From: Schmidtea polychroa
Taxonomy: Eukaryota
Length of the DNA: 64,000 bases
Assembly: GCA_044892525.1 (NCBI GenBank)
Contig: CM097888.1
Location: 64,170,001 to 64,234,000 of the forward strand
Direction of reading: 5' to 3'
Positions 1 through 64,000 of the stretch are shown here, piece after piece. A program made the position numbers and the translations under genes. The notes beneath the pieces are model-generated. The model worked only from the letters and a program-made list of their open reading frames with translations. It was not told the origin of the DNA and ran no database searches. How positions within the stretch are numbered: position 1 is the stretch's first letter; every line of letters starts with the position of its first letter.

Positions 1-419
1 AAATTTGTTTAAATAACAAATTTAAGAAGAGACAAGTTTTTGAGTATATAATTTATTAAATAAAATTTATGGAATTATTTAGTGATTTGAAAACGGATGT
101 TCTCACGGATGAGAATCCTAATATAAATTATTGATAAAATTTAATTAAACAAGCATAAATTATTTGTAAGAAATAAATGCATTACTTTTAACTCTATATA
201 CACCTATAGTTAATTACTAACACTTCTGCTGTGAAATTTAAAGTCGGTGCTCTCGCTGACTCCTCTTATTTTTATTCAAACAAATAAGTCGAAACCAAAC
301 CCAGAATAACTTTATTCAATTTCTAACAAAATACAATTTGTCACTATATTTACACCTTTCATTCATTACAATTATCACTGGATAATGTAGATAACCCAAT
401 AACCTTTTCTGATACGAAA

Positions 420-1420
420 ATTAAGTATTTTTTTCGAATTACTAAATTTTCTTTTCCCGATCACTGATCGCCTGAGTTTCTGAGCTTCTCTTTGTTTCTT
501 CGATCAACTGGCGGCTTCTCGGTTTCTGAGCTCTCTTTTTATATTGTTTCTGAGAGGGAAATTATCTACAGAATTGCAATTAATCATTTCCCGGGAATCC
601 TAAGTAAATACTTGAGGGTTTCCAAATTATTTTAATTTGTTTATCTTAGATTGGCGCTCGAAATATTCCCTCTTATCTGATCGATTGGGTTTCACTGCGC
701 ATCGGGTTTCCTTCAGTGCCAGGGTTTCCCATCGGCTCGAGCTTCCACTACAGATTAATTAATTTTAATTAATTTGTGTTTTCGCATTAACTTTCCTTGT
801 GAACACCTTATTAAATTTTCATTACAATTTCTGAACTCGTTTATCAATTTGGCGTTCAACCATAGCCGTTCAATATTGATTTTTGATTTTTAGTAAGTTT
901 TAATTAATTTTACACTTTTATTGATTTTACCAATATTTGTTATCCCTTCCTTTTATATATACATTTTTTGGTTTTCTTACCAACCCAAATATATCTAATG
1001 ATTTTATTCTTCCTTTAATTCCGATTGTTTCTAAGTTTTTGTTACTTCATATAATCCGATTGATTAATGGCGTTTTTACTAAGTCATCTCAATTTGACAT
1101 TCTTTATCTTGAAGCTTTTTTCATTTTCTGATCGTCGAAGGAAATAATTAATTGTTCCACCGTGCGCTTCCTTTGCGATAATTTTTTTATCCGTTTTATC
1201 ATTACTCATGCTGTAATTCCAACATCGACTTTGTTTACCTCTCTTTCTGTTTACTTAGTTCGAGTTTTCCTTAATTAATTAATTAACGATTTTCTGTTTT
1301 GTAGGTTTCTTGCATTTTGAGCCTCTCTAAACATATTCTGATGAACCAATTCTCGCCATCATCTCATTCGAATCTGACCCATTTTTCAAATTTTAATTTG
1401 ATGATTTGACTTTTCCACAT
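420..1420 (-). mobile_element. Possible decayed LTR-retrotransposon pol/integrase remnant
   Basis: Stop-ridden minus-strand peptides (KKIIAKEAHGG; AMVERQIDKRVQK...SRWE) loosely resemble the integrase HHCC region and post-integrase region. No LTRs found. Confidence 0.3.
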
Positions 1421-1699
1421 TTTTTTTATTTATATGGAAATTATAATAATTTTAAATTAAAAAACCCCAACAATACAAAAACATAATGAATATTCCAAAA
1501 AACATAATAAATATCCCAAAAAACACAATAACGTGCGAACCAAGTAATTAAGATATATAAGATATATCTTTAGTGTGCCATTTTTAGGACGTGGGCACAA
1601 TAATTGACATTTTTTTAATATGTGGAAGCCCTTGTGGTTTTTTTCATTCTTTTCTATGTGACTGTATATTCGTTAATTTTTAATCCCAATTTATGAATC

Positions 1700-3250
1700 C
1701 TGGTTTCAATTTGGATATCCCATGCTAATTACTAGTATTTGTCACAGTTATTCTTTCTCTCAGCTTCTATTATTGTGCTGTCATCAAATGTACATTTTAT
1801 ATCTTTTTTACTCTTATAACTATCTGGTTTTAGTATTTCTTTCAATTCTTTTGGTTTTGATTCTGTCTCGAAGTTCATGTTTCTATTTCTCTATATGTCC
1901 TTTAGTCCCTTTTATACTTTGTTGTGCATGTTAGTTCTTAATCTACTTCCATGTAAACAAATGTTTGGAACGTAATGAAGACGCCCGTGAGAAGTCAAAT
2001 TTTTTGCAATTCGTTAGTGTCAATCCTCTTTCTCTTTTAAATTATTTTTTTGTTTAGATCTCACATTAACTACGAATTTCCATTCTTGGTCCTTTAGCTA
2101 TTTGGGCATTTTTTATTTCATGTACGCAAATTGCGGAAGTCTCAGGACATGGCCTTGAAAATTGGTTCCTGTCCATATTTTAAAGTATGTTTCATGAACC
2201 ATCCATTGAATAATTTTTGAGACTTCGTTAATATGAGGAGGCATTAAGGGTTTGATTATTTGCTTGAGTACTGCACTTGATGTTTCATTGATTTGAAATT
2301 CCTTTGTGAATGAAGCTGTTTTGGATTCCATTAATCTTGCTAAATATATGGAAACCTTCTCTTACCCTATTCAATCAGGAATTACTTGCCATGTTTTTCA
2401 TTTTGTGTTCATAGGTCTTGTTTAGTTATCTATGTGCATGTCATTTTATGGGTTTTTCTGTTGTTGTTTTGGATACATTAATGAGTTCTTCTGTCAATAT
2501 GTTGATTATGGCTGTGTTGTTGCTGCTATAAATAAGTTTACTTCTTAAATCTTGTGATTCCTATGCTATGATTCCTATGATTCCTAAGATCAAGTGCATT
2601 TCTTTCTTTAATTAACGTCTTGATTTTGTCATCGAATCTTTCTGCGTGGGCTTTTGCTATTTTCTTTGCATGCAGTGTGGATATGAATTTCAAGTGGCAA
2701 AATACACTATATGCTTCAATTTCTGGTATGCGATTATTAGAGATGCAATTATAATTTTTTCTTTTGCCTCAATTTCCTCCAACAATTTGTCAAATCATTC
2801 TTCTTGGGTTCTTCTATTCTTACTACCAAGTATGCGCATTGGTTTCTTTAATGATGTGGTTTATTTGTGTTCCGTTAAGATAAAAATTCTTTGCTTTTCG
2901 TACCAATAAGACCATCCCCATCTAATTTTTTACTTGCAAATATCTCTTCCCACGAAAACCTTTATTAGTGATTAACAAAAAAATGTACTAATTAGTTTAG
3001 TTCTACTCAATTGATATTCTTATACATCTTTTGATAAAATAGTTTCAAATTGACAGTTTTCATTAATGTATAATTAGTATTTACATAATATATCTTCAAT
3101 CTTGAAGTACTCTCAATACTTTCACTCTTTTGTCCTCAGTAATATTTCAATGAATTCATAACTTCTTTAAATGTATTTTTCCTCCTCAGTGAACAATTCT
3201 ACTTCGACTTCCATGTTCAATGAAAATTTGATTTTTAATAGTGAATACTT
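1700..3250 (-). mobile_element. Decayed non-LTR (LINE) retrotransposon fragment
   Basis: Minus-strand fragments LKIYYVNTN and GMVLLVRK resemble AP-endonuclease motifs; many stops and frameshifts. Confidence 0.4.
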
Positions 3251-3960
3251 ACTGTGATGCACAGTCCATTTATTTTTTATTATTATCATTATTTTTTTGT
3301 TGTTATTATTTTTTTTAATAAAAAAAATTAATTCTCTATACCACAGAAAATTGCCAAGAAAAGAGAAAAATTGTCAAGGGAAATTTGAAAAAAAATCAAT
3401 CATTGGAATTTTCTTATTAATTAACGACGGTCCTTGAGCAAGATCATCTCCTATTAATGAAAGAAATAGAATTAGTTACTTCAAGATCTTATTTTTGTTT
3501 TCAAATTTTATTTTTATTGTATGTAATAAATTATTTTTACATACACACGCACACTCACACATCTAATCCACATTTACCTTAGCTGTACCGCTACAGTTTT
3601 TATAGGAAACACTGCTAGGTTCAATAGATTTCCCTAAAATTGCAATTCACCAAATAGATAAAGATTACATAAACAAAAATCGATCAGATTCACGAAACTG
3701 AAACAAAGAGGTCTCATACAACAACACTGACAAAAGTAAGGATGAGATTTGCTACTTCCACCCAAAATTTAGGAATTATGCATACAAATGCAACAGCCCA
3801 TGCAACTACAAAATACAGGACAACTGATAAAGTCGCCACTAATCACACCGATATTTGGCGAAAAAAACAAAACTTTCACGGTGCGTTCACAAAGCAAAAT
3901 TTCCTGATTGACACAGTCATTTCATTACTCTACATTTCACTGCGCCACATGAAGAAGTCT

Positions 3961-4315
3961 CTGAAAAGGTTTGGTAAACCCTGCACTAGACTATTGTTAA
4001 AATACTATTATTTTTATGTGGTAGTCCGGGTACTTATTGAACTCACCACGCAATTAATTCTTCCCTGGTTGCATTGATTCGCAAATCACGTCCTGAAAAT
4101 ATTATTTATATTAATGAAGTTCGTAAAACAAAATTGTTAAAATGTATTTTTTTATTTTTTACATTTTGATCGGTTTCTAACTTAACATTTTAATTGTCTT
4201 CATTCAGTATTCATTCATTTTTCAGTTTAACACAAATTTTTGGCACTGGCTTTATCAAGTGTTATTAAAAAGATCAGTGCCGAAGATTTATGTTAAACAG
4301 AAAACATTGATCTAT
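3961..4315 (+). repeat. ~350-bp direct repeat, copy 1 (hAT right end + TSD + flank); copy 2 at 10149-10492
   Basis: From ctgaaaa(a/g)gtttggtaaaccctgcactagac to cagaaaacattgatctat the two copies are near-identical, with a few SNPs and small indels. Confidence 0.9.
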
Positions 4316-4899
4316 TTAATATGATTTTTAAGATTTTTCTTTATTTGAAGACAGTACAAACTATGAATGGAGAACGGAATAAATGATGAACTTGCGGCTT
4401 CGAAGGCGGATGAAAATAAGGCAGACAAGAGTCACCCTTAACTGATCAGGAAGTTTTCCACTCCAAAAATAACTGACCTACATTGTGTCACCCCACAGAA
4501 ACCATTCATTACAAGAACCATCTGAGTGACTGTATCTTTGATGAGAGTCTAGGTAGAATCAAAATCTCGTGATATAAAACAAGTAGAGTAGTTAGCAAAA
4601 TCTATTGTTTCGGGGAGTTAGACTTCGAATTTTCCATTGACTGAAATAAGACACACCACTGACGATGGTTAATGATAACATTTCTACTATTTTTCACGTA
4701 TATTTTCACAACAAAAACTACACTTAGCCAATAACAATCATTGTAACAAATCTAGGAAAGAAATTATGAAAATAAGAAATAAAGGCAGATCCCTGCTCAA
4801 AATTTTGAAAGTAACATTGTATAACATTAAATAATGAGGCCCATAACTAAATGAACAAAAGGAACAATAATCCAAGAAATGGATGTATAATAAATGTAG

Positions 4900-5065
4900 T
4901 AATGAATCTCAAAGTGAAAATTCAATGAGTAGTGTTCTAGTAGTGGTGCTCATCTGCTCATTGATTGTTCGTGTCATGTATACTTGCATTCTAAAAGATT
5001 AAATAGTCAAGAAGGCGTTTAGGGAAACGACAATGACAAATCTATCAGCAGCCCTAGAACTTTTA
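4900..5065. repeat. Dispersed repeat, inverted relative to 12712-12880
   Basis: aagtgaaaattcaatgagtagtgttctagtag...ctgctcattgatt...gaaggcgttta...aaatctatcagcagccctagaac matches the reverse complement of 12712-12880 at moderate identity. Confidence 0.7.
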
Positions 5066-5519
5066 AACAACTCATTCCCTTAAAGTCAACAATTTCCTTT
5101 AGAATATTTTACATATGTTAAATATCCATTTATGTTTTTCGCTGAAAATTAACACCAATCAATTTTGATAATTGCTGATTTATTTTTAAAATCTCAAAAG
5201 TGAAACAATGTAAAATGTTAGTTAAATTTATTTTATCCTCAATAAAATCTCTTTAAAAAATATGGACTTGCGGATATTCTCAAATGGTTAAATAAAAATA
5301 ACACTAATAAAAATAAATTCTTATTTGCTTTAAAAGATATTCTAAAAATAAATAAATAATAAAAATCTATCGAAAAATTAAAGTAAATTGAATATTTAAC
5401 TTTGTTTAAATGTATCAATATCTATCAATTTCAACCTTTTTCTTTTACTAATATATTATGAAATTTTGTTAATTTATAACAAATAAATATTTGTTAATCA
5501 AAATGTTACACTTCAATAG

Positions 5520-5917
5520 TGATTACATATTTAAAGAACTGAAAGATATTAAAAAATCAGAAAGCAATATTTTTCGAATATCAGAAATAATTAAAGAAGA
5601 GGCTATTCAAAGTTGTTTAGAAATTACATCGATAGAAACATTTTTCGGAAAATTCAGCAGTGATCTAGATCAATATTTCACTAGTTTTCCACTTGCCAAC
5701 AGAAATAATGAAATGTTTTACATGTTAAATGAAATTAGTTCTTCCAATTTGTCAAAATATTTTACACAGGAAAAGGTTTCTACTGATTATTTTTAATGTT
5801 GAATTTTATTTTCAATTCTAGAACATTTCAATGGATACAAATTATGCCTGGGACTGGATTGATCAATTAATGCATTGTCTTCAAATGCATATAGAATCCA
5901 TTAAAAATTATCACCAG
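5520..5917 (+). CDS. Plakin-domain exons (5520-5775, 5822-5917)
   Basis: 46-nt GT..AG intron 5776-5821. The second exon (96 nt) reads NISMDTNYAWDWIDQLMHCLQMHIESIKNYHQ, matching the plakin-domain motif QTQWSWILQLxxCxExHLKENxxYxQ as recalled from dystonin/desmoplakin. Confidence 0.8.
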
Positions 5918-8900
5918 GTTGATATTAATATAAAATTATATAATTTTAATGTCATAAATGACATTGTATTAATACTATTGGATTATAATATTTTAATATA
6001 ATGAAGACAGAATAATTTTGTACTAATTCAACTTAAAAATCTCATATTAGTTCATTTTATGATCTTATCTATTGAAGTGACGACACGTGAAAAATTCGAA
6101 TGTTTTATAACTTACTTGATGTGGCACTCATTGATTAATCTTAATTTATTTTTCATGTTTAATTTCAACTTTGTGTGAAAGTACAAGTTTTTAGAATTAA
6201 TATTTTGTATTCCATTGTAAAGAATGCCCGTGATTTTTAGAGGAATTTCTAAAATAAAATTTACAAATGAAAAAGAAAATAAAGACCATAAGATTATTTT
6301 ATTAAAAATCTATCATGGGTTTGTTTTTACATTTAAGAAAAACCTTTAACCTTTTCGCGAAGTGCTATTTTCCTATTAAATATGCCTATAAGACGGACAG
6401 TTTTCTATAAACTTCGATAGTTATCAAGTATGCAAACGTTTGTGTGACCACTATGAAATAAAATCTACTACTGCCAGATTCATACATGACAAATAAAATA
6501 ACAGACAAGTTTAAACTTACCTATGAACACAAATAAACATATCTAACACATAAAACGGAAGCATCAGGCATTCGCTGCTTAAATATAATGAAATTGGATA
6601 AATACAGTCTTCGAATATTTGTCACGATTTTTTTTCACGGTAGGTTAAATTACAAACTACTAAACTGTTGTGCTAAATATTGATATAGTCGGAAATTAAA
6701 TGATGATAAATGAATTTAAAAATTAAAAAACTGGTATTAGGTTAACAAAAAGGTAAATGCTTGATTTAAAACAAAATTAAATTTTGAAAATGAGAAATTT
6801 ATTAAAGATTAACGAAATTTTAACGAAGCTAAACGAAGTTTGATTTGTCATGATATTAAAAAATATATAAAATGCTATTAATTTTCTCGTTATCTATTAA
6901 ATATGGAATGAAATCAGTTTCTTACGATAGAATCTAAAATACATAGAAACAATGTTCAAATGAAATATCCCTATTATTATGACTGTTTATCTTTATGATC
7001 AATTAACTATTGTGGCGAGTCTGTTTTCATTTCACGAATTTTCATTATCTCTTTTTATTTTTCGCTATTGATTTTTTATCGTTGGCATAACAAAGTCCTT
7101 TAGACATACAATGTGCTAAGTAAACATAAAAAATAATTGTAATCAAAATGAACATAGAAACATGCATGTAAATCACTCAAATGCTAGAGATAATAATAGA
7201 TTGTTTAAGAATATATATAATTTAGTAAATACAAATGATCAGCAAATAAGCAATGACTATGAAAAACAAACTGAAATATTTTTATTTTATTTCTATTTAA
7301 TATTTCATTATAGATAAGTACTTAGTAAAATTTTAGATGTGAAAATAATGACTGATAAAAAATTCTAATTATGGGCGAAGTTCAATTTCAAACGCGTTAT
7401 CAAAATTTTTCAGACATACTTTTACCTTGAAATAAATTATTGAGTAAACGAATAAGAAATATAATTTATTGTACACTATTTTTTGTAAATTATCTAAATA
7501 CAAATGATTTTTAGTAAATTATTAAATAGGTATTATTAAATATTTAGTTGGCGTGCATTGGAGTTCGTTTTACGGGAGGTGGGGTGGTCAAATCATAATC
7601 ACTGTAATTTTCAATAACTTTTGAAAGCTTTTAAATATTCAAGTTTGAAAATTTGATGTACAATTGTTTGTAAAAGTATTACAATCAACCCTCCTATAGC
7701 CTGATTAATTCGTATATAACCGCGTTATAAGAAACCCAGAATTCCTACCAATCATATCAATTTGTACCATGTTTTATTGAATCTACGTTAAGTACATCTC
7801 AGAAACATATGAAAGTTTTGTAATGGGACGAATATCCTCTTTAATTGCAAATCTTTATCTTGGCGTTGAAATTTCTCTTCATTTTGTAATTCTACTAAAA
7901 CCTCTTTATATGTATCTAAGACATTTTCTAATTATCTAATTCACCGTTGAAGGATCATTCTTAATGGAATAAAGTTCTAAATCTTTACCAAAATATAGTT
8001 CTTTTTTCACATCATATAAACTGAATTTTGCCATGGATTCGTATCCGCATTTCCGCAATTCCGTTAAATTGTTCTTCTACATCTTGATGGTTTGTATCAG
8101 GAAATTCTTTACCTCTTAAACAAAAAGAAATGTTTACTATTTCTATAATCCGTATCATTTCTTGTTTGAGTCATTTGAGGTAGAAGATTTTTCCAACAAG
8201 CGTTAAGTGTTAATGGTTTAATTTCCACACAATTTTACAAAAACCGGAATTCTAATATTATAATTCTAATTTTAAGTTGTTTGAACGTTGTTGTATAAAA
8301 CCGCGCTATAAGAATGCCGTGTATTATGAAATCTTTCGTAAAATCGTAAAAAAAACATTTTTAAAACTACTCGTTTTTTACGTATTTATTCAAAGTTTCA
8401 TCCAAAGGTAAAATTAAAATAAATTGTTTAATATTTTCTTTATCAAATTTTGAAATTAAAATTTTTAGTATGTCAAGAAATATAATCTATGCAAAAATGG
8501 ACTGGAATATGCTCATTTATTTTTAAAATCAACTTTCGAAAATCTGCACAAATCGAATTTGGAAACTGTTAATGACTATCTTAATGTAAGTATATTTGCG
8601 AATTTTTTTTTCAAAAGATTTATTAACGAAATTTTTATTTAGGATTGCTTATTAATCATGTTCAATATAACTGATATCTCTGAGGACATATTCAAAATGT
8701 ATTTGAAAGTGATTCCAACGCGCTATAGAATATGCAATACTTCTGAGATGCAAGCAACAGTTCTAATAAATTGCTGTTTTGACAACGTAAATTTATTAAA
8801 TTTATTTTTATTAAAGTTAAACATTTAATATTTTAAAAACCTTTTTCATAGTATGAGTTAACCCTTAATAACCTAGAGTTTCAATTTTGATACCAATCTT

Positions 8901-11900
8901 TTAAACCGAATGTTCACATTACTATTAGTTTTTTTTATAGGTTGGCTGTTCATATTTTACTGTTGTATAATATTCTTTCCAACGAAATTAAAAAAAAACA
9001 AATGTCATTATCTATGACATATTACTTTCGCGGCATAGTGAACAAGTAAACACATTTTACTAAAAGTAAAGAAAATCACTTTCGTAAATCAGGCTACTAA
9101 GGGTTAAATATTAAATACATGTAAATTATTTACATAGAAAATTAACATTATGATCAATTATCTGAAAGAATGAAGATAAATAACATAAATATATTGAAAT
9201 GCACGTCATTTTATGGAGATAATTATATACAAATAGCATATCAACTGTGTGGAAGGAATCCTTTAAAGATTTTTATTGAAAATGTTATCCCCTTTACAAT
9301 AAATACACTATAATTGACAAAAGTGATGTTAAATAATGTATTGTTAGATGTCATGTAATTGGTAAAATGCACAACCGAAAAATATTGAAAATACCTAATA
9401 ACAAATAAATAAACGTATAAATTGATTCATAATGAAAAGTTGAAACGATATCATTAATATAACACTTTAATTAAAAATTTAGACAACTAACATTTTGTAA
9501 GATGACCTTTTGCTAACAGGACATCATACAAATCACTTGCAAAATTACCGCATAAATCTTTGATCTGTTTAGAATTTTTCAGTATTCGATTGTACAATTC
9601 TTCTTTTCTTTCGTTTGTACTCCACCATAAACTAAGTTTTGACTAATGAACCATGCATATACTATTAAATTCAGGCTTATACTTCAAGTAGACCACTGAA
9701 TTAATTCGATTTCTTGTGGTTATAAAAGGTCCACACTAGTCCATAGATAGTATATTATTATTCCACTAGACCAGGGTTTCCCAAACTATGTTCCGCGGAG
9801 CTTAAATAGATATTTCGCGAAAATCTGGAGTAAATTTAGAAAATTGAACATATTCTATTTCATAATGAAAGACGAGCGACGGTTAAACTTCATTGAGTTT
9901 TTCTTGACGTCAAGAGCAGCAAAGATTTTTAGTACCTAGAAGTTGGGTACAGCAATAAAAGTCTTTAACAAGTGCCAATATTTTTTAATGAGGGAGTCAG
10001 ACTATCTCTCATACTGTGCGCATAAAATAGATGTGGTAGATGGGATTGTTTTCACCTCATTTGCTGATATTTCTTTAATAACATTTTTTATTTTTATTTA
10101 TACTTTTATGAATTACCCAACCTAAAAAATAAGCTAAGTGTTCCGTCACTGAAAAAGTTTGGTAAACCCTGCACTAGACTATTGTTAAAATACTATTATT
10201 TTTTATGTGGTAGTCCGGATACTTATTGAACTCACCACGCAATTAATTCTTCCCTGGTTGCATTGATTCGCAAATCACATCCTAAAATATTATTTATATT
10301 AATGAAGTTCGTAAAACAAAATTTTTAAAATGTATTTTTTTATTTTTTACTTTTTGATCGGTTTCTAACTTAACATTTTATTTGTCTTCATTCATTTTTC
10401 AGTTTAACACAAATTTTTGGCACTGGCTTTATCAAGTGTTATTAAAAAGATCAGTGCCGAAGATTTATGTTAAACAGAAAACATTGATCTATGGTCGAAA
10501 ACAAAATGAAGATAAATGAAATCGCAAGTTATATTAATATCATTCTTAAATTTGAATATTTTGTCAGGTTGAACTTCATAGCAATGAAATTGTGATAGTG
10601 CTAGACAAAGATTTTGAAACTAATTTATGGAAAATCAGAAAAACCGTCAACGTTGATGACAAAGTCGAAGAATTTATTCTAAATGTACCATCATTGTTCC
10701 TAATTCTTGATGGTTTTGATAAAGAAATAATTGATAGCTGCAATTTGTAAAAATTGTATTGTGTTAAATTGCAAATATTAATCATATTTAGAATGAAAAG
10801 ACAAATTATTTCTACTTGGGAGTTGATAAAATGTCAATTTCGGAACTTTATCTACAATTCTTTGATTATAGCAATAGACCAGAAAGAATTAACACGAGTA
10901 AATTACTTATTACTTGATAATGAGATCATTGATAATAAATATACAATTGACAACTTTCTTATTCTAAATTGAGATATTAATCAGCTTTAATATTGACATG
11001 ACTATTCATTCAGGCGATTTAATTTTTAATAAATTCTACATTCACTATTAATGTTTATAATATATTCATGGGATATGGCATGCTAACGGGAGGGAGGGAG
11101 CAAATAAATTTTTAAAAAATTATTACTATAGTGAAATATATAATCATATGTACCTTCATTAAATTCTTAATTTTCTTTCCGTAGATATTCAACTTCCTTT
11201 CATGTTTATGATGAAATGGGTGACTTTTCTACCTGAAACTTAGTCTAATTTTTTTTATAATTAGACAATATATTTAAAATTATAATGCCCATATTTTTGC
11301 TATAAAAGAATTTTGATATTATTTATTTTTATTATTATTAATATTAATATAATTGAAAGGGATTCTTTTGTAATTGAAAACTTCCACATAATAAATATTT
11401 TGCATCAAAGGCTAATCTTATCATTTGTTTATTATTATTAATAATTTATTATTATTATTATGTATTATTATTTTTTTTATACTCTATACTTTTATTCTAT
11501 CAAATCCACAATATAAACTTTTATTTGTTAAAGATTTGAAAACTATAGTTAAAAATTTACTTGTGTTGTTCATTTCATAATTATTATAGTTAAACTACTG
11601 ATAAATACTGAGTAAAAGATTTAGACTATAAATTAAACATTTTTACAAGCACTGAAATCTATCCAATTTTTATATTATTTTTTTTAAGTATTAATGACAA
11701 TATTGATGAATCTAAAAAATAATAAACATAAATATAATATTTTAATAATAAAAAGATTTTAAAATAAGATTATGATTAACGGGAACGAAATGGTATAACT
11801 TTGTCATCATATTTCTGTTAATATTTTAACTTGTTAACATTCTGATTCAATATTTAAAAGGTTGACAGACACTTATTTTCTCAATGAGACCTTGGTGGTC

Positions 11901-14900
11901 ATCTGTGAATGAAACTACAATATTTTTTAAAATAATTAAAACAAAGTTGACTAAAAAATTTAAAATAAGGTAAAATTAAATTTTTACACCCAGGGAAAAC
12001 ATCAAGCATAACAGTTAATGTGTAAAAAATGTTGACGTAAAATTTCGAGCGTTATATTTACACATTTTTCTTACTTTAAGCTTACTAAAATTTGGGTTTG
12101 CATGATATTTGAGATTTTACCGCATACGAGAATAAGTTTTATAACATTTTTTTATCTACGGCAATTTGTAGAACATATTATTGTGTTTTGCGCATTTTTG
12201 GTCCCCTAGTAGGAATTATCGGAAACGGCATTTTTCGTAACCGAGGTTGTAGGTAATTTTTTTGGTTTTAAGTCTGTTTTGATATATATAATATATATTT
12301 TGACATATAAAAACATAACATACTTATTTATTAAAAAGTTGTCGCCTAATTAAAATGTATTTTCGGCATTGGTGTATGTTTCATTAGTAAAGAAAAGTAT
12401 TTTTCAATGAATTTATATTTTTTTGTTTTATTATCCGTTTTTAAAATATGGTTAATTCGTGCTATATTGCATGGGCATTATTTGTTTATTTAAAAGTACT
12501 TCTTATTAGAATCTCTTCAACTTCATTTTAGAGATAAACTATTTGGACGAGGTATTTATTCTAGTTCTTCATTATTCACGTTTCATAATTTTTATTGTCA
12601 TGGTAAAGTCGAGCAAAAAAGATTTACAGACAATGTTACTTATGATTTCAATTAAAATTTTAAACGGTTATTAAATATATATGTTGGCGCTTACTGGGCG
12701 AGTTGTTTAAATGTTCTAGGGTCGCTGATAGATTTATCATCACCTCCTCTATAAACGCCTTCATTAATATCTTTCTACTGCCATATTGGTAGTGCAAGCA
12801 GTGACTGAAAATCAATGAGCAGGTGAGTTTCAATACTAGAACTACTTCTCATTGTATTTTCACTTTTGGGTTCATGACTGGCGATGAAAAGTCTTACGTT
12901 TATACTTGATTTTAAGTCAGTGTATGCTATCTCTCTCTCATCAGGTGTAAGGTTTTGTCATTGAATGCATCGGATTCTCTCATCAATCTCTCGGATATTG
13001 TGTATCCACCCATGCGCTGAATCATTCGTTTTTGTGTGCATTTTCCATTAATTTTCAAAGTTACTAATTTTAGTAACTACAATTATTTGACCAATTGATT
13101 AAATTGATGATTTAAAACAAACGAATTTTAATTTAATTTTATTAATTTATTATATATTATAGTATTTTCGAGTGGAAATTAATACCATAATATTTTATTA
13201 ATTATTATTACTTATTTTCTACCAATTATTTTATATCCATCGTGGTAGATTCAATTATAGCCCTTTCGTATGTGAATTCAAACCAAAGTTCATTATATTG
13301 CTGTCTAATTATGGTCTTTTGTATGTTAATGCAACCATAATTGTTTCCTCTTTTTCTAAATTATTTATTCGCCATAGTGGATTTCAAATTTAAAATGATG
13401 AATTTTATCAAAAAAATTATCAAATTATGAGGATTTTATTAATCTTATTCATTTTGTGTAGATTTTTTCCACTTCTTGTGTTTTTCATTTTATTTACATG
13501 TGTCTTATTATTTTCCTAATTTTGTCTTAATTACTTTGTTTTAATTGACATATTATGACGGATTGTAATTGATTTTTGTTCAGTGCGTTTTTTTATTTTC
13601 GATGCATCTAAACATTTCTCAAAACTCTTGGGTTCTAGCGCAACACATGTTTAATTCAGATAATTTCTGTTTTCCACAATTAATTTCTTTTTCAAATTAA
13701 TCAGTTCATGGTTAGTGAAAATATTAGGACTTGCTGTTGTGATACACCACAATGCTGTGTGAATTTTGCCTGAGTTAAAGTGAATTGGTGATGTTGACCC
13801 AAATTGATTGTCTTATTGTGTGCCTCTGAAGAAATCTGCTTCGATTTGCACATTGTACAAAAAGATGATGTGCTTTCCATGTCCGTACACCTTATAAGTT
13901 TACATATAGTATACCAACTTTTTTGATGTAACCAATTATGATGTAGAACAAGCCTGTGCAACCCATAATGAGTGTAAGGCCATTTTTTGAAAATACATTA
14001 GGTCTGAGGGCCGCATATCAATTATTTTATGATAAATACTGAGAAATATTACATTGAAGAATGTAGGCGCATTGTTGAGTCTATGCCACATTGAATATAA
14101 CAACAAAACGAAAACTCTGACGCACACTTTTACAAAATATATTTCAGTAGTTTTGGTTTTACATTTCCGTTTGAGTGTCTTAAATTCCTTTTTTTTTCCT
14201 TTTTTGCAATCAATAATCGCGTGTGTTTTTTGCGGTTTCAGTTTTTTTCTAATCTTTCCATTAAAACAAAATGTTAATTAAATTAAATAGCTATTTAATA
14301 AAATCTAAATCTACCTTTTTTGTAATTGGTCTTTTTCCATTTCCCATACCTTAATTTTTCTTTTAAACTTTTAAAGTTTTTCATCAATTTGCGTTAAATA
14401 TAGAACAATTTTTATACAGTTTTACATTAACTAAATAAAAATACATTTTTTCAACACAAATACCTAATCCAAATTCATTACATTTCCAAAGACATATTCA
14501 GTGATAATTTTATATTATTTTAGACTGATTGTGTGGACCAAACTATTTGTTATTCCATTCTGGACAATCTCATCAGATCATTAGAATTAGACAATTTCCA
14601 ATCTGAGAAAATTTTTCAATTTCGTCATCAATTAGAACATATGAGTAAAAATGCGATTATTTATTTATTTAACTTCATATTGGGTTTTAGTTATTGAAAA
14701 CTTTTCTAATGAAATGCTAACAATGAATTACTGGCACTGCTTACGGAACACAATTCAGCTTTATAATGTAAATAAATTTATTTGTTTAAATTTAACAATA
14801 AATAAAATTTTTCCAATTTATTTAATTCTCGATTTCTCAAGAAATATTTTGTAAAATATAAAATGTAAAATGAAATTCAATATTATTATTGTCAAATCGT

Positions 14901-17900
14901 CATCAAATACAAATGATTAAATAGTTCTGCCTGCTAAATTTAATATCAAAATGTTTCATATTTCATTTGAAAATCGTTAGTGATTCTCTATAAATATTTG
15001 AGTAGTAGAGTAGATTGATAAAAAAATTCCAATTCTATAAAATTCGGCACCTCCGTCGATTTGGACAACGAGATTGTCAGTGTGATTAATAAATTAATCA
15101 TGTCAAAACTTTGAACAGTAAATTATTTTATTACAGACTTAAATATTATCGAAAATGGAAAATTAATCATTTAAAATTCTGTGTATGAATACTAGTAAAG
15201 CCAAATAAAGACAGATTGTGACAATTATTAATTTATTCGTTAACACTTGGCAAGATCACACGTAGTTCTAAATATTGTCTAGAAATTTATAATTTTCCGC
15301 AAAACCTAATTGAATATATATGAAATAATAAAATAAAGCCAGCAATTACAACGAACAGTGGGAAAAAGTATATAAGATAGCACAATTCATTGATAAAACA
15401 GAATGCCCATTTTTACTCGGTGGGTTTAAAAATTTTTTTCAAAAACTTTCATATTACTATCCTTCTATCAATATTCAACTCGAACAGAATTAAAATTCTT
15501 TTTTTCTTTTTTAAAATAAAAAAGATTAGCACCCAATAATATTAAAATATAACATAAAAATAAAAAGCCAACGATTGATTAAATAAATTATGTATCACAT
15601 GATCAAGGCAATGCCAAAAATTTGTTTTATATAGGATCTATAGTCGTAATGAAAATTAGTGACATAAAAACAAAACCGATTAACCCTTGAACGCATAATT
15701 TTTTTGAATATTTTTTATTGAAACTTATTTTGATCAAAAATTTAAAAAAAGTACAAAATCACAAACAAAATTTTTATTTTTATAATATGCAAATTATTAT
15801 TATCGAGTTAACTCGAGCATGCTCGTTAAGCGATTAAAGATGAATAAAAAATAAATCATTTTACTGGTATTAAAATAAACAATAAAATTAAAAGTATAGT
15901 AGACGTTTCTCATTGCCTTATAAATGCCCTATTGGTAAATAGTGAACTGATTTTTATATCACTAATAAAAAACTCATACCTAAAAGTCAAAGAAATTATT
16001 ATTAAATGTATTTCCTTTCAAATATTTATGAATTGCAAATATTGTCTCTGGCATAAAGGCAGCTGAACTGATTCAATGAAGGCCAAAGTAATTTTTACTT
16101 TGCATTTATAAAAGAAAAGCCCACACTTACTATAGGAAACATAAATTTGATACAAACAAGCAACAAATATTTTAGTTTAATAATTTTTGAAAAAATAAAC
16201 CAGTGACTGATATACTCCAAGTCAATTTTTCTATATCCTGTAAACAAAAAAATTTGATTCATAAATTTAGGGTGCGACTTATACTGTAACAATTACGGTA
16301 AATGTCTTTTTTAATTTATGTTGATTAATAGAAACAATTTTTTGTTAATTATTTTCTTTAATATATTTTCGATAAATCATTTTTCTTACAATTTACTAAA
16401 TGAATGGCTTTCACAATATCAGATGAATTTAATTAAATCTTTTAATATTTCTTTTTATCTGTTAAAGATGTTTTATTTTAACCTGTACTTTAAAAATGTC
16501 TAAAAAAGCACAATAAATAACAAAAAAGGAGTGAACAGAGGTCAACAATTGATTAACAGATATTCCTTAATTTATGCTAAGTCGATGTTCTTTAAAGTTG
16601 GGGATTTTTAAGTTGTGTTAGTGATATTGAAACAAATCGTATTTATAATATTAGGGTATTCTCATAAAATATAAGTCTCCTTTGTTATCGGTCTGCGATC
16701 TTCAATTAAAACATAGCGCAGATCCGTCGCGTGCAGAACTTTAAGAAACCCTGCATTAAAGTGGAGTGAAATATATCGTTATCTATTTAACTAATGTTTT
16801 TAAGGAAACTATTCTGTTTATACTTTGTATTGTTTCATAATAATATCAGTGATCATTTATAACAATAATACGAATTAATTTTCGATTGACTTTTGTTTGA
16901 CGTTTAGTTTCTATAATAAAATAATAATATGGCATGGGTTTTTTAAAACAACAAATTGAACTCAATAATATTTCTCATTAAAACAAATTGAAAGTAACCA
17001 ATTTTTATTAAATATTAAATTTCTAAAAATATCTAAAATTGAAATGCCTATTAAATATAGAAATCGATTTTGTGTTTCTTATAATTTATTAATATAAATT
17101 GTTAGGATACAAAGCTATATGCGAAGCATTTCAATGAAATTTTAAATGAAAATTACAATAGAGAAGAGTGTGTGATAACAATAAAAAATCCCCGTTATGT
17201 CACTATGGCTTATATTTCCAAGTATACATTGTTAAAATTTTTACTGAATTTTTACTAAAATCATAAAGTATAACCGAAGAGCAAGCAACCGAATTAGAAT
17301 TGACATTACCAACCGACAAAACAATCACTTCAAATTCCGACGATACTTTAAACGGAACGGACGATCTTTCAGAGGTTAGTTTAATGTCTTTACCAGAAGA
17401 AAAACAAACGAATAACAACAGAAAAATTGAAAGTGTTACTTTTGATAAAAAATATACATCCTCATATCATCTTTATCTAAATGAATATTCAATTAAACCG
17501 ATGGTGAAAACTGTGACTATAATAAGACCAAATCCATTTGTCGCAGAAGCTACAACAGATACTCAAATAATAGTAATTATAATTATAATATCGTTTATTT
17601 AAATCTAAATTAATAATTAAGAAAATTGACTTTGAAAAATTCGAAAGAATAATTGTTATAAAATCTTTCAAAGAAAGTCAAAATGATAAATCAATAATTT
17701 ATGGAATAATCAATCAATTTGGAGAGATTCTAAGTAATGATTTTTTTTGTTTAATCAATATATAATATTTCAATAGATATTTCCCAAGCAATTACCGACA
17801 ATATTTTGAATGTGAAAGAGGAAACGTTTCTTGATTCTCAATTTGGAGAAGAAATGACTTGGCAAAAGGCTTATCAGAAAAACTATTTACTTACAATTGA

Positions 17901-20900
17901 TATTCCACAAAATATGTTAACGACAGACTATATAAAATGTCTTCTTGCTAAACAGCTTCATTTCTATTTATCCTTAGAATACAAGGTAATATATTATCAT
18001 TTCAAAATGATTTTTATGCATAATTTAGATACTATTTGAAGAGTTGCAAATAAATGATGTCATACTTTGTAAAGCATTATCTGAAAATGAGGATTCAAGA
18101 ACAATTATTATTGGATGGCAAAGTCAAATGAATGATGAAATATTGGGTTATATATATATTTTTACTTATATTTTAGAATTATAAATATATCTCAGGAATA
18201 AGAGAAGCAATAAATGAAAACTTGATCAATGTAGAATATCAAACTTGTAAATGCAATAGAGAAAACAAAGATGAAATGAGTTGGAAAAACGCAATCGAAG
18301 AGAAACTAATGATTGCATGTGAAATTAATAAAAACATGATTACACCGGAATATATGAAATGTCTAATAGAAAGTAACACAAATGAATACATAAATACAGA
18401 TGAAATGGAAATCCTCGGAGCAGTAAATACATCGAATAATAAACTATTGGAAACAAATGAAGCAATTGAGGCAAATATATTAGATTTGCATGGACATTTA
18501 TTTATGGATGAATTATCAAACCATTTGATACCATTGAGACAAGCAATTGACAATGGATATGTATTGGCAAAGAAAAAAGATTTGGATTGTAAATTGCATC
18601 GAGTATTTGTTGGATCTGTAAAAGTTGGTAAAGACCAAACCGAAATGAGCTTAGAAGAAGCGATAAAAGCGAAAGTTATTGATCAATTAGAAAATGTTTA
18701 CAGAATCGAAGAAGAAAACATAGAAATACGAATAATGGATGCGATAATGTTGGGAATAATAAATATTGAAAACAAAACTGATGACGAAGAAATCAATTCT
18801 AAATCTTTTGCAATTGTACAAAGGAAACCGACTGATCCGGAAATCGAAGAATTATGTGAATATTCATCAAATAAAGAATTGAACATGAAAATATTGTGCA
18901 GGGCAATTGAATGTGATTGCATGAATGAATTTCTGATTTACGATGATGTGAAAGAAAGTATTGCGAAAAGCATATTCAACAATCATTTAGAACTAGATCC
19001 AATGATTTGTGATGTAGGCGAAGAAAAGCAAAGTATCCTAAAAGGATTCGTAAAGGGCTTGATCGATTATGAAGAAATGAAACGGTTGTTAGAAAATGTG
19101 AAAGATTTATTTGTCGGAGAAATATTAAAAACGATTAATGAAGATTCAAATGGAAAAGAAATAATGAAAGAATTGAATAGTGATGAAATGAAAGATCGAT
19201 ATGAGGAAATGTTAATAATTGATGAAAAGAATTTCACAATAGAAAGTGTATCAAATATTGATGAAAATGATGAGAATAAGAAATATCGAACAAAGATTAA
19301 TGTTGGAAAATTATTGAAAAATCTTAATCAATTGAAATGTTTTGATAAATTTGGAATCGACACAATTGGGAATGCAGTAATTGGAAGGAATGAAGATAGA
19401 AAGGAAGAGTTTGAAATGACAATATTTGAATCAGTAATGAATGGAACTTTTGATTTGGATGAATTGGAAACATTTGATGAGAAAGAAAAAGAAATGTGTT
19501 CAATGATTGAAAGTGTGAAACGAGGACTGATTGATGTGAAAACGGCAGAAAATATTTTGGATTGTTTAGAATCAATGAGCTTTGAAGAACTAATAAAAGC
19601 CAAAATATTTGACATTGAAAACAATTGTTTTGATGAAAATTTGTCATTGGAAGAAGCGATTGAAGAAGATTTGTTGAAACCAGAAGTTGTATATATGAAT
19701 TTATGTGAAGGAAATAAATTAATAAATTTAAGTAAAATGATTGAAAGTGGAATGTTGAATGCTTCGGAAAATGAAGTGAAGATCGAGAAAAGAAATGGCG
19801 AAATAGTTGAAATGAAATTGAATGAAGCACTGAAGGAAGAAAACGGAATATTGTCATGTGCTGTCAATAGTGAAGAAATAAAATTTCAAATTCCAAGAAC
19901 AATAAAATCTCTACTAAATGATCAAATGATCAAAAAATATATGGGTATTATTTTTGAAGAATCTGAAATGCATGAAATGACCATAAATGACGCTTTAGAG
20001 CAATCTTTATTAAGTGAAGAATGTTTCGTCCATTATGATAATAGGTTAGCAATAGTTTCATATCGCGGAGATAAAAATTGTTTTCACTTACTAAATATGC
20101 TGAATGAGTTAGCCAAAGTTCTCAAAGAATATTTATTTACTTCAGATATTGATAAAGATGAAATAATAGTTTTCAAAGTAAATATCATTTGTTTCTGAAA
20201 TTATTATTTTTTATTTGATCAATTAAGATTATGAGAGAAAAAATTGAAAATCTTTTTCTAAAAGATTGTAATTTCATTGAAAAAGTTGAACAGACTTTGA
20301 ATGTCGATCTCACAGTTCCGGAAATTAGAAATCTCAAATTGAAATATGAAGAAGTGAAAGAATTAATGGATGAAGTATGTTTTGTAGTTGATAAATATGG
20401 CAGTTATGGAATTTTGAGAACTTTGATCATTAGTATATAAAATTGTAAAAAAATTCTTAAAATATAAATACAAACGTAGTGAGATTATTTGAAATTGTAA
20501 AATTAATAAAAGCTCGCAACTCCGAAACATTTGAGGTTACCATTACAAAGTATTTTTTTTACTATTATTTTTTACTATTATTTCTTTGAAAAACATATTG
20601 CTTACTATTTTTGTCGTTACAAATCCTCTGTTATTTTGTACAATTTTCATGAAAATTTCTTTAAGCTTAATAATTTAGAAATACTAAGACATAGTAATAA
20701 GGAATGGGTATCTTGTTAATTTTTGGAATGTATTAAACTGTATTAAAATGTTCATTTTCACTCACGTGCAAGCTTACAAAATCCGATATAAAATTTATTT
20801 ATTTTTGTTAAGTATCTTGGGTATCTTGCGAATGAAATTACAAGGGTTTTCATTATTATATACCCATGTCTTCATTTTAATATTCCAATGTTTTCATAGT

Positions 20901-23900
20901 TATATTCCCATATTTTCATAGTTATATTCCCATGTTTTCATAGTTATATTCCCATGAAATTGATATTATTTAAATTCATGACAAAATATATTTAATCATG
21001 TGAATATACAAATAATAGGTTATTCTTTCTTAATTAAATAAATAAATCGTTGAAACAGAATTATTCTATAAAAATCTTAAAAACTTAATTAATTTTATAA
21101 ATGGGGAGGAAAACAAGAAAAACCGTAACTCGAGAATTATTTGATTTGGTTTGCACTTTATATGCAACAAATCGACATAGTATAGCTGAGATCAGCAGAA
21201 TAGTAAGTCTAGAGAGAAAGACTGTCGAGAAAATAATAAGACAGCACTAAAATAATGAACCTTTTGTTCCTGCTGCAGAGAAAAGGTCCAACACAATCTT
21301 AACCAGAAACAACAATTTCTCAGAAGTAGAACAGACCATTTTCAACTCTTTTGCGATCGAAAATTCGCATGTTCAAAACGATGTCAAAAATATCATTCAA
21401 GAAAGACATAATGTGACTCTAAGCTTGCCTACAATCAGTCGAAAAATCAGAAAAATAGGATTGAGTAGAAAGAGGTTGACATTGGTACCAATAGAGAGAA
21501 ATATTGATGCTCGAGCAATTTATGCATCTGAAATATCCAGAATAAACAATGAAAATATAATTTTTTTGGATGAAACTGAATTTAATCAACATTCACGCAG
21601 ATATTATGGTTATTCTGCTGAAAATGTTAAAGCATATGTGCAAGTGCGGGCCAATAAAGGCACTAATATAAGTTTAATGTGTGCTATTGGGTATGAAGGT
21701 GTGATAGCATATGAATATAAAACTGGTGCATATAACTTAGAAAGTTTTATAAACTATATCACTGAGAAGCTATGGCCATATTTTAGGAGGTATCCTCATA
21801 AACTTTTGGTTATGGACAATGCCAGAATTCACAAATTTTCTACCGTATTGCGAACTTTTTCGGATTTGCAAATACCAATAAAATATCTTGTGCTTTATTC
21901 ACCAGAACTTAACCCTATAAAAGAATTTTTTTCTATGATTAAATCACGTTTTCATGGTTTACGATTAAATAATACAGAAAGAACAATCGAAATGTGTTTA
22001 GACGATCTATTAACAGCAGGAACGGATTATCCTAATCAATGCGAGGGTTTTTATCTGAATATGCGTAGGTGGCTAGATAAAGCTTTAAGAAGAGAAATGT
22101 TTATATAAATAAATATTTATACGCTTTATTTTTGTTTATAAATTGTTTTGATATTTTTTTATTTATATAAATATTTAAATATATGTTAACATTTATTTAT
22201 TTTTATGGGAATATAATAATGAAAACATGGGAATATAGGAATGAAAACATGGGAATATAGGAATGAAAACATGGAATATAAGAATGAAAACATGTGTAAT
22301 TATATTTTGTCGTTTTTAAGAAATTTATTTGAAAGGCTTGTGGCATAATGTATAGATTGTATAGCGTTATATAAGTATGTACCTTTTAAAGAGTTTTTAA
22401 ATTTCATATAAATTGAGCAAGTAGGTTGTCATACATTTGAGTTTCAATAAGATGTTTAAGTTCAGGGTAAAAATGTACAATTTTGAAAACTTTACTGTGT
22501 TAAAGGTTTTTGTTAGAAAAGTTTATCAAGGACGAATGTTTCGGGTGAAAGTGCATCTTCATTTACGACTTGCGAAACATAGCGATTCTTCACCACCGAA
22601 AGAAGACAAAGTCCTTTTTATATTCAGGAAATCTTTTGGATTAAATTTTCTTGGATGCAAAGGACATACTTCAAAAATGAGTTACCTCACAAAGAGTCTA
22701 ACATTAAATAACGAGTGTTACTCTAATCTTATAAACTAACTCAATCAAAGCAATCATGATAAAATAGCAGGTTTCTAGAGGAAACTTCATATTCCATCAA
22801 GATAATCTCATCCTATACAAGCGTAATGCAAGATCAAAAATTTAACTGAGTTAATAAAAATTGTCATTACAAGAATAAACACCGCAACTATCAAAAACCT
22901 TAGTAATGGACATATATAAGTGATAATATCAAATTTTAAGCTCCTCTGAAGTTGTTACGTTTAACTTGAATGCCGAATCATATGAATCTTACTAATTTAT
23001 GATGTTTATGTTGCTATAATATATATTTTATAGTTGAAATAAATATTTTAATAAAAAATTTATAATAATAATTTTAACAAGGTTAAGGGTTCTGCTAAAA
23101 ATGATTATTTGGAATATTGGTTTAAAGTTTGCTTTGCAACCGATGTTGAGGTAAATATTAATTTATATAAAAAATGAATATTTTTAATAGGATTTCTTTG
23201 AAATTGTAACAATTACTGAAGTAATACTTTGTGAAGCAATATCCAAAAAAGACGATTACTGTACTGTCATATTGGGCGCTAAACAATGTTACGATGTCAA
23301 TATTATATGTAAATTTATTTTAAATAAAACGAATATTAAATTTTTATTGCTATACAGGTATAGCTGACGCTTTGAAAGTAGGAATCATAGACATTGATAG
23401 CCAAACATATAAATATGATCCAACTCAAAACGATAAAATGTCATGGAAATGTGCAATTTCCGAAAGATACCTTATTGCATGTGAAATTAATAAAAACATG
23501 ATTACACCGGAATATATGAAATGTCTAATAGAAAGTAACACAAATGAATACATAAATACAGATGAAATGGAAATCCTCGGAGCAGTAAATACATCGAATA
23601 ATAAACTATTGGAAACAAATGAAGCAATTGAGGCAAATATATTAGATTTGCATGGACATTTATTTATGGATGAATTATCAAATCATTTGATACCATTGAG
23701 ACAAGCAATTGACAATGGATATGTATTGGCAAAGAAAAAAGATTTGGATTGTGAATTGCATCGAGTATTTGTTGGATCTGTAAAAGTTGGTAAAGACCAA
23801 ACCGAAATGAGCTTAGAAGAAGCGATAAAAGCGAAAGTTATTGATCAATTAGAAAATGTTTACAGAATTGAAGAAGAAAACATAGAAATACGAATAATGG

Positions 23901-26900
23901 ATGCGATAATGTTGGGAATAATAAATATTGAAAACAAAACTGATGACGAAGAAATCAATTCTAAATCTTTCGCAATTGTACAAAGGAAACCGACTGATCC
24001 GGAAATAGAAGAATTATGTGAATATTCATCAAATAAAGAATTGAACATGAAAATATTGTGCAGGGCAATTGAATGTGATTGCATGAATGAATTTCTGATT
24101 TACGATGATGTGAAAGAAAGTATTGCGAAAAGTATATTCAACAATCATTTAGAACTAGATCCCATGATTTGTGATGTTGAAGATGAAAAGAAAAGCATTT
24201 TTATCTCTTTTATTAAAGGAAACATAACCTTAGAAATATTGTATAGGTTTCTATCGGGCCTAAAAGACATATTTCTTGGTGTAATAATAAAAAATCTTGA
24301 TAAGCAATTAAAAGGAAGGAAAATATTCGAAGCAATTGAAGCGTGCAATAATTCTAAATTGAATAATGAAAGTCTGGTAATTGATCAAAAATCTTTTACC
24401 ATTTTAACAGTTTCTAAAATTAACGAAGAAAGCATCTATTTAACATCTATTGAACCTACATCGGTAATAGCTAAACTGAACCAACTTAAGTATTTAGAAA
24501 CATATGGGATTAATACAAATAATTTGTCATTATCTTCTAAGAATAGAGAGCACGAGAACAAATTAAATCAAACAATATTCGAAGCAATAATGAATGGTGA
24601 TTTGAATTTCGATGAATTAGAGATATTTGACTCCAATAACCATGAAATGTGCTCAATTGTTGATAGTGTGGAACGAGGATTGGTAGATGTTCGAACTGCT
24701 AAACACTTGCTAGATCGCATGGAATCATTGACATTCGGAGAATTAATTAAAGATGGAATCTATGATGTACACAATAATAGTTTTGGTGATTTCCAATCAT
24801 TAGAAGAGGCAGTGGAGAATAAACTTGTCAGACCGGAACTCGTTTATCTTAGTTTACCGAAAGAAAATAAATTAATGAATCTAAGTAAAATGATCGAATA
24901 TGGAATACTCGATCCTCTGACAAATGAAATCAGAACACAAAATTCCGAAAATGAAATAATAACAATGAAACTTAATGAAGCGTTGAATTCGGAAAACAGA
25001 ATTTTAGCCACGGATTTGAATTGTCAGCAGATTAAAATGAAATTCCCTGAGAAATTAATAAATTTTGTTGACAAAAAACTTATCGAACCTGATCAAGACA
25101 TTATTCAATTTTCTAATAGTAAAATTGAACCACTTTACATTTCTGAAGCTTTGAAGAAAAGGTTACTGTGCAGGGAGTCACTGGTGAAGTTGTCTGGTGA
25201 TAATTTTGAAAATGAAATCATTATAATTGAATATTGTGGAAGCAATGAACCAGCAAGTCTAATGAATGAACTGAACGAATTATTAAAATATATTGACAAT
25301 TATCTTTCATATTTAACTGTAAGCTCCAGTGAGATTTTACCTAACAATGAAGTAGTGTTTTTCGACTTAAATAATACGTAATTCTCTTCAATTGTAGGAA
25401 ACGACCAAGTTGATTTTGAAAGATAAACAAAGCATTATTCATGATGTTGATGCATTTTTGTCCAAGAATTTAAACAAGGAAGTTAATAAAGAAAAAAGTT
25501 TTTATATTCAAAATCTTAAATTGAAAAATCAGCAAGCTAAAGAGCGATTGGAAGAAGTAATTTAATGTTTAAAAATAAAAATAATTTGTTTTAAGTTGTC
25601 TTTTTAAATCTTCATAACTTTACTAACTACTTCGCGCGGGATTTAGATATTAATTCCTGAAATGATCAAACCTATTTAACCTACTACTTCAACACCTACT
25701 CACGTTTTGTTTTTTTCATCAGTAACATTAAGTATTTTTAATATACGGTTCCTCCTTGACGTATTACCATTAAACTGACTTTTCCAGACTCTTCATGTGA
25801 CTTTATTATTAATCATAACTAGTACTGGCCAAACAAGAAATTGCTATCACCTAAACTAGAATGTTAAATCACTTTAAATTGGAGTACTGGAAATAGAAAT
25901 ACCCCCGTCAAATGGTTTAATAATGACGATATCATTAAAAAAGTAATGCCTTCACAGTGAATTTGGAATCATTCCATAGTTTCCATGGGACAGATTTCAT
26001 TGCTGTATGATGGAACATCTAATTTGTAAGTAAAATTTATATGGCAGAGTTCCATATTCTGATTCACAAACTTCAAAATCTCAATCGAATGCCTAGTTTC
26101 TTAATCTTCAGCTTTGGTTGTAATTGTTTTATATATCAAACCCAAACTAATGAAATTCCAACTGATAACAAGAAGTCTAGTGTAATGTATATTAAAACAT
26201 TCCAGATTTATTCAACTAGGAAGAAACTATCAAATTCCGAAAACCACGAACTCTGATATTCGTTTTGAAATGCCTATTCCAAGAAAGAGTAGTCATATTA
26301 AAATATCAACATCATAACATTCATAATCCAATAATATCTCAAAAAAAGAATGGCGAGATACACTGAAAATAGTCGCATTCACCGTGAAATCAAATAGGGT
26401 TTCTTATGTAAAAATTTCGAGACACCAAACTCATTGTTCGAAATTATTTGTTGGTTCATGCATATGTTACACCGAATCCATAAAATTGCCGAATACATTA
26501 AATCGGCAAATAATTGCTTAATTCATGAAAAATCCAAGTTTTTACAGAGAAATTCTTTCGGGCGATTTATGAGGAACTTATTTTACGTATTTCTGTACTA
26601 TTAAGGATGATGTCTTTTGTCACTGTTGATTGATCAACTTGATAAGATGTATTATATTTAGAAGTATTTGTTAACTTATCATTATAACATGTAGAACCAT
26701 GAGAGTTTATTAAGCGAAAGAATAATAAAATTTTACATAATTTGATCTGCTTAAGAGAGCAATGAAAATATTATGACTGCAGTTCGAACGAAATAACTGT
26801 AACTTGAGGTGTGGTGAAATGAGAATTTAATATTTGAAAATAGAAAACCAGCAAGTCTAAATTTTCAAATAAAAATCATTCATTTTCTATTAAAATTAAG

Positions 26901-29900
26901 ATTCAACATTTAATATAAAAAGTTAATAAAGAGTGACGAAGAACGAAGAATTTTCTAATAGGAAATTGACAATAGACACCAATGATAAACGATGAAAAAT
27001 ATAAAAAAAACAATTTTCAAGCTATTATTGATATAATCCAATGTACATAAAATAGTATGTGTAATTATTAAAAGACAAGCGCATAATTGAGGGAAACTCA
27101 ATTAATTACCTGATATTTGCAAAGTTTTGATTAGGAAATTTATCGACGTTGTTTTGGACGATGAGAATAGACTCGAAAATCCATAAAATACGAAATAAAA
27201 ATAGTGCAATACAGAAATTTTTATTAATGAAGTTATTAATTTCGTAGTATTATTTATTAATCTCCATAAATATTAAAATAAAAATCATTTTCATTGAAAA
27301 TAGTATTAGTTATAACGAAATCACATATAATCATCATGGAGTTAATCATAGAATTAGTGATTTGGATGTATATATTAAAAAATATAAGAAAATGGCATAA
27401 AGAATTTTCAAAAAACGTTCAACATCAAATTTTAGTTCAAAATAAGAACTTTATGGGTATGTTATGTCATGATAATTCTTCAGAATTATATTAAAATATA
27501 CAATATTATAATGAAAATATATATCAAGAAAATAGCTGAGCATTTCCAATATGATAAAATATATATTTGTTAATTAATTTATTTAATTGACGCCAAAAAT
27601 ATAAAAAAAATAGTAATTTCAGTAAATTGAATAAATATTATTTTTAGATCAAAGAAATAATAGGAAATGACCAATGGAATAAATGGTTTCACGTCCATTT
27701 TGGAAATGAAAGAGAAGTACATTTTTATGTGTATAAATTAGCTTTCAAACACTTTTTAGATATCGCCATCAGAAGACATGGTAAAAAGTAGAATTTTAAA
27801 GTACGAGGCATTATCTGGAAATGAAAATAACGAAACGATTATTATTGGTGTGAAACTTAAAAATGCAGATGAAATAATTAGTAAATTCATTAATTTTATT
27901 TTCGAAATAATATATATTTCTATGTATCAGGTATTGAGGAAGCAATTGTTGAAAACTTGATCAATGTAGAATATCAAACTTGTAAATGCAATAGAGAAAA
28001 CAAAGATGAAATGAGTTGGAAAAACGCAATCGAAGAGAAACTAATGATTGCATGTGAAATTAATAAAAACATGATTACACCGGAATATATGAAATGTCTA
28101 ATAGAAAGTAACACAAATGAATACATAAATACAGATGAAATGGAAATCCTCGGAGCAGTAAATACATCGAATAATAAACTATTGGAAACAAATGAAGCAA
28201 TTGAGGCAAATATATTAGATTTGCATGGGCATTTATTTATGGATGAATTATCAAATCATTTGATACCATTGAGACAAGCAATTGACAATGGATATGTATT
28301 GGCAAAGAAAAAAGATTTGGATTGTGAATTGCATCGAGTATTTGTTGGATCTGTAAAAGTTGGTAAAGACCAAACCGAAATGAGCTTAGAAGAAGCGATA
28401 AAAGCGAAAGTTATTGATCAATTAGAAAATGTTTACAGAATCGAAGAAGAAAACATAGAAATACGAATAATGGATGCGATAATGTTGGGAATAATAAATA
28501 TTGAAAACAAAACTGATGACGAAGAAATAAATCCTAAATCTTTTGCAATTGTACAAAGGAAACCGACTGATCCGGAAATAGAAGAATTATGTGAATATTC
28601 ATCAAATAAAGAATTGAACATGAAAATATTGTGCAGGGCAATTGAATGTGATTGCATGAATGAATTTCTGATTTACGATGATGTGAAAGAAAGTATTGCG
28701 AAAAGCATATTCAACAATCATTTAGAACTAGATCCAATGATTTGTGATGTAGGCGAAGAAAAGCAAAGTATCCTAAAAGGATTCGTAAAGGGCTTGATCG
28801 ATTATGAAGAAATGAAACGGTTGTTAGAAAATGTGAAAGATTTATTTGTAGGAGAAATATTGGAAACGATTAATGAAAATTCAAATGGAAAAGAAATAAT
28901 GAAAGCATTGAATAGTGATGAAATGAAAGATCGATATGAGGAAATGTTAATAATTGATGAAAAGAATTTCACAATAGAAAGTGTATCAAATATTGATGAA
29001 AATGATGAGAATAAGAAATATCGAACAAAGATTAATGTTGGAAAATTATTGAAAAATCTTAATCAATTGAAATGTTTTGATAAATTTGGAATCGACACAA
29101 TTGAGAATGCAGTCATTGGAAGGAATGAAGATAGAAAGGAAGAGTTTGAAATGACAATATTTGAATCAGTAATGAATGGAACTTTTGATTTGGATGAATT
29201 GGAAACATTTGATGAGAAAGAAAAAGAAATGTGTTCAATGATTGAAAGTGTGAAACGAGGACTGATTGATGTGAAAACGGCAGAAAATATTTTGGATTGT
29301 TTAGAATCAATGAGCTTTGAAGAACTAATAAAAGCCAAAATATTTGACATTGAAAACAATTGTTTTGATGAAAATTTGTCATTGGAAGAAGCGATTGAAG
29401 AAGATTTGTTGAAACCAGAAGTTGTATATATGAATCTATGTGAAGGAAATAAATTAATAAATTTAAGTAAAATGATTGAATGTGGAATGTTGAATTCTTC
29501 GGAAAACGAAGTGAAGATCGAGAAAAGAAATGGCGAAATAGTTGAAATGAAATTGAATGAAGCACTGAAGGAAGAAAACGGAATATTGTCATGTGCTATC
29601 AATAGTGAAGAAATAAAAAAGCAATTTCCAAGACAATTGAAAGACTTGTTAGCAAATGAAGAAGTCAATAAAGAGAATGACATAATAATATTTCCTGAAA
29701 CAAGAATAAAACCAATGCTGATAAATGATGGATTAAAGAACGGTTTGTTGAATGAAGAATCAATGGTGAAATTAATTGAATATAATTTGGAAAGCGGAGT
29801 AAATTCAATGGAATATTGCGGGGATGCAGAAATTGCAGATCTCATCAATGATTTGAATGAATTATCAATGATATTACCTGAATTATTAATGAGTTTGAAA

Positions 29901-32900
29901 AATGGAGAAAATGAAGATGGGATGGAAGTAAATGATAAATAAATGATAAATATAATTTAATAATAATAATTGAACATAGATATTAGAAACATATGTGAAA
30001 TCAAGAATAGATGAAAAAGTGAATTTATTTGATCGGATCAATGCATGTCTGTGTGATGATGTGGATAATGGAAATGTTGATGATGTGAGACCCGATGTGA
30101 AGGAGTTAAAGGCGAAATCTGATAAAGTTAAATCTCTATTTAATGAGGTTTGCTTAATTTATTTTTATTCAATTTAATTTGAAACATTTATCGATTACAC
30201 ATTTTTATTATTGTATACATTTTTTTATTTAATAGAATCGATATTTTTTATTACATAATTATAATCAATTTATTTAAGTAGTAAAACAAATTATTTTCTT
30301 CCTTTCACGAAAACCATAATTTTTATGAATATATATAATTAAAAGTCTATCCTAAAGTTTTATCAATGCAACATATAAAAACATTTAGCGCTAATTTCAT
30401 AAAAAAAAATTAGGAATGCAATTTCCTTGTTTTATTATTTAATTTCTTTATCTAAAATTTAGTAATTATTAGACTTATTCAAGAAATGTTTGCTTCTTTG
30501 TCTTTATGTGCGTTTTCTCTTAAAAAGATTGATTTTGAGTATGATATCGTTAAAAATCTCGGAAATGGAATTTTGTGTTGACAAGAATATTATTAGCGAA
30601 ATTCGTAAGAACATGTTTGACTATATTACACTTCTACACCAAAATGAGCCTGGCGTCCTACTTTTGACACAAATAGACCAAAAGATACCAAAAGTAATTT
30701 TTTGAGAATAAATTTTAATTAGTCAACAGAGAAGACGGAAGAGTTATTCCCACGTAAATCGTGTTTGATGTCTTGCTTATAATTTTCATAATTCCTATAT
30801 TCTTCTTAAATAAATAAATATATCTTGTGAAAACTATAAACCAATAGCACGTTCCATACATTACATTGATATATGAAAATTAGTTGTAAGTTATTTAATA
30901 TTTTATAGGATATTGACATTGCTAGTCTAAATCTTCATATGAAACTTATACAACATCCATTTGGGAAAATATTTAGTTATACACAAACATTGAAAAATAT
31001 TATTTTCTAAAAATTCTTCTGAAAACTTCATTAAACTTTAAAATTAAAATATGTACTAAAATTTACAAAATAATATTTATTTTTAAATGTATATTTAGAT
31101 ATTAGGAGCTTGAACTTTATGTTTAGAGTTGGGCTGTAATTCATTAAAAGCTTCGTAAAACTTATCCCCACGCGCTTCCTAAGTTAACTAAAACATATAA
31201 AGTCAAATTAGAAAGACATGTAACGAAACTATTTTGAATCGTTTGATATATATATACGAAGAAAATGGTTACAAGGTTGCTGAAAACATCTTACAGTTTG
31301 CTGTTTTGTAACAAGGACTTCAGCAAAATAAAATATCAAACAAAATATTAGGAAATTTAAAATAACTACTTCTTTGAATTATCATATTAATGAGAGCCAG
31401 GTTACAAAAGTCCCACATAAATGAGCGGAGTCTCGTATTATGCATATATTCATAAGCTTTATATTTCACTGTGCATCTCAAAGTTCGAATCCAGAAATTA
31501 AAAATTGCATTTGTTGACAATATTCATAATCATACGATACTAGGAGACAAAAACTACTACAAGTTTGCCTGATTAAATTAATGGAACGTCATGAAGCTAT
31601 CATGAACACTAAAATTGAACGATGCAGTGATTCTTAGTTTTGGAACAATTAAGTTTTTTGTAAAACTGAGATTCGTCTATTACCGCAATTTTTGAATAAT
31701 TTGTTCTGTTAATTTGATTTTATAATATCATCATTAGGCATGTCAAATATATTTGTGAGTACTTTTTTTGTTTCAAATATTGAAAAATTGTGTTTTGACC
31801 TCTTAACTGACCTAAACTTGGTTGAGTATATAAGAGTCAATTAGATACCGTTCGCAAAACATTAAATTTTTCTTTTAAAGAGATTTATGAACAATGGTGC
31901 ATGAAAGATAATTGTAATATTAACATTAAAAAGCTAAATACTGCAACTACAAAACATTAAAGTGCAATGCTCCAACTGATTATATTGAAAAGTATTTCAG
32001 AAATATTTTCATTCTCCTAGTGAAAATAATTCTTCTCTGGAGCTTTTGTAGTATAATTTCGAATTAAGTAATTCAAGAGCTTTGTAAAATGAAAACTGAA
32101 TTTTATTCTCCGAATTTTTATAAAAATCTTTTGACTTATTTAATTTGCATAATACTAATTTTATCGGTTCAATTCGACCTACCAAGATCAAATCTCAAGC
32201 ACGTCATTTGTAACGGTTTCAGATATATTTTATTTTGTAATAAAATTTGACAATTTATTTTATTATTCAATGATAAATAAAAATTTTTTAGAGATGGTTG
32301 ATACTTTTACAAGTGATTTATTAGCATTCCTGTACAGAAAACTTTAATAAACCAAATGTTACTTTAATTGAACTAAAAAGTTACAAACTGATTTTGCTTC
32401 ATCATTATGTTGAGGATACCTAAAATAGTTATTAAAAGGATTGAAATAATTGAAATAAAATAAACAAATAAGAAAAAATATATTGTTTCAGACTCCTAAA
32501 AGGCAAGAGGAAAAAAATTCGGAAAATAAGAAAAATAATTGTAGAAAGAATAGAATACAACAATTGATTAGATAATAAAAAGTAACTTATTAATTTTCAA
32601 ATGCAAATCAAAACAAAATTTGGAAAGTGAAAAACAATCAAAAAAGGAATTGTTATTATTTCCACTGTTTGTCTGAGATTACGAAGCAAATAAGAGTAAA
32701 ACACTAAAAATTCGTTTGTTAACCAAAATCATTCATAATACAATGTTTGGACAAACAACCAGATTATCAAGATATTGTTCAATATTATAAAGTTAAAAGA
32801 GAAAGCAAAACTAAGTACGACAAAATTTTAAACAGAAAATGTATAAGTAGTGAAAACAAATAAAGGGAAATCATAATTGAGATAGGGGTTTAGAGATTTT

Positions 32901-35900
32901 AAAGAAATTGATAGTTTATTGTAAGTTAAAAGGAAGAAACCTCTAAGTCATATAAATTAAATCAGTCAAGCAAATTGCTTTGAAATATTTGAATTTGAAT
33001 TATGTCCATGAATAGGCCTTTATAAAATACAATTCCTTATAATGTACTTTAAACAACTGAAAACTGCTAAATTGCCTAATCATATTGTTTGGTTATGCTC
33101 AATAAAGTGAAAATTAAATTGTTATAGTGCTGATTTTTCAACATTTACATTGATTGGAATTCGCAGCTGATGTTAAGCATGAAAAGATAAAAATCAGATC
33201 AAATGATATTAATTTCAAATTTATATCATTCCAAATATTGTTAGACAATTTAAATAAATAAGTATGAATAATAAAATTGATGAATTAATTAAACTTTACA
33301 GAACTTTACAAAAATATATGAAATTTGATTAATTTCTAAAATAAAATCTCAATTTAATTAATTACATTATAAATTTTATGCAAGAAAATTTTAATAAAAA
33401 TCTTGTTTTAGTTAAAAAATAATATCGTCATTCAGAATTTATTATTCTTACAAGATATAATAAAATGCAATTTCTTAATAATTAAAATAAAAATTAATTC
33501 ATTAACAAAATTAATAAAGAAAATTAGTCAAATAATTTCAATGTCGAAATTTAAATTTCAATTTGAAATTGATGTTTTCTAAATGATGCTCATTTAAAAT
33601 TAAAAATTTATTTCATTTTCAAATTCTACAACATAATAAAAATAGGAAATTTAAATCATTTATTTTTAAATAAAAAGAAATGTGTATACTTTTTATTATT
33701 CCACTCTAATCTGATAGCAATACTGAATAATAATATATAATAAAGATTTCTATTTTACAAAAAGAAATGCAATTAATTGCAAATTAATATAGTTGAATGA
33801 TCAAAAAAATTGTGACAAACTCCAAAATTGGTTTGCTATTCATATCGGAACCAACTTTCAAGTATTTATTAAATGCTTTTAAATGCAATGAAACGTATTT
33901 TTGTAGAATCTTTTAGAAAATGTAGAAATCACTGAAGTGATAAAATGCGATGCAATATCTGGAAATGAAAATAACAAAACGATTATTATTGGTGTGAAAC
34001 TTGAAAATGCAGATGAAATAATTAGTAAATTCATTAATAATTTTATTTACGAAATAATATATATTTCTATGTATCAGGTATTGAGGAAGCAATTGTTGAA
34101 AACTTGATCAATGTAGAATATCAAACTTGTAAATGCAATAGAGAAAACAAAGATGAAATGAGTTGGAAAAACGCAATCGAAGAGAAACTAATGATTGCAT
34201 GTGAAATTAATAAAAACATGATTACACCGGAATATATGAAATGTCTAATAGAAAGTAACACAAATGAATACATAAATACAGATGAAATGGAAATCCTCGG
34301 AGCAGTAAATACATCGAACAATAAACTATTGGAAACAAATGAAGCAATTGAGGCAAATATATTAGATTTGCATGGGCATTTATTTATGGATGAATTATCA
34401 AACCATTTGATACCATTGAGGCAAGCAATTGACAATGGATATGTATTGGCAAAGAAAAAAGATTTGGATTGTAAATTGCATCGAGTATTTGTTGGATCTG
34501 TAAAAGTTGGTAAAGACCAAACCGAAATGAGCTTAGAAGAAGCGATAAAAGCGAAAGTTATTGATCAATTAGAAAATGTTTACAGAATCGAAGAAGAAAA
34601 CATAGAAATACGAATAATGGATGCGATAATGTTGGGAATAATAAATATTGAAAACAAAACTGATGACGAAGAAATCAATTCTAAATCTTTTGCAATTGTA
34701 CAAAGGAAACCGACTGATCCGGAAATCGAAGAATTATGTGAATATTCATCAAATAAAGAATTGAACATGAAAATATTGTGCAGGGCAATTGAATGTGATT
34801 GCATGAATGAATTTCTGATTTACGATGATGTGAAAGAAAGTATTGCGAAAAGCATATTCAACAATCATTTAGAACTAGATCCAATGATTTGTGATGTAGG
34901 CGAAGAAAAGCAAAGTATCCTAAAAGGATTCGTAAAGGGCTTGATCGATTATGAAGAAATGAAACGGTTGTTAGAAAATGTGAAAGATTTATTTGTCGGA
35001 GAAATATTAGAAACGATTAATGAAGATTCAAATGGAAAAGAAATAATGAAAGCATTGAATAGTGATGAAATGAAAGATCGATATGAGGAAATGTTAATAA
35101 TTGATGAAAAGAATTTCACAATAGAAAGTGTATCAAATATTGATGAAAATGATGAGAATAAGAAATATCGAACAAAGATTAATGTTGGAAAATTATTGAA
35201 AAATCTTAATCAATTGAAATGTTTTGATAAATTTGGAATCGACACAATTGAGAATGCAGTCATTGGAAGGAATGAAGATAGAAAGGAAGAGTTTGAAATG
35301 ACAATATTTGAATCAGTAATGAATGGAACTTTTGATTTGGATGAATTGGAAACATTTGATGAGAAAGAAAAAGAAATGTGTTCAATGATTGAAAGTGTGA
35401 AACGAGGACTGATTGATGTGAAAACGGCAGAAAATATTTTGGATTGTTTAGAATCAATGAGCTTTGAAGAACTAATAAAAGCCAAAATATTTGACATTGA
35501 AAACAATTGTTTTGATGAAAATTTGTCATTGGAAGAAGCGATTGAAGAAGATTTGTTGAAACCAGAAGTTGTATATATGAATCTATGTGAAGGAAATAAA
35601 TTAATAAATTTAAGTAAAATGATTGAATGTGGAATGTTGAATTCTTCGGAAAACGAAGTGAAGATCGAGAAAAGAAATGGCGAAATAGTTGAAATGAAAT
35701 TGAATGAAGCACTGAAGGAAGAAAACGGAATATTGTCATGTGCTATCAATAGTGAAGAAATAAAAAAGCAATTTCCAAGACAATTGAAAGACTTGTTAGC
35801 AAATGAAGAAGTCAATAAAGAGAATGACATAATAATATTTCCTGAAACAAGAATAAAACCAATGCTGATAAATGATGGATTAAAGAACGGTTTGTTGAAT

Positions 35901-38900
35901 GAAGAATCAATGGTGAAATTAATTGAATATAATTTGGAAAGCGGAGTAAATTCAATGGAATATTGCGGGGATGCAGAAATTGCAGATCTCATCAATGATT
36001 TGAATGAATTATCAATGATATTACCTGAATTATTAATGAGTTTGAAAAATGGAGAAAATGAAGATGGGATGGAAGTAAATGATAAATAAATGATAAATAT
36101 AATTTAATAATAATAATTGAACATAGATATTAGAAACATATGTGAAATCAAGAATAGATGAAAAAGTGAATTTATTTGATCGGATCAATGCATGTCTGTG
36201 TGATGATGTGGATAATGGAAATGTTGATGATGTGAGACCCGATGTGAAGGAGTTAAAGGCGAAATCTGATAAAGTTAAATCTCTATTTAATGAGGTTTGC
36301 TTAATTTATTTTTATTCAATTTAATTTGAAACATTTATCGATTACACATTTTTATTATTGTATACATTTTTTTATTTAATAGAATCGATATTTTTTATTA
36401 CATAATTATAATCAATTTATTTAAGTAGTAAAACAAATTATTTTCTTCCTTTCACGAAAACCATAATTTTTATGAATATATATAATTAAAAGTCTATCCT
36501 AAAGTTTTATCAATGCAACATATAAAAACATTTAGCGCTAATTTCATAAAAAAAAATTAGGAATGCAATTTCCTTGTTTTATTATTTAATTTCTTTATCT
36601 AAAATTTAGTAATTATTAGACTTATTCAAGAAATGTTTGCTTCTTTGTCTTTATGTGCGTTTTCTCTTAAAAAGATTGATTTTGAGTATGATATCGTTAA
36701 AAATCTCGGAAATGGAATTTTGTGTTGACAAGAATATTATTAGCGAAATTCGTAAGAACATGTTTGACTATATTACACTTCTACACCAAAATGAGCCTGG
36801 CGTCCTACTTTTGACACAAATAGACCAAAAGATACCAAAAGTAATTTTTTGAGAATAAATTTTAATTAGTCAACAGAGAAGACGGAAGAGTTATTCCCAC
36901 GTAAATCGTGTTTGATGTCTTGCTTATAATTTTCATAATTCCTATATTCTTCTTAAATAAATAAATATATCTTGTGAAAACTATAAACCAATAGCACGTT
37001 CCATACATTACATTGATATATGAAAATTAGTTGTAAGTTATTTAATATTTTATAGGATATTGACATTGCTAGTCTAAATCTTCATATGAAACTTATACAA
37101 CATCCATTTGGGAAAATATTTAGTTATACACAAACATTGAAAAATATTATTTTCTAAAAATTCTTCTGAAAACTTCATTAAACTTTAAAATTAAAATATG
37201 TACTAAAATTTACAAAATAATATTTATTTTTAAATGTATATTTAGATATTAGGAGCTTGAACTTTATGTTTAGAGTTGGGCTGTAATTCATTAAAAGCTT
37301 CGTAAAACTTATCCCCACGCGCTTCCTAAGTTAACTAAAACATATAAAGTCAAATTAGAAAGACATGTAACGAAACTATTTTGAATCGTTTGATATATAT
37401 ATACGAAGAAAATGGTTACAAGGTTGCTGAAAACATCTTACAGTTTGCTGTTTTGTAACAAGGACTTCAGCAAAATAAAATATCAAACAAAATATTAGGA
37501 AATTTAAAATAACTACTTCTTTGAATTATCATATTAATGAGAGCCAGGTTACAAAAGTCCCACATAAATGAGCGGAGTCTCGTATTATGCATATATTCAT
37601 AAGCTTTATATTTCACTGTGCATCTCAAAGTTCGAATCCAGAAATTAAAAATTGCATTTGTTGACAATATTCATAATCATACGATACTAGGAGACAAAAA
37701 CTACTACAAGTTTGCCTGATTAAATTAATGGAACGTCATGAAGCTATCATGAACACTAAAATTGAACGATGCAGTGATTCTTAGTTTTGGAACAATTAAG
37801 TTTTTTGTAAAACTGAGATTCGTCTATTACCGCAATTTTTGAATAATTTGTTCTGTTAATTTGATTTTATAATATCATCATTAGGCATGTCAAATATATT
37901 TGTGAGTACTTTTTTTGTTTCAAATATTGAAAAATTGTGTTTTGATCTCTTAACTGACCTAAACTTGGTTGAGTATATAAGAGTCAATTAGATACCGTTC
38001 GCAAAACATTAAATTTTTCTTTTAAAGAGATTTATGAACAATGGTGCATGAAAGATAATTGTAATATTAACATTAAAAAGCTAAATACTGCAACTACAAA
38101 ACATTAAAGTGCAATGCTCCAACTGATTATATTGAAAAGTATTTCAGAAATATTTTCATTCTCCTAGTGAAAATAATTCTTCTCTGGAGCTTTTGTAGTA
38201 TAATTTCGAATTAAGTAATTCAAGAGCTTTGTAAAATGAAAACTGAATTTTATTCTCCGAATTTTTATAAAAATCTTTTGACTTATTTAATTTGCATAAT
38301 ACTAATTTTATCGGTTCAATTCGACCTACCAAGATCAAATCTCAAGCACGTCATTTGTAACGGTTTCAGATATATTTTATTTTGTAATAAAATTTGACAA
38401 TTTATTTTATTATTCAATGATAAATAAAAATTTTTTAGAGATGGTTGATACTTTTACAAGTGATTTATTAGCATTCCTGTACAGAAAACTTTAATAAACC
38501 AAATGTTACTTTAATTGAACTAAAAAGTTACAAACTGATTTTGCTTCATCATTATGTTGAGGATACCTAAAATAGTTATTAAAAGGATTGAAATAATTGA
38601 AATAAAATAAACAAATAAGAAAAAATATATTGTTTCAGACTCCTAAAAGGCAAGAGGAAAAAAATTCGGAAAATAAGAAAAATAATTGTAGAAAGAATAG
38701 AATACAACAATTGATTAGATAATAAAAAGTAACTTATTAATTTTCAAATGCAAATCAAAACAAAATTTGGAAAGTGAAAAACAATCAAAAAAGGAATTGT
38801 TATTATTTCCACTGTTTGTCTGAGATTACGAAGCAAATAAGAGTAAAACACTAAAAATTCGTTTGTTAACCAAAATCATTCATAATACAATGTTTGGACA

Positions 38901-41900
38901 AACAACCAGATTATCAAGATATTGTTCAATATTATAAAGTTAAAAGAGAAAGCAAAACTAAGTACGACAAAATTTTAAACAGAAAATGTATAAGTAGTGA
39001 AAACAAATAAAGGGAAATCATAATTGAGATAGGGGTTTAGAGATTTTAAAGAAATTGATAGTTTATTGTAAGTTAAAAGGAAGAAACCTCTAAGTCATAT
39101 AAATTAAATCAGTCAAGCAAATTGCTTTGAAATATTTGAATTTGAATTATGTCCATGAATAGGCCTTTATAAAATACAATTCCTTATAATGTACTTTAAA
39201 CAACTGAAAACTGCTAAATTGCCTAATCATATTGTTTGGTTATGCTCAATAAAGTGAAAATTAAATTGTTATAGTGCTGATTTTTCAACATTTACATTGA
39301 TTGGAATTCGCAGCTGATGTTAAGCATGAAAAGATAAAAATCAGATCAAATGATATTAATTTCAAATTTATATCATTCCAAATATTGTTAGACAATTTAA
39401 ATAAATAAGTATGAATAATAAAATTGATGAATTAATTAAACTTTACAGAACTTTACAAAAATATATGAAATTTGATTAATTTCTAAAATAAAATCTCAAT
39501 TTAATTAATTACATTATAAATTTTATGCAAGAAAATTTTAATAAAAATCTTGTTTTAGTTAAAAAATAATATCGTCATTCAGAATTTATTATTCTTACAA
39601 GATATAATAAAATGCAATTTCTTAATAATTAAAATAAAAATTAATTCATTAACAAAATTAATAAAGAAAATTAGTCAAATAATTTCAATGTCGAAATTTA
39701 AATTTCAATTTGAAATTGATGTTTTCTAAATGATGCTCATTTAAAATTAAAAATTTATTTCATTTTCAAATTCTACAACATAATAAAAATAGGAAATTTA
39801 AATCATTTATTTTTAAATAAAAAGAAATGTGTATACTTTTTATTATTCCACTCTAATCTGATAGCAATACTGAATAATAATATATAATAAAGATTTCTAT
39901 TTTACAAAAAGAAATGCAATTAATTGCAAATTAATATAGTTGAATGATCAAAAAAATTGTGACAAACTCCAAAATTGGTTTGCTATTCATATCGGAACCA
40001 ACTTTCAAGTATTTATTAAATGCTTTTAAATGCAATGAAACGTATTTTTGTAGAATCTTTTAGAAAATGTAGAAATCACTGAAGTGATAAAATGCGATGC
40101 AATATCTGGAAATGAAAATAACAAAACGATTATTATTGGTGTGAAACTTGAAAATGCAGATGAAATAATTAGTAAATTCATTAATAATTTTATTTACGAA
40201 ATAATATATATTTCTATGTATCAGGTATTGAGGAAGCAATTGTTGAAAACTTGATCAATGTAGAATATCAAACTTGTAAATGCAATAGAGAAAACAAAGA
40301 TGAAATGAGTTGGAAAAACGCAATCGAAGAGAAACTAATGATTGCATGTGAAATTAATAAAAACATGATTACACCGGAATATATGAAATGTCTAATAGAA
40401 AGTAACACAAATGAATACATAAATACAGATGAAATGGAAATCCTCGGAGCAGTAAATACATCGAACAATAAACTATTGGAAACAAATGAAGCAATTGAGG
40501 CAAATATATTAGATTTGCATGGGCATTTATTTATGGATGAATTATCAAACCATTTGATACCATTGAGGCAAGCAATTGACAATGGATATGTATTGGCAAA
40601 GAAAAAAGATTTGGATTGTAAATTGCATCGAGTATTTGTTGGATCTGTAAAAGTTGGTAAAGACCAAACCGAAATGAGCTTAGAAGAAGCGATAAAAGCG
40701 AAAGTTATTGATCAATTAGAAAATGTTTACAGAATCGAAGAAGAAAACATAGAAATACGAATAATGGATGCGATAATGTTGGGAATAATAAATATTGAAA
40801 ACAAAACTGATGACGAAGAAATCAATTCTAAATCTTTTGCAATTGTACAAAGGAAACCGACTGATCCGGAAATCGAAGAATTATGTGAATATTCATCAAA
40901 TAAAGAATTGAACATGAAAATATTGTGCAGGGCAATTGAATGTGATTGCATGAATGAATTTCTGATTTACGATGATGTGAAAGAAAGTATTGCGAAAAGC
41001 ATATTCAACAATCATTTAGAACTAGATCCAATGATTTGTGATGTAGGCGAAGAAAAGCAAAGTATCCTAAAAGGATTCGTAAAGGGCTTGATCGATTATG
41101 AAGAAATGAAACGGTTGTTAGAAAATGTGAAAGATTTATTTGTCGGAGAAATATTAGAAACGATTAATGAAGATTCAAATGGAAAAGAAATAATGAAAGC
41201 ATTGAATAGTGATGAAATGAAAGATCGATATGAGGAAATGTTAATAATTGATGAAAAGAATTTCACAATAGAAAGTGTATCAAATATTGATGAAAATGAT
41301 GAGAATAAGAAATATCGAACAAAGATTAATGTTGGAAAATTATTGAAAAATCTTAATCAATTGAAATGTTTTGATAAATTTGGAATCGACACAATTGAGA
41401 ATGCAGTCATTGGAAGGAATGAAGATAGAAAGGAAGAGTTTGAAATGACAATATTTGAATCAGTAATGAATGGAACTTTTGATTTGGATGAATTGGAAAC
41501 ATTTGATGAGAAAGAAAAAGAAATGTGTTCAATGATTGAAAGTGTGAAACGAGGACTGATTGATGTGAAAACGGCAGAAAATATTTTGGATTGTTTAGAA
41601 TCAATGAGCTTTGAAGAACTAATAAAAGCCAAAATATTTGACATTGAAAACAATTGTTTTGATGAAAATTTGTCATTGGAAGAAGCAATTGAAGAAGATT
41701 TGTTGAAACCAGAAGTTGTATATATGAATCTATGTGAAGGAAATAAATTAATAAATTTAAGTAAAATGATTGAATGTGGAATGTTGAATTCTTCGGAAAA
41801 CGAAGTGAAGATCGAGAAAAGAAATGGCGAAATAGTTGAAATGAAATTGAATGAAGCACTGAAGGAAGAAAACGGAATATTGTCATGTGCTATCAATAGT

Positions 41901-44900
41901 GAAGAAATAAAAAAGCAATTTCCAAGACAATTGAAAGACTTGTTAGCAAATGAAGAAGTCAATAAAGAGAATGACATAATAATATTTCCTGAAACAAGAA
42001 TAAAACCAATGCTGATAAATGATGGATTAAAGAACGGTTTGTTGAATGAAGAATCAATGGTGAACTTCTTTGAATATAATTTGGAAAGCGGAGTAAATTC
42101 AATGGAATATTGCGGGGATGCAGAAATTGCAGATCTCATCAATGATTTGAATGAATTATCAATGATATTACCTGAATTATTAATGAGTTTGAAAAATGGA
42201 GAAAATGAAGATGGGATGGAAGTAAATGATAAATAAATGATAAATATAATTTAATAATAATAATTGAACATAGATATTAGAAACATATGTGAAATCAAGA
42301 ATAGATGAAAAAGTGAATTTATTTGATCGGATCAATGCATGTCTGTGTGATGATGTGGATAATGGAAATGTTGATGATGTGAGACCCGATGTGAAGGAGT
42401 TAAAGGCGAAATCTGATAAAGTTAAATCTCTATTTAATGAGGTTTGTTAAATAACTGTTTTATATTTTTGATCACTATTTATGCGTTATTAGAAAAAAAT
42501 TAAAATCAATATTTAATACATCTTATATACTATTATTTATTATTATATTTCTTTAATTCGTTTATCGTTCTTAGATTGAGTATAGTATTTTTTTAATAAT
42601 GATTAATATATATTGTTAGTGATATTTAAATAACTAATTTATTAATAAAATATATAGGTAAATAACAAATATTATTATATAGTAAAAGTATTATAAGCAT
42701 TAATGCTGTCACGCATAATTATAATTATTATTAACCCTTTGAGGGCGAAAGGCTCAAAATTTTTTATTCCCCCAAAGGTGCAATTTGCCATAAAAATGAA
42801 GTTTTCCTAAATCGATTTTCAACACTCCACCTTACTGCAGATCGAGATACACTGACGATTATATGAAAAGTATTGAAGACGTATAATTAAAAATATGACT
42901 ATTTTGACAACTATTACAAGCTATAGAATATATTGGTGGAAACTAGAAGTTTTTGGCATTGAGTGGACTAGAATTGAATTTCGCCCTCAAGACCAAAATA
43001 GAGTTCTGCGAATGTAGTCGCACGGCGCCCTCAAAGGGTTGAATTAATTAATTCGCCATTTAAATTGGTTGTTCGATTAAATCCAATTATTACGCAATCA
43101 GTTTTTTGAATATATTTTTCATAAATTAAACTTAAATTGTTGACTTTTGGAATGATAAATATTTAGAAGGAAAAAAAATTAATAAATTAATAAATTATCG
43201 AATGTTCACACCTGATGAAGTTGCACCAATTCTTTGAACTGCAAACCAGATCATGAAGAATCCGAGTCTATACAATATAGACCATCATTTAAATTATTTA
43301 ATTATTAAATTGTAATTTAAATTATTATAATGTCATAAGTAAATTGTCTTAGTTATTATTATGTCATTATTACCAAAACTCATATTTCGTGACCACATAG
43401 GAAATTTGGAGGCAGTTAGTAGTAACCAAACAAAAGAATTTTCGCAATATTTTTTTTACATGCTCTTAGTATTTTTGATTTTAATGTTCTGAAGTACAAT
43501 GACCGAAGTGCAGCAGACCGAAAAATACTTGAAGGATATTGCTGAATGGCTTTAAATCGAATGTCAAAGTGTAATGTGTTTTCGATATTTTATTTAAAAA
43601 TGACGCTGAACTTTTACTTAAGTTTTCTAGAGATAAATTTGTGACATATTTATTAGCAAAGAATTTGTTTTTCGATTATTTTAAAATAATTACAAAACAT
43701 ATTCGATTTATGTTCAGTGATAAAAGAAATAAAAATTATTTGTAACTTTGAGATTAGAGTCCGAAACCTTGTTAAAATTGTATTTCATTCAGAAATGATC
43801 AATGAAGATATTATTGCATATGAAATACAAAATGTTTTCTCAAAGAAAATCTATAAATAAAATCCAGTGTAAAATAAAGGAAGTTAGACTCATTCCGAAA
43901 ATATTTAAAACCATCATTCGAGAGTCAAATTACCAATGAAATTAAGATAACCAGTTACAATAATAGGATAATGAGGAAAAAATAATGATCAAGATGTGAT
44001 ACCTTAATATATACAAAGACCATTTCGTTACAAAAGCTTTCCAAAAACATAAGAGAATATATTTACAAAATTGACACTACAAAACAGAGGACTTCTACTT
44101 CACCTGATTACCGTAGGAAAGTCTCAGAGAATAGAAATAAAATTATTTTACTGACTACATTGTCATTCAACAATACAATGCAAGACCATATATTGGAAAG
44201 AAGAATTTTGATAATTTTGAGCAATCGGTGAACCAAAAATATCAGTCATTAACCAACCAACACAATTACCAGGGCTATAAATCAATGATTAGAGCCTTTA
44301 AATTCCCTTACTAGTAGGATCGAAAAGTCGACAAGGAAAAATCTTAAAGAACTCTGTTAAGGGATACAAACTGGTAGCTGGGAAACAAACGCAAATGCTT
44401 TGATAAGGTTTTGGACAACAACAATTGCAGTTATCCAGGAAATTGTAAAAGCACTGGGTTGAACAGTCAGAAACTATTGAGCAAAGGTTTTATGAGTATT
44501 GTAACGAATAGATGCAGCATTTGATGAAAATAATAATTTTCAAAATAAATTGATTATAAAAATGAAATTCGAATAATAAATTGCAGAAACCACAGGTAAA
44601 GTATTGATGTTAACTGACTTAGCGACGAAATATATACAAAAAAGCGATAATATTATATACAAATATTTGACCGAGTCAAAAGGAAGTACTAAATAAGGAT
44701 ATTTAATGAATTATTATTTAGCGTTTGGACAAACAATATCGGAAAATTCAGAAATGGTGAATGAAGAATTAGTTAAAAAATGATCAGTGGATTCTGAGCG
44801 ACTCAAAGATAGTATGTTCGTATATTAAATAACTTGGAGATTAGAAATGATAATTTTCAAAAGATTCATTTGCGAGAATATATCATAGAAAATGATTTTT

Positions 44901-47900
44901 CACTCTTGCATTGTAAATTTGAATATTGATAGAAAAATAAAAAAAACCCTAATATAAAGCATTATATTGTTATCGAAACTAATAATGATTGAAAATCGTA
45001 GGATATCCACAAGAATTTAGAAAACAAGGTGGCAAGAAAATATAGTTATGCAATAAATTACTTAACAAATTCTACGAAAATTGATGTCTAACAGATCCCA
45101 GGCGTGTTTCGCACTGCAATTCACTTTATATAATAAAAATTCTATCAACTATTTGTATAACTGACTTGGTAATCCAACTAAATTATATGCATGTTTTGTT
45201 TGATCAAAGTATATCGTGTTATGAGAAAAAAATTGCATTTTTCAAATTATAATCACTATTGTTTTTTGGGGTCAAATAGATACGGTAATTTTTTTCAACA
45301 ACTGCTTTATTGAAAATAATTGATTAGGAATGATAAATATATAAAAGGAATAAAAATTTAATGAACTAATAAATTATCGAATGTTCATATCTGAAGAAGT
45401 TGCACAAATCTTTGGAACTGCAAACCAGATCATGAAGAATTCAAGTCTTCATGCAAAATAGACCATCAGCCGCATAAAGATTTCATTTTTCTAAAGACAG
45501 TCTATTTGATTATTCAATCAATTGTATAAGAAACAATAGAATAACATCTATAGTGAATCTATTTTCCACTGAGGAAGGACTTCCCAGGTAAGTAGCAGCA
45601 AGAATACCAAATCCATTTGATTGCTTCAAATTAGTTATCGCGCCAGACAAAATTGAACAGATTCTTACATCACCAATTCTGTTCTAAAAATCCGTATCAC
45701 CGAAGAAGAACTCTGGCTCTGGACTGCAGCGAATTTATTTCTTGGAATCAAAAAACTCGTCTATTAAGGAAATGGTATCGGCTAATTTAGGATTGCTTTT
45801 TCACAAAATTGTAATTTTTTATGACTAATATTTATTCACTCTTATAATATTACTTTATAACAGTGTTGTTCAAACTTTTTTGAGCCACGGCACACTTGGT
45901 TGGATTAAAAATTTTCGCGGCACATCTAAATTTTTTTTTGCTTTATTTGCAATTTTTTATTGCACTTTTACTAATCTTTTAATAAGAAATGAAAAACTTA
46001 TTTACTTGAAATAAATTTAATGTAAAAAATTTTAAATTTAGAAAAATTAGTGAATGAAAAATTCATAAAACGTAGTTAATAAGATTTATGTGCTTGATGT
46101 TCCGAACAAATAAGTTCCAATCATGGTGGAATTTTTGACAAACAAACTCTTAATTCTTGATCAATGTTAACCATACGTTTCCGCTTCTTTGATTTAATTG
46201 TGGTAAGAGTTGAAAATTCCAGTTCACAGAGATAAGAAGAACCAAATGGTAATAATATTTCAATTGCCTTCTTACTCAAATTTGGATATTCGTCTTTAAC
46301 AAAAATCCAAAATTCAGACAATTCTTTCTGAGAAAATAATATCTTCAAAGTTATATCGTTTCTCAAATCAATGAGGTTTTCCAGCTCAATTCCTGACAAA
46401 TTTGTCTCAGATATTTCAACAAATAGATTGATTACCCAAGAAACTTTACTTGTATCGACGTCTGGAAAATATTGTTTGAATGCTTTTGAAAGATTTTGCA
46501 GTGTAGCAATGACATCAATCAATAAATTATATTTGTCTTTTGGCGAATCAAGACCAGGAAAGCAATCAAGTTCTTTGTTCATGGATTTTGCAGTTCAAAT
46601 TTGAAGCTTTGGTTGATATGATCTTAGTTTGCCAGAAATAGTTAATACATTTTCACATGATCCTTGAATACTAGTATTAAGTGCATTTAACCTTTCGAAA
46701 ACATCATTTAAGAATACTACTTTCAACCACCAATCATCACGCTCGAGAACTTTAAATGTGCCAGGTTGTGAGCTAAAGAAAGTTGTTATTTCTTTTTTCA
46801 GTGTTATAAATCTCGCGAGAACTTTTCCCTTGGATAGCCAGCGCACCTCAGTATGGTAAAGGAGACATTTATAGTCAGAGTCCATCGATTCACAAAGTGA
46901 TTCAAAAATTCTTGAGCGTAAAGCGCTCGATTTGATGTAATTTAAGATCTTAACAACATCGTTCAACGTTGTTTTAAGATTTTCTGGCAAATTTTTCGAC
47001 ATTAGCATTTCTCTGTGAATCATGCAGTGATTCACTTTGATACCAGGATTTTGTTCGAGGACATATGCTGCGAATCCTTTTTTATGACCTTGCATTGAGG
47101 GGCACCATCCATACAAATACCTACACAAAAACTCCATGACATGCTATTGATTGCAACTTTGCTATTCACCAATTCAAATATATCCTTACCAGTTGTAGTT
47201 TGCTTCAAATCATCACAAAAAAAATATTCTTCGACAATATTGCCATCCTTTACGATGCGAAAAAATGCCAACAGTTGTGCTTTGTTGCTAATATCTGTAC
47301 TTTCATCAATTTGAAGAGCCCAAAATTTCTCAAAATTTTCTGCGCTTCCCAAAAAATGTTTTTTTATCTGCTTATGAATGTCTTCTGACATATCGCCAAT
47401 CCTACGTGATATTGTTTGATGTAAGAGCGGAATTGTTTTAAACTTTTCAGCTGCTTCAGGTCCGATCATGATACCAGCTGCTATTGTTAGTGCAGGATGT
47501 ATAATTGACTCGGCATCGAGATGTGATTTCTTATTTTTAGCAAGCATTTGTTCGATTTTATAACTGGCCATTTGAGCCTTATCAGATAAAGTTTTAAATG
47601 CTTTAAATTTCTTAGCTTGATTTACCATACTTTCTTTCAGTCTTTCGAAGTAATCTTTTGATTTGTCTTTTAATTCTGGATGTTTTTGTTGGATATGTCT
47701 TTCAAGTTTGCTTGGGACCATGGACTCATTTGCAACAGTACTAGAACATACTATGCATTTTGGAATTGAATCATCCTTTTCAGATGCAATGAAACCATAT
47801 TTAATGTAATCATTATCATATTTGCGTTTTTTTGCTGTCTTCATAACTCCTGTGTCTTTACTTGTTTGAACTAAAAATCTCTTCATGGTTACACTAAAAA

Positions 47901-50900
47901 ATATTATTATTTAATATTTAAGATTCTAAATAAACATAATTAAGCTGCTTACGTATTTTAGATAGTCAATATTTCTAGTAAGAAATATAAATATGATTGT
48001 AAACAAATAAATTTCGCACTTAATTGACTGATAAATATTTAAATTTGAAATAACTGTTAAAATATCCACAATTCAATTTCCTTTTATTAAGTTGTTTGGA
48101 AAAACAGGGGTTTTTTTGACTTTTTTTAAAAAAATTTTTACTCACACCTGGGCACCCGCCACGGCACACAGTTTGGACAACACTGCTTTATAGTAATATC
48201 ACAACACAAATTCAAACTAATATGCCCAAAAATAAGATGACATAAGAGCTAACAGAAACAGAAGTATAAAAGATGAACCAATTTATTTAGTTCAAAACTC
48301 AATCATTGATAACTGTACAAAACGCTACATTTCTTCTGAATATTTAACATTTGAAGTACAGCTCTGTGATTTTCGAGGTCTTATATATTTTCGAACATAT
48401 ATATCTACCAAACTAGATAAATATGTCATTCTAGTTATTTTTCAATGTCCAAATTTGTACCGGTAAAGTTGATAATGTTATAGAAATAATTCCAGAAGAA
48501 TTGTTTGGAACCTGAGTGAACTAACAATCTTGAAAAGGTAGAAAAATCACTATGGACAATATTTTTACAACTATGAGCTTAGCCAAATACATGAGGAAAA
48601 GGAAGATTGTAATAATGGGAACTGAAAGGAAATCTAGAAAATTAGTTCCTGTCGAAATAAATGAAAAAAGCAGTCTAACTGCCTTGAAGGTTATGTTTCA
48701 CGATGACTTAACGTTGTGCAGCTATTCTGATAAACCTGGAAAATATGTCATTTTGCTAGGTTCACTCACAGTATCAATCAGTATCAATGGGAAACCCGAA
48801 ATAGTCAATTGTTATAATAAAACCAAATCTGGGGTAAACACTTTGGTTATATTCATCTAAAAGAAGACTTAATCGCTAGCCTATTTTTATATTTTACAAT
48901 ATAATTAACATTACTGCTTACAATGCCTATATTCCTTATATTATAAAATACTCAGAATTCATAATGAAGCATAAATCAAGGTTCGGAAGTGAATTTTCCA
49001 AAAAAGTTTATTTGTGAGATGAATAAAAAATTTAAAAAACCCCCCGAAGAAAATATTTTTGAACTATTCAATAAATCTTCGTAAAGAGGAAGATGTTAAA
49101 TTTGTCAAAGATCTAAAGACAGAAAGTTTGTTATTTGTAAATTTTTGTCAATAAATTTTAAATAATAATATTGCTTTCTTACTGGGATTTAAAAGACCTC
49201 AAAATTCGTTTGTATGTAAAAAATATTTCGCAAAAGTGCTAAAGATTTTAACTTATCAGAAGTGTAATTGAGATATTTGTAAAAATGGTATCTGTGTGGT
49301 TGGAAAGAATATGACGCTAAGTAGTTAAATGAGGAATATCAATTTAAATTAATTGAAAAATTTGTCATAAATCTTATTGCTCAGACGGCGCCAATAGTAA
49401 AAGTGATAGAATTTTTTTATCTGAATAAGAATTTATCGTTATTATTATATTTTTTGTGATTATTATTTGTCTTAATATTGTAAAAGTATTTTGTTGACAA
49501 CTGGTTATTATACAAAGTTCATTTATACGAACTTTTATTCTACTAAAAATACATCAATAAATTCGTATAAATGAACTTAATATAGTAGCTAGTTTGAATA
49601 ATTCAATGTTTAATTTGATAGATTTAAACAAATGAATTAATCTTTAAATAACAGTTCTAATAATTCATAAAAGTTACATTAATTAAATTTATAAGAATTT
49701 TTTGGAAATTTGGAAAATAAATATTTTACAAGTTTTAAGATATTTGAGAAAAATTTGTTGAAAAATAATTAAGGTTAAATTGAATAATTTAGTAAAATAG
49801 TTTTGAATATAAAACTAATTTATTTGAAAAATTCTATCGTTAAAATTACATGTTCATTAGCAAAAGTATAAATTCCTTCTCTGATTTATGAAATTCATAA
49901 TTTAATGATTGAAAGAGTTACATCTTATTTTTGGAAACAGAATCGGAATATTCATAAATTACTTTTCTTTAGATAAATGAACAAGAAAATTGCATCAAAC
50001 TAAATAATTTGTTTTCAGTTCATATTGGAACAAACCTTCAAGTAATTCTTAAGTGCCTTTCAAAAATATAAAACGTAATTTTATAGAATCTTTTAGAAAA
50101 TGTAGAAATCACTGAAGTGATAAAATGCGATGCAATATCTGGAAATGAAAATAACAAAACGATTATTATTGGTGTGAAACTTGAAAATGCAGATGAAATA
50201 ATTAGTAAATTCATTAATAATTTTATTTACGAAATAATATATATTTCTATGTATCAGGTATTGAGGAAGCAATTGTTGAAAACTTGATCAATGTAGAATA
50301 TCAAACTTGTAAATGCAATAGAGAAAACAAAGATGAAATGAGTTGGAAAAACGCAATCGAAGAGAAACTAATGATTGCATATGAAATTAATAAAAACATG
50401 ATTACACCGGAATATATGAAATGTCTAATAGAAAGTAACACAAATGAATACATAAATACAGATGAAATGGAAATCCTCGGAGCAGTAAATACATCGAATA
50501 ATAAACTATTGGAAACAAATGAAGCAATTGAGGCAAATATATTAGATTTGCATGGACATTTATTTATGGATGAATTATCAAATCATTTGATACCATTGAG
50601 ACAAGCAATTGACAATGGATATGTATTGGCAAAGAAAAAAGATTTGGATTGTAAATTGCATCGAGTATTTGTTGGATCTGTAAAAGTTGGTAAAGACCAA
50701 ACCGAAATGAGCTTAGAAGAAGCGATAAAAGCGAAAGTTATTGATCAATTAGAAAATGTTTACAGAATCGAAGAAGAAAACATAGAAATACGAATAATGG
50801 ATGCGATAATGTTGGGAATAATAAATATTGAAAACAAAACTGATGACGAAGAAATAAATCCTAAATCTTTTGCAATTGTACAAAGGGAACCGACTGATCC

Positions 50901-53900
50901 GGAAATAGAAGAATTATGTGAATATTCATCAAATAAAGATTTGAACATGAAAATATTGTGCAGGGCAATTGAATGTGATTGCATGAATGAATTTCTGATT
51001 TACGATGATGTGAAAGAAAGTATTGCGAAAAGCATATTCAACAATCATTTAGAACTAGATCCCATGATTTGTGATGTAGGCGAAGAAAAGCAAAGTATCC
51101 TAAAAGGATTCGTAAAGGGCTTGATCGATTATGAAGAAATGAAACGGTTGTTAGAAAATGTGAAAGATTTATTTGTCGGACAAATATTGGAAACGATTAA
51201 TGAAGATTCAAATGGAAAAGAAATAATGAAAGAATTGAATAGTGATGAAATGAAAGATCGATATGAGGAAATGTTAATAATTGATGAAAAGAATTTCACA
51301 ATAGAAAGTGTATCAAATATTGATGAAAATGATGAGAATAAGAAATATCGAACAAAGATTAATGTTGGAAAATTATTGAAAAATCTTAATCAATTGAAAT
51401 GTTTTGATAAATTTGGAATCGACACAATTGAGAATGCAGTCATTGGAAGGAATGAAGATAGAAAGGAAGAGTTTGAAATGACAATATTTGAATCAGTAAT
51501 GAATGGAACTTTTGATTTGGATGAATTGGAAACATTTGATGAGAAAGAAAAAGAAATGTGTTCAATGATTGAAAGTGTGAAACGAGGACTGATTGATGTG
51601 AAAACGGCAGAAAATATTTTGGATTGTTTAGAATCAATGAGCTTTGAAGAACTAATAAAAGCCAAAATATTTGACATTGAAAACAATTGTTTTGATGAAA
51701 ATTTGTCATTGGAAGAAGCAATTGAAGAAGATTTGTTGAAACCAGAAGTTGTATATATGAATCTATGTGAAGGAAATAAATTAATAAATTTAAGTAAAAT
51801 GATTGAATGTGGAATGTTGAATTCTTCGGAAAACGAAGTGAAGATCGAGAAAAGAAATGGCGAAATAGTTGAAATGAAATTGAATGAAGCACTGAAGGAA
51901 GAAAACGGAATATTGTCATGTGCTATCAATAGTGAAGAAATAAAAAAGCAATTTCCAAGACAATTGAAAGACTTGTTAGCAAATGAAGAAGTCAATAAAG
52001 AGAATGACATAATAATATTTCCTGAAACAAGAATAAAACCAATGCTGATAAATGATGGATTAAAGAACGGTTTGTTGAATGAAGAATCAATGGTGAAATT
52101 AATTGAATATAATTTGGAAAGCGGAGTAAATTCAATGGAATATTGCGGGGATGCAGAAATTGCAGATCTCATCAATGATTTGAATGAATTATCAATGATA
52201 TTACCTGAATTATTAATGAATTTGAAAAATGGAGAAAATGAAGATGGGATGGAAGTAAATGATAAATAAATGATAAATATAATTTAATAATAATAATTGA
52301 ACATAGATATTAGAAACATATGTGAAATCAAGAATAGATGAAAAAGTGAATTTATTTGATCGGATCAATGCATGTCTGTGTGATGATGTGGATAATGGAA
52401 ATGTTGATGATGTGAGACCCGATGTGAAGGAGTTAAAGGCGAAATCTGATAAAGTTAAATCTTTATTAGCGCAGGTTTGTTTAATAATCATTATTTCTTT
52501 ATAATATTTTAAAAGTATTTATTAAACTTTTTGTTATTTTTTATTTCTAATTATTTAATATCTTATCTTTAATTATTTCTTTGCCAACGAATATTAATAT
52601 AGTATTTAAATTATTAATTGTTTGTTTATTTGTGAATGCAATGTGTTTTTCTGTTGCTGTATTTTTAAGTTAAATCCCTATTGGAGACAATTTGCTAATA
52701 TTATTTGCATATTCCAATTAGTTTTTAATAATTTTTTTTTCAATTTAAACTTTAGTTTTGTCATATTTTATAACAATCATAATATTTTGTTTAATAGATT
52801 TTATGTTCTTTCATCCATATGATGTTCTTTTTTGATTTTTATCTATTTTGAAAAATATATACTGATTTGAATCGTATTTCACAAGTATGTTCAAAAATTT
52901 TTATTTTTTATTTGAAATGAAAAGATCGTTAATCTTTTAAATGTTAAGTTTAAATTTTTCGAATTGAAATTTGGTGATTGTTTGACTTTTTTATATATTT
53001 TTTAATGAGTTGTTTAAACTCAGAATATTTTTTAATGTAAATTATTATAAGAACTTTTTTCAATTTTCACCTCTGATTTCTTTTCAATTGACATCGTATT
53101 TATTAAAAAATGTTGACTATTTATTGATTCATTGGCAAAATTTTCTAACAATTACAATGTTAAGTAACTTAGATTGTTTAAATTGAGTTTATTAAGTTAA
53201 TGAATAAATATTGTTTATTTATAAAAATGAATTTAATTTAATTTTCAGTTAATGTACCTAGGAAATAAGGTATAGGCAGGCCCGGCTTTACTAATGAAGC
53301 AGAAGATGCAAAGCATCGCGGCCCTACACGAACAACGGGCGCTAAAATCCGAAATTTAAATGAAATTATTTATTTTTCAAATTTAAATTTTTTTTCAAAT
53401 TTAATTTTTTTATTGAATGACAGATGAAAAGTAGGCGATTTTTTAATACAGATTTCCAAAAAAAGTTTTTGGTTTTTTTCTTTAATTGTAAGTACTTGTT
53501 TTCAGTTTTTTATGTGTTCCAGTAATGTTTGGACATTGTTAATATTTTCAATTTTTATTGAAGAACAATTTTTGTGAATGTAAAAATTATATATTTGTTG
53601 TTTGAAATATTTAATAACAAAGTTTAAAAAGTGTAATTTTTTGAATAACAAAATTTTTGTGAATGTAAGTATATTATAGTGATTTTTTTATTTTTACTTA
53701 TTATTTTGTCAATAAAGTATCTTTAATATTAATTGAGTAATGGTGAAAGTAAGTATCACTAATAGTACTAATTTTTTTAATGCTTCCACAAAAGTTGGGA
53801 TGTTTTAAATCAATATAGCAAAATAACGCTTAAACCTTTATCGGATACACGATGGGAATCAAGAATTGATGCTCTTAGTCCATTAAAAAACAATATTGGT

Positions 53901-56900
53901 GATTATTTAGAAGATTTACTTGCCGTCCATGATAATGACAGAAATGACAACAACACAAAATCTGAAGCTAAATCTTTGGCACTGAAGCTTGACTACGAAT
54001 TTGTTTGTTCGCTAATAATTTGGTACGACATTCTAAGCAGGATTAATGTTGTGAGCAAGATGCTTCAATCTTCAAGTACCAACCTAAATGAATCAACAAA
54101 TAGTTTAAATAATTTAATAACTTTTTTAAAGAATTTCGTTTAGATGAAAATTTTAATAATATACTTAATAAAGCTACAATTTTGGCACATGATATTGACA
54201 TAGCTCCTCAATTTAAAGAAAATTCATTACGTAGGCGTAAAAAACGTATGTTTAAAAACGAATGTCGAGATGAAAGACCGACAGACCTGGAAAAAAACTA
54301 TAAAATTTCACTTTTTCTTCCAATTGTTGACAGTGCAATTAACTCAATAGTCGAAAGATTTGAACTTATGAATAGTCATGCCGAAAAGTTTCAATTTCTC
54401 ATAAATTTTAATGAAATTTATAATTTGGATAATGAGATACTAAGAAATAAATGTACAGATTTACATAAAGATTAAGATATTGATATAAGTTCTTCAGAAT
54501 TATGTAACGAACTGTGTATATTTAAAGACACCATAACTCAACTTAATAGTTTTTATCCATTAGATATATTGCAGTATATTTATTCAAATGATTTATTTGA
54601 TATATTCCCAAATATAGTTGTATCTTTGAGAATATTATTAACACTACCAGTCTCAGTAGCAGCTGGCGAAAAATCATTTTCCAGACTTAAACTAATTAAG
54701 AATTATTTACGCTCAACCATTTCTCAAGAAAAATTAGTTGGCCTGTCTCTGATTGCTATTGAAAGCGATATCTATGACAAAATCAAAATTAATGATGCAT
54801 TGGATGAATTTGTTTCCATAAAAGCAAGAAAAATAAAATTTTAAATGAAACATTGTGGTTTTCTAATTTATATATATAAGATTTCTGTTTATTTTTTTTA
54901 TGAATTAATGTTTAATTATACAGTAAATCTTTTTAATAATAAAATTATAATACTTGACTGTGAAATTTGAGTTTTATTTCTGACATAATTTCCTATAAAA
55001 AGCGCTTAACAGAAAGTTGCATCGGGGCGCCAGCACCGCAAGAACCGGGCCTGGGTATAGGTAATTTTTTTATTGGCCAGTAGTTCTTTTATATATCCTA
55101 AATAAGAATACATATACATTTTTCTAATGCCCAGTTAAACATATCAGCATATTCTTTTTTCATTTACATACATTAGTTTTAATTTTTAAAAAACTGGTAA
55201 GTTTTTCCATCTCTACCGCGCGACTAAGTGTTTGAGGCCAAAATGTTCCATACTTGACAATATTGATGTTATGATTTTAATGAATAAATCTTTAATTAAA
55301 TTCAAAGACTTTTTAATACGACCGTAGCTTGATTTAATTGATGCATTAATCATATTCATGACTGTATAATGATTCTGAATTGATTTAGTCTTTTTTTGCT
55401 TCTGTTTCACATTAGCTTTTGGAAAGCACTTAAAACAAAATGATTCGATATTTGACTCGTTGTGAATTGGACCATTAACCAGTTTGTCACTGACAGATTT
55501 AATGATGTCTTTAATATTACCTATAGCCTACTGTGTCAGTTCTTGAGCATTGCTGTGTGATTGAAAAATAAAACTTCCTTATTGAAAATTCGACATCGTT
55601 TGCAGAAGATTCCACCGTAGTCAGAACATTTGTATGTTCTGACTTCATCGTTGGTACAAAGCATGGATTTTGTATCAATATCTTCTAATTCTAATTTGTG
55701 TTTGAAGTCTAGTTATAAGCAAAGATGATTCAGAGTTAATGGCTGAGAATTTGAAAGAACGGTTGTAAATTCACATTTCAGATACTTCATTTGACTGTAA
55801 TTAACTCTCTATACCAATAAATTATATGAGAGCCCAGGTCGTCAACTGGCCACATTTCCAAAAAACGCCGTAAATATAGTCGTTTGCAAAACGTTGCTAT
55901 GTTAGTTAACATCAGATATGCGCATACAGCTTGCGACTATTTTTATTGTGTAAAATTTAATTTTTAATATATATTGCTACTTATATTAGTGCGTGTGTTG
56001 ATAAGTAATAATCTGTAGTACCCAGTAAAGTCACCTCTAAAAATTGTGACGGGACAGCTGAGGTGATTGTGTGAGATACAACAATTGATAAGAAAAATTA
56101 TGATTAACGTAACTTTATTTGATTAAAAAACAAAAACTGATAACTTATACATCTTCTTAAATTCATAATATTTTGTAATCCACCATAAAAAATTCGAAAA
56201 TTACATATAACTTCAGAATTTGTTCATTAGTTATTATTTCTATTTATTTTTTTCTATTCGTCAATTTTTTATTTGTTTTGTATTTTTGTAATTCCCTATC
56301 GTAATAATTTACTATAAAGAATTACACTATATAGTTATATTATATTTTTATACAATATACATAATAATAATCAAAATAACAATACATTACATATCCTAAT
56401 TACAATTAAAAATAAATTAACACCACTATTAAATTAACACTACACTACTTATTAAAATAATTGTAAAATTGACGTATTATACAACCTACGTTTTAAATAT
56501 CTATATCTCTTTAAAAAATATGAAGTTTATTTCTAAAGTGGTTCCACCGATATAGCTTCGGATGACTGGGCAAGTATATAAATATGAAGCCAATTTACAT
56601 TATGTTCATGAACAGTTAAGGTGCAGTAAAACAATAAGTAAATGGAAGTTTGAAGATTTTCATAACATTTACAATATCAGCAAAAGATAAAAAGAGAACA
56701 AGATGATGGTGAATTTAAAAGTAAATCGACTTAATCCAATGTATGTATAAATTCAACAGTTTTTCCAGTGTGTTTAAAAGGCCCTGTTAATAATAATCAG
56801 TTAATAATATACTAATATTTATTTTTAATACAAATACAAATTATTACCTAAATCTGGTATTATTAAAACACCGAATTTAAATGGCGAATTAATTAATTAA

Positions 56901-59900
56901 ATAATAATGCTAATTATGCGTGCCAGCATTTATACTTATTATACTTTTACTTATAATACAATATATATTTTATTTATAAATTAATTATTTAAATATCCCT
57001 AACAGGCCGTAAAAATATTTCAAACAATAAATAATCAATTAGTTAAACATCATTTTTATATAGACCACAATTTTACTAAACAATTATCCAAAGTAAGAAA
57101 AAGGTAGTTAAAAAACTGCAAAGTAAAAGAAATCTCACAAAATCTTCATTTTCCAAATGGAAAAAAATCATTAAGCAACACAACTATTTTGTGGCCACTA
57201 AAAAATATTGTTAAACTAGAAACATCATTTATAAATGGTGAATATATGAACAATGTTTTATTAAAATACCGAAAGATCTTTTCTGTGATTTTACAAAGAA
57301 ATCAGAAATGATTACAAAAAAATAAAAATACGTTATTATCGACTAAGCTGTAAGGAACAAACTTTTAGGAATGGTGCAAAATATAAAAAGTTAGCACGAA
57401 AACGATCTAATTTCGGCATCGAGAATCCTAATAGCATGTGAAGAATCATACTTGGTACGTTCAATATGAACCCAGACTAGATGCTAAAAGAAGCTAACAG
57501 GAACGGTAAGACAAAGGGATGTAGGCTTATTTTTTAAAAAAAGATCCATTGATGTCCATACCTTCTTTCAGCAATTCAAAAGATCCAAAACGGCAATTTA
57601 GAAGAAAATATATGGCTTTGAATTTTCAAGAAAAGTTCAAATTCATATTACAAATTTGGAGAAATTCCCTCACAGATGTTTCTTCTTATGTCTGAATAAA
57701 TAAAAGTCGCTGAGCGCAAGATCAGGACGGTAGGGAGGGTGATCTAAAAAAATAAATCTATTTGTCTCAATTATTGTCATTGTTTCCGCATTTTTGTGGA
57801 TTTGGGAGTTGTCTTGAAGGGGCCATAGAGAAGACCTAGTGGCTTTAGATGATTACGTCTGTATGTGCCCACGAGTTTGTTGTAGTTGCTTGAAATAATA
57901 TGCAGACCTTTTCAGAAAAATACGTACAGGTCATGTAACTTTGACCTTGAAAAATTGTCAACATCAATGAATTTCGATGACATGTTCCATATATTATGTT
58001 CCTAGAACTCGTTTCTCCAGGGAATATTTATTCGCTGGACTCACGCTTTGTCTCAGAAACATACTGGGATAAAGGAGGTTCACCAACAGTATTGATATTT
58101 CCGAGTAATTAGTCACCATGTTCTTCAAAAGTGAGAAGGTTAACCTTTGCAGTATTACTTCATGTTTTCAAGTTTTCAAAGAAAAGAAAACGTAGGAAAA
58201 ACTTGGATGCTCAATTTTCCTAAGCCAGATTCATTAAGAATGACAGCACACCTCCGGTACTGACATTCAACCGCTGCGAGATATTCTTGATAGTAATTCG
58301 CCGTTCTTTTACAATTTGGAAACATTCCTTTCTTTTGAAGTCAGAACACTGACTGGTGAACATGCTTGAACTGACGAATCCAATCGAAGATTGTATTACG
58401 AGAGGAGCATATTATCTCCATAAGTTGTTTGAAACAAATTTCATATTAGCTAACTGTTATCACCAAGCAAAACCAAGAATTTTATCACACTTTGATACTG
58501 ACAGGATGTTAAATGATTTAAAAGTTAATTGAAAATATACTCTACCACACCGCTATGCAGGTGAACAAGGTATATTTTTATAATCACATATTAAATATTA
58601 TGATTCTTTCTTATGAGTAAACACACTAAGTATGTCAATATGTAAACTATCAATGACCTCAAAAAGAATAATTAGACAAACCGCCAATTGCAAGAAAAAC
58701 GAGTCGAAAAATTGAATAAACGGTTACCAATTTCCTGACATTAAAAAAATGAATATTAACGAACTTATATTTATTGAGACAGTTCGGACACTGACCAAGA
58801 AAAACACAAGAATCGAAATTCGTTTCTTCATTTAAAGAACATATTTTGCATGATGCAGTTTATTTTCACTATATAATTCATCAATATTTACTTTGTTTAT
58901 AAACCTTTCGATAAAATATAATGATAGTGATAGAGTGGGTTATACAAATTATATACAAATAAGGCTAAGACCGTTAAATCATCAGTAATTTTGTGAACTT
59001 CTTAAAAAGTCAATTTCTAATATTTCTATCTTTCAATAAAAGTGGCTTTTGCAGGTAAAAGAGGTCACAAACAGTACAACTTTACTTCCTTATTTACGTT
59101 TCTGCATTAACCTACTCCGAAACAAAACGGTTAAATGTAATAAGGTTAATAAATTTTTAAATTGAAATATAATTTCCAAGAAATCTTTCTAGACAATGTT
59201 TATCATTATTTGAAATTATTTTTCAAATAAAATTTCACAGATAATTCATCTATATATTTAGATAAGTGATCAAAGAAATTGTGACAAACTCCAAAATTGG
59301 TTTGCTATTCATATCGGAACCAACTTTCAAGTTTTTATTAAATGCTTTTAAATGCAATGAAACGTATTTTTGTAGAATCTTTTAGAAAATGTAGAAATCA
59401 CTGAAGTGATAAAATGCGATGCAATATCTGGAAATGAAAATAACAAAACGATTATTATTGGTGTGAAACTTGAAAATGCAGATGAAATAATTAGTAAATT
59501 CATTAATAATTTTATTTACGAAATAATATATATTTCTATGTATCAGGTATTGAGGAAGCAATTGTTGAAAACTTGATCAATGTAGAATATCAAACTTGTA
59601 AATGCAATAGAGAAAACAAAGATGAAATGAGTTGGAAAAACGCAATCGAAGAGAAACTAATGATTGCATGTGAAATTAATAAAAACATGATTACACCGGA
59701 ATATATGAAATGTCTAATAGAAAGTAACACAAATGAATACATAAATACAGATGAAATGGAAATCCTCGGAGCAGTAAATACATCGAATAATAAACTATTG
59801 GAAACAAATGAAGCAATTGAGGCAAATATATTAGATTTGCATGGACATTTATTTATGGATGAATTATCAAATCATTTGATACCATTGAGACAAGCAATTG

Positions 59901-62900
59901 ACAATGGATATGTATTGGCAAAGAAAAAAGATTTGGATTGTAAATTGCATCGAGTATTTGTTGGATCTGTAAAAGTTGGTAAAGACCAAACCGAAATGAG
60001 CTTAGAAGAAGCGATAAAAGCGAAAGTTATTGATCAATTAGAAAATGTTTACAGAATCGAAGAAGAAAACATAGAAATACGAATAATGGATGCGATAATG
60101 TTGGGAATAATAAATATTGAAAACAAAACTGATGACGAAGAAATCAATTCTAAATCTTTTGCAATTGTACAAAGGAAACCGACTGATCCGGAAATCGAAG
60201 AATTATGTGAATATTCATCAAATAAAGAATTGAACATGAAAATATTGTGCAGGGCAATTGAATGTGATTGCATGAATGAATTTCTGATTTACGATGATGT
60301 GAAAGAAAGTATTGCGAAAAGCATATTCAACAATCATTTAGAACTAGATCCAATGATTTGTGATGTAGGCGAAGAAAAGCAAAGTATCCTAAAAGGATTC
60401 GTAAAGGGCTTGATCGATTATGAAGAAATGAAACGGTTTTTAGAAAATGTGAAAGATTTATTTGTCGGAGAAATATTGGAAACGATTAATGAAGATTCAA
60501 ATGGAAAAGAAATAATGAAAGAATTGAATAGTGATGAAATGAAAGATCGATATGAGGAAATGTTAATAATTGATGAAAAGAATTTCACAATAGAAAGTGT
60601 ATCAAATATTGATGAAAATGATGAGAATAAGAAATATCGAACAAAGATTAATGTTGGAAAATTATTGAAAAATCTTAATCAATTGAAATGTTTTGATAAA
60701 TTTGAAATCGACACAATTGAGAATGCAGTCATTGGAAGGAATGAAGATAGAAAGGAAGAGTTCGAAATGACAATATTTGAATCAGTAATGAATGGAACTT
60801 TTGATTTGGATGAATTGGAAACTTTTGATGAGAAAGAAAAAGAAATGTGTTCAATGATTGAAAGTGTGAAACGAGGACTGATTGATGTGAAAACGGCAGA
60901 AAATATTTTGGATTGTTTAGAATCAATGAGCTTTGAAGAACTAATAAAAGCCAAAATATTTGACATTGAAAACAATTGTTTTGATAAAACTTTGTCATTG
61001 GAAGAAGCGATTGAAGAAGATTTGTTGAAACCAGAAGTTGTATATATGAATTTATGTGAAGGAAATAAATTAATAAATTTAAGTAAAATGATTGAATGTG
61101 GAATGTTGAATGCTTCGGAAAACGAAGTGAAGATCGAGAAAAGAAATGGCGAAATAGTTGAAATGAAATTGAATGAAGCACTGAAGGAAGAAAACGGAAT
61201 ATTGTCATGTACTATCAATAGTGAAGAAATAAAAAAGCAATTTCCAAGACAATTGAAAGACTTGTTAACAAATGGAGAAATTGATTACAATCAAGATCTT
61301 ATTTGTTTTGGGAACACCGTTTTAGAAATGAGATTGAAAGACGCTTTTGATAAAAATCTTGCAAATCTGGAATCTTTTGTAATTTTAACTGATAACATTT
61401 CTCATAACGCGAAGAAAGTTTTTTACTATGGGAATAATAATTTAATCGATATCATGCTGGGCTTATATTATCTTGGATGTAATTTATCAGAAATTCAAAA
61501 GAAGTGTGTCAGTGAAGATATGAATTTAAATAATTTTGATGTTTGTTTAATTTCTTTTTGTTTGTTTTTTAATTTATTCATAGGCGGTTTTCTCCGAATT
61601 CCAATTATTATCCGAGGAAAAGCATATATTATTTAACAAATTTAACGAAATGCTTAGCGGCTATTCTCCATCATCTGTGAAAAACATGACATCCGACATG
61701 AAGAATCTTTGTTCTCGAAAGGAAGAAATTGATTCACTATTTCATGATGTAAGTTTTGTAGTTCTTTTAATTATCACTTTAAATATTTTTATATTTATAT
61801 TTTTTATTTATTTGGTTTACATATTTAACTTATATGTTATATAATTTGTATAAATTATATTGTTATACTTGCTGCTGTGTATATATCCTAAGTCATGTTT
61901 CTATTATCATTTGAAGTGTTTTTGATTTTTTCCTTTTTAATAATATTATTATATTATCATTATATATCAGTATATTAATTAATAGAAAATTAAATACTTC
62001 TGTTACCAAGATGAATTGCCACTGCGAAAAGATGTATTTTACTTTAATTCACCATCAATCAACAATTGAATCCCCTCTTTAATGTCTTGCGAGGTATCGA
62101 AAATAAATGTTAAATCTTTGCCAAAATGTATAACACTCTGACATAGTTCCTTTGCTGTCAATACAATTTCACCTTATGCCTTTAATTAAGAAATATTTAT
62201 GTCTAAATTATAAATAATTAAACGATTAATGAGTATTGTCACTGGGATTTTTAAAAATAAAAATTCAACTGAATTTATTAAAAATATAATATAAGATACC
62301 AATTCTTTATATTGTATTATCAACAATAATGTGAGTTTGTATCTCATTTAAGAAGTCATATTATTTGGCCATTAAAAGTATTTGTATGTGTATTAAAAAT
62401 TTTTTGCCTTAAATTTAATATAACACATGATCCATTTATTCAATAAACAAAAGGTTAGCTTCCAAGAATTTTATAATTATTTTATATATAGTTTCTAGAC
62501 AACATTTTGAAAAAAATTTAATAAAAATTCCATAGAAAAATTTGTGCATTATCGAATTCAGATAATCGCGTATTATGTTTAAACTGTAATCAATTTTTCT
62601 TTCCTTTTCTTTCACACTTCGTATCAAGTGAAGAATGAGAAAGGAGAAGATTCAATGAGAAAAGAGATGGATTAAAATCAGAAAAATCTTGGTTTTGTAT
62701 AAAAACAGGACATATTTTGGGTCGAAATTCTTTCAATTAATAAACACTGAGGATATATCTTACCTATTTATTTATCTGATAATTTTCCACTGAAAATTTT
62801 ATTATATTATATATATATTAATAATACATATTTTTTAAAATAGGTTCAAGAATCTATGTTAAATTACAAAGTAACATTGTCAGAAAATCAGAATTCTTGT

Positions 62901-64000
62901 TTGGCTAATTCTCTGCAAGATTCCATAAACAAATTGAAACTAAAGTTGAATACCATGCTTCGTCAAATTAAAAAATATTTACCTTTCAAAAAGATGGAAA
63001 AAGTGAAGGGCTTATCGCAAAATGACATGTTAGAAATAATTGATACACTGAAATCATATCAGCCAGATTTGTCGTTCTCTTTTGAATCCATTAACAAATT
63101 TGAAATTTCTTTGGCCAATGTTCAAGCAATTTCCAATTCATCTATCAAAGCTTTGTCACTCGAAGAGGACCTTTATTCATTAAAAGAATTGTTTACTAAT
63201 ATTTTTACGGAAGTCGAGTTAATTTTGAATTGGTTGGAAAATCTTTTGGGTGAATTTAACGCTAGAGAGAGCGATATTCAAGATATAAAATTTGATTTGA
63301 ACGAGTTTGAAATAAAATTTATTGAAGAAACGAAATTCATTAGTATTAGTGATGAAAATTTATCGTTATTTTCAAATAAGTTATCGGTTCTTGAAAACGA
63401 TTTGTTGGAAATCGAACAGTCTTTTAAAACTTTTGATAAAGATTTTCCTTTGGATTTCAAAGAAATTAAATTATTTGAAGCCTTGAATTTAGACTCTTTT
63501 GATTTATCACAAAAAATCTCTGATTTAAAAACAGGTTTCGATGTTAAATTAAAATTATTATCTGAGACAAAAACAAGACTAACAGAATTCTTTCAGATTT
63601 CAAATAAATTTAACGAAACTTTAGATACGTTGATTAGTGAACTCGGTCTTATCAAATCTAATAACAAAACTGATAAATCTCTACAAGATATAATTAATTT
63701 ACGAAAGGAATTTATTGAAACTTTAGATGAATTTGAACAGATCAAAATCTCGTGTGAGAGTTATATAAACAATTCTTTTTTTCACGATAAAGATAATTTA
63801 ATTAATCTGTATAACAATACGAAAACCAAACAAAAGGATTTGTACTTAAGAATAAACGAAGAATTGGTATTTCAGGTAATCAATTTTAATTTTACTTTTT
63901 TATCTAATAAAATTTTCTATGTAATTTATATAGTATTAGGTGCAATACACTGAATATACTAATACGATTCATCCCAATAAAATTGATTCTATAGTTTACT
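5520..64000 (+). CDS. Giant multi-exon spectraplakin-family gene (dystonin/MACF1/Shot/VAB-10-like), partial; both ends likely lie outside the window
   Basis: A chain of GT-AG bounded exons can be spliced in one continuous frame from 5520 to the window end. Domain order is plakin-domain helices, then SH3 insert, then plakin (plectin) repeats, then spectrin-like repeats, the order known for spectraplakin long isoforms. Orthology was not tested, so no symbol is given. Confidence 0.85.
7550..8330 (-). mobile_element. Decayed hAT-like transposase fragment
   Basis: Minus-strand remnants such as VEEQFNGIAEMRIRIHG resemble the region after the second hAT catalytic Asp; a GC-rich end-like segment lies near 7550. 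Boundaries are uncertain. Confidence 0.35.
8469..8786 (+). CDS. Plakin-domain exons (8469-8585, 8643-8786) leading into the SH3 insert
   Basis: Phase-0 exons of 117 and 144 nt with GT-AG sites. They read YVKKYNLCKNGLEY... and ...KVIPTRYRICNTSEMQATVLINCCFDN, positioned like plakin KIVQLKPR...LRALCDYKQ. Missed by the ORF track. Confidence 0.7.
8862..9103. mobile_element. piggyBac-type MITE (242 bp)
   Basis: TTAA at both sides (8858-8861, 9104-9107). TIRs cccttaataacct / aggctactaaggg (11/13 match). Confidence 0.75.
9772..10171. mobile_element. Non-autonomous hAT element (400 bp)
   Basis: 16-bp TIRs cagggtttcccaaact / agtttggtaaaccctg (15/16) and a perfect 8-bp TSD cactagac (9764-9771, 10172-10179). 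Confidence 0.9.
10568..10897 (+). CDS. Plakin SH3-domain exons (10568-10746, 10792-10897)
   Basis: VELHSNEIVIVLDKDFETNLWKIR...VPSLFLILDGFDKEIIDSC resembles the plakin SH3 (W..., VPSVxLxIPPP). After a 45-nt phase-2 intron comes MKRQIISTWELIKCQFRNFI, the following helix. Confidence 0.75.
14524..14767 (+). CDS. Post-SH3 exons (14524-14644, 14691-14767)
   Basis: GT-AG exons joined by a 46-nt phase-1 intron give an open helical peptide TDCVDQTICYSILDNLIRSLE...HCLRNTIQLYN. Phases are compatible with the flanking exons. Confidence 0.55.
17106..17572 (+). CDS. Linker exons (17106-17221, 17269-17572)
   Basis: 47-nt phase-2 intron; open frame DTKLYAKHFNE...ITEEQATELELTLPTDK...TTDTQII; ends at a phase-0 donor. 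Confidence 0.6.
17622..17985 (+). CDS. Short diverged 'proto-module' (exons 17622-17733, 17777-17985)
   Basis: Same intron phases (0,1) as module exons a/b. ISQAITDNILNV...EEMTWQKAYQKNYL...QNMLTTDYIKCLL aligns with IEEAIVENLINV...DEMSWKNAIEEKL...KNMITPEYMKCLI. Confidence 0.7.
18029..20374 (+). CDS. Plakin-repeat module 1 (exons 18029-18146, 18196-20177, 20228-20374; 749 aa)
   Basis: ORF 18222-20198 is the big exon running into its intron. Repeats such as EAIEANILDLHGHLFMDELSNHLIPLRQAIDNGYV and MSLEEAIKAKVID fit plakin/plectin repeats. GT-AG sites intact; phase 0 at both ends. Confidence 0.8.
20863..22296 (+). mobile_element. IS630/Tc1/mariner-superfamily transposon (1434 bp) with ~100-bp TIRs made of ~21-bp subrepeats
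   Basis: TA on both sides. The left end has four catgttttcat..tatattcc units and the right end has their reverse complements. Contains the transposase frame. Confidence 0.9.
21101..22108 (+). pseudogene. DD34E-type transposase, one nonsense codon and catalytic E replaced by K
   Basis: ATG at 21101 (MGRKTRK..., HTH-like), in-frame TAA at 21248-21250. Motifs IFLDET, VMDNARIH and YSPELNPIK (expected NPIE), with 34 residues between the second D and the K. Confidence 0.85.
22500..22900 (+). mobile_element. Decayed mariner transposase fragment
   Basis: SSPPKEDKV...CKG...YLTKSLTLNNECYSNLIN*LNQ and GNFIFHQDN match mariner WDxKG..YL..G.TINSEYY..LL and LLHDNA regions. Confidence 0.6.
23082..25556 (+). 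CDS. Plakin-repeat module 2, diverged (exons 23082-23150, 23191-23308, 23358-25351, 25398-25556; 780 aa)
   Basis: Open frame across all four exons. Near-identical to the other modules only in 23474-24177; clearly homologous but much diverged elsewhere. Confidence 0.8.
25750..26650 (-). mobile_element. Decayed LINE reverse-transcriptase 3' fragment
   Basis: Minus-strand remnants in the expected order: QLFADL (near LFADD), TTLSWNRHFK (near KLSWxxHI), ICPMETME*FQIHC (near the C-terminal CCHC knuckle). Confidence 0.4.
27648..30147 (+). CDS. Plakin-repeat module 3 (exons 27648-27716, 27760-27880, 27931-29927, 29980-30147; 785 aa)
   Basis: ORF 27957-29942 plus short flanking exons, each with GT-AG sites and frame continuity. 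Confidence 0.8.
33793..36294 (+). CDS. Plakin-repeat module 4 (exons 33793-33861, 33907-34024, 34078-36074, 36127-36294; 784 aa)
   Basis: ORF 34104-36089; offset 6147 bp from module 3; splice sites intact. Confidence 0.8.
39940..42441 (+). CDS. Plakin-repeat module 5 (exons 39940-40008, 40054-40171, 40225-42221, 42274-42441; 784 aa)
   Basis: ORF 40251-42236; offset 6147 bp from module 4; splice sites intact. Confidence 0.8.
42735..43038. mobile_element. piggyBac-type MITE (304 bp)
   Basis: Perfect 13-bp TIRs ccctttgagggcg / cgccctcaaaggg; TTAA on the left and TTGA on the right. An empty-site homologue exists at 56868-57005 in inverted orientation. Confidence 0.85.
43148..43290 (+). repeat. 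piggyBac 5' fragment; diverged direct repeat of 45327-45467
   Basis: gaatgataaatat...taaattatcgaatgttca..ctga.gaagttgcac.aat..t.gaactgcaaaccagatcatgaagaat..agtct is shared by both copies. It encodes an acidic MFTPDEVA..IL N-terminus typical of piggyBac transposases. Confidence 0.6.
45327..49200 (+). mobile_element. Decayed piggyBac transposon, split by the hAT insertion at 45861-48185
   Basis: After the hAT: LTFEVQLCDFRGLIYFRTYISTKLDKY (near LTVDEQL.GFRGR.PFRQYIPSKP.KYG), MDNIFTT (DNxFT) and GKPEIVNCYNKTKSGVN (YNxTKGGVD). The outer ends are approximate. Confidence 0.75.
45861..48185 (-). mobile_element. hAT transposon, Buster/Charlie (ZBED5/SCAND3-like) type, 2325 bp, defective transposase
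   Basis: 15-bp TIRs cagtgttgttcaaac / gtttggacaacactg; TSD ctttataa / ctttatag. Transposase 47886-46121 has BED-like PKCIVC...LERH, QIDESTD, CMDGAP, HCMIHRE, HTEVRWLS and SYLCELEFS, with one frameshift (~47110) and one stop (46595-46597). Confidence 0.92.
49973..52474 (+). CDS. Plakin-repeat module 6 (exons 49973-50041, 50087-50204, 50258-52254, 52307-52474; 784 aa)
   Basis: ORF 50284-52269; its own variant 69-nt exon (INEQENCIKLNNLFSVHIGTNLQ); splice sites intact. Confidence 0.8.
53277..55053 (+). mobile_element. Internally deleted hAT transposon (ZMYM1/Ac-like), 1777 bp
   Basis: TIRs caggcccggct / aaccgggcctg and a perfect 8-bp TSD ggtatagg (53269-53276, 55054-55061). Remnants LKPLSDTRWESR and the dimerisation domain FPNIVVSLRILLTLPVSVAAGEKSFSRLKLIKNYLRSTISQEKL are present; the N-terminal half is missing. 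Confidence 0.92.
56868..57005. repeat. Dispersed repeat, inverted copy of 42613-43070 lacking the MITE
   Basis: The reverse complement aligns over ~140 bp (gatatttaaataa.taattta.taataaaatatata...gtaaaagtat.ataag.at.aatgctg.cacgcataatta...ttaattaattaattcgccatttaaatt). Confidence 0.8.
57560..58560 (-). mobile_element. Decayed mariner (DD34D-type) transposon
   Basis: Minus strand: VIKFLV...TYGDN...SRNTIFDWIRQFK (HTH), RRITIKNISQRLNVSTG, QDNSQIH and DHPPYRPDLALSDFYLFRH (canonical HPPYSPDLAPSDF). Multiple frameshifts. Confidence 0.8.
59262..61748 (+). CDS. Plakin-repeat module 7 (exons 59262-59330, 59376-59493, 59547-61540, 61584-61748; 782 aa)
   Basis: ORF 59573-61636 reads into a 43-nt intron after 61540. 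It has a unique 3' part of the big exon and a unique last exon. Confidence 0.8.
62844..64000 (+). CDS. Spectrin-repeat-like rod exons (62844-63875; 63940 to window end)
   Basis: Phase-0 acceptor at 62844; L/E/K-rich amphipathic helical sequence with a spectrin-like Trp (ELILNWLENL); donor CAG|GTAATC at 63875/63876; next acceptor before 63940. Confidence 0.65.

Follow-up and report, generated by a model that had tools for sequence, protein, structure and literature searches.

The repeat copies of epiplakin are nearly identical, and human nebulin and titin contain triplicated exon blocks, which are frame-neutral, ~99% identical, derived from unequal crossing-over and prone to copy-number change. 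In the Drosophila gene shot, the plakin-repeat region is encoded by one exon of 10,497 nt with 33 repeats (PMC2173965). In C. elegans, two exons are specific to the isoform VAB-10A, of which one is large, and the protein terminates with its plectin repeats (PMC2199363). The whole coding sequence of EPPK1, the epiplakin gene, is a single exon, and hence there is no alternative splicing (PMC8782857).

The window analysed here, 64 kb of the Schmidtea polychroa genome, contains an array of seven tandem four-exon plakin-repeat modules (M1–M7) on the + strand at 18029-61748. The first-pass annotation called this architecture unusual, and the comparison bears this out: the cassettes are split by introns here, whereas the corresponding regions in shot, vab-10A and EPPK1 occupy one or two exons, and one distant relative of the array presents an uninterrupted 13-kb frame. 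As in shot, and likewise in MACF1b and BPAG1b, the repeats are divergent, without clear canonical 4.5-repeat domains, and belong to a giant protein (PMC2173965). In shot they are preceded by an N-terminal region of plakin type and followed by a helical rod, flanks that are only hinted at in the S. polychroa window. Instead of the single exon of shot, ~16 kb of coding sequence is distributed here over 27 exons in seven cassettes, which bear signs of recent amplification and conversion. The plakin-repeat region of epiplakin has also grown by tandem duplication of whole repeat units, but in a single exon, while three short introns interrupt each unit of the array and introns of several kb separate the units. 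Nebulin and titin resemble the array in having frame-neutral multi-exon blocks in tandem inside one gene; they represent another protein family and another repeat type, and in the array conversion tracts appear limited to the exon blocks and an old module carries a patch. The vab-10 gene resembles the array as an invertebrate plakin locus with plectin repeats in isoform-class-specific exons (PMC2199363), but the repeats are terminal there, whereas each cassette here closes with a donor site and the frame continues in a further exon after the last.

It seems probable, though well short of certain, that the array belongs to one long + strand gene of the plakin family, that duplication and conversion produced the modules, and that consecutive splicing unites them in a giant cytolinker.

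Exon anatomy of the array

Seven open reading frames of 658-687 aa each occur on the + strand at the positions of the large exons. The G+C content of the window is 27%, at which stop codons are expected at 9% per codon and the chance of one open frame of 660 codons is ~6e-28. A typical module consists of exons of 69, 118, ~2,000 and 147-168 nt, making ~784 codons, with introns of 40-79 nt inside modules and of 2.1-7.5 kb between them.

All modules lie on the + strand. M1 comprises exons at 18029-18146 (118 nt), 18196-20177 (1982 nt) and 20228-20374 (147 nt), with a core like that of M3-M7 and a diverged 3' tail. M2, an old diverged copy, has exons at 23082-23150 (69 nt), 23191-23308 (118 nt), 23358-25318 (1961 nt) and 25398-25556 (159 nt). 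The donor that keeps its large exon in frame is at 25319; a later GT at 25378 was rejected, since the following intron would shrink to 20 nt and the frame would be lost. The exons of M3 are located at 27648-27716 (69 nt), 27760-27880 (121 nt), 27931-29927 (1997 nt) and 29980-30147 (168 nt), and from 27797 on this module forms the first unit of a 6,147-bp repeat. The exon model places M4 at 33793-33861 (69 nt), 33907-34024 (118 nt), 34078-36074 (1997 nt) and 36127-36294 (168 nt), M5 at 39940-42441 (69, 118, 1997 and 168 nt, the M4 coordinates plus 6147), and M6 at 49973-50041 (69 nt), 50087-50204 (118 nt), 50258-52254 (1997 nt) and 52307-52474 (168 nt). M7 has exons at 59262-59330 (69 nt), 59376-59493 (118 nt), 59547-61540 (1994 nt) and 61584-61748 (165 nt); its core is homogenised, while the 3' tail and the last exon have diverged.

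Each of the 27 module exons is bordered by AG and GT, and each of the seven modules has a length divisible by 3 and phase 0 at both ends. Joined end to end, M1-M7 give 5,437 codons (~16 kb coding) with no stop. The exon model agrees with the first-pass annotation in that all module exons are open, with GT-AG sites and phase 0 at both ends, and corrects its count of ~5,450 codons for the open array. The exon pattern proposed there, of 69 nt, ~118 nt, ~2 kb and 147-168 nt, fits M2 and M4-M7; M1 is without a 69-nt exon, and the second exon of M3 measures 121 nt. Since a module is a multiple of three nucleotides with phase 0 at both ends, its gain or loss keeps the frame and the array can grow.

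Plakin-repeat identity and predicted fold

As was found by the Pfam search, all seven large exons match the Plectin profile (PF00681) with 24.9-29 bits per exon, above the whole-sequence cut-off of 20.5, with the single repeats each below cut-off. An exhaustive HMMER search retrieved giant plectin-repeat proteins with E down to 2e-36 and 10-20 matched stretches each, and two of the proteins scanned among those found score 820-900 bits for Plectin. By these profile matches, the module exons are divergent plakin (plectin) repeats, the identity assumed when the array was first noticed.

In the plakin-repeat fold, two antiparallel helices come after a beta-hairpin, and a classical globular domain contains 4.5 such motifs. 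The AF2 model of a large exon, based on a 15-row alignment, contains approximately ten hairpin-plus-helix motifs, with pLDDT of 80-90 at residues 370-660 and <50 at residues 128-370. The top Foldseek matches are repeat domains of desmoplakin, envoplakin and plectin, all weak (E 0.055-1.5, TM <= 0.24); the VIA fold comparison with solved plakin-repeat domains was weak too (Z 2.1), and a PDB sequence search gave no match. The weak fold match of the AF2 model to solved plakin-repeat domains counts against the main explanation.

Expression and splicing of the modules

RNA contigs from runs X1, X2 and X4 show the junctions 18146>18196 in M1 and 23308>23358 in M2, and a join of the 118-nt exon to the large exon of the M3-M7 type. 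RNA also covers 10 nt across 20177>20228 in M1, and 84% of the words from the diverged part of M2 occur in run X1. These intra-module junctions and the M2-specific words demonstrate that the modules are expressed, which answers the concern, raised together with the first description of the array, that they might be silent. The RNA letters match no single module, and three letters occur in none of the modules of this assembly. The RNA runs therefore come from another strain, and module-diagnostic differences are unusable for assigning RNA to modules. The comparison with RNA and DNA contigs covered 18000-23999; the junctions there are intra-module or lead from upstream to M1, and no join between modules, consecutive or skipping, was found among the RNA contigs matching this interval. 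Consecutive inclusion of the modules is an assumption of the explanation favoured here, under which the product would presumably serve as a cytolinker.

In run X1, contigs specific to M1 and M2 have a depth of 5.5-7 and the shared core one of 154-164, equal to ~25 per copy. In this RNA, M1 and M2 seem four to five times less abundant than M3-M7, contig depth being a poor measure of expression. The gap possibly results from 3' bias on a very long mRNA, from noise in contig depth, from an internal promoter or from skipping of M1 and M2. If modules were included variably, through cassette skipping with 0-7 modules used, mutually exclusive choice or an internal promoter, cytolinkers of graded length would arise. 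This depth gap and the frame-neutrality of each module speak for such variable inclusion, and for shot, regulated alternative splicing has been proposed to govern the inclusion of the plakin-repeat exon (PMC2173965). However, the contigs on 18000-23999 contain no skipping junction, and simpler explanations are available for the low depth of M1 and M2. Frame symmetry is needed by any surviving internal duplication and therefore provides no evidence of regulated choice. Besides, the inter-module introns hold no conserved sequence fit for a selector, regulatory or docking role, with identity between modules ending within ~10 nt of the outer exons. Variable inclusion is thus judged unlikely.

A broader version, in which the array is a copy-number-variable and alternatively spliced 'length dial', with the number of modules varying among strains and their subsets among cells (for example, a minority use of M1 and M2, at which their fourfold lower RNA depth might hint), is regarded as more doubtful. 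If it were true, plakin cytolinkers would exist in graded lengths and the module number would shift by ongoing unequal crossing-over.

Flanking exons and extent of the gene

An ATG is absent from every 69-nt exon, and a stop is absent at the end of the last exon of every module. Upstream of M1 lies a truncated 'module 0' on the + strand, in which an exon at 17622-17733 (112 nt), similar to the 118-nt exon, is separated by 43 nt of intron from one at 17777-17985 (209 nt) that resembles the start of a large exon. The module protein matches 17773-17973 by tblastn (E 4e-8), and plectin-repeat proteins match there too. One RNA contig joins 17985 to 18029, the beginning of M1, and there is a loose end at 18027. 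Further upstream on the same strand, a coding exon at 17300-17572, of which 17300 is not a defined exon start, has an open frame and a phase-0 end at a GT donor. Downstream of M7, the AG/GT sites and the frame define an exon of 1,032 nt at 62844-63875 (+ strand) with phase 0 at both ends. The lack of first-exon ATGs and last-exon stops, the upstream RNA join and the phase-0 downstream exon indicate one gene, and the earlier placement of the modules within a single longer transcript is upheld.

It is very unlikely that the modules are separate genes or that some of them are dead copies, pseudo-exons never spliced into mRNA. Such a reading could draw on the introns of 2-7.5 kb with transposons that lie between the modules and on loose ends resembling poly(A) tails that run X4 shows within large exons. 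The latter were rejected as true transcript ends, since each follows an A-rich genomic run and looks like internal priming. Against this reading stand the first exons without a start codon, the module ends without a stop, the splicing of M1 to an upstream exon and the presence of the M2 junction and body in RNA. None of the 27 exons has lost its open frame or its GT-AG sites, and comparisons of M2 with the other modules give a dN/dS of 0.39-0.43, those of pairs whose tails have diverged one of 0.56-0.68; judged by these values below 1, found even for the old M2, the module sequence is under coding constraint.

The M1-M2 intron contains a Tc1/mariner-type transposon with a DDE_3 transposase at 21101-22108 (+ strand; Pfam DDE_3 2.7e-21), where DNA word depth is 600-5,900 compared with ~50 in the flanks; this element contributes nothing to the gene product. 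An open frame on the - strand at 47032-47886, in the 7.5-kb M5-M6 intron, matches zf-C2H2_12 (1.5e-4) and DUF4371 (5e-4) in Pfam, both under the curated cut-offs, and is probably a transposon remnant.

The label 'spectraplakin' is plausible for the gene rather than established, the hints of a plakin domain upstream and of a spectrin-like exon downstream being weak. Unlike in shot, no CH, EF-hand or GAS2 domain is seen within the 64-kb window. Nothing resembling a calponin-homology domain occurs in 1-18000, and the gene probably starts before the window. C-terminal EF-hands and GAS2/GAR, if present, would fall past the window end at 64000. A candidate upstream exon of 24 aa at 5846-5917 (+ strand) resembles the end of the spectrin repeat preceding SH3_10 in P0020, a plakin with SH3_10 at 192-256 and Plectin repeats; this match is weak (tblastn E 0.001-0.002, 42% identity over 24 aa) and was obtained with one of 105 queries. 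A candidate SH3-like exon of the plakin domain at 10565-10747 (+ strand) is collinear with it, and its weak match to residues 216-278 of the same protein (tblastn E 4) is a lead only. The plakin-domain region is present in two of the 105 retrieved proteins, P0020 and P0034. For the product of the downstream exon (62844-63875), the AF2 model (pLDDT 43) predicts helices throughout, each of 30-50 residues, and in terms of features the closest Atlas clusters consist of spectrin-repeat proteins (0.94, low recognition); a spectrin-repeat rod may begin with this exon. The profile check suggested by the first-pass annotation for Plectin repeat, SH3 and spectrin domains gave a mixed outcome, with Plectin found in all seven large exons and no Pfam match to SH3_10 or Spectrin in the candidate upstream exons and the downstream exon.

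Copy number and mosaic structure

Six modules share a core with 97-100% identity that extends over the short introns, and M2 contains a 722-bp patch at 23474-24195 that is 98% identical to the other modules. M3-M5 form a triplication of 6,147 bp, M5 being offset from M4 by exactly this distance, and the copies are 99.6-99.97% identical, intron included. Between I34 and I45, the introns that follow M3 and M4, identity reaches 99.97% over 3,645 bp, and M4 and M5 differ by ~4 coding changes and one intron difference. The 69-nt exons of M6 and M4 share 77% identity. Identity between modules begins and stops within ~10 nt of the outer exons, and the long inter-module introns are unalignable, with no common similarity except for the I34/I45 pair and a short I56-I67 repeat. 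The near-identical cores with their short introns, the unalignable long introns and the 6,147-bp triplication point to unequal crossing-over and gene conversion.

In DNA run X6, the depth is 50-55 in flanking contigs and 391, 372 and 302 in core contigs, a core-to-flank ratio of 5.7-7.4 (about 7, 7 and 5.7), the expectation being 7 within the M2 patch and 6 elsewhere; the run may be the sample that was assembled, in which case its support would not be independent. An over-expanded repeat in the assembly, as the exact 6,147-bp spacing and the high identity including the intron might suggest, is a very unlikely source of the near-identical copies and of M3-M5 in particular, because the core depth agrees with 6-7 copies rather than 4-5 and the three copies differ at a few positions.

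A metagenome contig with 45% aa identity (L001), from a JGI forest-soil sample, has a 118-like exon, a large exon and a last exon with short introns between them, and another (L002) has the end of a large exon and a last exon ending in '...DE|gt'. Such metagenome relatives, together with the 27% G+C and introns of 40-55 nt, would suit a small soil or freshwater invertebrate. These shared parts of the intra-module exon layout suggest that the module is old. The first-pass annotation had asked whether the same layout is general in orthologues; it recurs in these two contigs in part, within the module.

Proposed history and significance

According to the explanation favoured here, of a single gene with consecutively spliced modules, the four-exon module would predate the species. 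Tandem multiplication by unequal crossing-over would have produced seven full copies and one truncated copy, after which gene conversion would keep the blocks of exons and short introns near-identical, while the long inter-module introns would drift and gather transposons. The 6,147-bp unit would have been triplicated very recently, giving M3-M5. With all modules spliced consecutively, the product would be a giant cytolinker with ~5,400 residues of divergent plakin repeats, each large exon supplying roughly ten beta-hairpin/helix motifs, and this repeat region would have an N-terminal region of plakin type before it and a helical rod after it.

The array leaves the knowledge of how plakins work unchanged. 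It would represent another way of building a giant repeat region, through a frame-neutral, intron-containing module that can be acquired, deleted and homogenised as a whole. It would also be a clean natural case of concerted evolution inside a gene, with exon-block conversion, a patched old copy and a triplication only a few mutations old. Finally, the locus may serve as a system for asking if cytolinker length is of consequence and if strains or tissues differ in it.

Exon organisation of the array

The window is AT-rich (~27% G+C), with N runs absent, and its + strand carries seven open frames of 658-687 aa each between 18.2 and 61.6 kb. With stop codons making up ~9% of codons in the window sequence, the chance of one such frame is ~6e-28. 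Exon boundaries were read directly from the sequence and then checked by a script. The seven tandem modules (M1-M7, 18029-61748, + strand) follow a plan of 69, 118, ~2,000 and 147-168 nt exons, AG and GT flank all module exons, both boundaries of every module are in phase 0, and the concatenated modules comprise 5,437 codons with zero stops. The reading and the script bear out the seven GT-AG, phase-0 modules of the first-pass annotation; its exon plan also holds overall, except that M1 has no 69-nt exon and the second exon of M3 is 121 nt long. A later GT in M2 was rejected as a donor, the in-frame donor being 25319. Introns are 40-79 nt long within the modules, versus 2.1-7.5 kb between them. 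A truncated “module 0” (17622-17733 and 17777-17985, + strand) is located upstream of M1.

A recurrent open frame of 261 aa lies antisense within four large (~2,000-nt) exons (29063-29848, 35210-35995, 41357-42142 and 51390-52175, - strand). It is most likely a by-product of the purine-rich coding strand and the near-identical copies, and not a gene. The M1-M2 intron contains a Tc1/mariner-type transposon (20800-22400, + strand, frames 21101-21250 and 21413-22108) with a DDE_3 transposase (2.7e-21). This element is very high-copy in the DNA run X6 (word depth 600-5,900 vs ~50) and also occurs in RNA contigs; a variant with an internal deletion (joint 20962>21709) was observed in DNA and RNA runs alike. 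The 7.5-kb M5-M6 intron includes a 284-aa open frame (47032-47886, - strand) with weak zf-C2H2_12 and DUF4371 matches, probably a transposon or transposase remnant.

Proteins encoded by the modules

The HMM search for the Plectin repeat placed all seven large exons above the whole-sequence Pfam threshold of 20.5 bits (25-29 bits each), with single repeats all below the cut-off. An exhaustive HMMER search over 1.84 billion representatives returned 97 hits. The top hit, the 703-aa protein P0001, shares just 45% identity, and the list continues with a few fragments and then giants of 2,000-6,200 aa, each with 10-20 matched stretches at ~25% identity; two of these giants score 820-900 bits for Plectin and possess no further real domain. 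The AF2 model of the M4 large exon shows about ten beta-hairpin and helix motifs, with good confidence for residues 370-660 and poor confidence for residues 128-370. The top Foldseek matches of the model in the PDB were the plakin-repeat domains of desmoplakin, envoplakin and plectin, all weak (E >= 0.055), and a VIA structure comparison was likewise weak (Z 2.1). The Pfam and HMMER results therefore identify the module exons as encoding divergent plakin repeats. These repeats are probably not arranged as canonical 4.5-repeat domains; the plakin repeats of shot have been described in the same way (PMC2173965).

Exon layout in relatives and known plakins

The related metagenome contig L001 (45% aa identity, 29% G+C) carries a 118-like exon, the large exon and a last exon in that order, with a short intron at each of the two boundaries; in contig L002 (24% G+C), a short intron separates the end of the large exon from a last exon that terminates in “...DE|gt”, like the window modules. 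Judging from these two layouts, the plan within the module seems to be older than the amplification. Both relatives share parts of the intra-module layout. A third contig, L003 (JGI 3300013315), carries a module-like large exon at 54-1271 that is broken into frames 54-1010 and 1026-1271, which points to a stop or frameshift, due either to pseudogenisation of that copy or to an error in sequencing. The RNA run X13 (2025), labelled as a different organism (organism B), contains 14% of the words of the diverged part of M2 and could represent a close relative or a mixed sample.

In known plakins, the repeats of shot occupy a single 10,497-nt exon (PMC2173965), vab-10A has one large exon among its two isoform-specific ones (PMC2199363), and EPPK1 has one exon only (PMC8782857). 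P0004, a distant plectin-only giant, is encoded by a single uninterrupted frame of 13,083 nt. All four have a large uninterrupted coding stretch, in contrast to the intron-split modules of the window gene, and comparison with the shot, vab-10A and EPPK1 layouts upholds the earlier view of the architecture as unusual.

Copy number and history of the array

In run X6, unique flanking contigs have a word depth of 50-55, and three core contigs have depths of 391, 372 and 302. The first two lie within the stretch common to M2 and the third outside it, so that 7, 7 and 6 copies are expected; the core/flank ratios of ~7.4, 7.0 and 5.7 agree well with the assembled array, X6 being possibly the assembled sample itself and contig depth a coarse measure.

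Identity to M4 in 30-codon windows reveals a mosaic. Codons ~50-600 are 97-100% identical to M4 across M1 and M3-M7; in the diverged tails of M1 and M7, identity falls to 40-60%. M2 is mostly diverged, except for a 722-bp patch (23474-24195) that matches the other modules at 98% identity and so counts as a putative gene-conversion tract. The short intra-module introns are homogenised along with the exons. The identity of M4 with M6 and M7 starts at the 69-nt exon and, for M6, ends ~10 nt beyond the last exon. The long inter-module introns are mutually unalignable, except for the M3-M4 and M4-M5 introns, which share 99.97% identity across 3,645 bp; M3-M5 form a tandem repeat with a unit of 6,147 bp and 99.6-99.8% identity. 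On the simplest reading, the exon blocks of an old array would have been homogenised through gene conversion, and very recent unequal crossing-over would have been added on top. The dN/dS values, 0.39-0.43 when M2 is compared with the other modules and 0.56-0.68 for module pairs involving diverged tails, indicate that the modules are under coding constraint, albeit relaxed.

RNA contigs of the 2016-2017 runs placed on 18539-19863 mix the module variants. Because three RNA letters (19211 A, 19227 G and 19350 C) match none of the seven modules and are absent from X6, the RNA comes from a strain other than the assembled one, and the array differs between strains at the base level.

Transcription and module use

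There is no ATG in any 69-nt exon and no stop at the end of any last exon. An RNA contig of run X1 splices the end of the module 0 exon (17985) to 18029. Other RNA contigs contain the junctions 18146>18196 and 23308>23358 and a junction of the 118-nt exon to the large exon of the M3-M7 type, as well as 10 nt across 20177>20228. X1 RNA also contains 84% of the sampled words from the diverged part of M2, and a 1,032-nt exon 3' of M7 (62844-63875, + strand) continues in phase 0. Taken together, these observations argue for the modules belonging to one gene and not to several. No inter-module junction was found among the RNA contigs placed on 18000-23999, and none of these spans 20374 to 23082. 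The first 515 nt of a 2,350-nt RNA contig from run X2 would have to extend over a boundary between modules. In run X4, RNA contigs terminate in 9-12 A within large exons, at 19161, 19494 and 23605; since an A-rich genomic stretch immediately precedes each end, they were rejected as true poly(A) sites and are probably due to oligo-dT internal priming.

It had also been proposed that modules are included variably, giving a cytolinker of tunable length, which we consider unlikely. The sole hint is the depth of M1- and M2-specific contigs in X1 (5.5-7), compared with 154-164 for the shared core (~25 per copy), but this gap may instead come from 3' bias on a very long mRNA, from the crudeness of contig depth or from the RNA belonging to another strain. 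The frame neutrality of the modules is no evidence of choice, because any surviving internal tandem duplication needs it. Comparison of the inter-module introns found no conserved intronic elements beside the modules.

Position within the plakin family

Upstream of the array, a 24-aa segment (5846-5917) aligns with the spectrin-repeat end located before SH3_10 in the plakin P0020 (E 0.001), and an SH3-like segment collinear with it (10565-10747) is similar to the same protein only at E 4; Pfam gave no match at either place. The 344-aa product of the exon at 62844-63875 is predicted to be all-helical in a low-confidence model (pLDDT 43), and in the Atlas it lies closest to clusters of spectrin-repeat proteins, among them nesprin, MSP300 and desmoplakin-like spectrin (0.94, recognition low). 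An order of plakin domain, plakin repeats and rod, as in shot or MACF1b, would be plausible, and any CH, EF-hand and GAS2 domains would fall beyond the window. The gene belongs to the plakin family and is a candidate spectraplakin.

The array is a genuine, well-defined and expressed feature, made up of recently amplified, intron-containing plakin-repeat cassettes, probably homogenised by conversion, inside one plakin-family gene. The process itself has precedents in other giant structural genes and, among plakin repeats, in epiplakin; the cassette architecture is a variant new to the plakin family.

Follow-up and report, generated by a model that had tools for sequence, protein, structure and literature searches.

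Seven plakin-repeat modules of one gene, separated by mostly unrelated long introns, are very probably kept near-identical by intragenic gene conversion

How can tandem coding modules be near-identical when most of the long introns that separate them are unrelated? The question is raised by a 43-kb stretch within the window, by which we mean the whole 64-kb stretch of DNA analysed here. The original prediction was that old duplicates are kept alike by repeated ectopic gene conversion. This stretch makes up the plakin-repeat part of a single large gene on the plus strand, which encodes plectin (plakin) repeats. Self-BLAST, a seven-way alignment and boundary alignments identified seven in-frame copies of a 2.35-kb coding module, all of them presumably ancient tandem copies. 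The module plan is four exons of 69, 118, about 1,997 and 147-168 nt (a, b, c and d), with mini-introns of about 40-54 nt inside modules and long introns of 2-7.5 kb between them; exon plan and intron phases are the same across modules, and one module encodes about 750-785 residues.

17773..17979, plus strand: M0, truncated and diverged module piece resembling the beginning of exon c, located 5' of M1 exon b
18029..20374, plus strand: M1, exons b 18029-18146, c 18196-20177 and d 20228-20374, lacking the 69-nt exon a
23082..25556, plus strand: M2, exons 23082-23150, 23191-23308, 23358-25351 and 25398-25556, 2,340 nt in frame
27648..30147, plus strand: M3, exons 27648-27716, 27760-27880, 27931-29927 and 29980-30147, frame checked
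33793..36294, plus strand: M4, exons 33793-33861, 33907-34024, 34078-36074 and 36127-36294
39940..42441, plus strand: M5, exons 39940-40008, 40054-40171, 40225-42221 and 42274-42441
49973..52474, plus strand: M6, exons 49973-50041, 50087-50204, 50258-52254 and 52307-52474, frame and splice sites checked
59262..61748, plus strand: M7, exons 59262-59330, 59376-59493, 59547-61540 and 61584-61748, 2,346 nt in frame

Using tblastn with the M4 module, M0 matched residues 62-131 (30% identity, E 7e-9); it has an open frame and a GT donor at its end. M1 spans 2,247 nt in frame, with AG/GT at each junction and zero stop codons. Splice dinucleotides and frame were also checked for M2, most of which has diverged from the other modules. 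The modules are expressed and spliced: RNA joints at 27716>27760, 27880>27931 and 29927>29980 (all GT..AG) define three mini-introns, a circular cDNA contig of 2,350 nt carries exon d spliced onto the next exon a, and an RNA contig from run X7 links M2 sequence with M3 exon a.

By model score and by homology to repeat-rich proteins, the array encodes a plakin-repeat (Plectin, PF00681) protein. Pfam Plectin matches in M1, M2 and M3 scored 27-29 bits (29 for M1) against a gathering cut-off of 20.5. HMMER homologues ranged from 2.6 to 6.2 thousand residues in length and matched in 12-20 stretches each; two of these proteins reach 821 and 898 bits for Plectin. The Atlas neighbours are plectin-repeat clusters. 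The gene thus shares plakin repeats with plectin, desmoplakin, MACF1/Shot and VAB-10, although compared with these plakin and spectraplakin proteins its Pfam match is weak (27-29 bits), and the marks of the spectraplakin class (MACF1/Shot/VAB-10), namely calponin-homology domains, a plakin domain, a spectrin-repeat rod and EF-hand/GAS2, would fall outside the 64-kb window. A Pfam search of the exon 3' of M7 (62856-63953) gave zero significant matches, and by sequence the module protein matched none of the solved structures.

Within the modules, near-identity is confined to tracts of 98.5-99.9% identity, whose edges are defined to within a few bases. Self-BLAST and alignments placed the limits in M1, M6 and M7 within a few bases of those originally predicted.

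18215..19883, plus strand: M1 tract, both ends within exon c; differs from M4 at 12 of its 1,669 nt, flanks 50-60% identical
23474..24178, plus strand: M2 patch of about 705 nt within exon c, limits base-sharp, flanks about 40% diverged
From 27797, plus strand: M3 tract, starting inside exon b, near-identical to M4-M7
50085..52462, plus strand: M6 tract, starting at the exon b acceptor and ending 12 nt short of the exon d donor, two mini-introns inside
About 59276..61275, plus strand: M7 tract, from 15 nt into exon a to a point within exon c, two mini-introns inside

The M2 patch differs from M4 at 11 and from M7 at 7 of its 705 nt, and the M6 tract from M4 at 15 positions in about 2,378 nt. 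Just 5' of the M6 tract, identity is 75% in exon a and about 70% in the a-b mini-intron. Homology in M7 begins at 59256, and 4 of the first 14 positions of the 69-nt exon differ. In the boundary alignments identity drops at tract edges from about 100% to 50-60% in a few nucleotides, and the joints are in perfect register, with zero indels, inversions or inserted bases. The limits vary from module to module. Every tract end falls within the exon block; the mini-introns are covered as well, so the homogenised unit is not exons alone.

Silent sites are homogenised together with the protein, as had been proposed. Inside tracts dS is 0.007-0.07 and outside it ranges from 1.5 to saturated, a synonymous divergence more than 20-fold lower within the tracts; outside its patch, M2 has a dS of 1.6-1.8 against the other modules. 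The mini-introns inside the M6 and M7 tracts are identical, which indicates that the template was genomic DNA. It is scarcely credible that purifying selection on protein, codon usage or splicing signals keeps the modules alike with no exchange. The modules are indeed coding and expressed, and dN is below dS in most comparisons, but such selection would have to account for the fall in synonymous divergence, for the identical mini-introns, for saturation of the same codons in M2, which is also expressed, and for the incompatibility of common variants described below.

The long introns contrast with the exon blocks.

20375..23081, plus strand: I1, decayed Tc1/mariner at about 20836-22301 (DDE_3 PF13358, E 2.6e-21)
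25557..27647, plus strand: I2, single copy, without similarity to the other long introns, at single-copy depth in X1 and X8
30148..33792, plus strand: I3, duplicated as I4, about twofold depth in X1
36295..39939, plus strand: I4, copy of I3
42442..49972, plus strand: I5, frameshifted hAT remnant 46124-47910 (minus strand) and piggyBac-type fragment 48534-48857
52475..59261, plus strand: I6, fragmented hAT remnant 53781-54841 (plus strand; Dimer_Tnp_hAT, E 9e-10)

A search at word size 7 among I1, I2, I5 and I6 found zero collinear similarity, only short fragments of which the best were inverted transposon pieces; I6 likewise had none to I5 or I3. The last 100 nt of these four introns are 53-56% alike, which is the shuffled level (53 +/- 2.4). 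The I5 remnants match Dimer_Tnp_hAT, DUF4371 and DDE_Tnp_1_7, and the I1 mariner has inverted ends of roughly 100 nt that are 83-85% alike (20836-20959 versus 22298-22201). The claim that these four introns are unrelated therefore holds, and different old transposons lie in I1, I5 and I6. I3 and I4, which had not been named as unrelated, qualify this picture, with 1 difference in 3,645 nt (at 31799).

Old sequence, saturated yet homologous, adjoins the tract in every module. In M1 and M2 it lies on both sides, inside exon c, with unique introns around, the signature of a non-crossover patch; in M7 it comprises the 3' part of exon c plus exon d, in M3 exon a plus the start of exon b, and in M6 exon a plus the a-b mini-intron. 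The presence of this sequence beside each tract implies that the tracts overwrote the interiors of existing paralogues and did not arrive as new insertions. Outside its patch, M2 has 43% protein identity to M4, and in a tree this unconverted part clusters with module homologues of other organisms, apart from the other modules of this genome (support 90/91); the patch is near-identical to the other modules. The duplicates are thus old, in agreement with the original prediction.

One part of the array has a different history. M3-M5 are the product of one very recent unequal crossover, which created a chimeric M4 and duplicated the 3.6-kb intron too. The repeat has a period of 6,147 bp and stops 5-11 nt 3' of the last donor of M5, at 42446-42452. 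Differences between M3 and M4 are confined to 27797-28878 (the 5' 1.1 kb) and those between M4 and M5 to 35540 onward, such that M4 consists of an M5-type 5' part and an M3-type 3' part, the switch lying between 35025 and 35540. The crossover took place between neighbours that had been homogenised before, from which M3 and M5 descend.

M3-M5 show that whole-unit duplication happens here, and the long introns do bear transposons. Could all modules then be recent whole-unit duplicates whose introns were later replaced by transposon insertions and deletions, without conversion? We regard this as most improbable. Insertions break up homology and do not erase it, yet collinear intron similarity is nil, even at exon edges. 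Moreover, in M1, M2, M3 and M7 near-identity ends inside exons, beside homologous coding sequence with dS above 1.5, a pattern that recent duplicates could not produce, and the ends of the I1 mariner are about 15% diverged, which makes the element look older than the tracts.

Polishing errors classically arise in near-identical 2-kb repeats, and the original prediction had itself raised the concern of consensus collapse or polishing, which independent RNA and DNA runs, agreeing with the assembly, exclude. In X1, depth was 4.6-8 for single-copy intron, 44-53 for the core, 27 for the 3' part and 10.8 for I3; these steps fit seven, about five and two copies and confirm a copy number near seven. 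Strain X8, about 2% diverged in I2, gave depths of 37, 314, 254, 200 and 26-33, with the core collapsed into contigs at 5-8.5 times single-copy depth, although contig depth does not equal copy number and short-read contigs, being collapsed, do not reveal the individual positional copies of other strains. The 3' limits of the M7 tract and the M2 patch recur in a 2016 RNA run, and an X7 RNA contig ends at the counterpart of the M7 limit (29663 in M3 coordinates), its loose end continuing into M7-type 3' sequence. It is thus extremely improbable that near-identity is a product of a collapsed consensus or of polishing with reads placed on the wrong paralogue. X1 may derive from the assembled sample, but X8 is an independent strain that collapses the core too, RNA contigs of 2016-2017 give the same module cDNA and both limits, and polishing cannot raise identity from 55% to 99% and leave in-frame limits that are sharp to the base. 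At 28902, 28946 and 28962 all tract-bearing reference modules agree on a single letter, and a different one appears in the high-depth contigs of X8 and X7, which are collapsed and merge individual copies; collapsed X5 contigs have the alternative letter at two of these sites.

The variants that do exist within tracts are shuffled among modules. Among variants common to M1, M3, M5, M6 and M7, 21 of 45 site pairs are incompatible by the four-gamete test, with at least 3 recombination events (Rm) in 1,670 nt. The common variants therefore form a network, i.e. the copies have a reticulate history, and together with the differing tract limits this bears out the proposal that exchange was repeated. 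Runs of concordant polymorphic sites were also tested by permutation: in all pairs that combine M1 or M7 with one of M3-M6, 0 of 2,000 permutations came up to the run seen in the data. GC3 did not rise, with values of 0.24-0.27 both inside and outside the converted segments; a GC-biased signature has supported conversion in other cases (PMC2720389) and is absent here.

Taken together, the mosaic, the silent sites, the variant network and the permutation test argue for the predicted ectopic conversion: very probably, seven old tandem modules are held near-identical by intragenic gene conversion limited by lost intron homology. Mosaic anatomy, homogenised silent sites, the variant network, the chimera, expression with splicing and copy number are demonstrated here; we infer how the repair works, which way it runs and that limited homology sets the boundaries. 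Modules would repair each other repeatedly through non-reciprocal ectopic recombination, a break in one module taking another module of the array as template, whereupon 0.7-2.4 kb of genomic DNA, mini-introns included, would be pasted over the resident sequence. The long introns would have diverged past recognition long ago and been remodelled by different transposons. Because recombination needs homology and the long introns offer no template, tracts would stop at the exon block, running at most a few bases into the introns. Inside an established tract, further short exchanges may hold identity at 98.5-99.9% and shuffle variants among modules, while the diverged flanks would fix its edges.

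Besides the absence of a GC3 rise and the close 3' limits taken up below, the state of the flanks stands against conversion. The flanks in M1, M2 and M7 are about 40-50% diverged, far past the tolerance of canonical homologous recombination, which would not account for the first establishment of each tract. Replication-based template switching at microhomologies (FoSTeS/MMBIR-like) could instead have laid the tracts down, with later maintenance as in the main reading. It would suit the base-sharp edges against flanks of 50-60% identity, where strand invasion or re-annealing by ordinary homology would be inefficient, and the missing GC-biased signature. However, replacement in perfect register, with joints free of indels, inversions and inserted bases, speaks against it, and homology-driven recombination is active in the array, as both the short exchanges networked within tracts and the clean unequal crossover show; we consider template switching unlikely.

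Gene conversion of this kind is already known and well documented, and the array is a very clean example of it and not a new process. LPA kringle IV-2 in humans, the nebulin triplicated region and spider flagelliform silk are intragenic tandem repeats of exon blocks in which whole units are homogenised, introns together with exons, and in flagelliform silk introns even more. The array resembles them in having tandem multi-exon modules in one gene that evolve in concert and change copy number through unequal crossover (M3-M5), but here only I3 and I4 are alike and the remaining long introns are unrelated. In primate red/green opsin genes, where conversion between tandem paralogues is ongoing, introns are homogenised and an exon resists (PMC3924837); the mosaic of homogenised and diverged segments is similar, with opposite polarity, as here homogenisation affects the exon blocks and the long introns are unrelated. 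Comparable too are old paralogues with coding-restricted concerted evolution, such as yeast whole-genome-duplication pairs and the C. elegans col-12/col-13 and hsp-16 modules, in which non-coding DNA is unalignable and tracts include compact introns (PMC3924837, PMC3966223); that conversion stops where homology is lost is an accepted result in other paralogues (PMC3924837, PMC3966223). The array shares with them near-identical silent sites in old duplicates, unalignable flanking non-coding DNA and compact introns in tracts. Unlike them, its partners are seven modules of one gene and transcript with long introns between, its tract limits are unusually many and sharp, and the same array contains the product of an unequal crossover.

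Current understanding of concerted evolution is unchanged. The value of the locus is that 43 kb keep separate products of both processes shaping tandem coding arrays: non-crossover patches of several sizes and ages, and one fresh unequal-crossover chimera with its duplicated intron. With the old sequence beside each tract as an internal clock, the array is suited to measuring conversion tract lengths and the level of divergence that stops exchange, and to studying how the repeat domains of a giant cytoskeletal linker stay uniform. We note that module phylogenies here will falsely imply recent duplication and that short-read assemblies will collapse the array.

The 3' limits of the M1 and M7 tracts lie about 40 nt apart (35766 and 35806 in M4 coordinates), and this nearness hints at some common constraint. 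It is very unlikely, in our view, that exchange is started or bounded by something tied to the transcription of these exons, beyond passive loss of homology. Such a mechanism would need to explain both the setting up of tracts across flanks that are 40-50% diverged and the close 3' limits of M1 and M7; candidates might be R-loop-prone DNA or exon-marked chromatin. The exons are strongly purine-skewed on the coding strand, with a GC skew of about +0.4 and an AT skew of about +0.22.

The window is AT-rich (∼27% G+C) and contains seven ∼2 kb stretches with a strong plus-strand purine skew. Repeat finding and self-BLAST resolved one unit in seven copies (anchors 18240, 23402, 27975, 34122, 40269, 50302 and 59591), each with an open frame of ∼660 codons; these copies are the modules M1-M7. 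In 2-kb windows over the exon blocks (18000-61750) the coding-strand GC skew was ∼+0.4 and the AT skew ∼+0.22, with introns at ∼0. The module frames score above the gathering threshold of the Pfam Plectin repeat, and an exhaustive HMMER search found 97 homologues, the stronger of which are mostly 2.6-6.2 thousand residues long with 12-20 matched stretches. Plectin repeats score 821 and 898 bits in two large homologues, and the Atlas neighbours of the modules are plectin-repeat clusters, the nearest of which cover several phyla, Rotifera among them. Taken together, these matches identify the stretch as the region of a large cytoskeletal linker gene that encodes its plakin repeats. Comparison of a module with solved structures gave no sequence match, and BLASTP within a single module found no internal repeat.

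A gene model was built from canonical splice sites and the reading frame. Its reference module, M4, has the following exons:

Exons of module M4
33793-33861, plus strand, exon a, 69 nt
33907-34024, plus strand, exon b, 118 nt
34078-36074, plus strand, exon c, 1,997 nt
36127-36294, plus strand, exon d, 168 nt

The mini-introns between these exons measure 45, 53 and 52 nt, and the exons total 2,352 nt, in frame. M2, M3, M5, M6 and M7 keep this four-exon plan in frame with AG/GT at all junctions, while M1 lacks the 69-nt exon and is preceded by a further piece:

17773-17979, M0, a truncated module piece of 30% identity, in frame upstream of M1 exon b

Because M0 is truncated, diverged and in frame before M1, we regard it as a degenerate first unit that escaped homogenisation. 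Downstream of M7 lies a 365-codon open frame (62856-63953) of coiled, repeat-like sequence; it found no significant match in Pfam and probably forms the exon that follows in this gene.

RNA contigs from two independent studies confirmed the gene model, showing the joints 27716>27760, 27880>27931 and 29927>29980. In a circular 2,350-nt module cDNA contig, the expected 110 letters connect exon d with exon a of the following module, and another RNA contig links M2 sequence to M3 exon a. One transcript therefore carries the modules consecutively.

The original prediction was that near-identity among the modules starts and stops sharply at or inside exons. Boundary alignments bore this out, and the limits for M1, M6 and M7 agreed with the coordinates first given. 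Over a few bases, identity drops from ∼100% to 50-60% at the limits of these tracts:

Limits of the near-identical tracts
18215-19883 (M4 coordinates 34097-35765), M1 tract
23474-24178 (M4 coordinates 34194-34898), M2 tract
from 27797 (M4 coordinates from 33941), M3 tract
50085-52462 (M4 coordinates 33904-36282), M6 tract
∼59276-61275 (M4 coordinates ∼33807-35805), M7 tract

No limit lies further out than 6 nt before the acceptor of exon a or 11 nt past the donor of exon d; the tracts cross mini-introns uninterrupted, and none of the limits lies inside a long intron. At word size 7 the long introns following M1, M2, M3, M5 and M6 (I1, I2, I3, I5 and I6) showed no collinear similarity, in agreement with the claim that I1, I2, I5 and I6 are unrelated. 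Their matches are short fragments only, the best being inverted transposon pieces common to I5 and I6, and over their last 100 nt they agree at 53-56%, the level of shuffled sequence. Between I6 and I3 the downstream 100 nt match at 63%, with BLAST extending weakly to 52560; this possible weak residual similarity was left out of the homology count. As also predicted, decayed transposons differ among I1, I5 and I6:

Transposable elements in the long introns
20836-22301, I1, Tc1/mariner element with inverted ends of ∼100 nt that are 83-85% alike and a 285-codon DDE_3 open frame
46124-47910, minus strand, I5, frameshifted hAT element
48534-48857, plus strand, I5, piggyBac-type fragment
53781-54841, plus strand, I6, hAT fragment unrelated to the I5 hAT

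The Tc1/mariner element is old in look, yet not heavily broken, while the hAT remnants and the piggyBac-type fragment are each spread over several frames. Upstream of the array, a direct repeat of ∼360 nt (3957-4315 and 10145-10492, 94% identity) is probably a dispersed element.

Synonymous divergence (Nei-Gojobori) between tract-bearing modules is 0.007-0.07, whereas M2 differs from the others by 1.6-1.8 outside its patch, and in the 3' part of exon c dS among M1, M2, M7 and M3-M6 runs from 1.8 to saturation. The unconverted core of M2 has 43% protein identity to M4, and in a maximum-likelihood tree it clusters with the homologues P0001 and P0003 from other organisms and not with the modules of its own genome (support 90/91). 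M6 carries an intermediate layer in which exon a is 75% and the a-b mini-intron ∼70% identical to M4, stopping at the exon a acceptor. The modules are therefore old, while their identity is young and layered. Recent duplication combined with intron replacement was rejected as an explanation.

The M1 and M2 tracts lie entirely within exon c, with old homologous coding sequence on both sides and unique introns around. This is a non-crossover patch pattern, which a single unequal crossover is unable to make. For each pairing of M1 or M7 with M3-M6, the observed runs of concordant polymorphic sites were longer than in any of the 2,000 permutations. This run-length test is blind to the M2 patch, since agreement among all seven copies leaves it without polymorphic sites, and support for that patch comes instead from the contrast in dS and the alignment of its boundaries. 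Within the 1,670 nt of common tract there are ten informative sites among M1, M3, M5, M6 and M7, and 21 of the 45 site pairs are incompatible, corresponding to at least three exchange events; exchange has thus been repeated and partly short-tract. Variants private to one module number seven in M7 and five in M6. Synonymous positions are homogenised as predicted, and the mini-introns inside the tracts are identical as well. This identity excludes both a spliced RNA template and protein selection: RNA- or cDNA-templated conversion was rejected since mini-introns are kept in the tracts and in no tract does exon d directly abut exon a of the following module, and selection alone was likewise rejected. 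The proposal of repeated ectopic gene conversion is thus supported, with refinements.

An alternative source of the identity would be collapse or polishing during assembly. In sequencing run X1 the depths were 4.6-8 over I2, 44-53 over the seven-copy core, 27 for a contig over the six- and four-copy parts and 10.8 over I3. Run X8 comes from a strain diverged from the reference (26 letters differ in 1,265 nt of I2), and its depths in the same series, from I2 first to I3 last, were 37, 314, 254, 180-200 and 26-33. Both sets of steps fit the assembled copy numbers. A contig from the RNA run X7 stops at 29663, the M7 limit in M3 coordinates, with a loose end continuing into M7-type 3' sequence; another begins within the M2 patch, ∼45 nt short of its 3' end, and then reads on through 1,316 more letters to enter M3 exon a. 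The depth steps and these contigs at the M7 and M2 limits contradict an artefact, which was rejected since collapse or polishing is unable to give such results. All tract-bearing reference modules share one letter at each of the sites 28902, 28946 and 28962, and the collapsed high-depth contigs have a different one (3/3 in X8 and X7, 2/3 in run X5); this is as concerted evolution predicts, and is suggestive, given that such contigs merge copies.

The M3-M5 block has a 6,147-bp periodicity from 27797 to 42452 (2.38 periods). M3 and M4 differ at ∼19 sites, all in 27797-28878, M4 and M5 at 6, all from 35540 onward, and I3 (30148-33792) differs from I4 (36295-39939) once in 3,645 nt. Exactly this pattern is expected from a single unequal crossover between two neighbours that already resembled each other. 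The exchange point would lie between 35025 and 35540, making M4 the chimera and duplicating the intron alongside. Before this crossover the array had six modules without any intron homology. The I3 contig has ∼2x the depth of single-copy I2 in X1 and ∼1x in X8; contig depth, the only basis here, is suggestive of an M4 duplication that may be polymorphic in copy number.

Where exon blocks are repeated within one gene, as in LPA kringle IV-2 and nebulin, the introns are usually homogenised too, whereas the long introns here are not, a difference that is not one of kind. Yeast paralogues show coding-only concerted evolution with unalignable non-coding DNA, put down to selection holding coding similarity high enough for conversion (PMC3924837). 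The C. elegans col-12/col-13 genes and hsp-16 modules are near-identical in coding sequence with diverged flanks (reviewed in PMC3924837 and PMC3966223), and compact introns often travel inside tracts (PMC3966223). A literature search combining 'plakin repeat' with 'gene conversion' returned one Candida megasatellite paper, unrelated by its title and abstract. The array is a further case of known coding-restricted concerted evolution, not a new process.

At 40-50% divergence, the tract flanks exceed what ordinary strand invasion or re-annealing allows, and the tracts may have been founded through microhomology or rare homeologous repair. A test for GC-biased conversion found no GC3 rise in the tracts, and the 3' limits of M1 and M7 are ∼40 nt apart. 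Because of these three observations, we assign a small probability to a mechanism beyond passive homology limitation. Within exon c of M5, three substitutions in 5 nt relative to M3, M4 and M6 (42065-42069) change KLIE to NFFE, resembling a multi-nucleotide mutation or else a very short patch whose donor is unseen.
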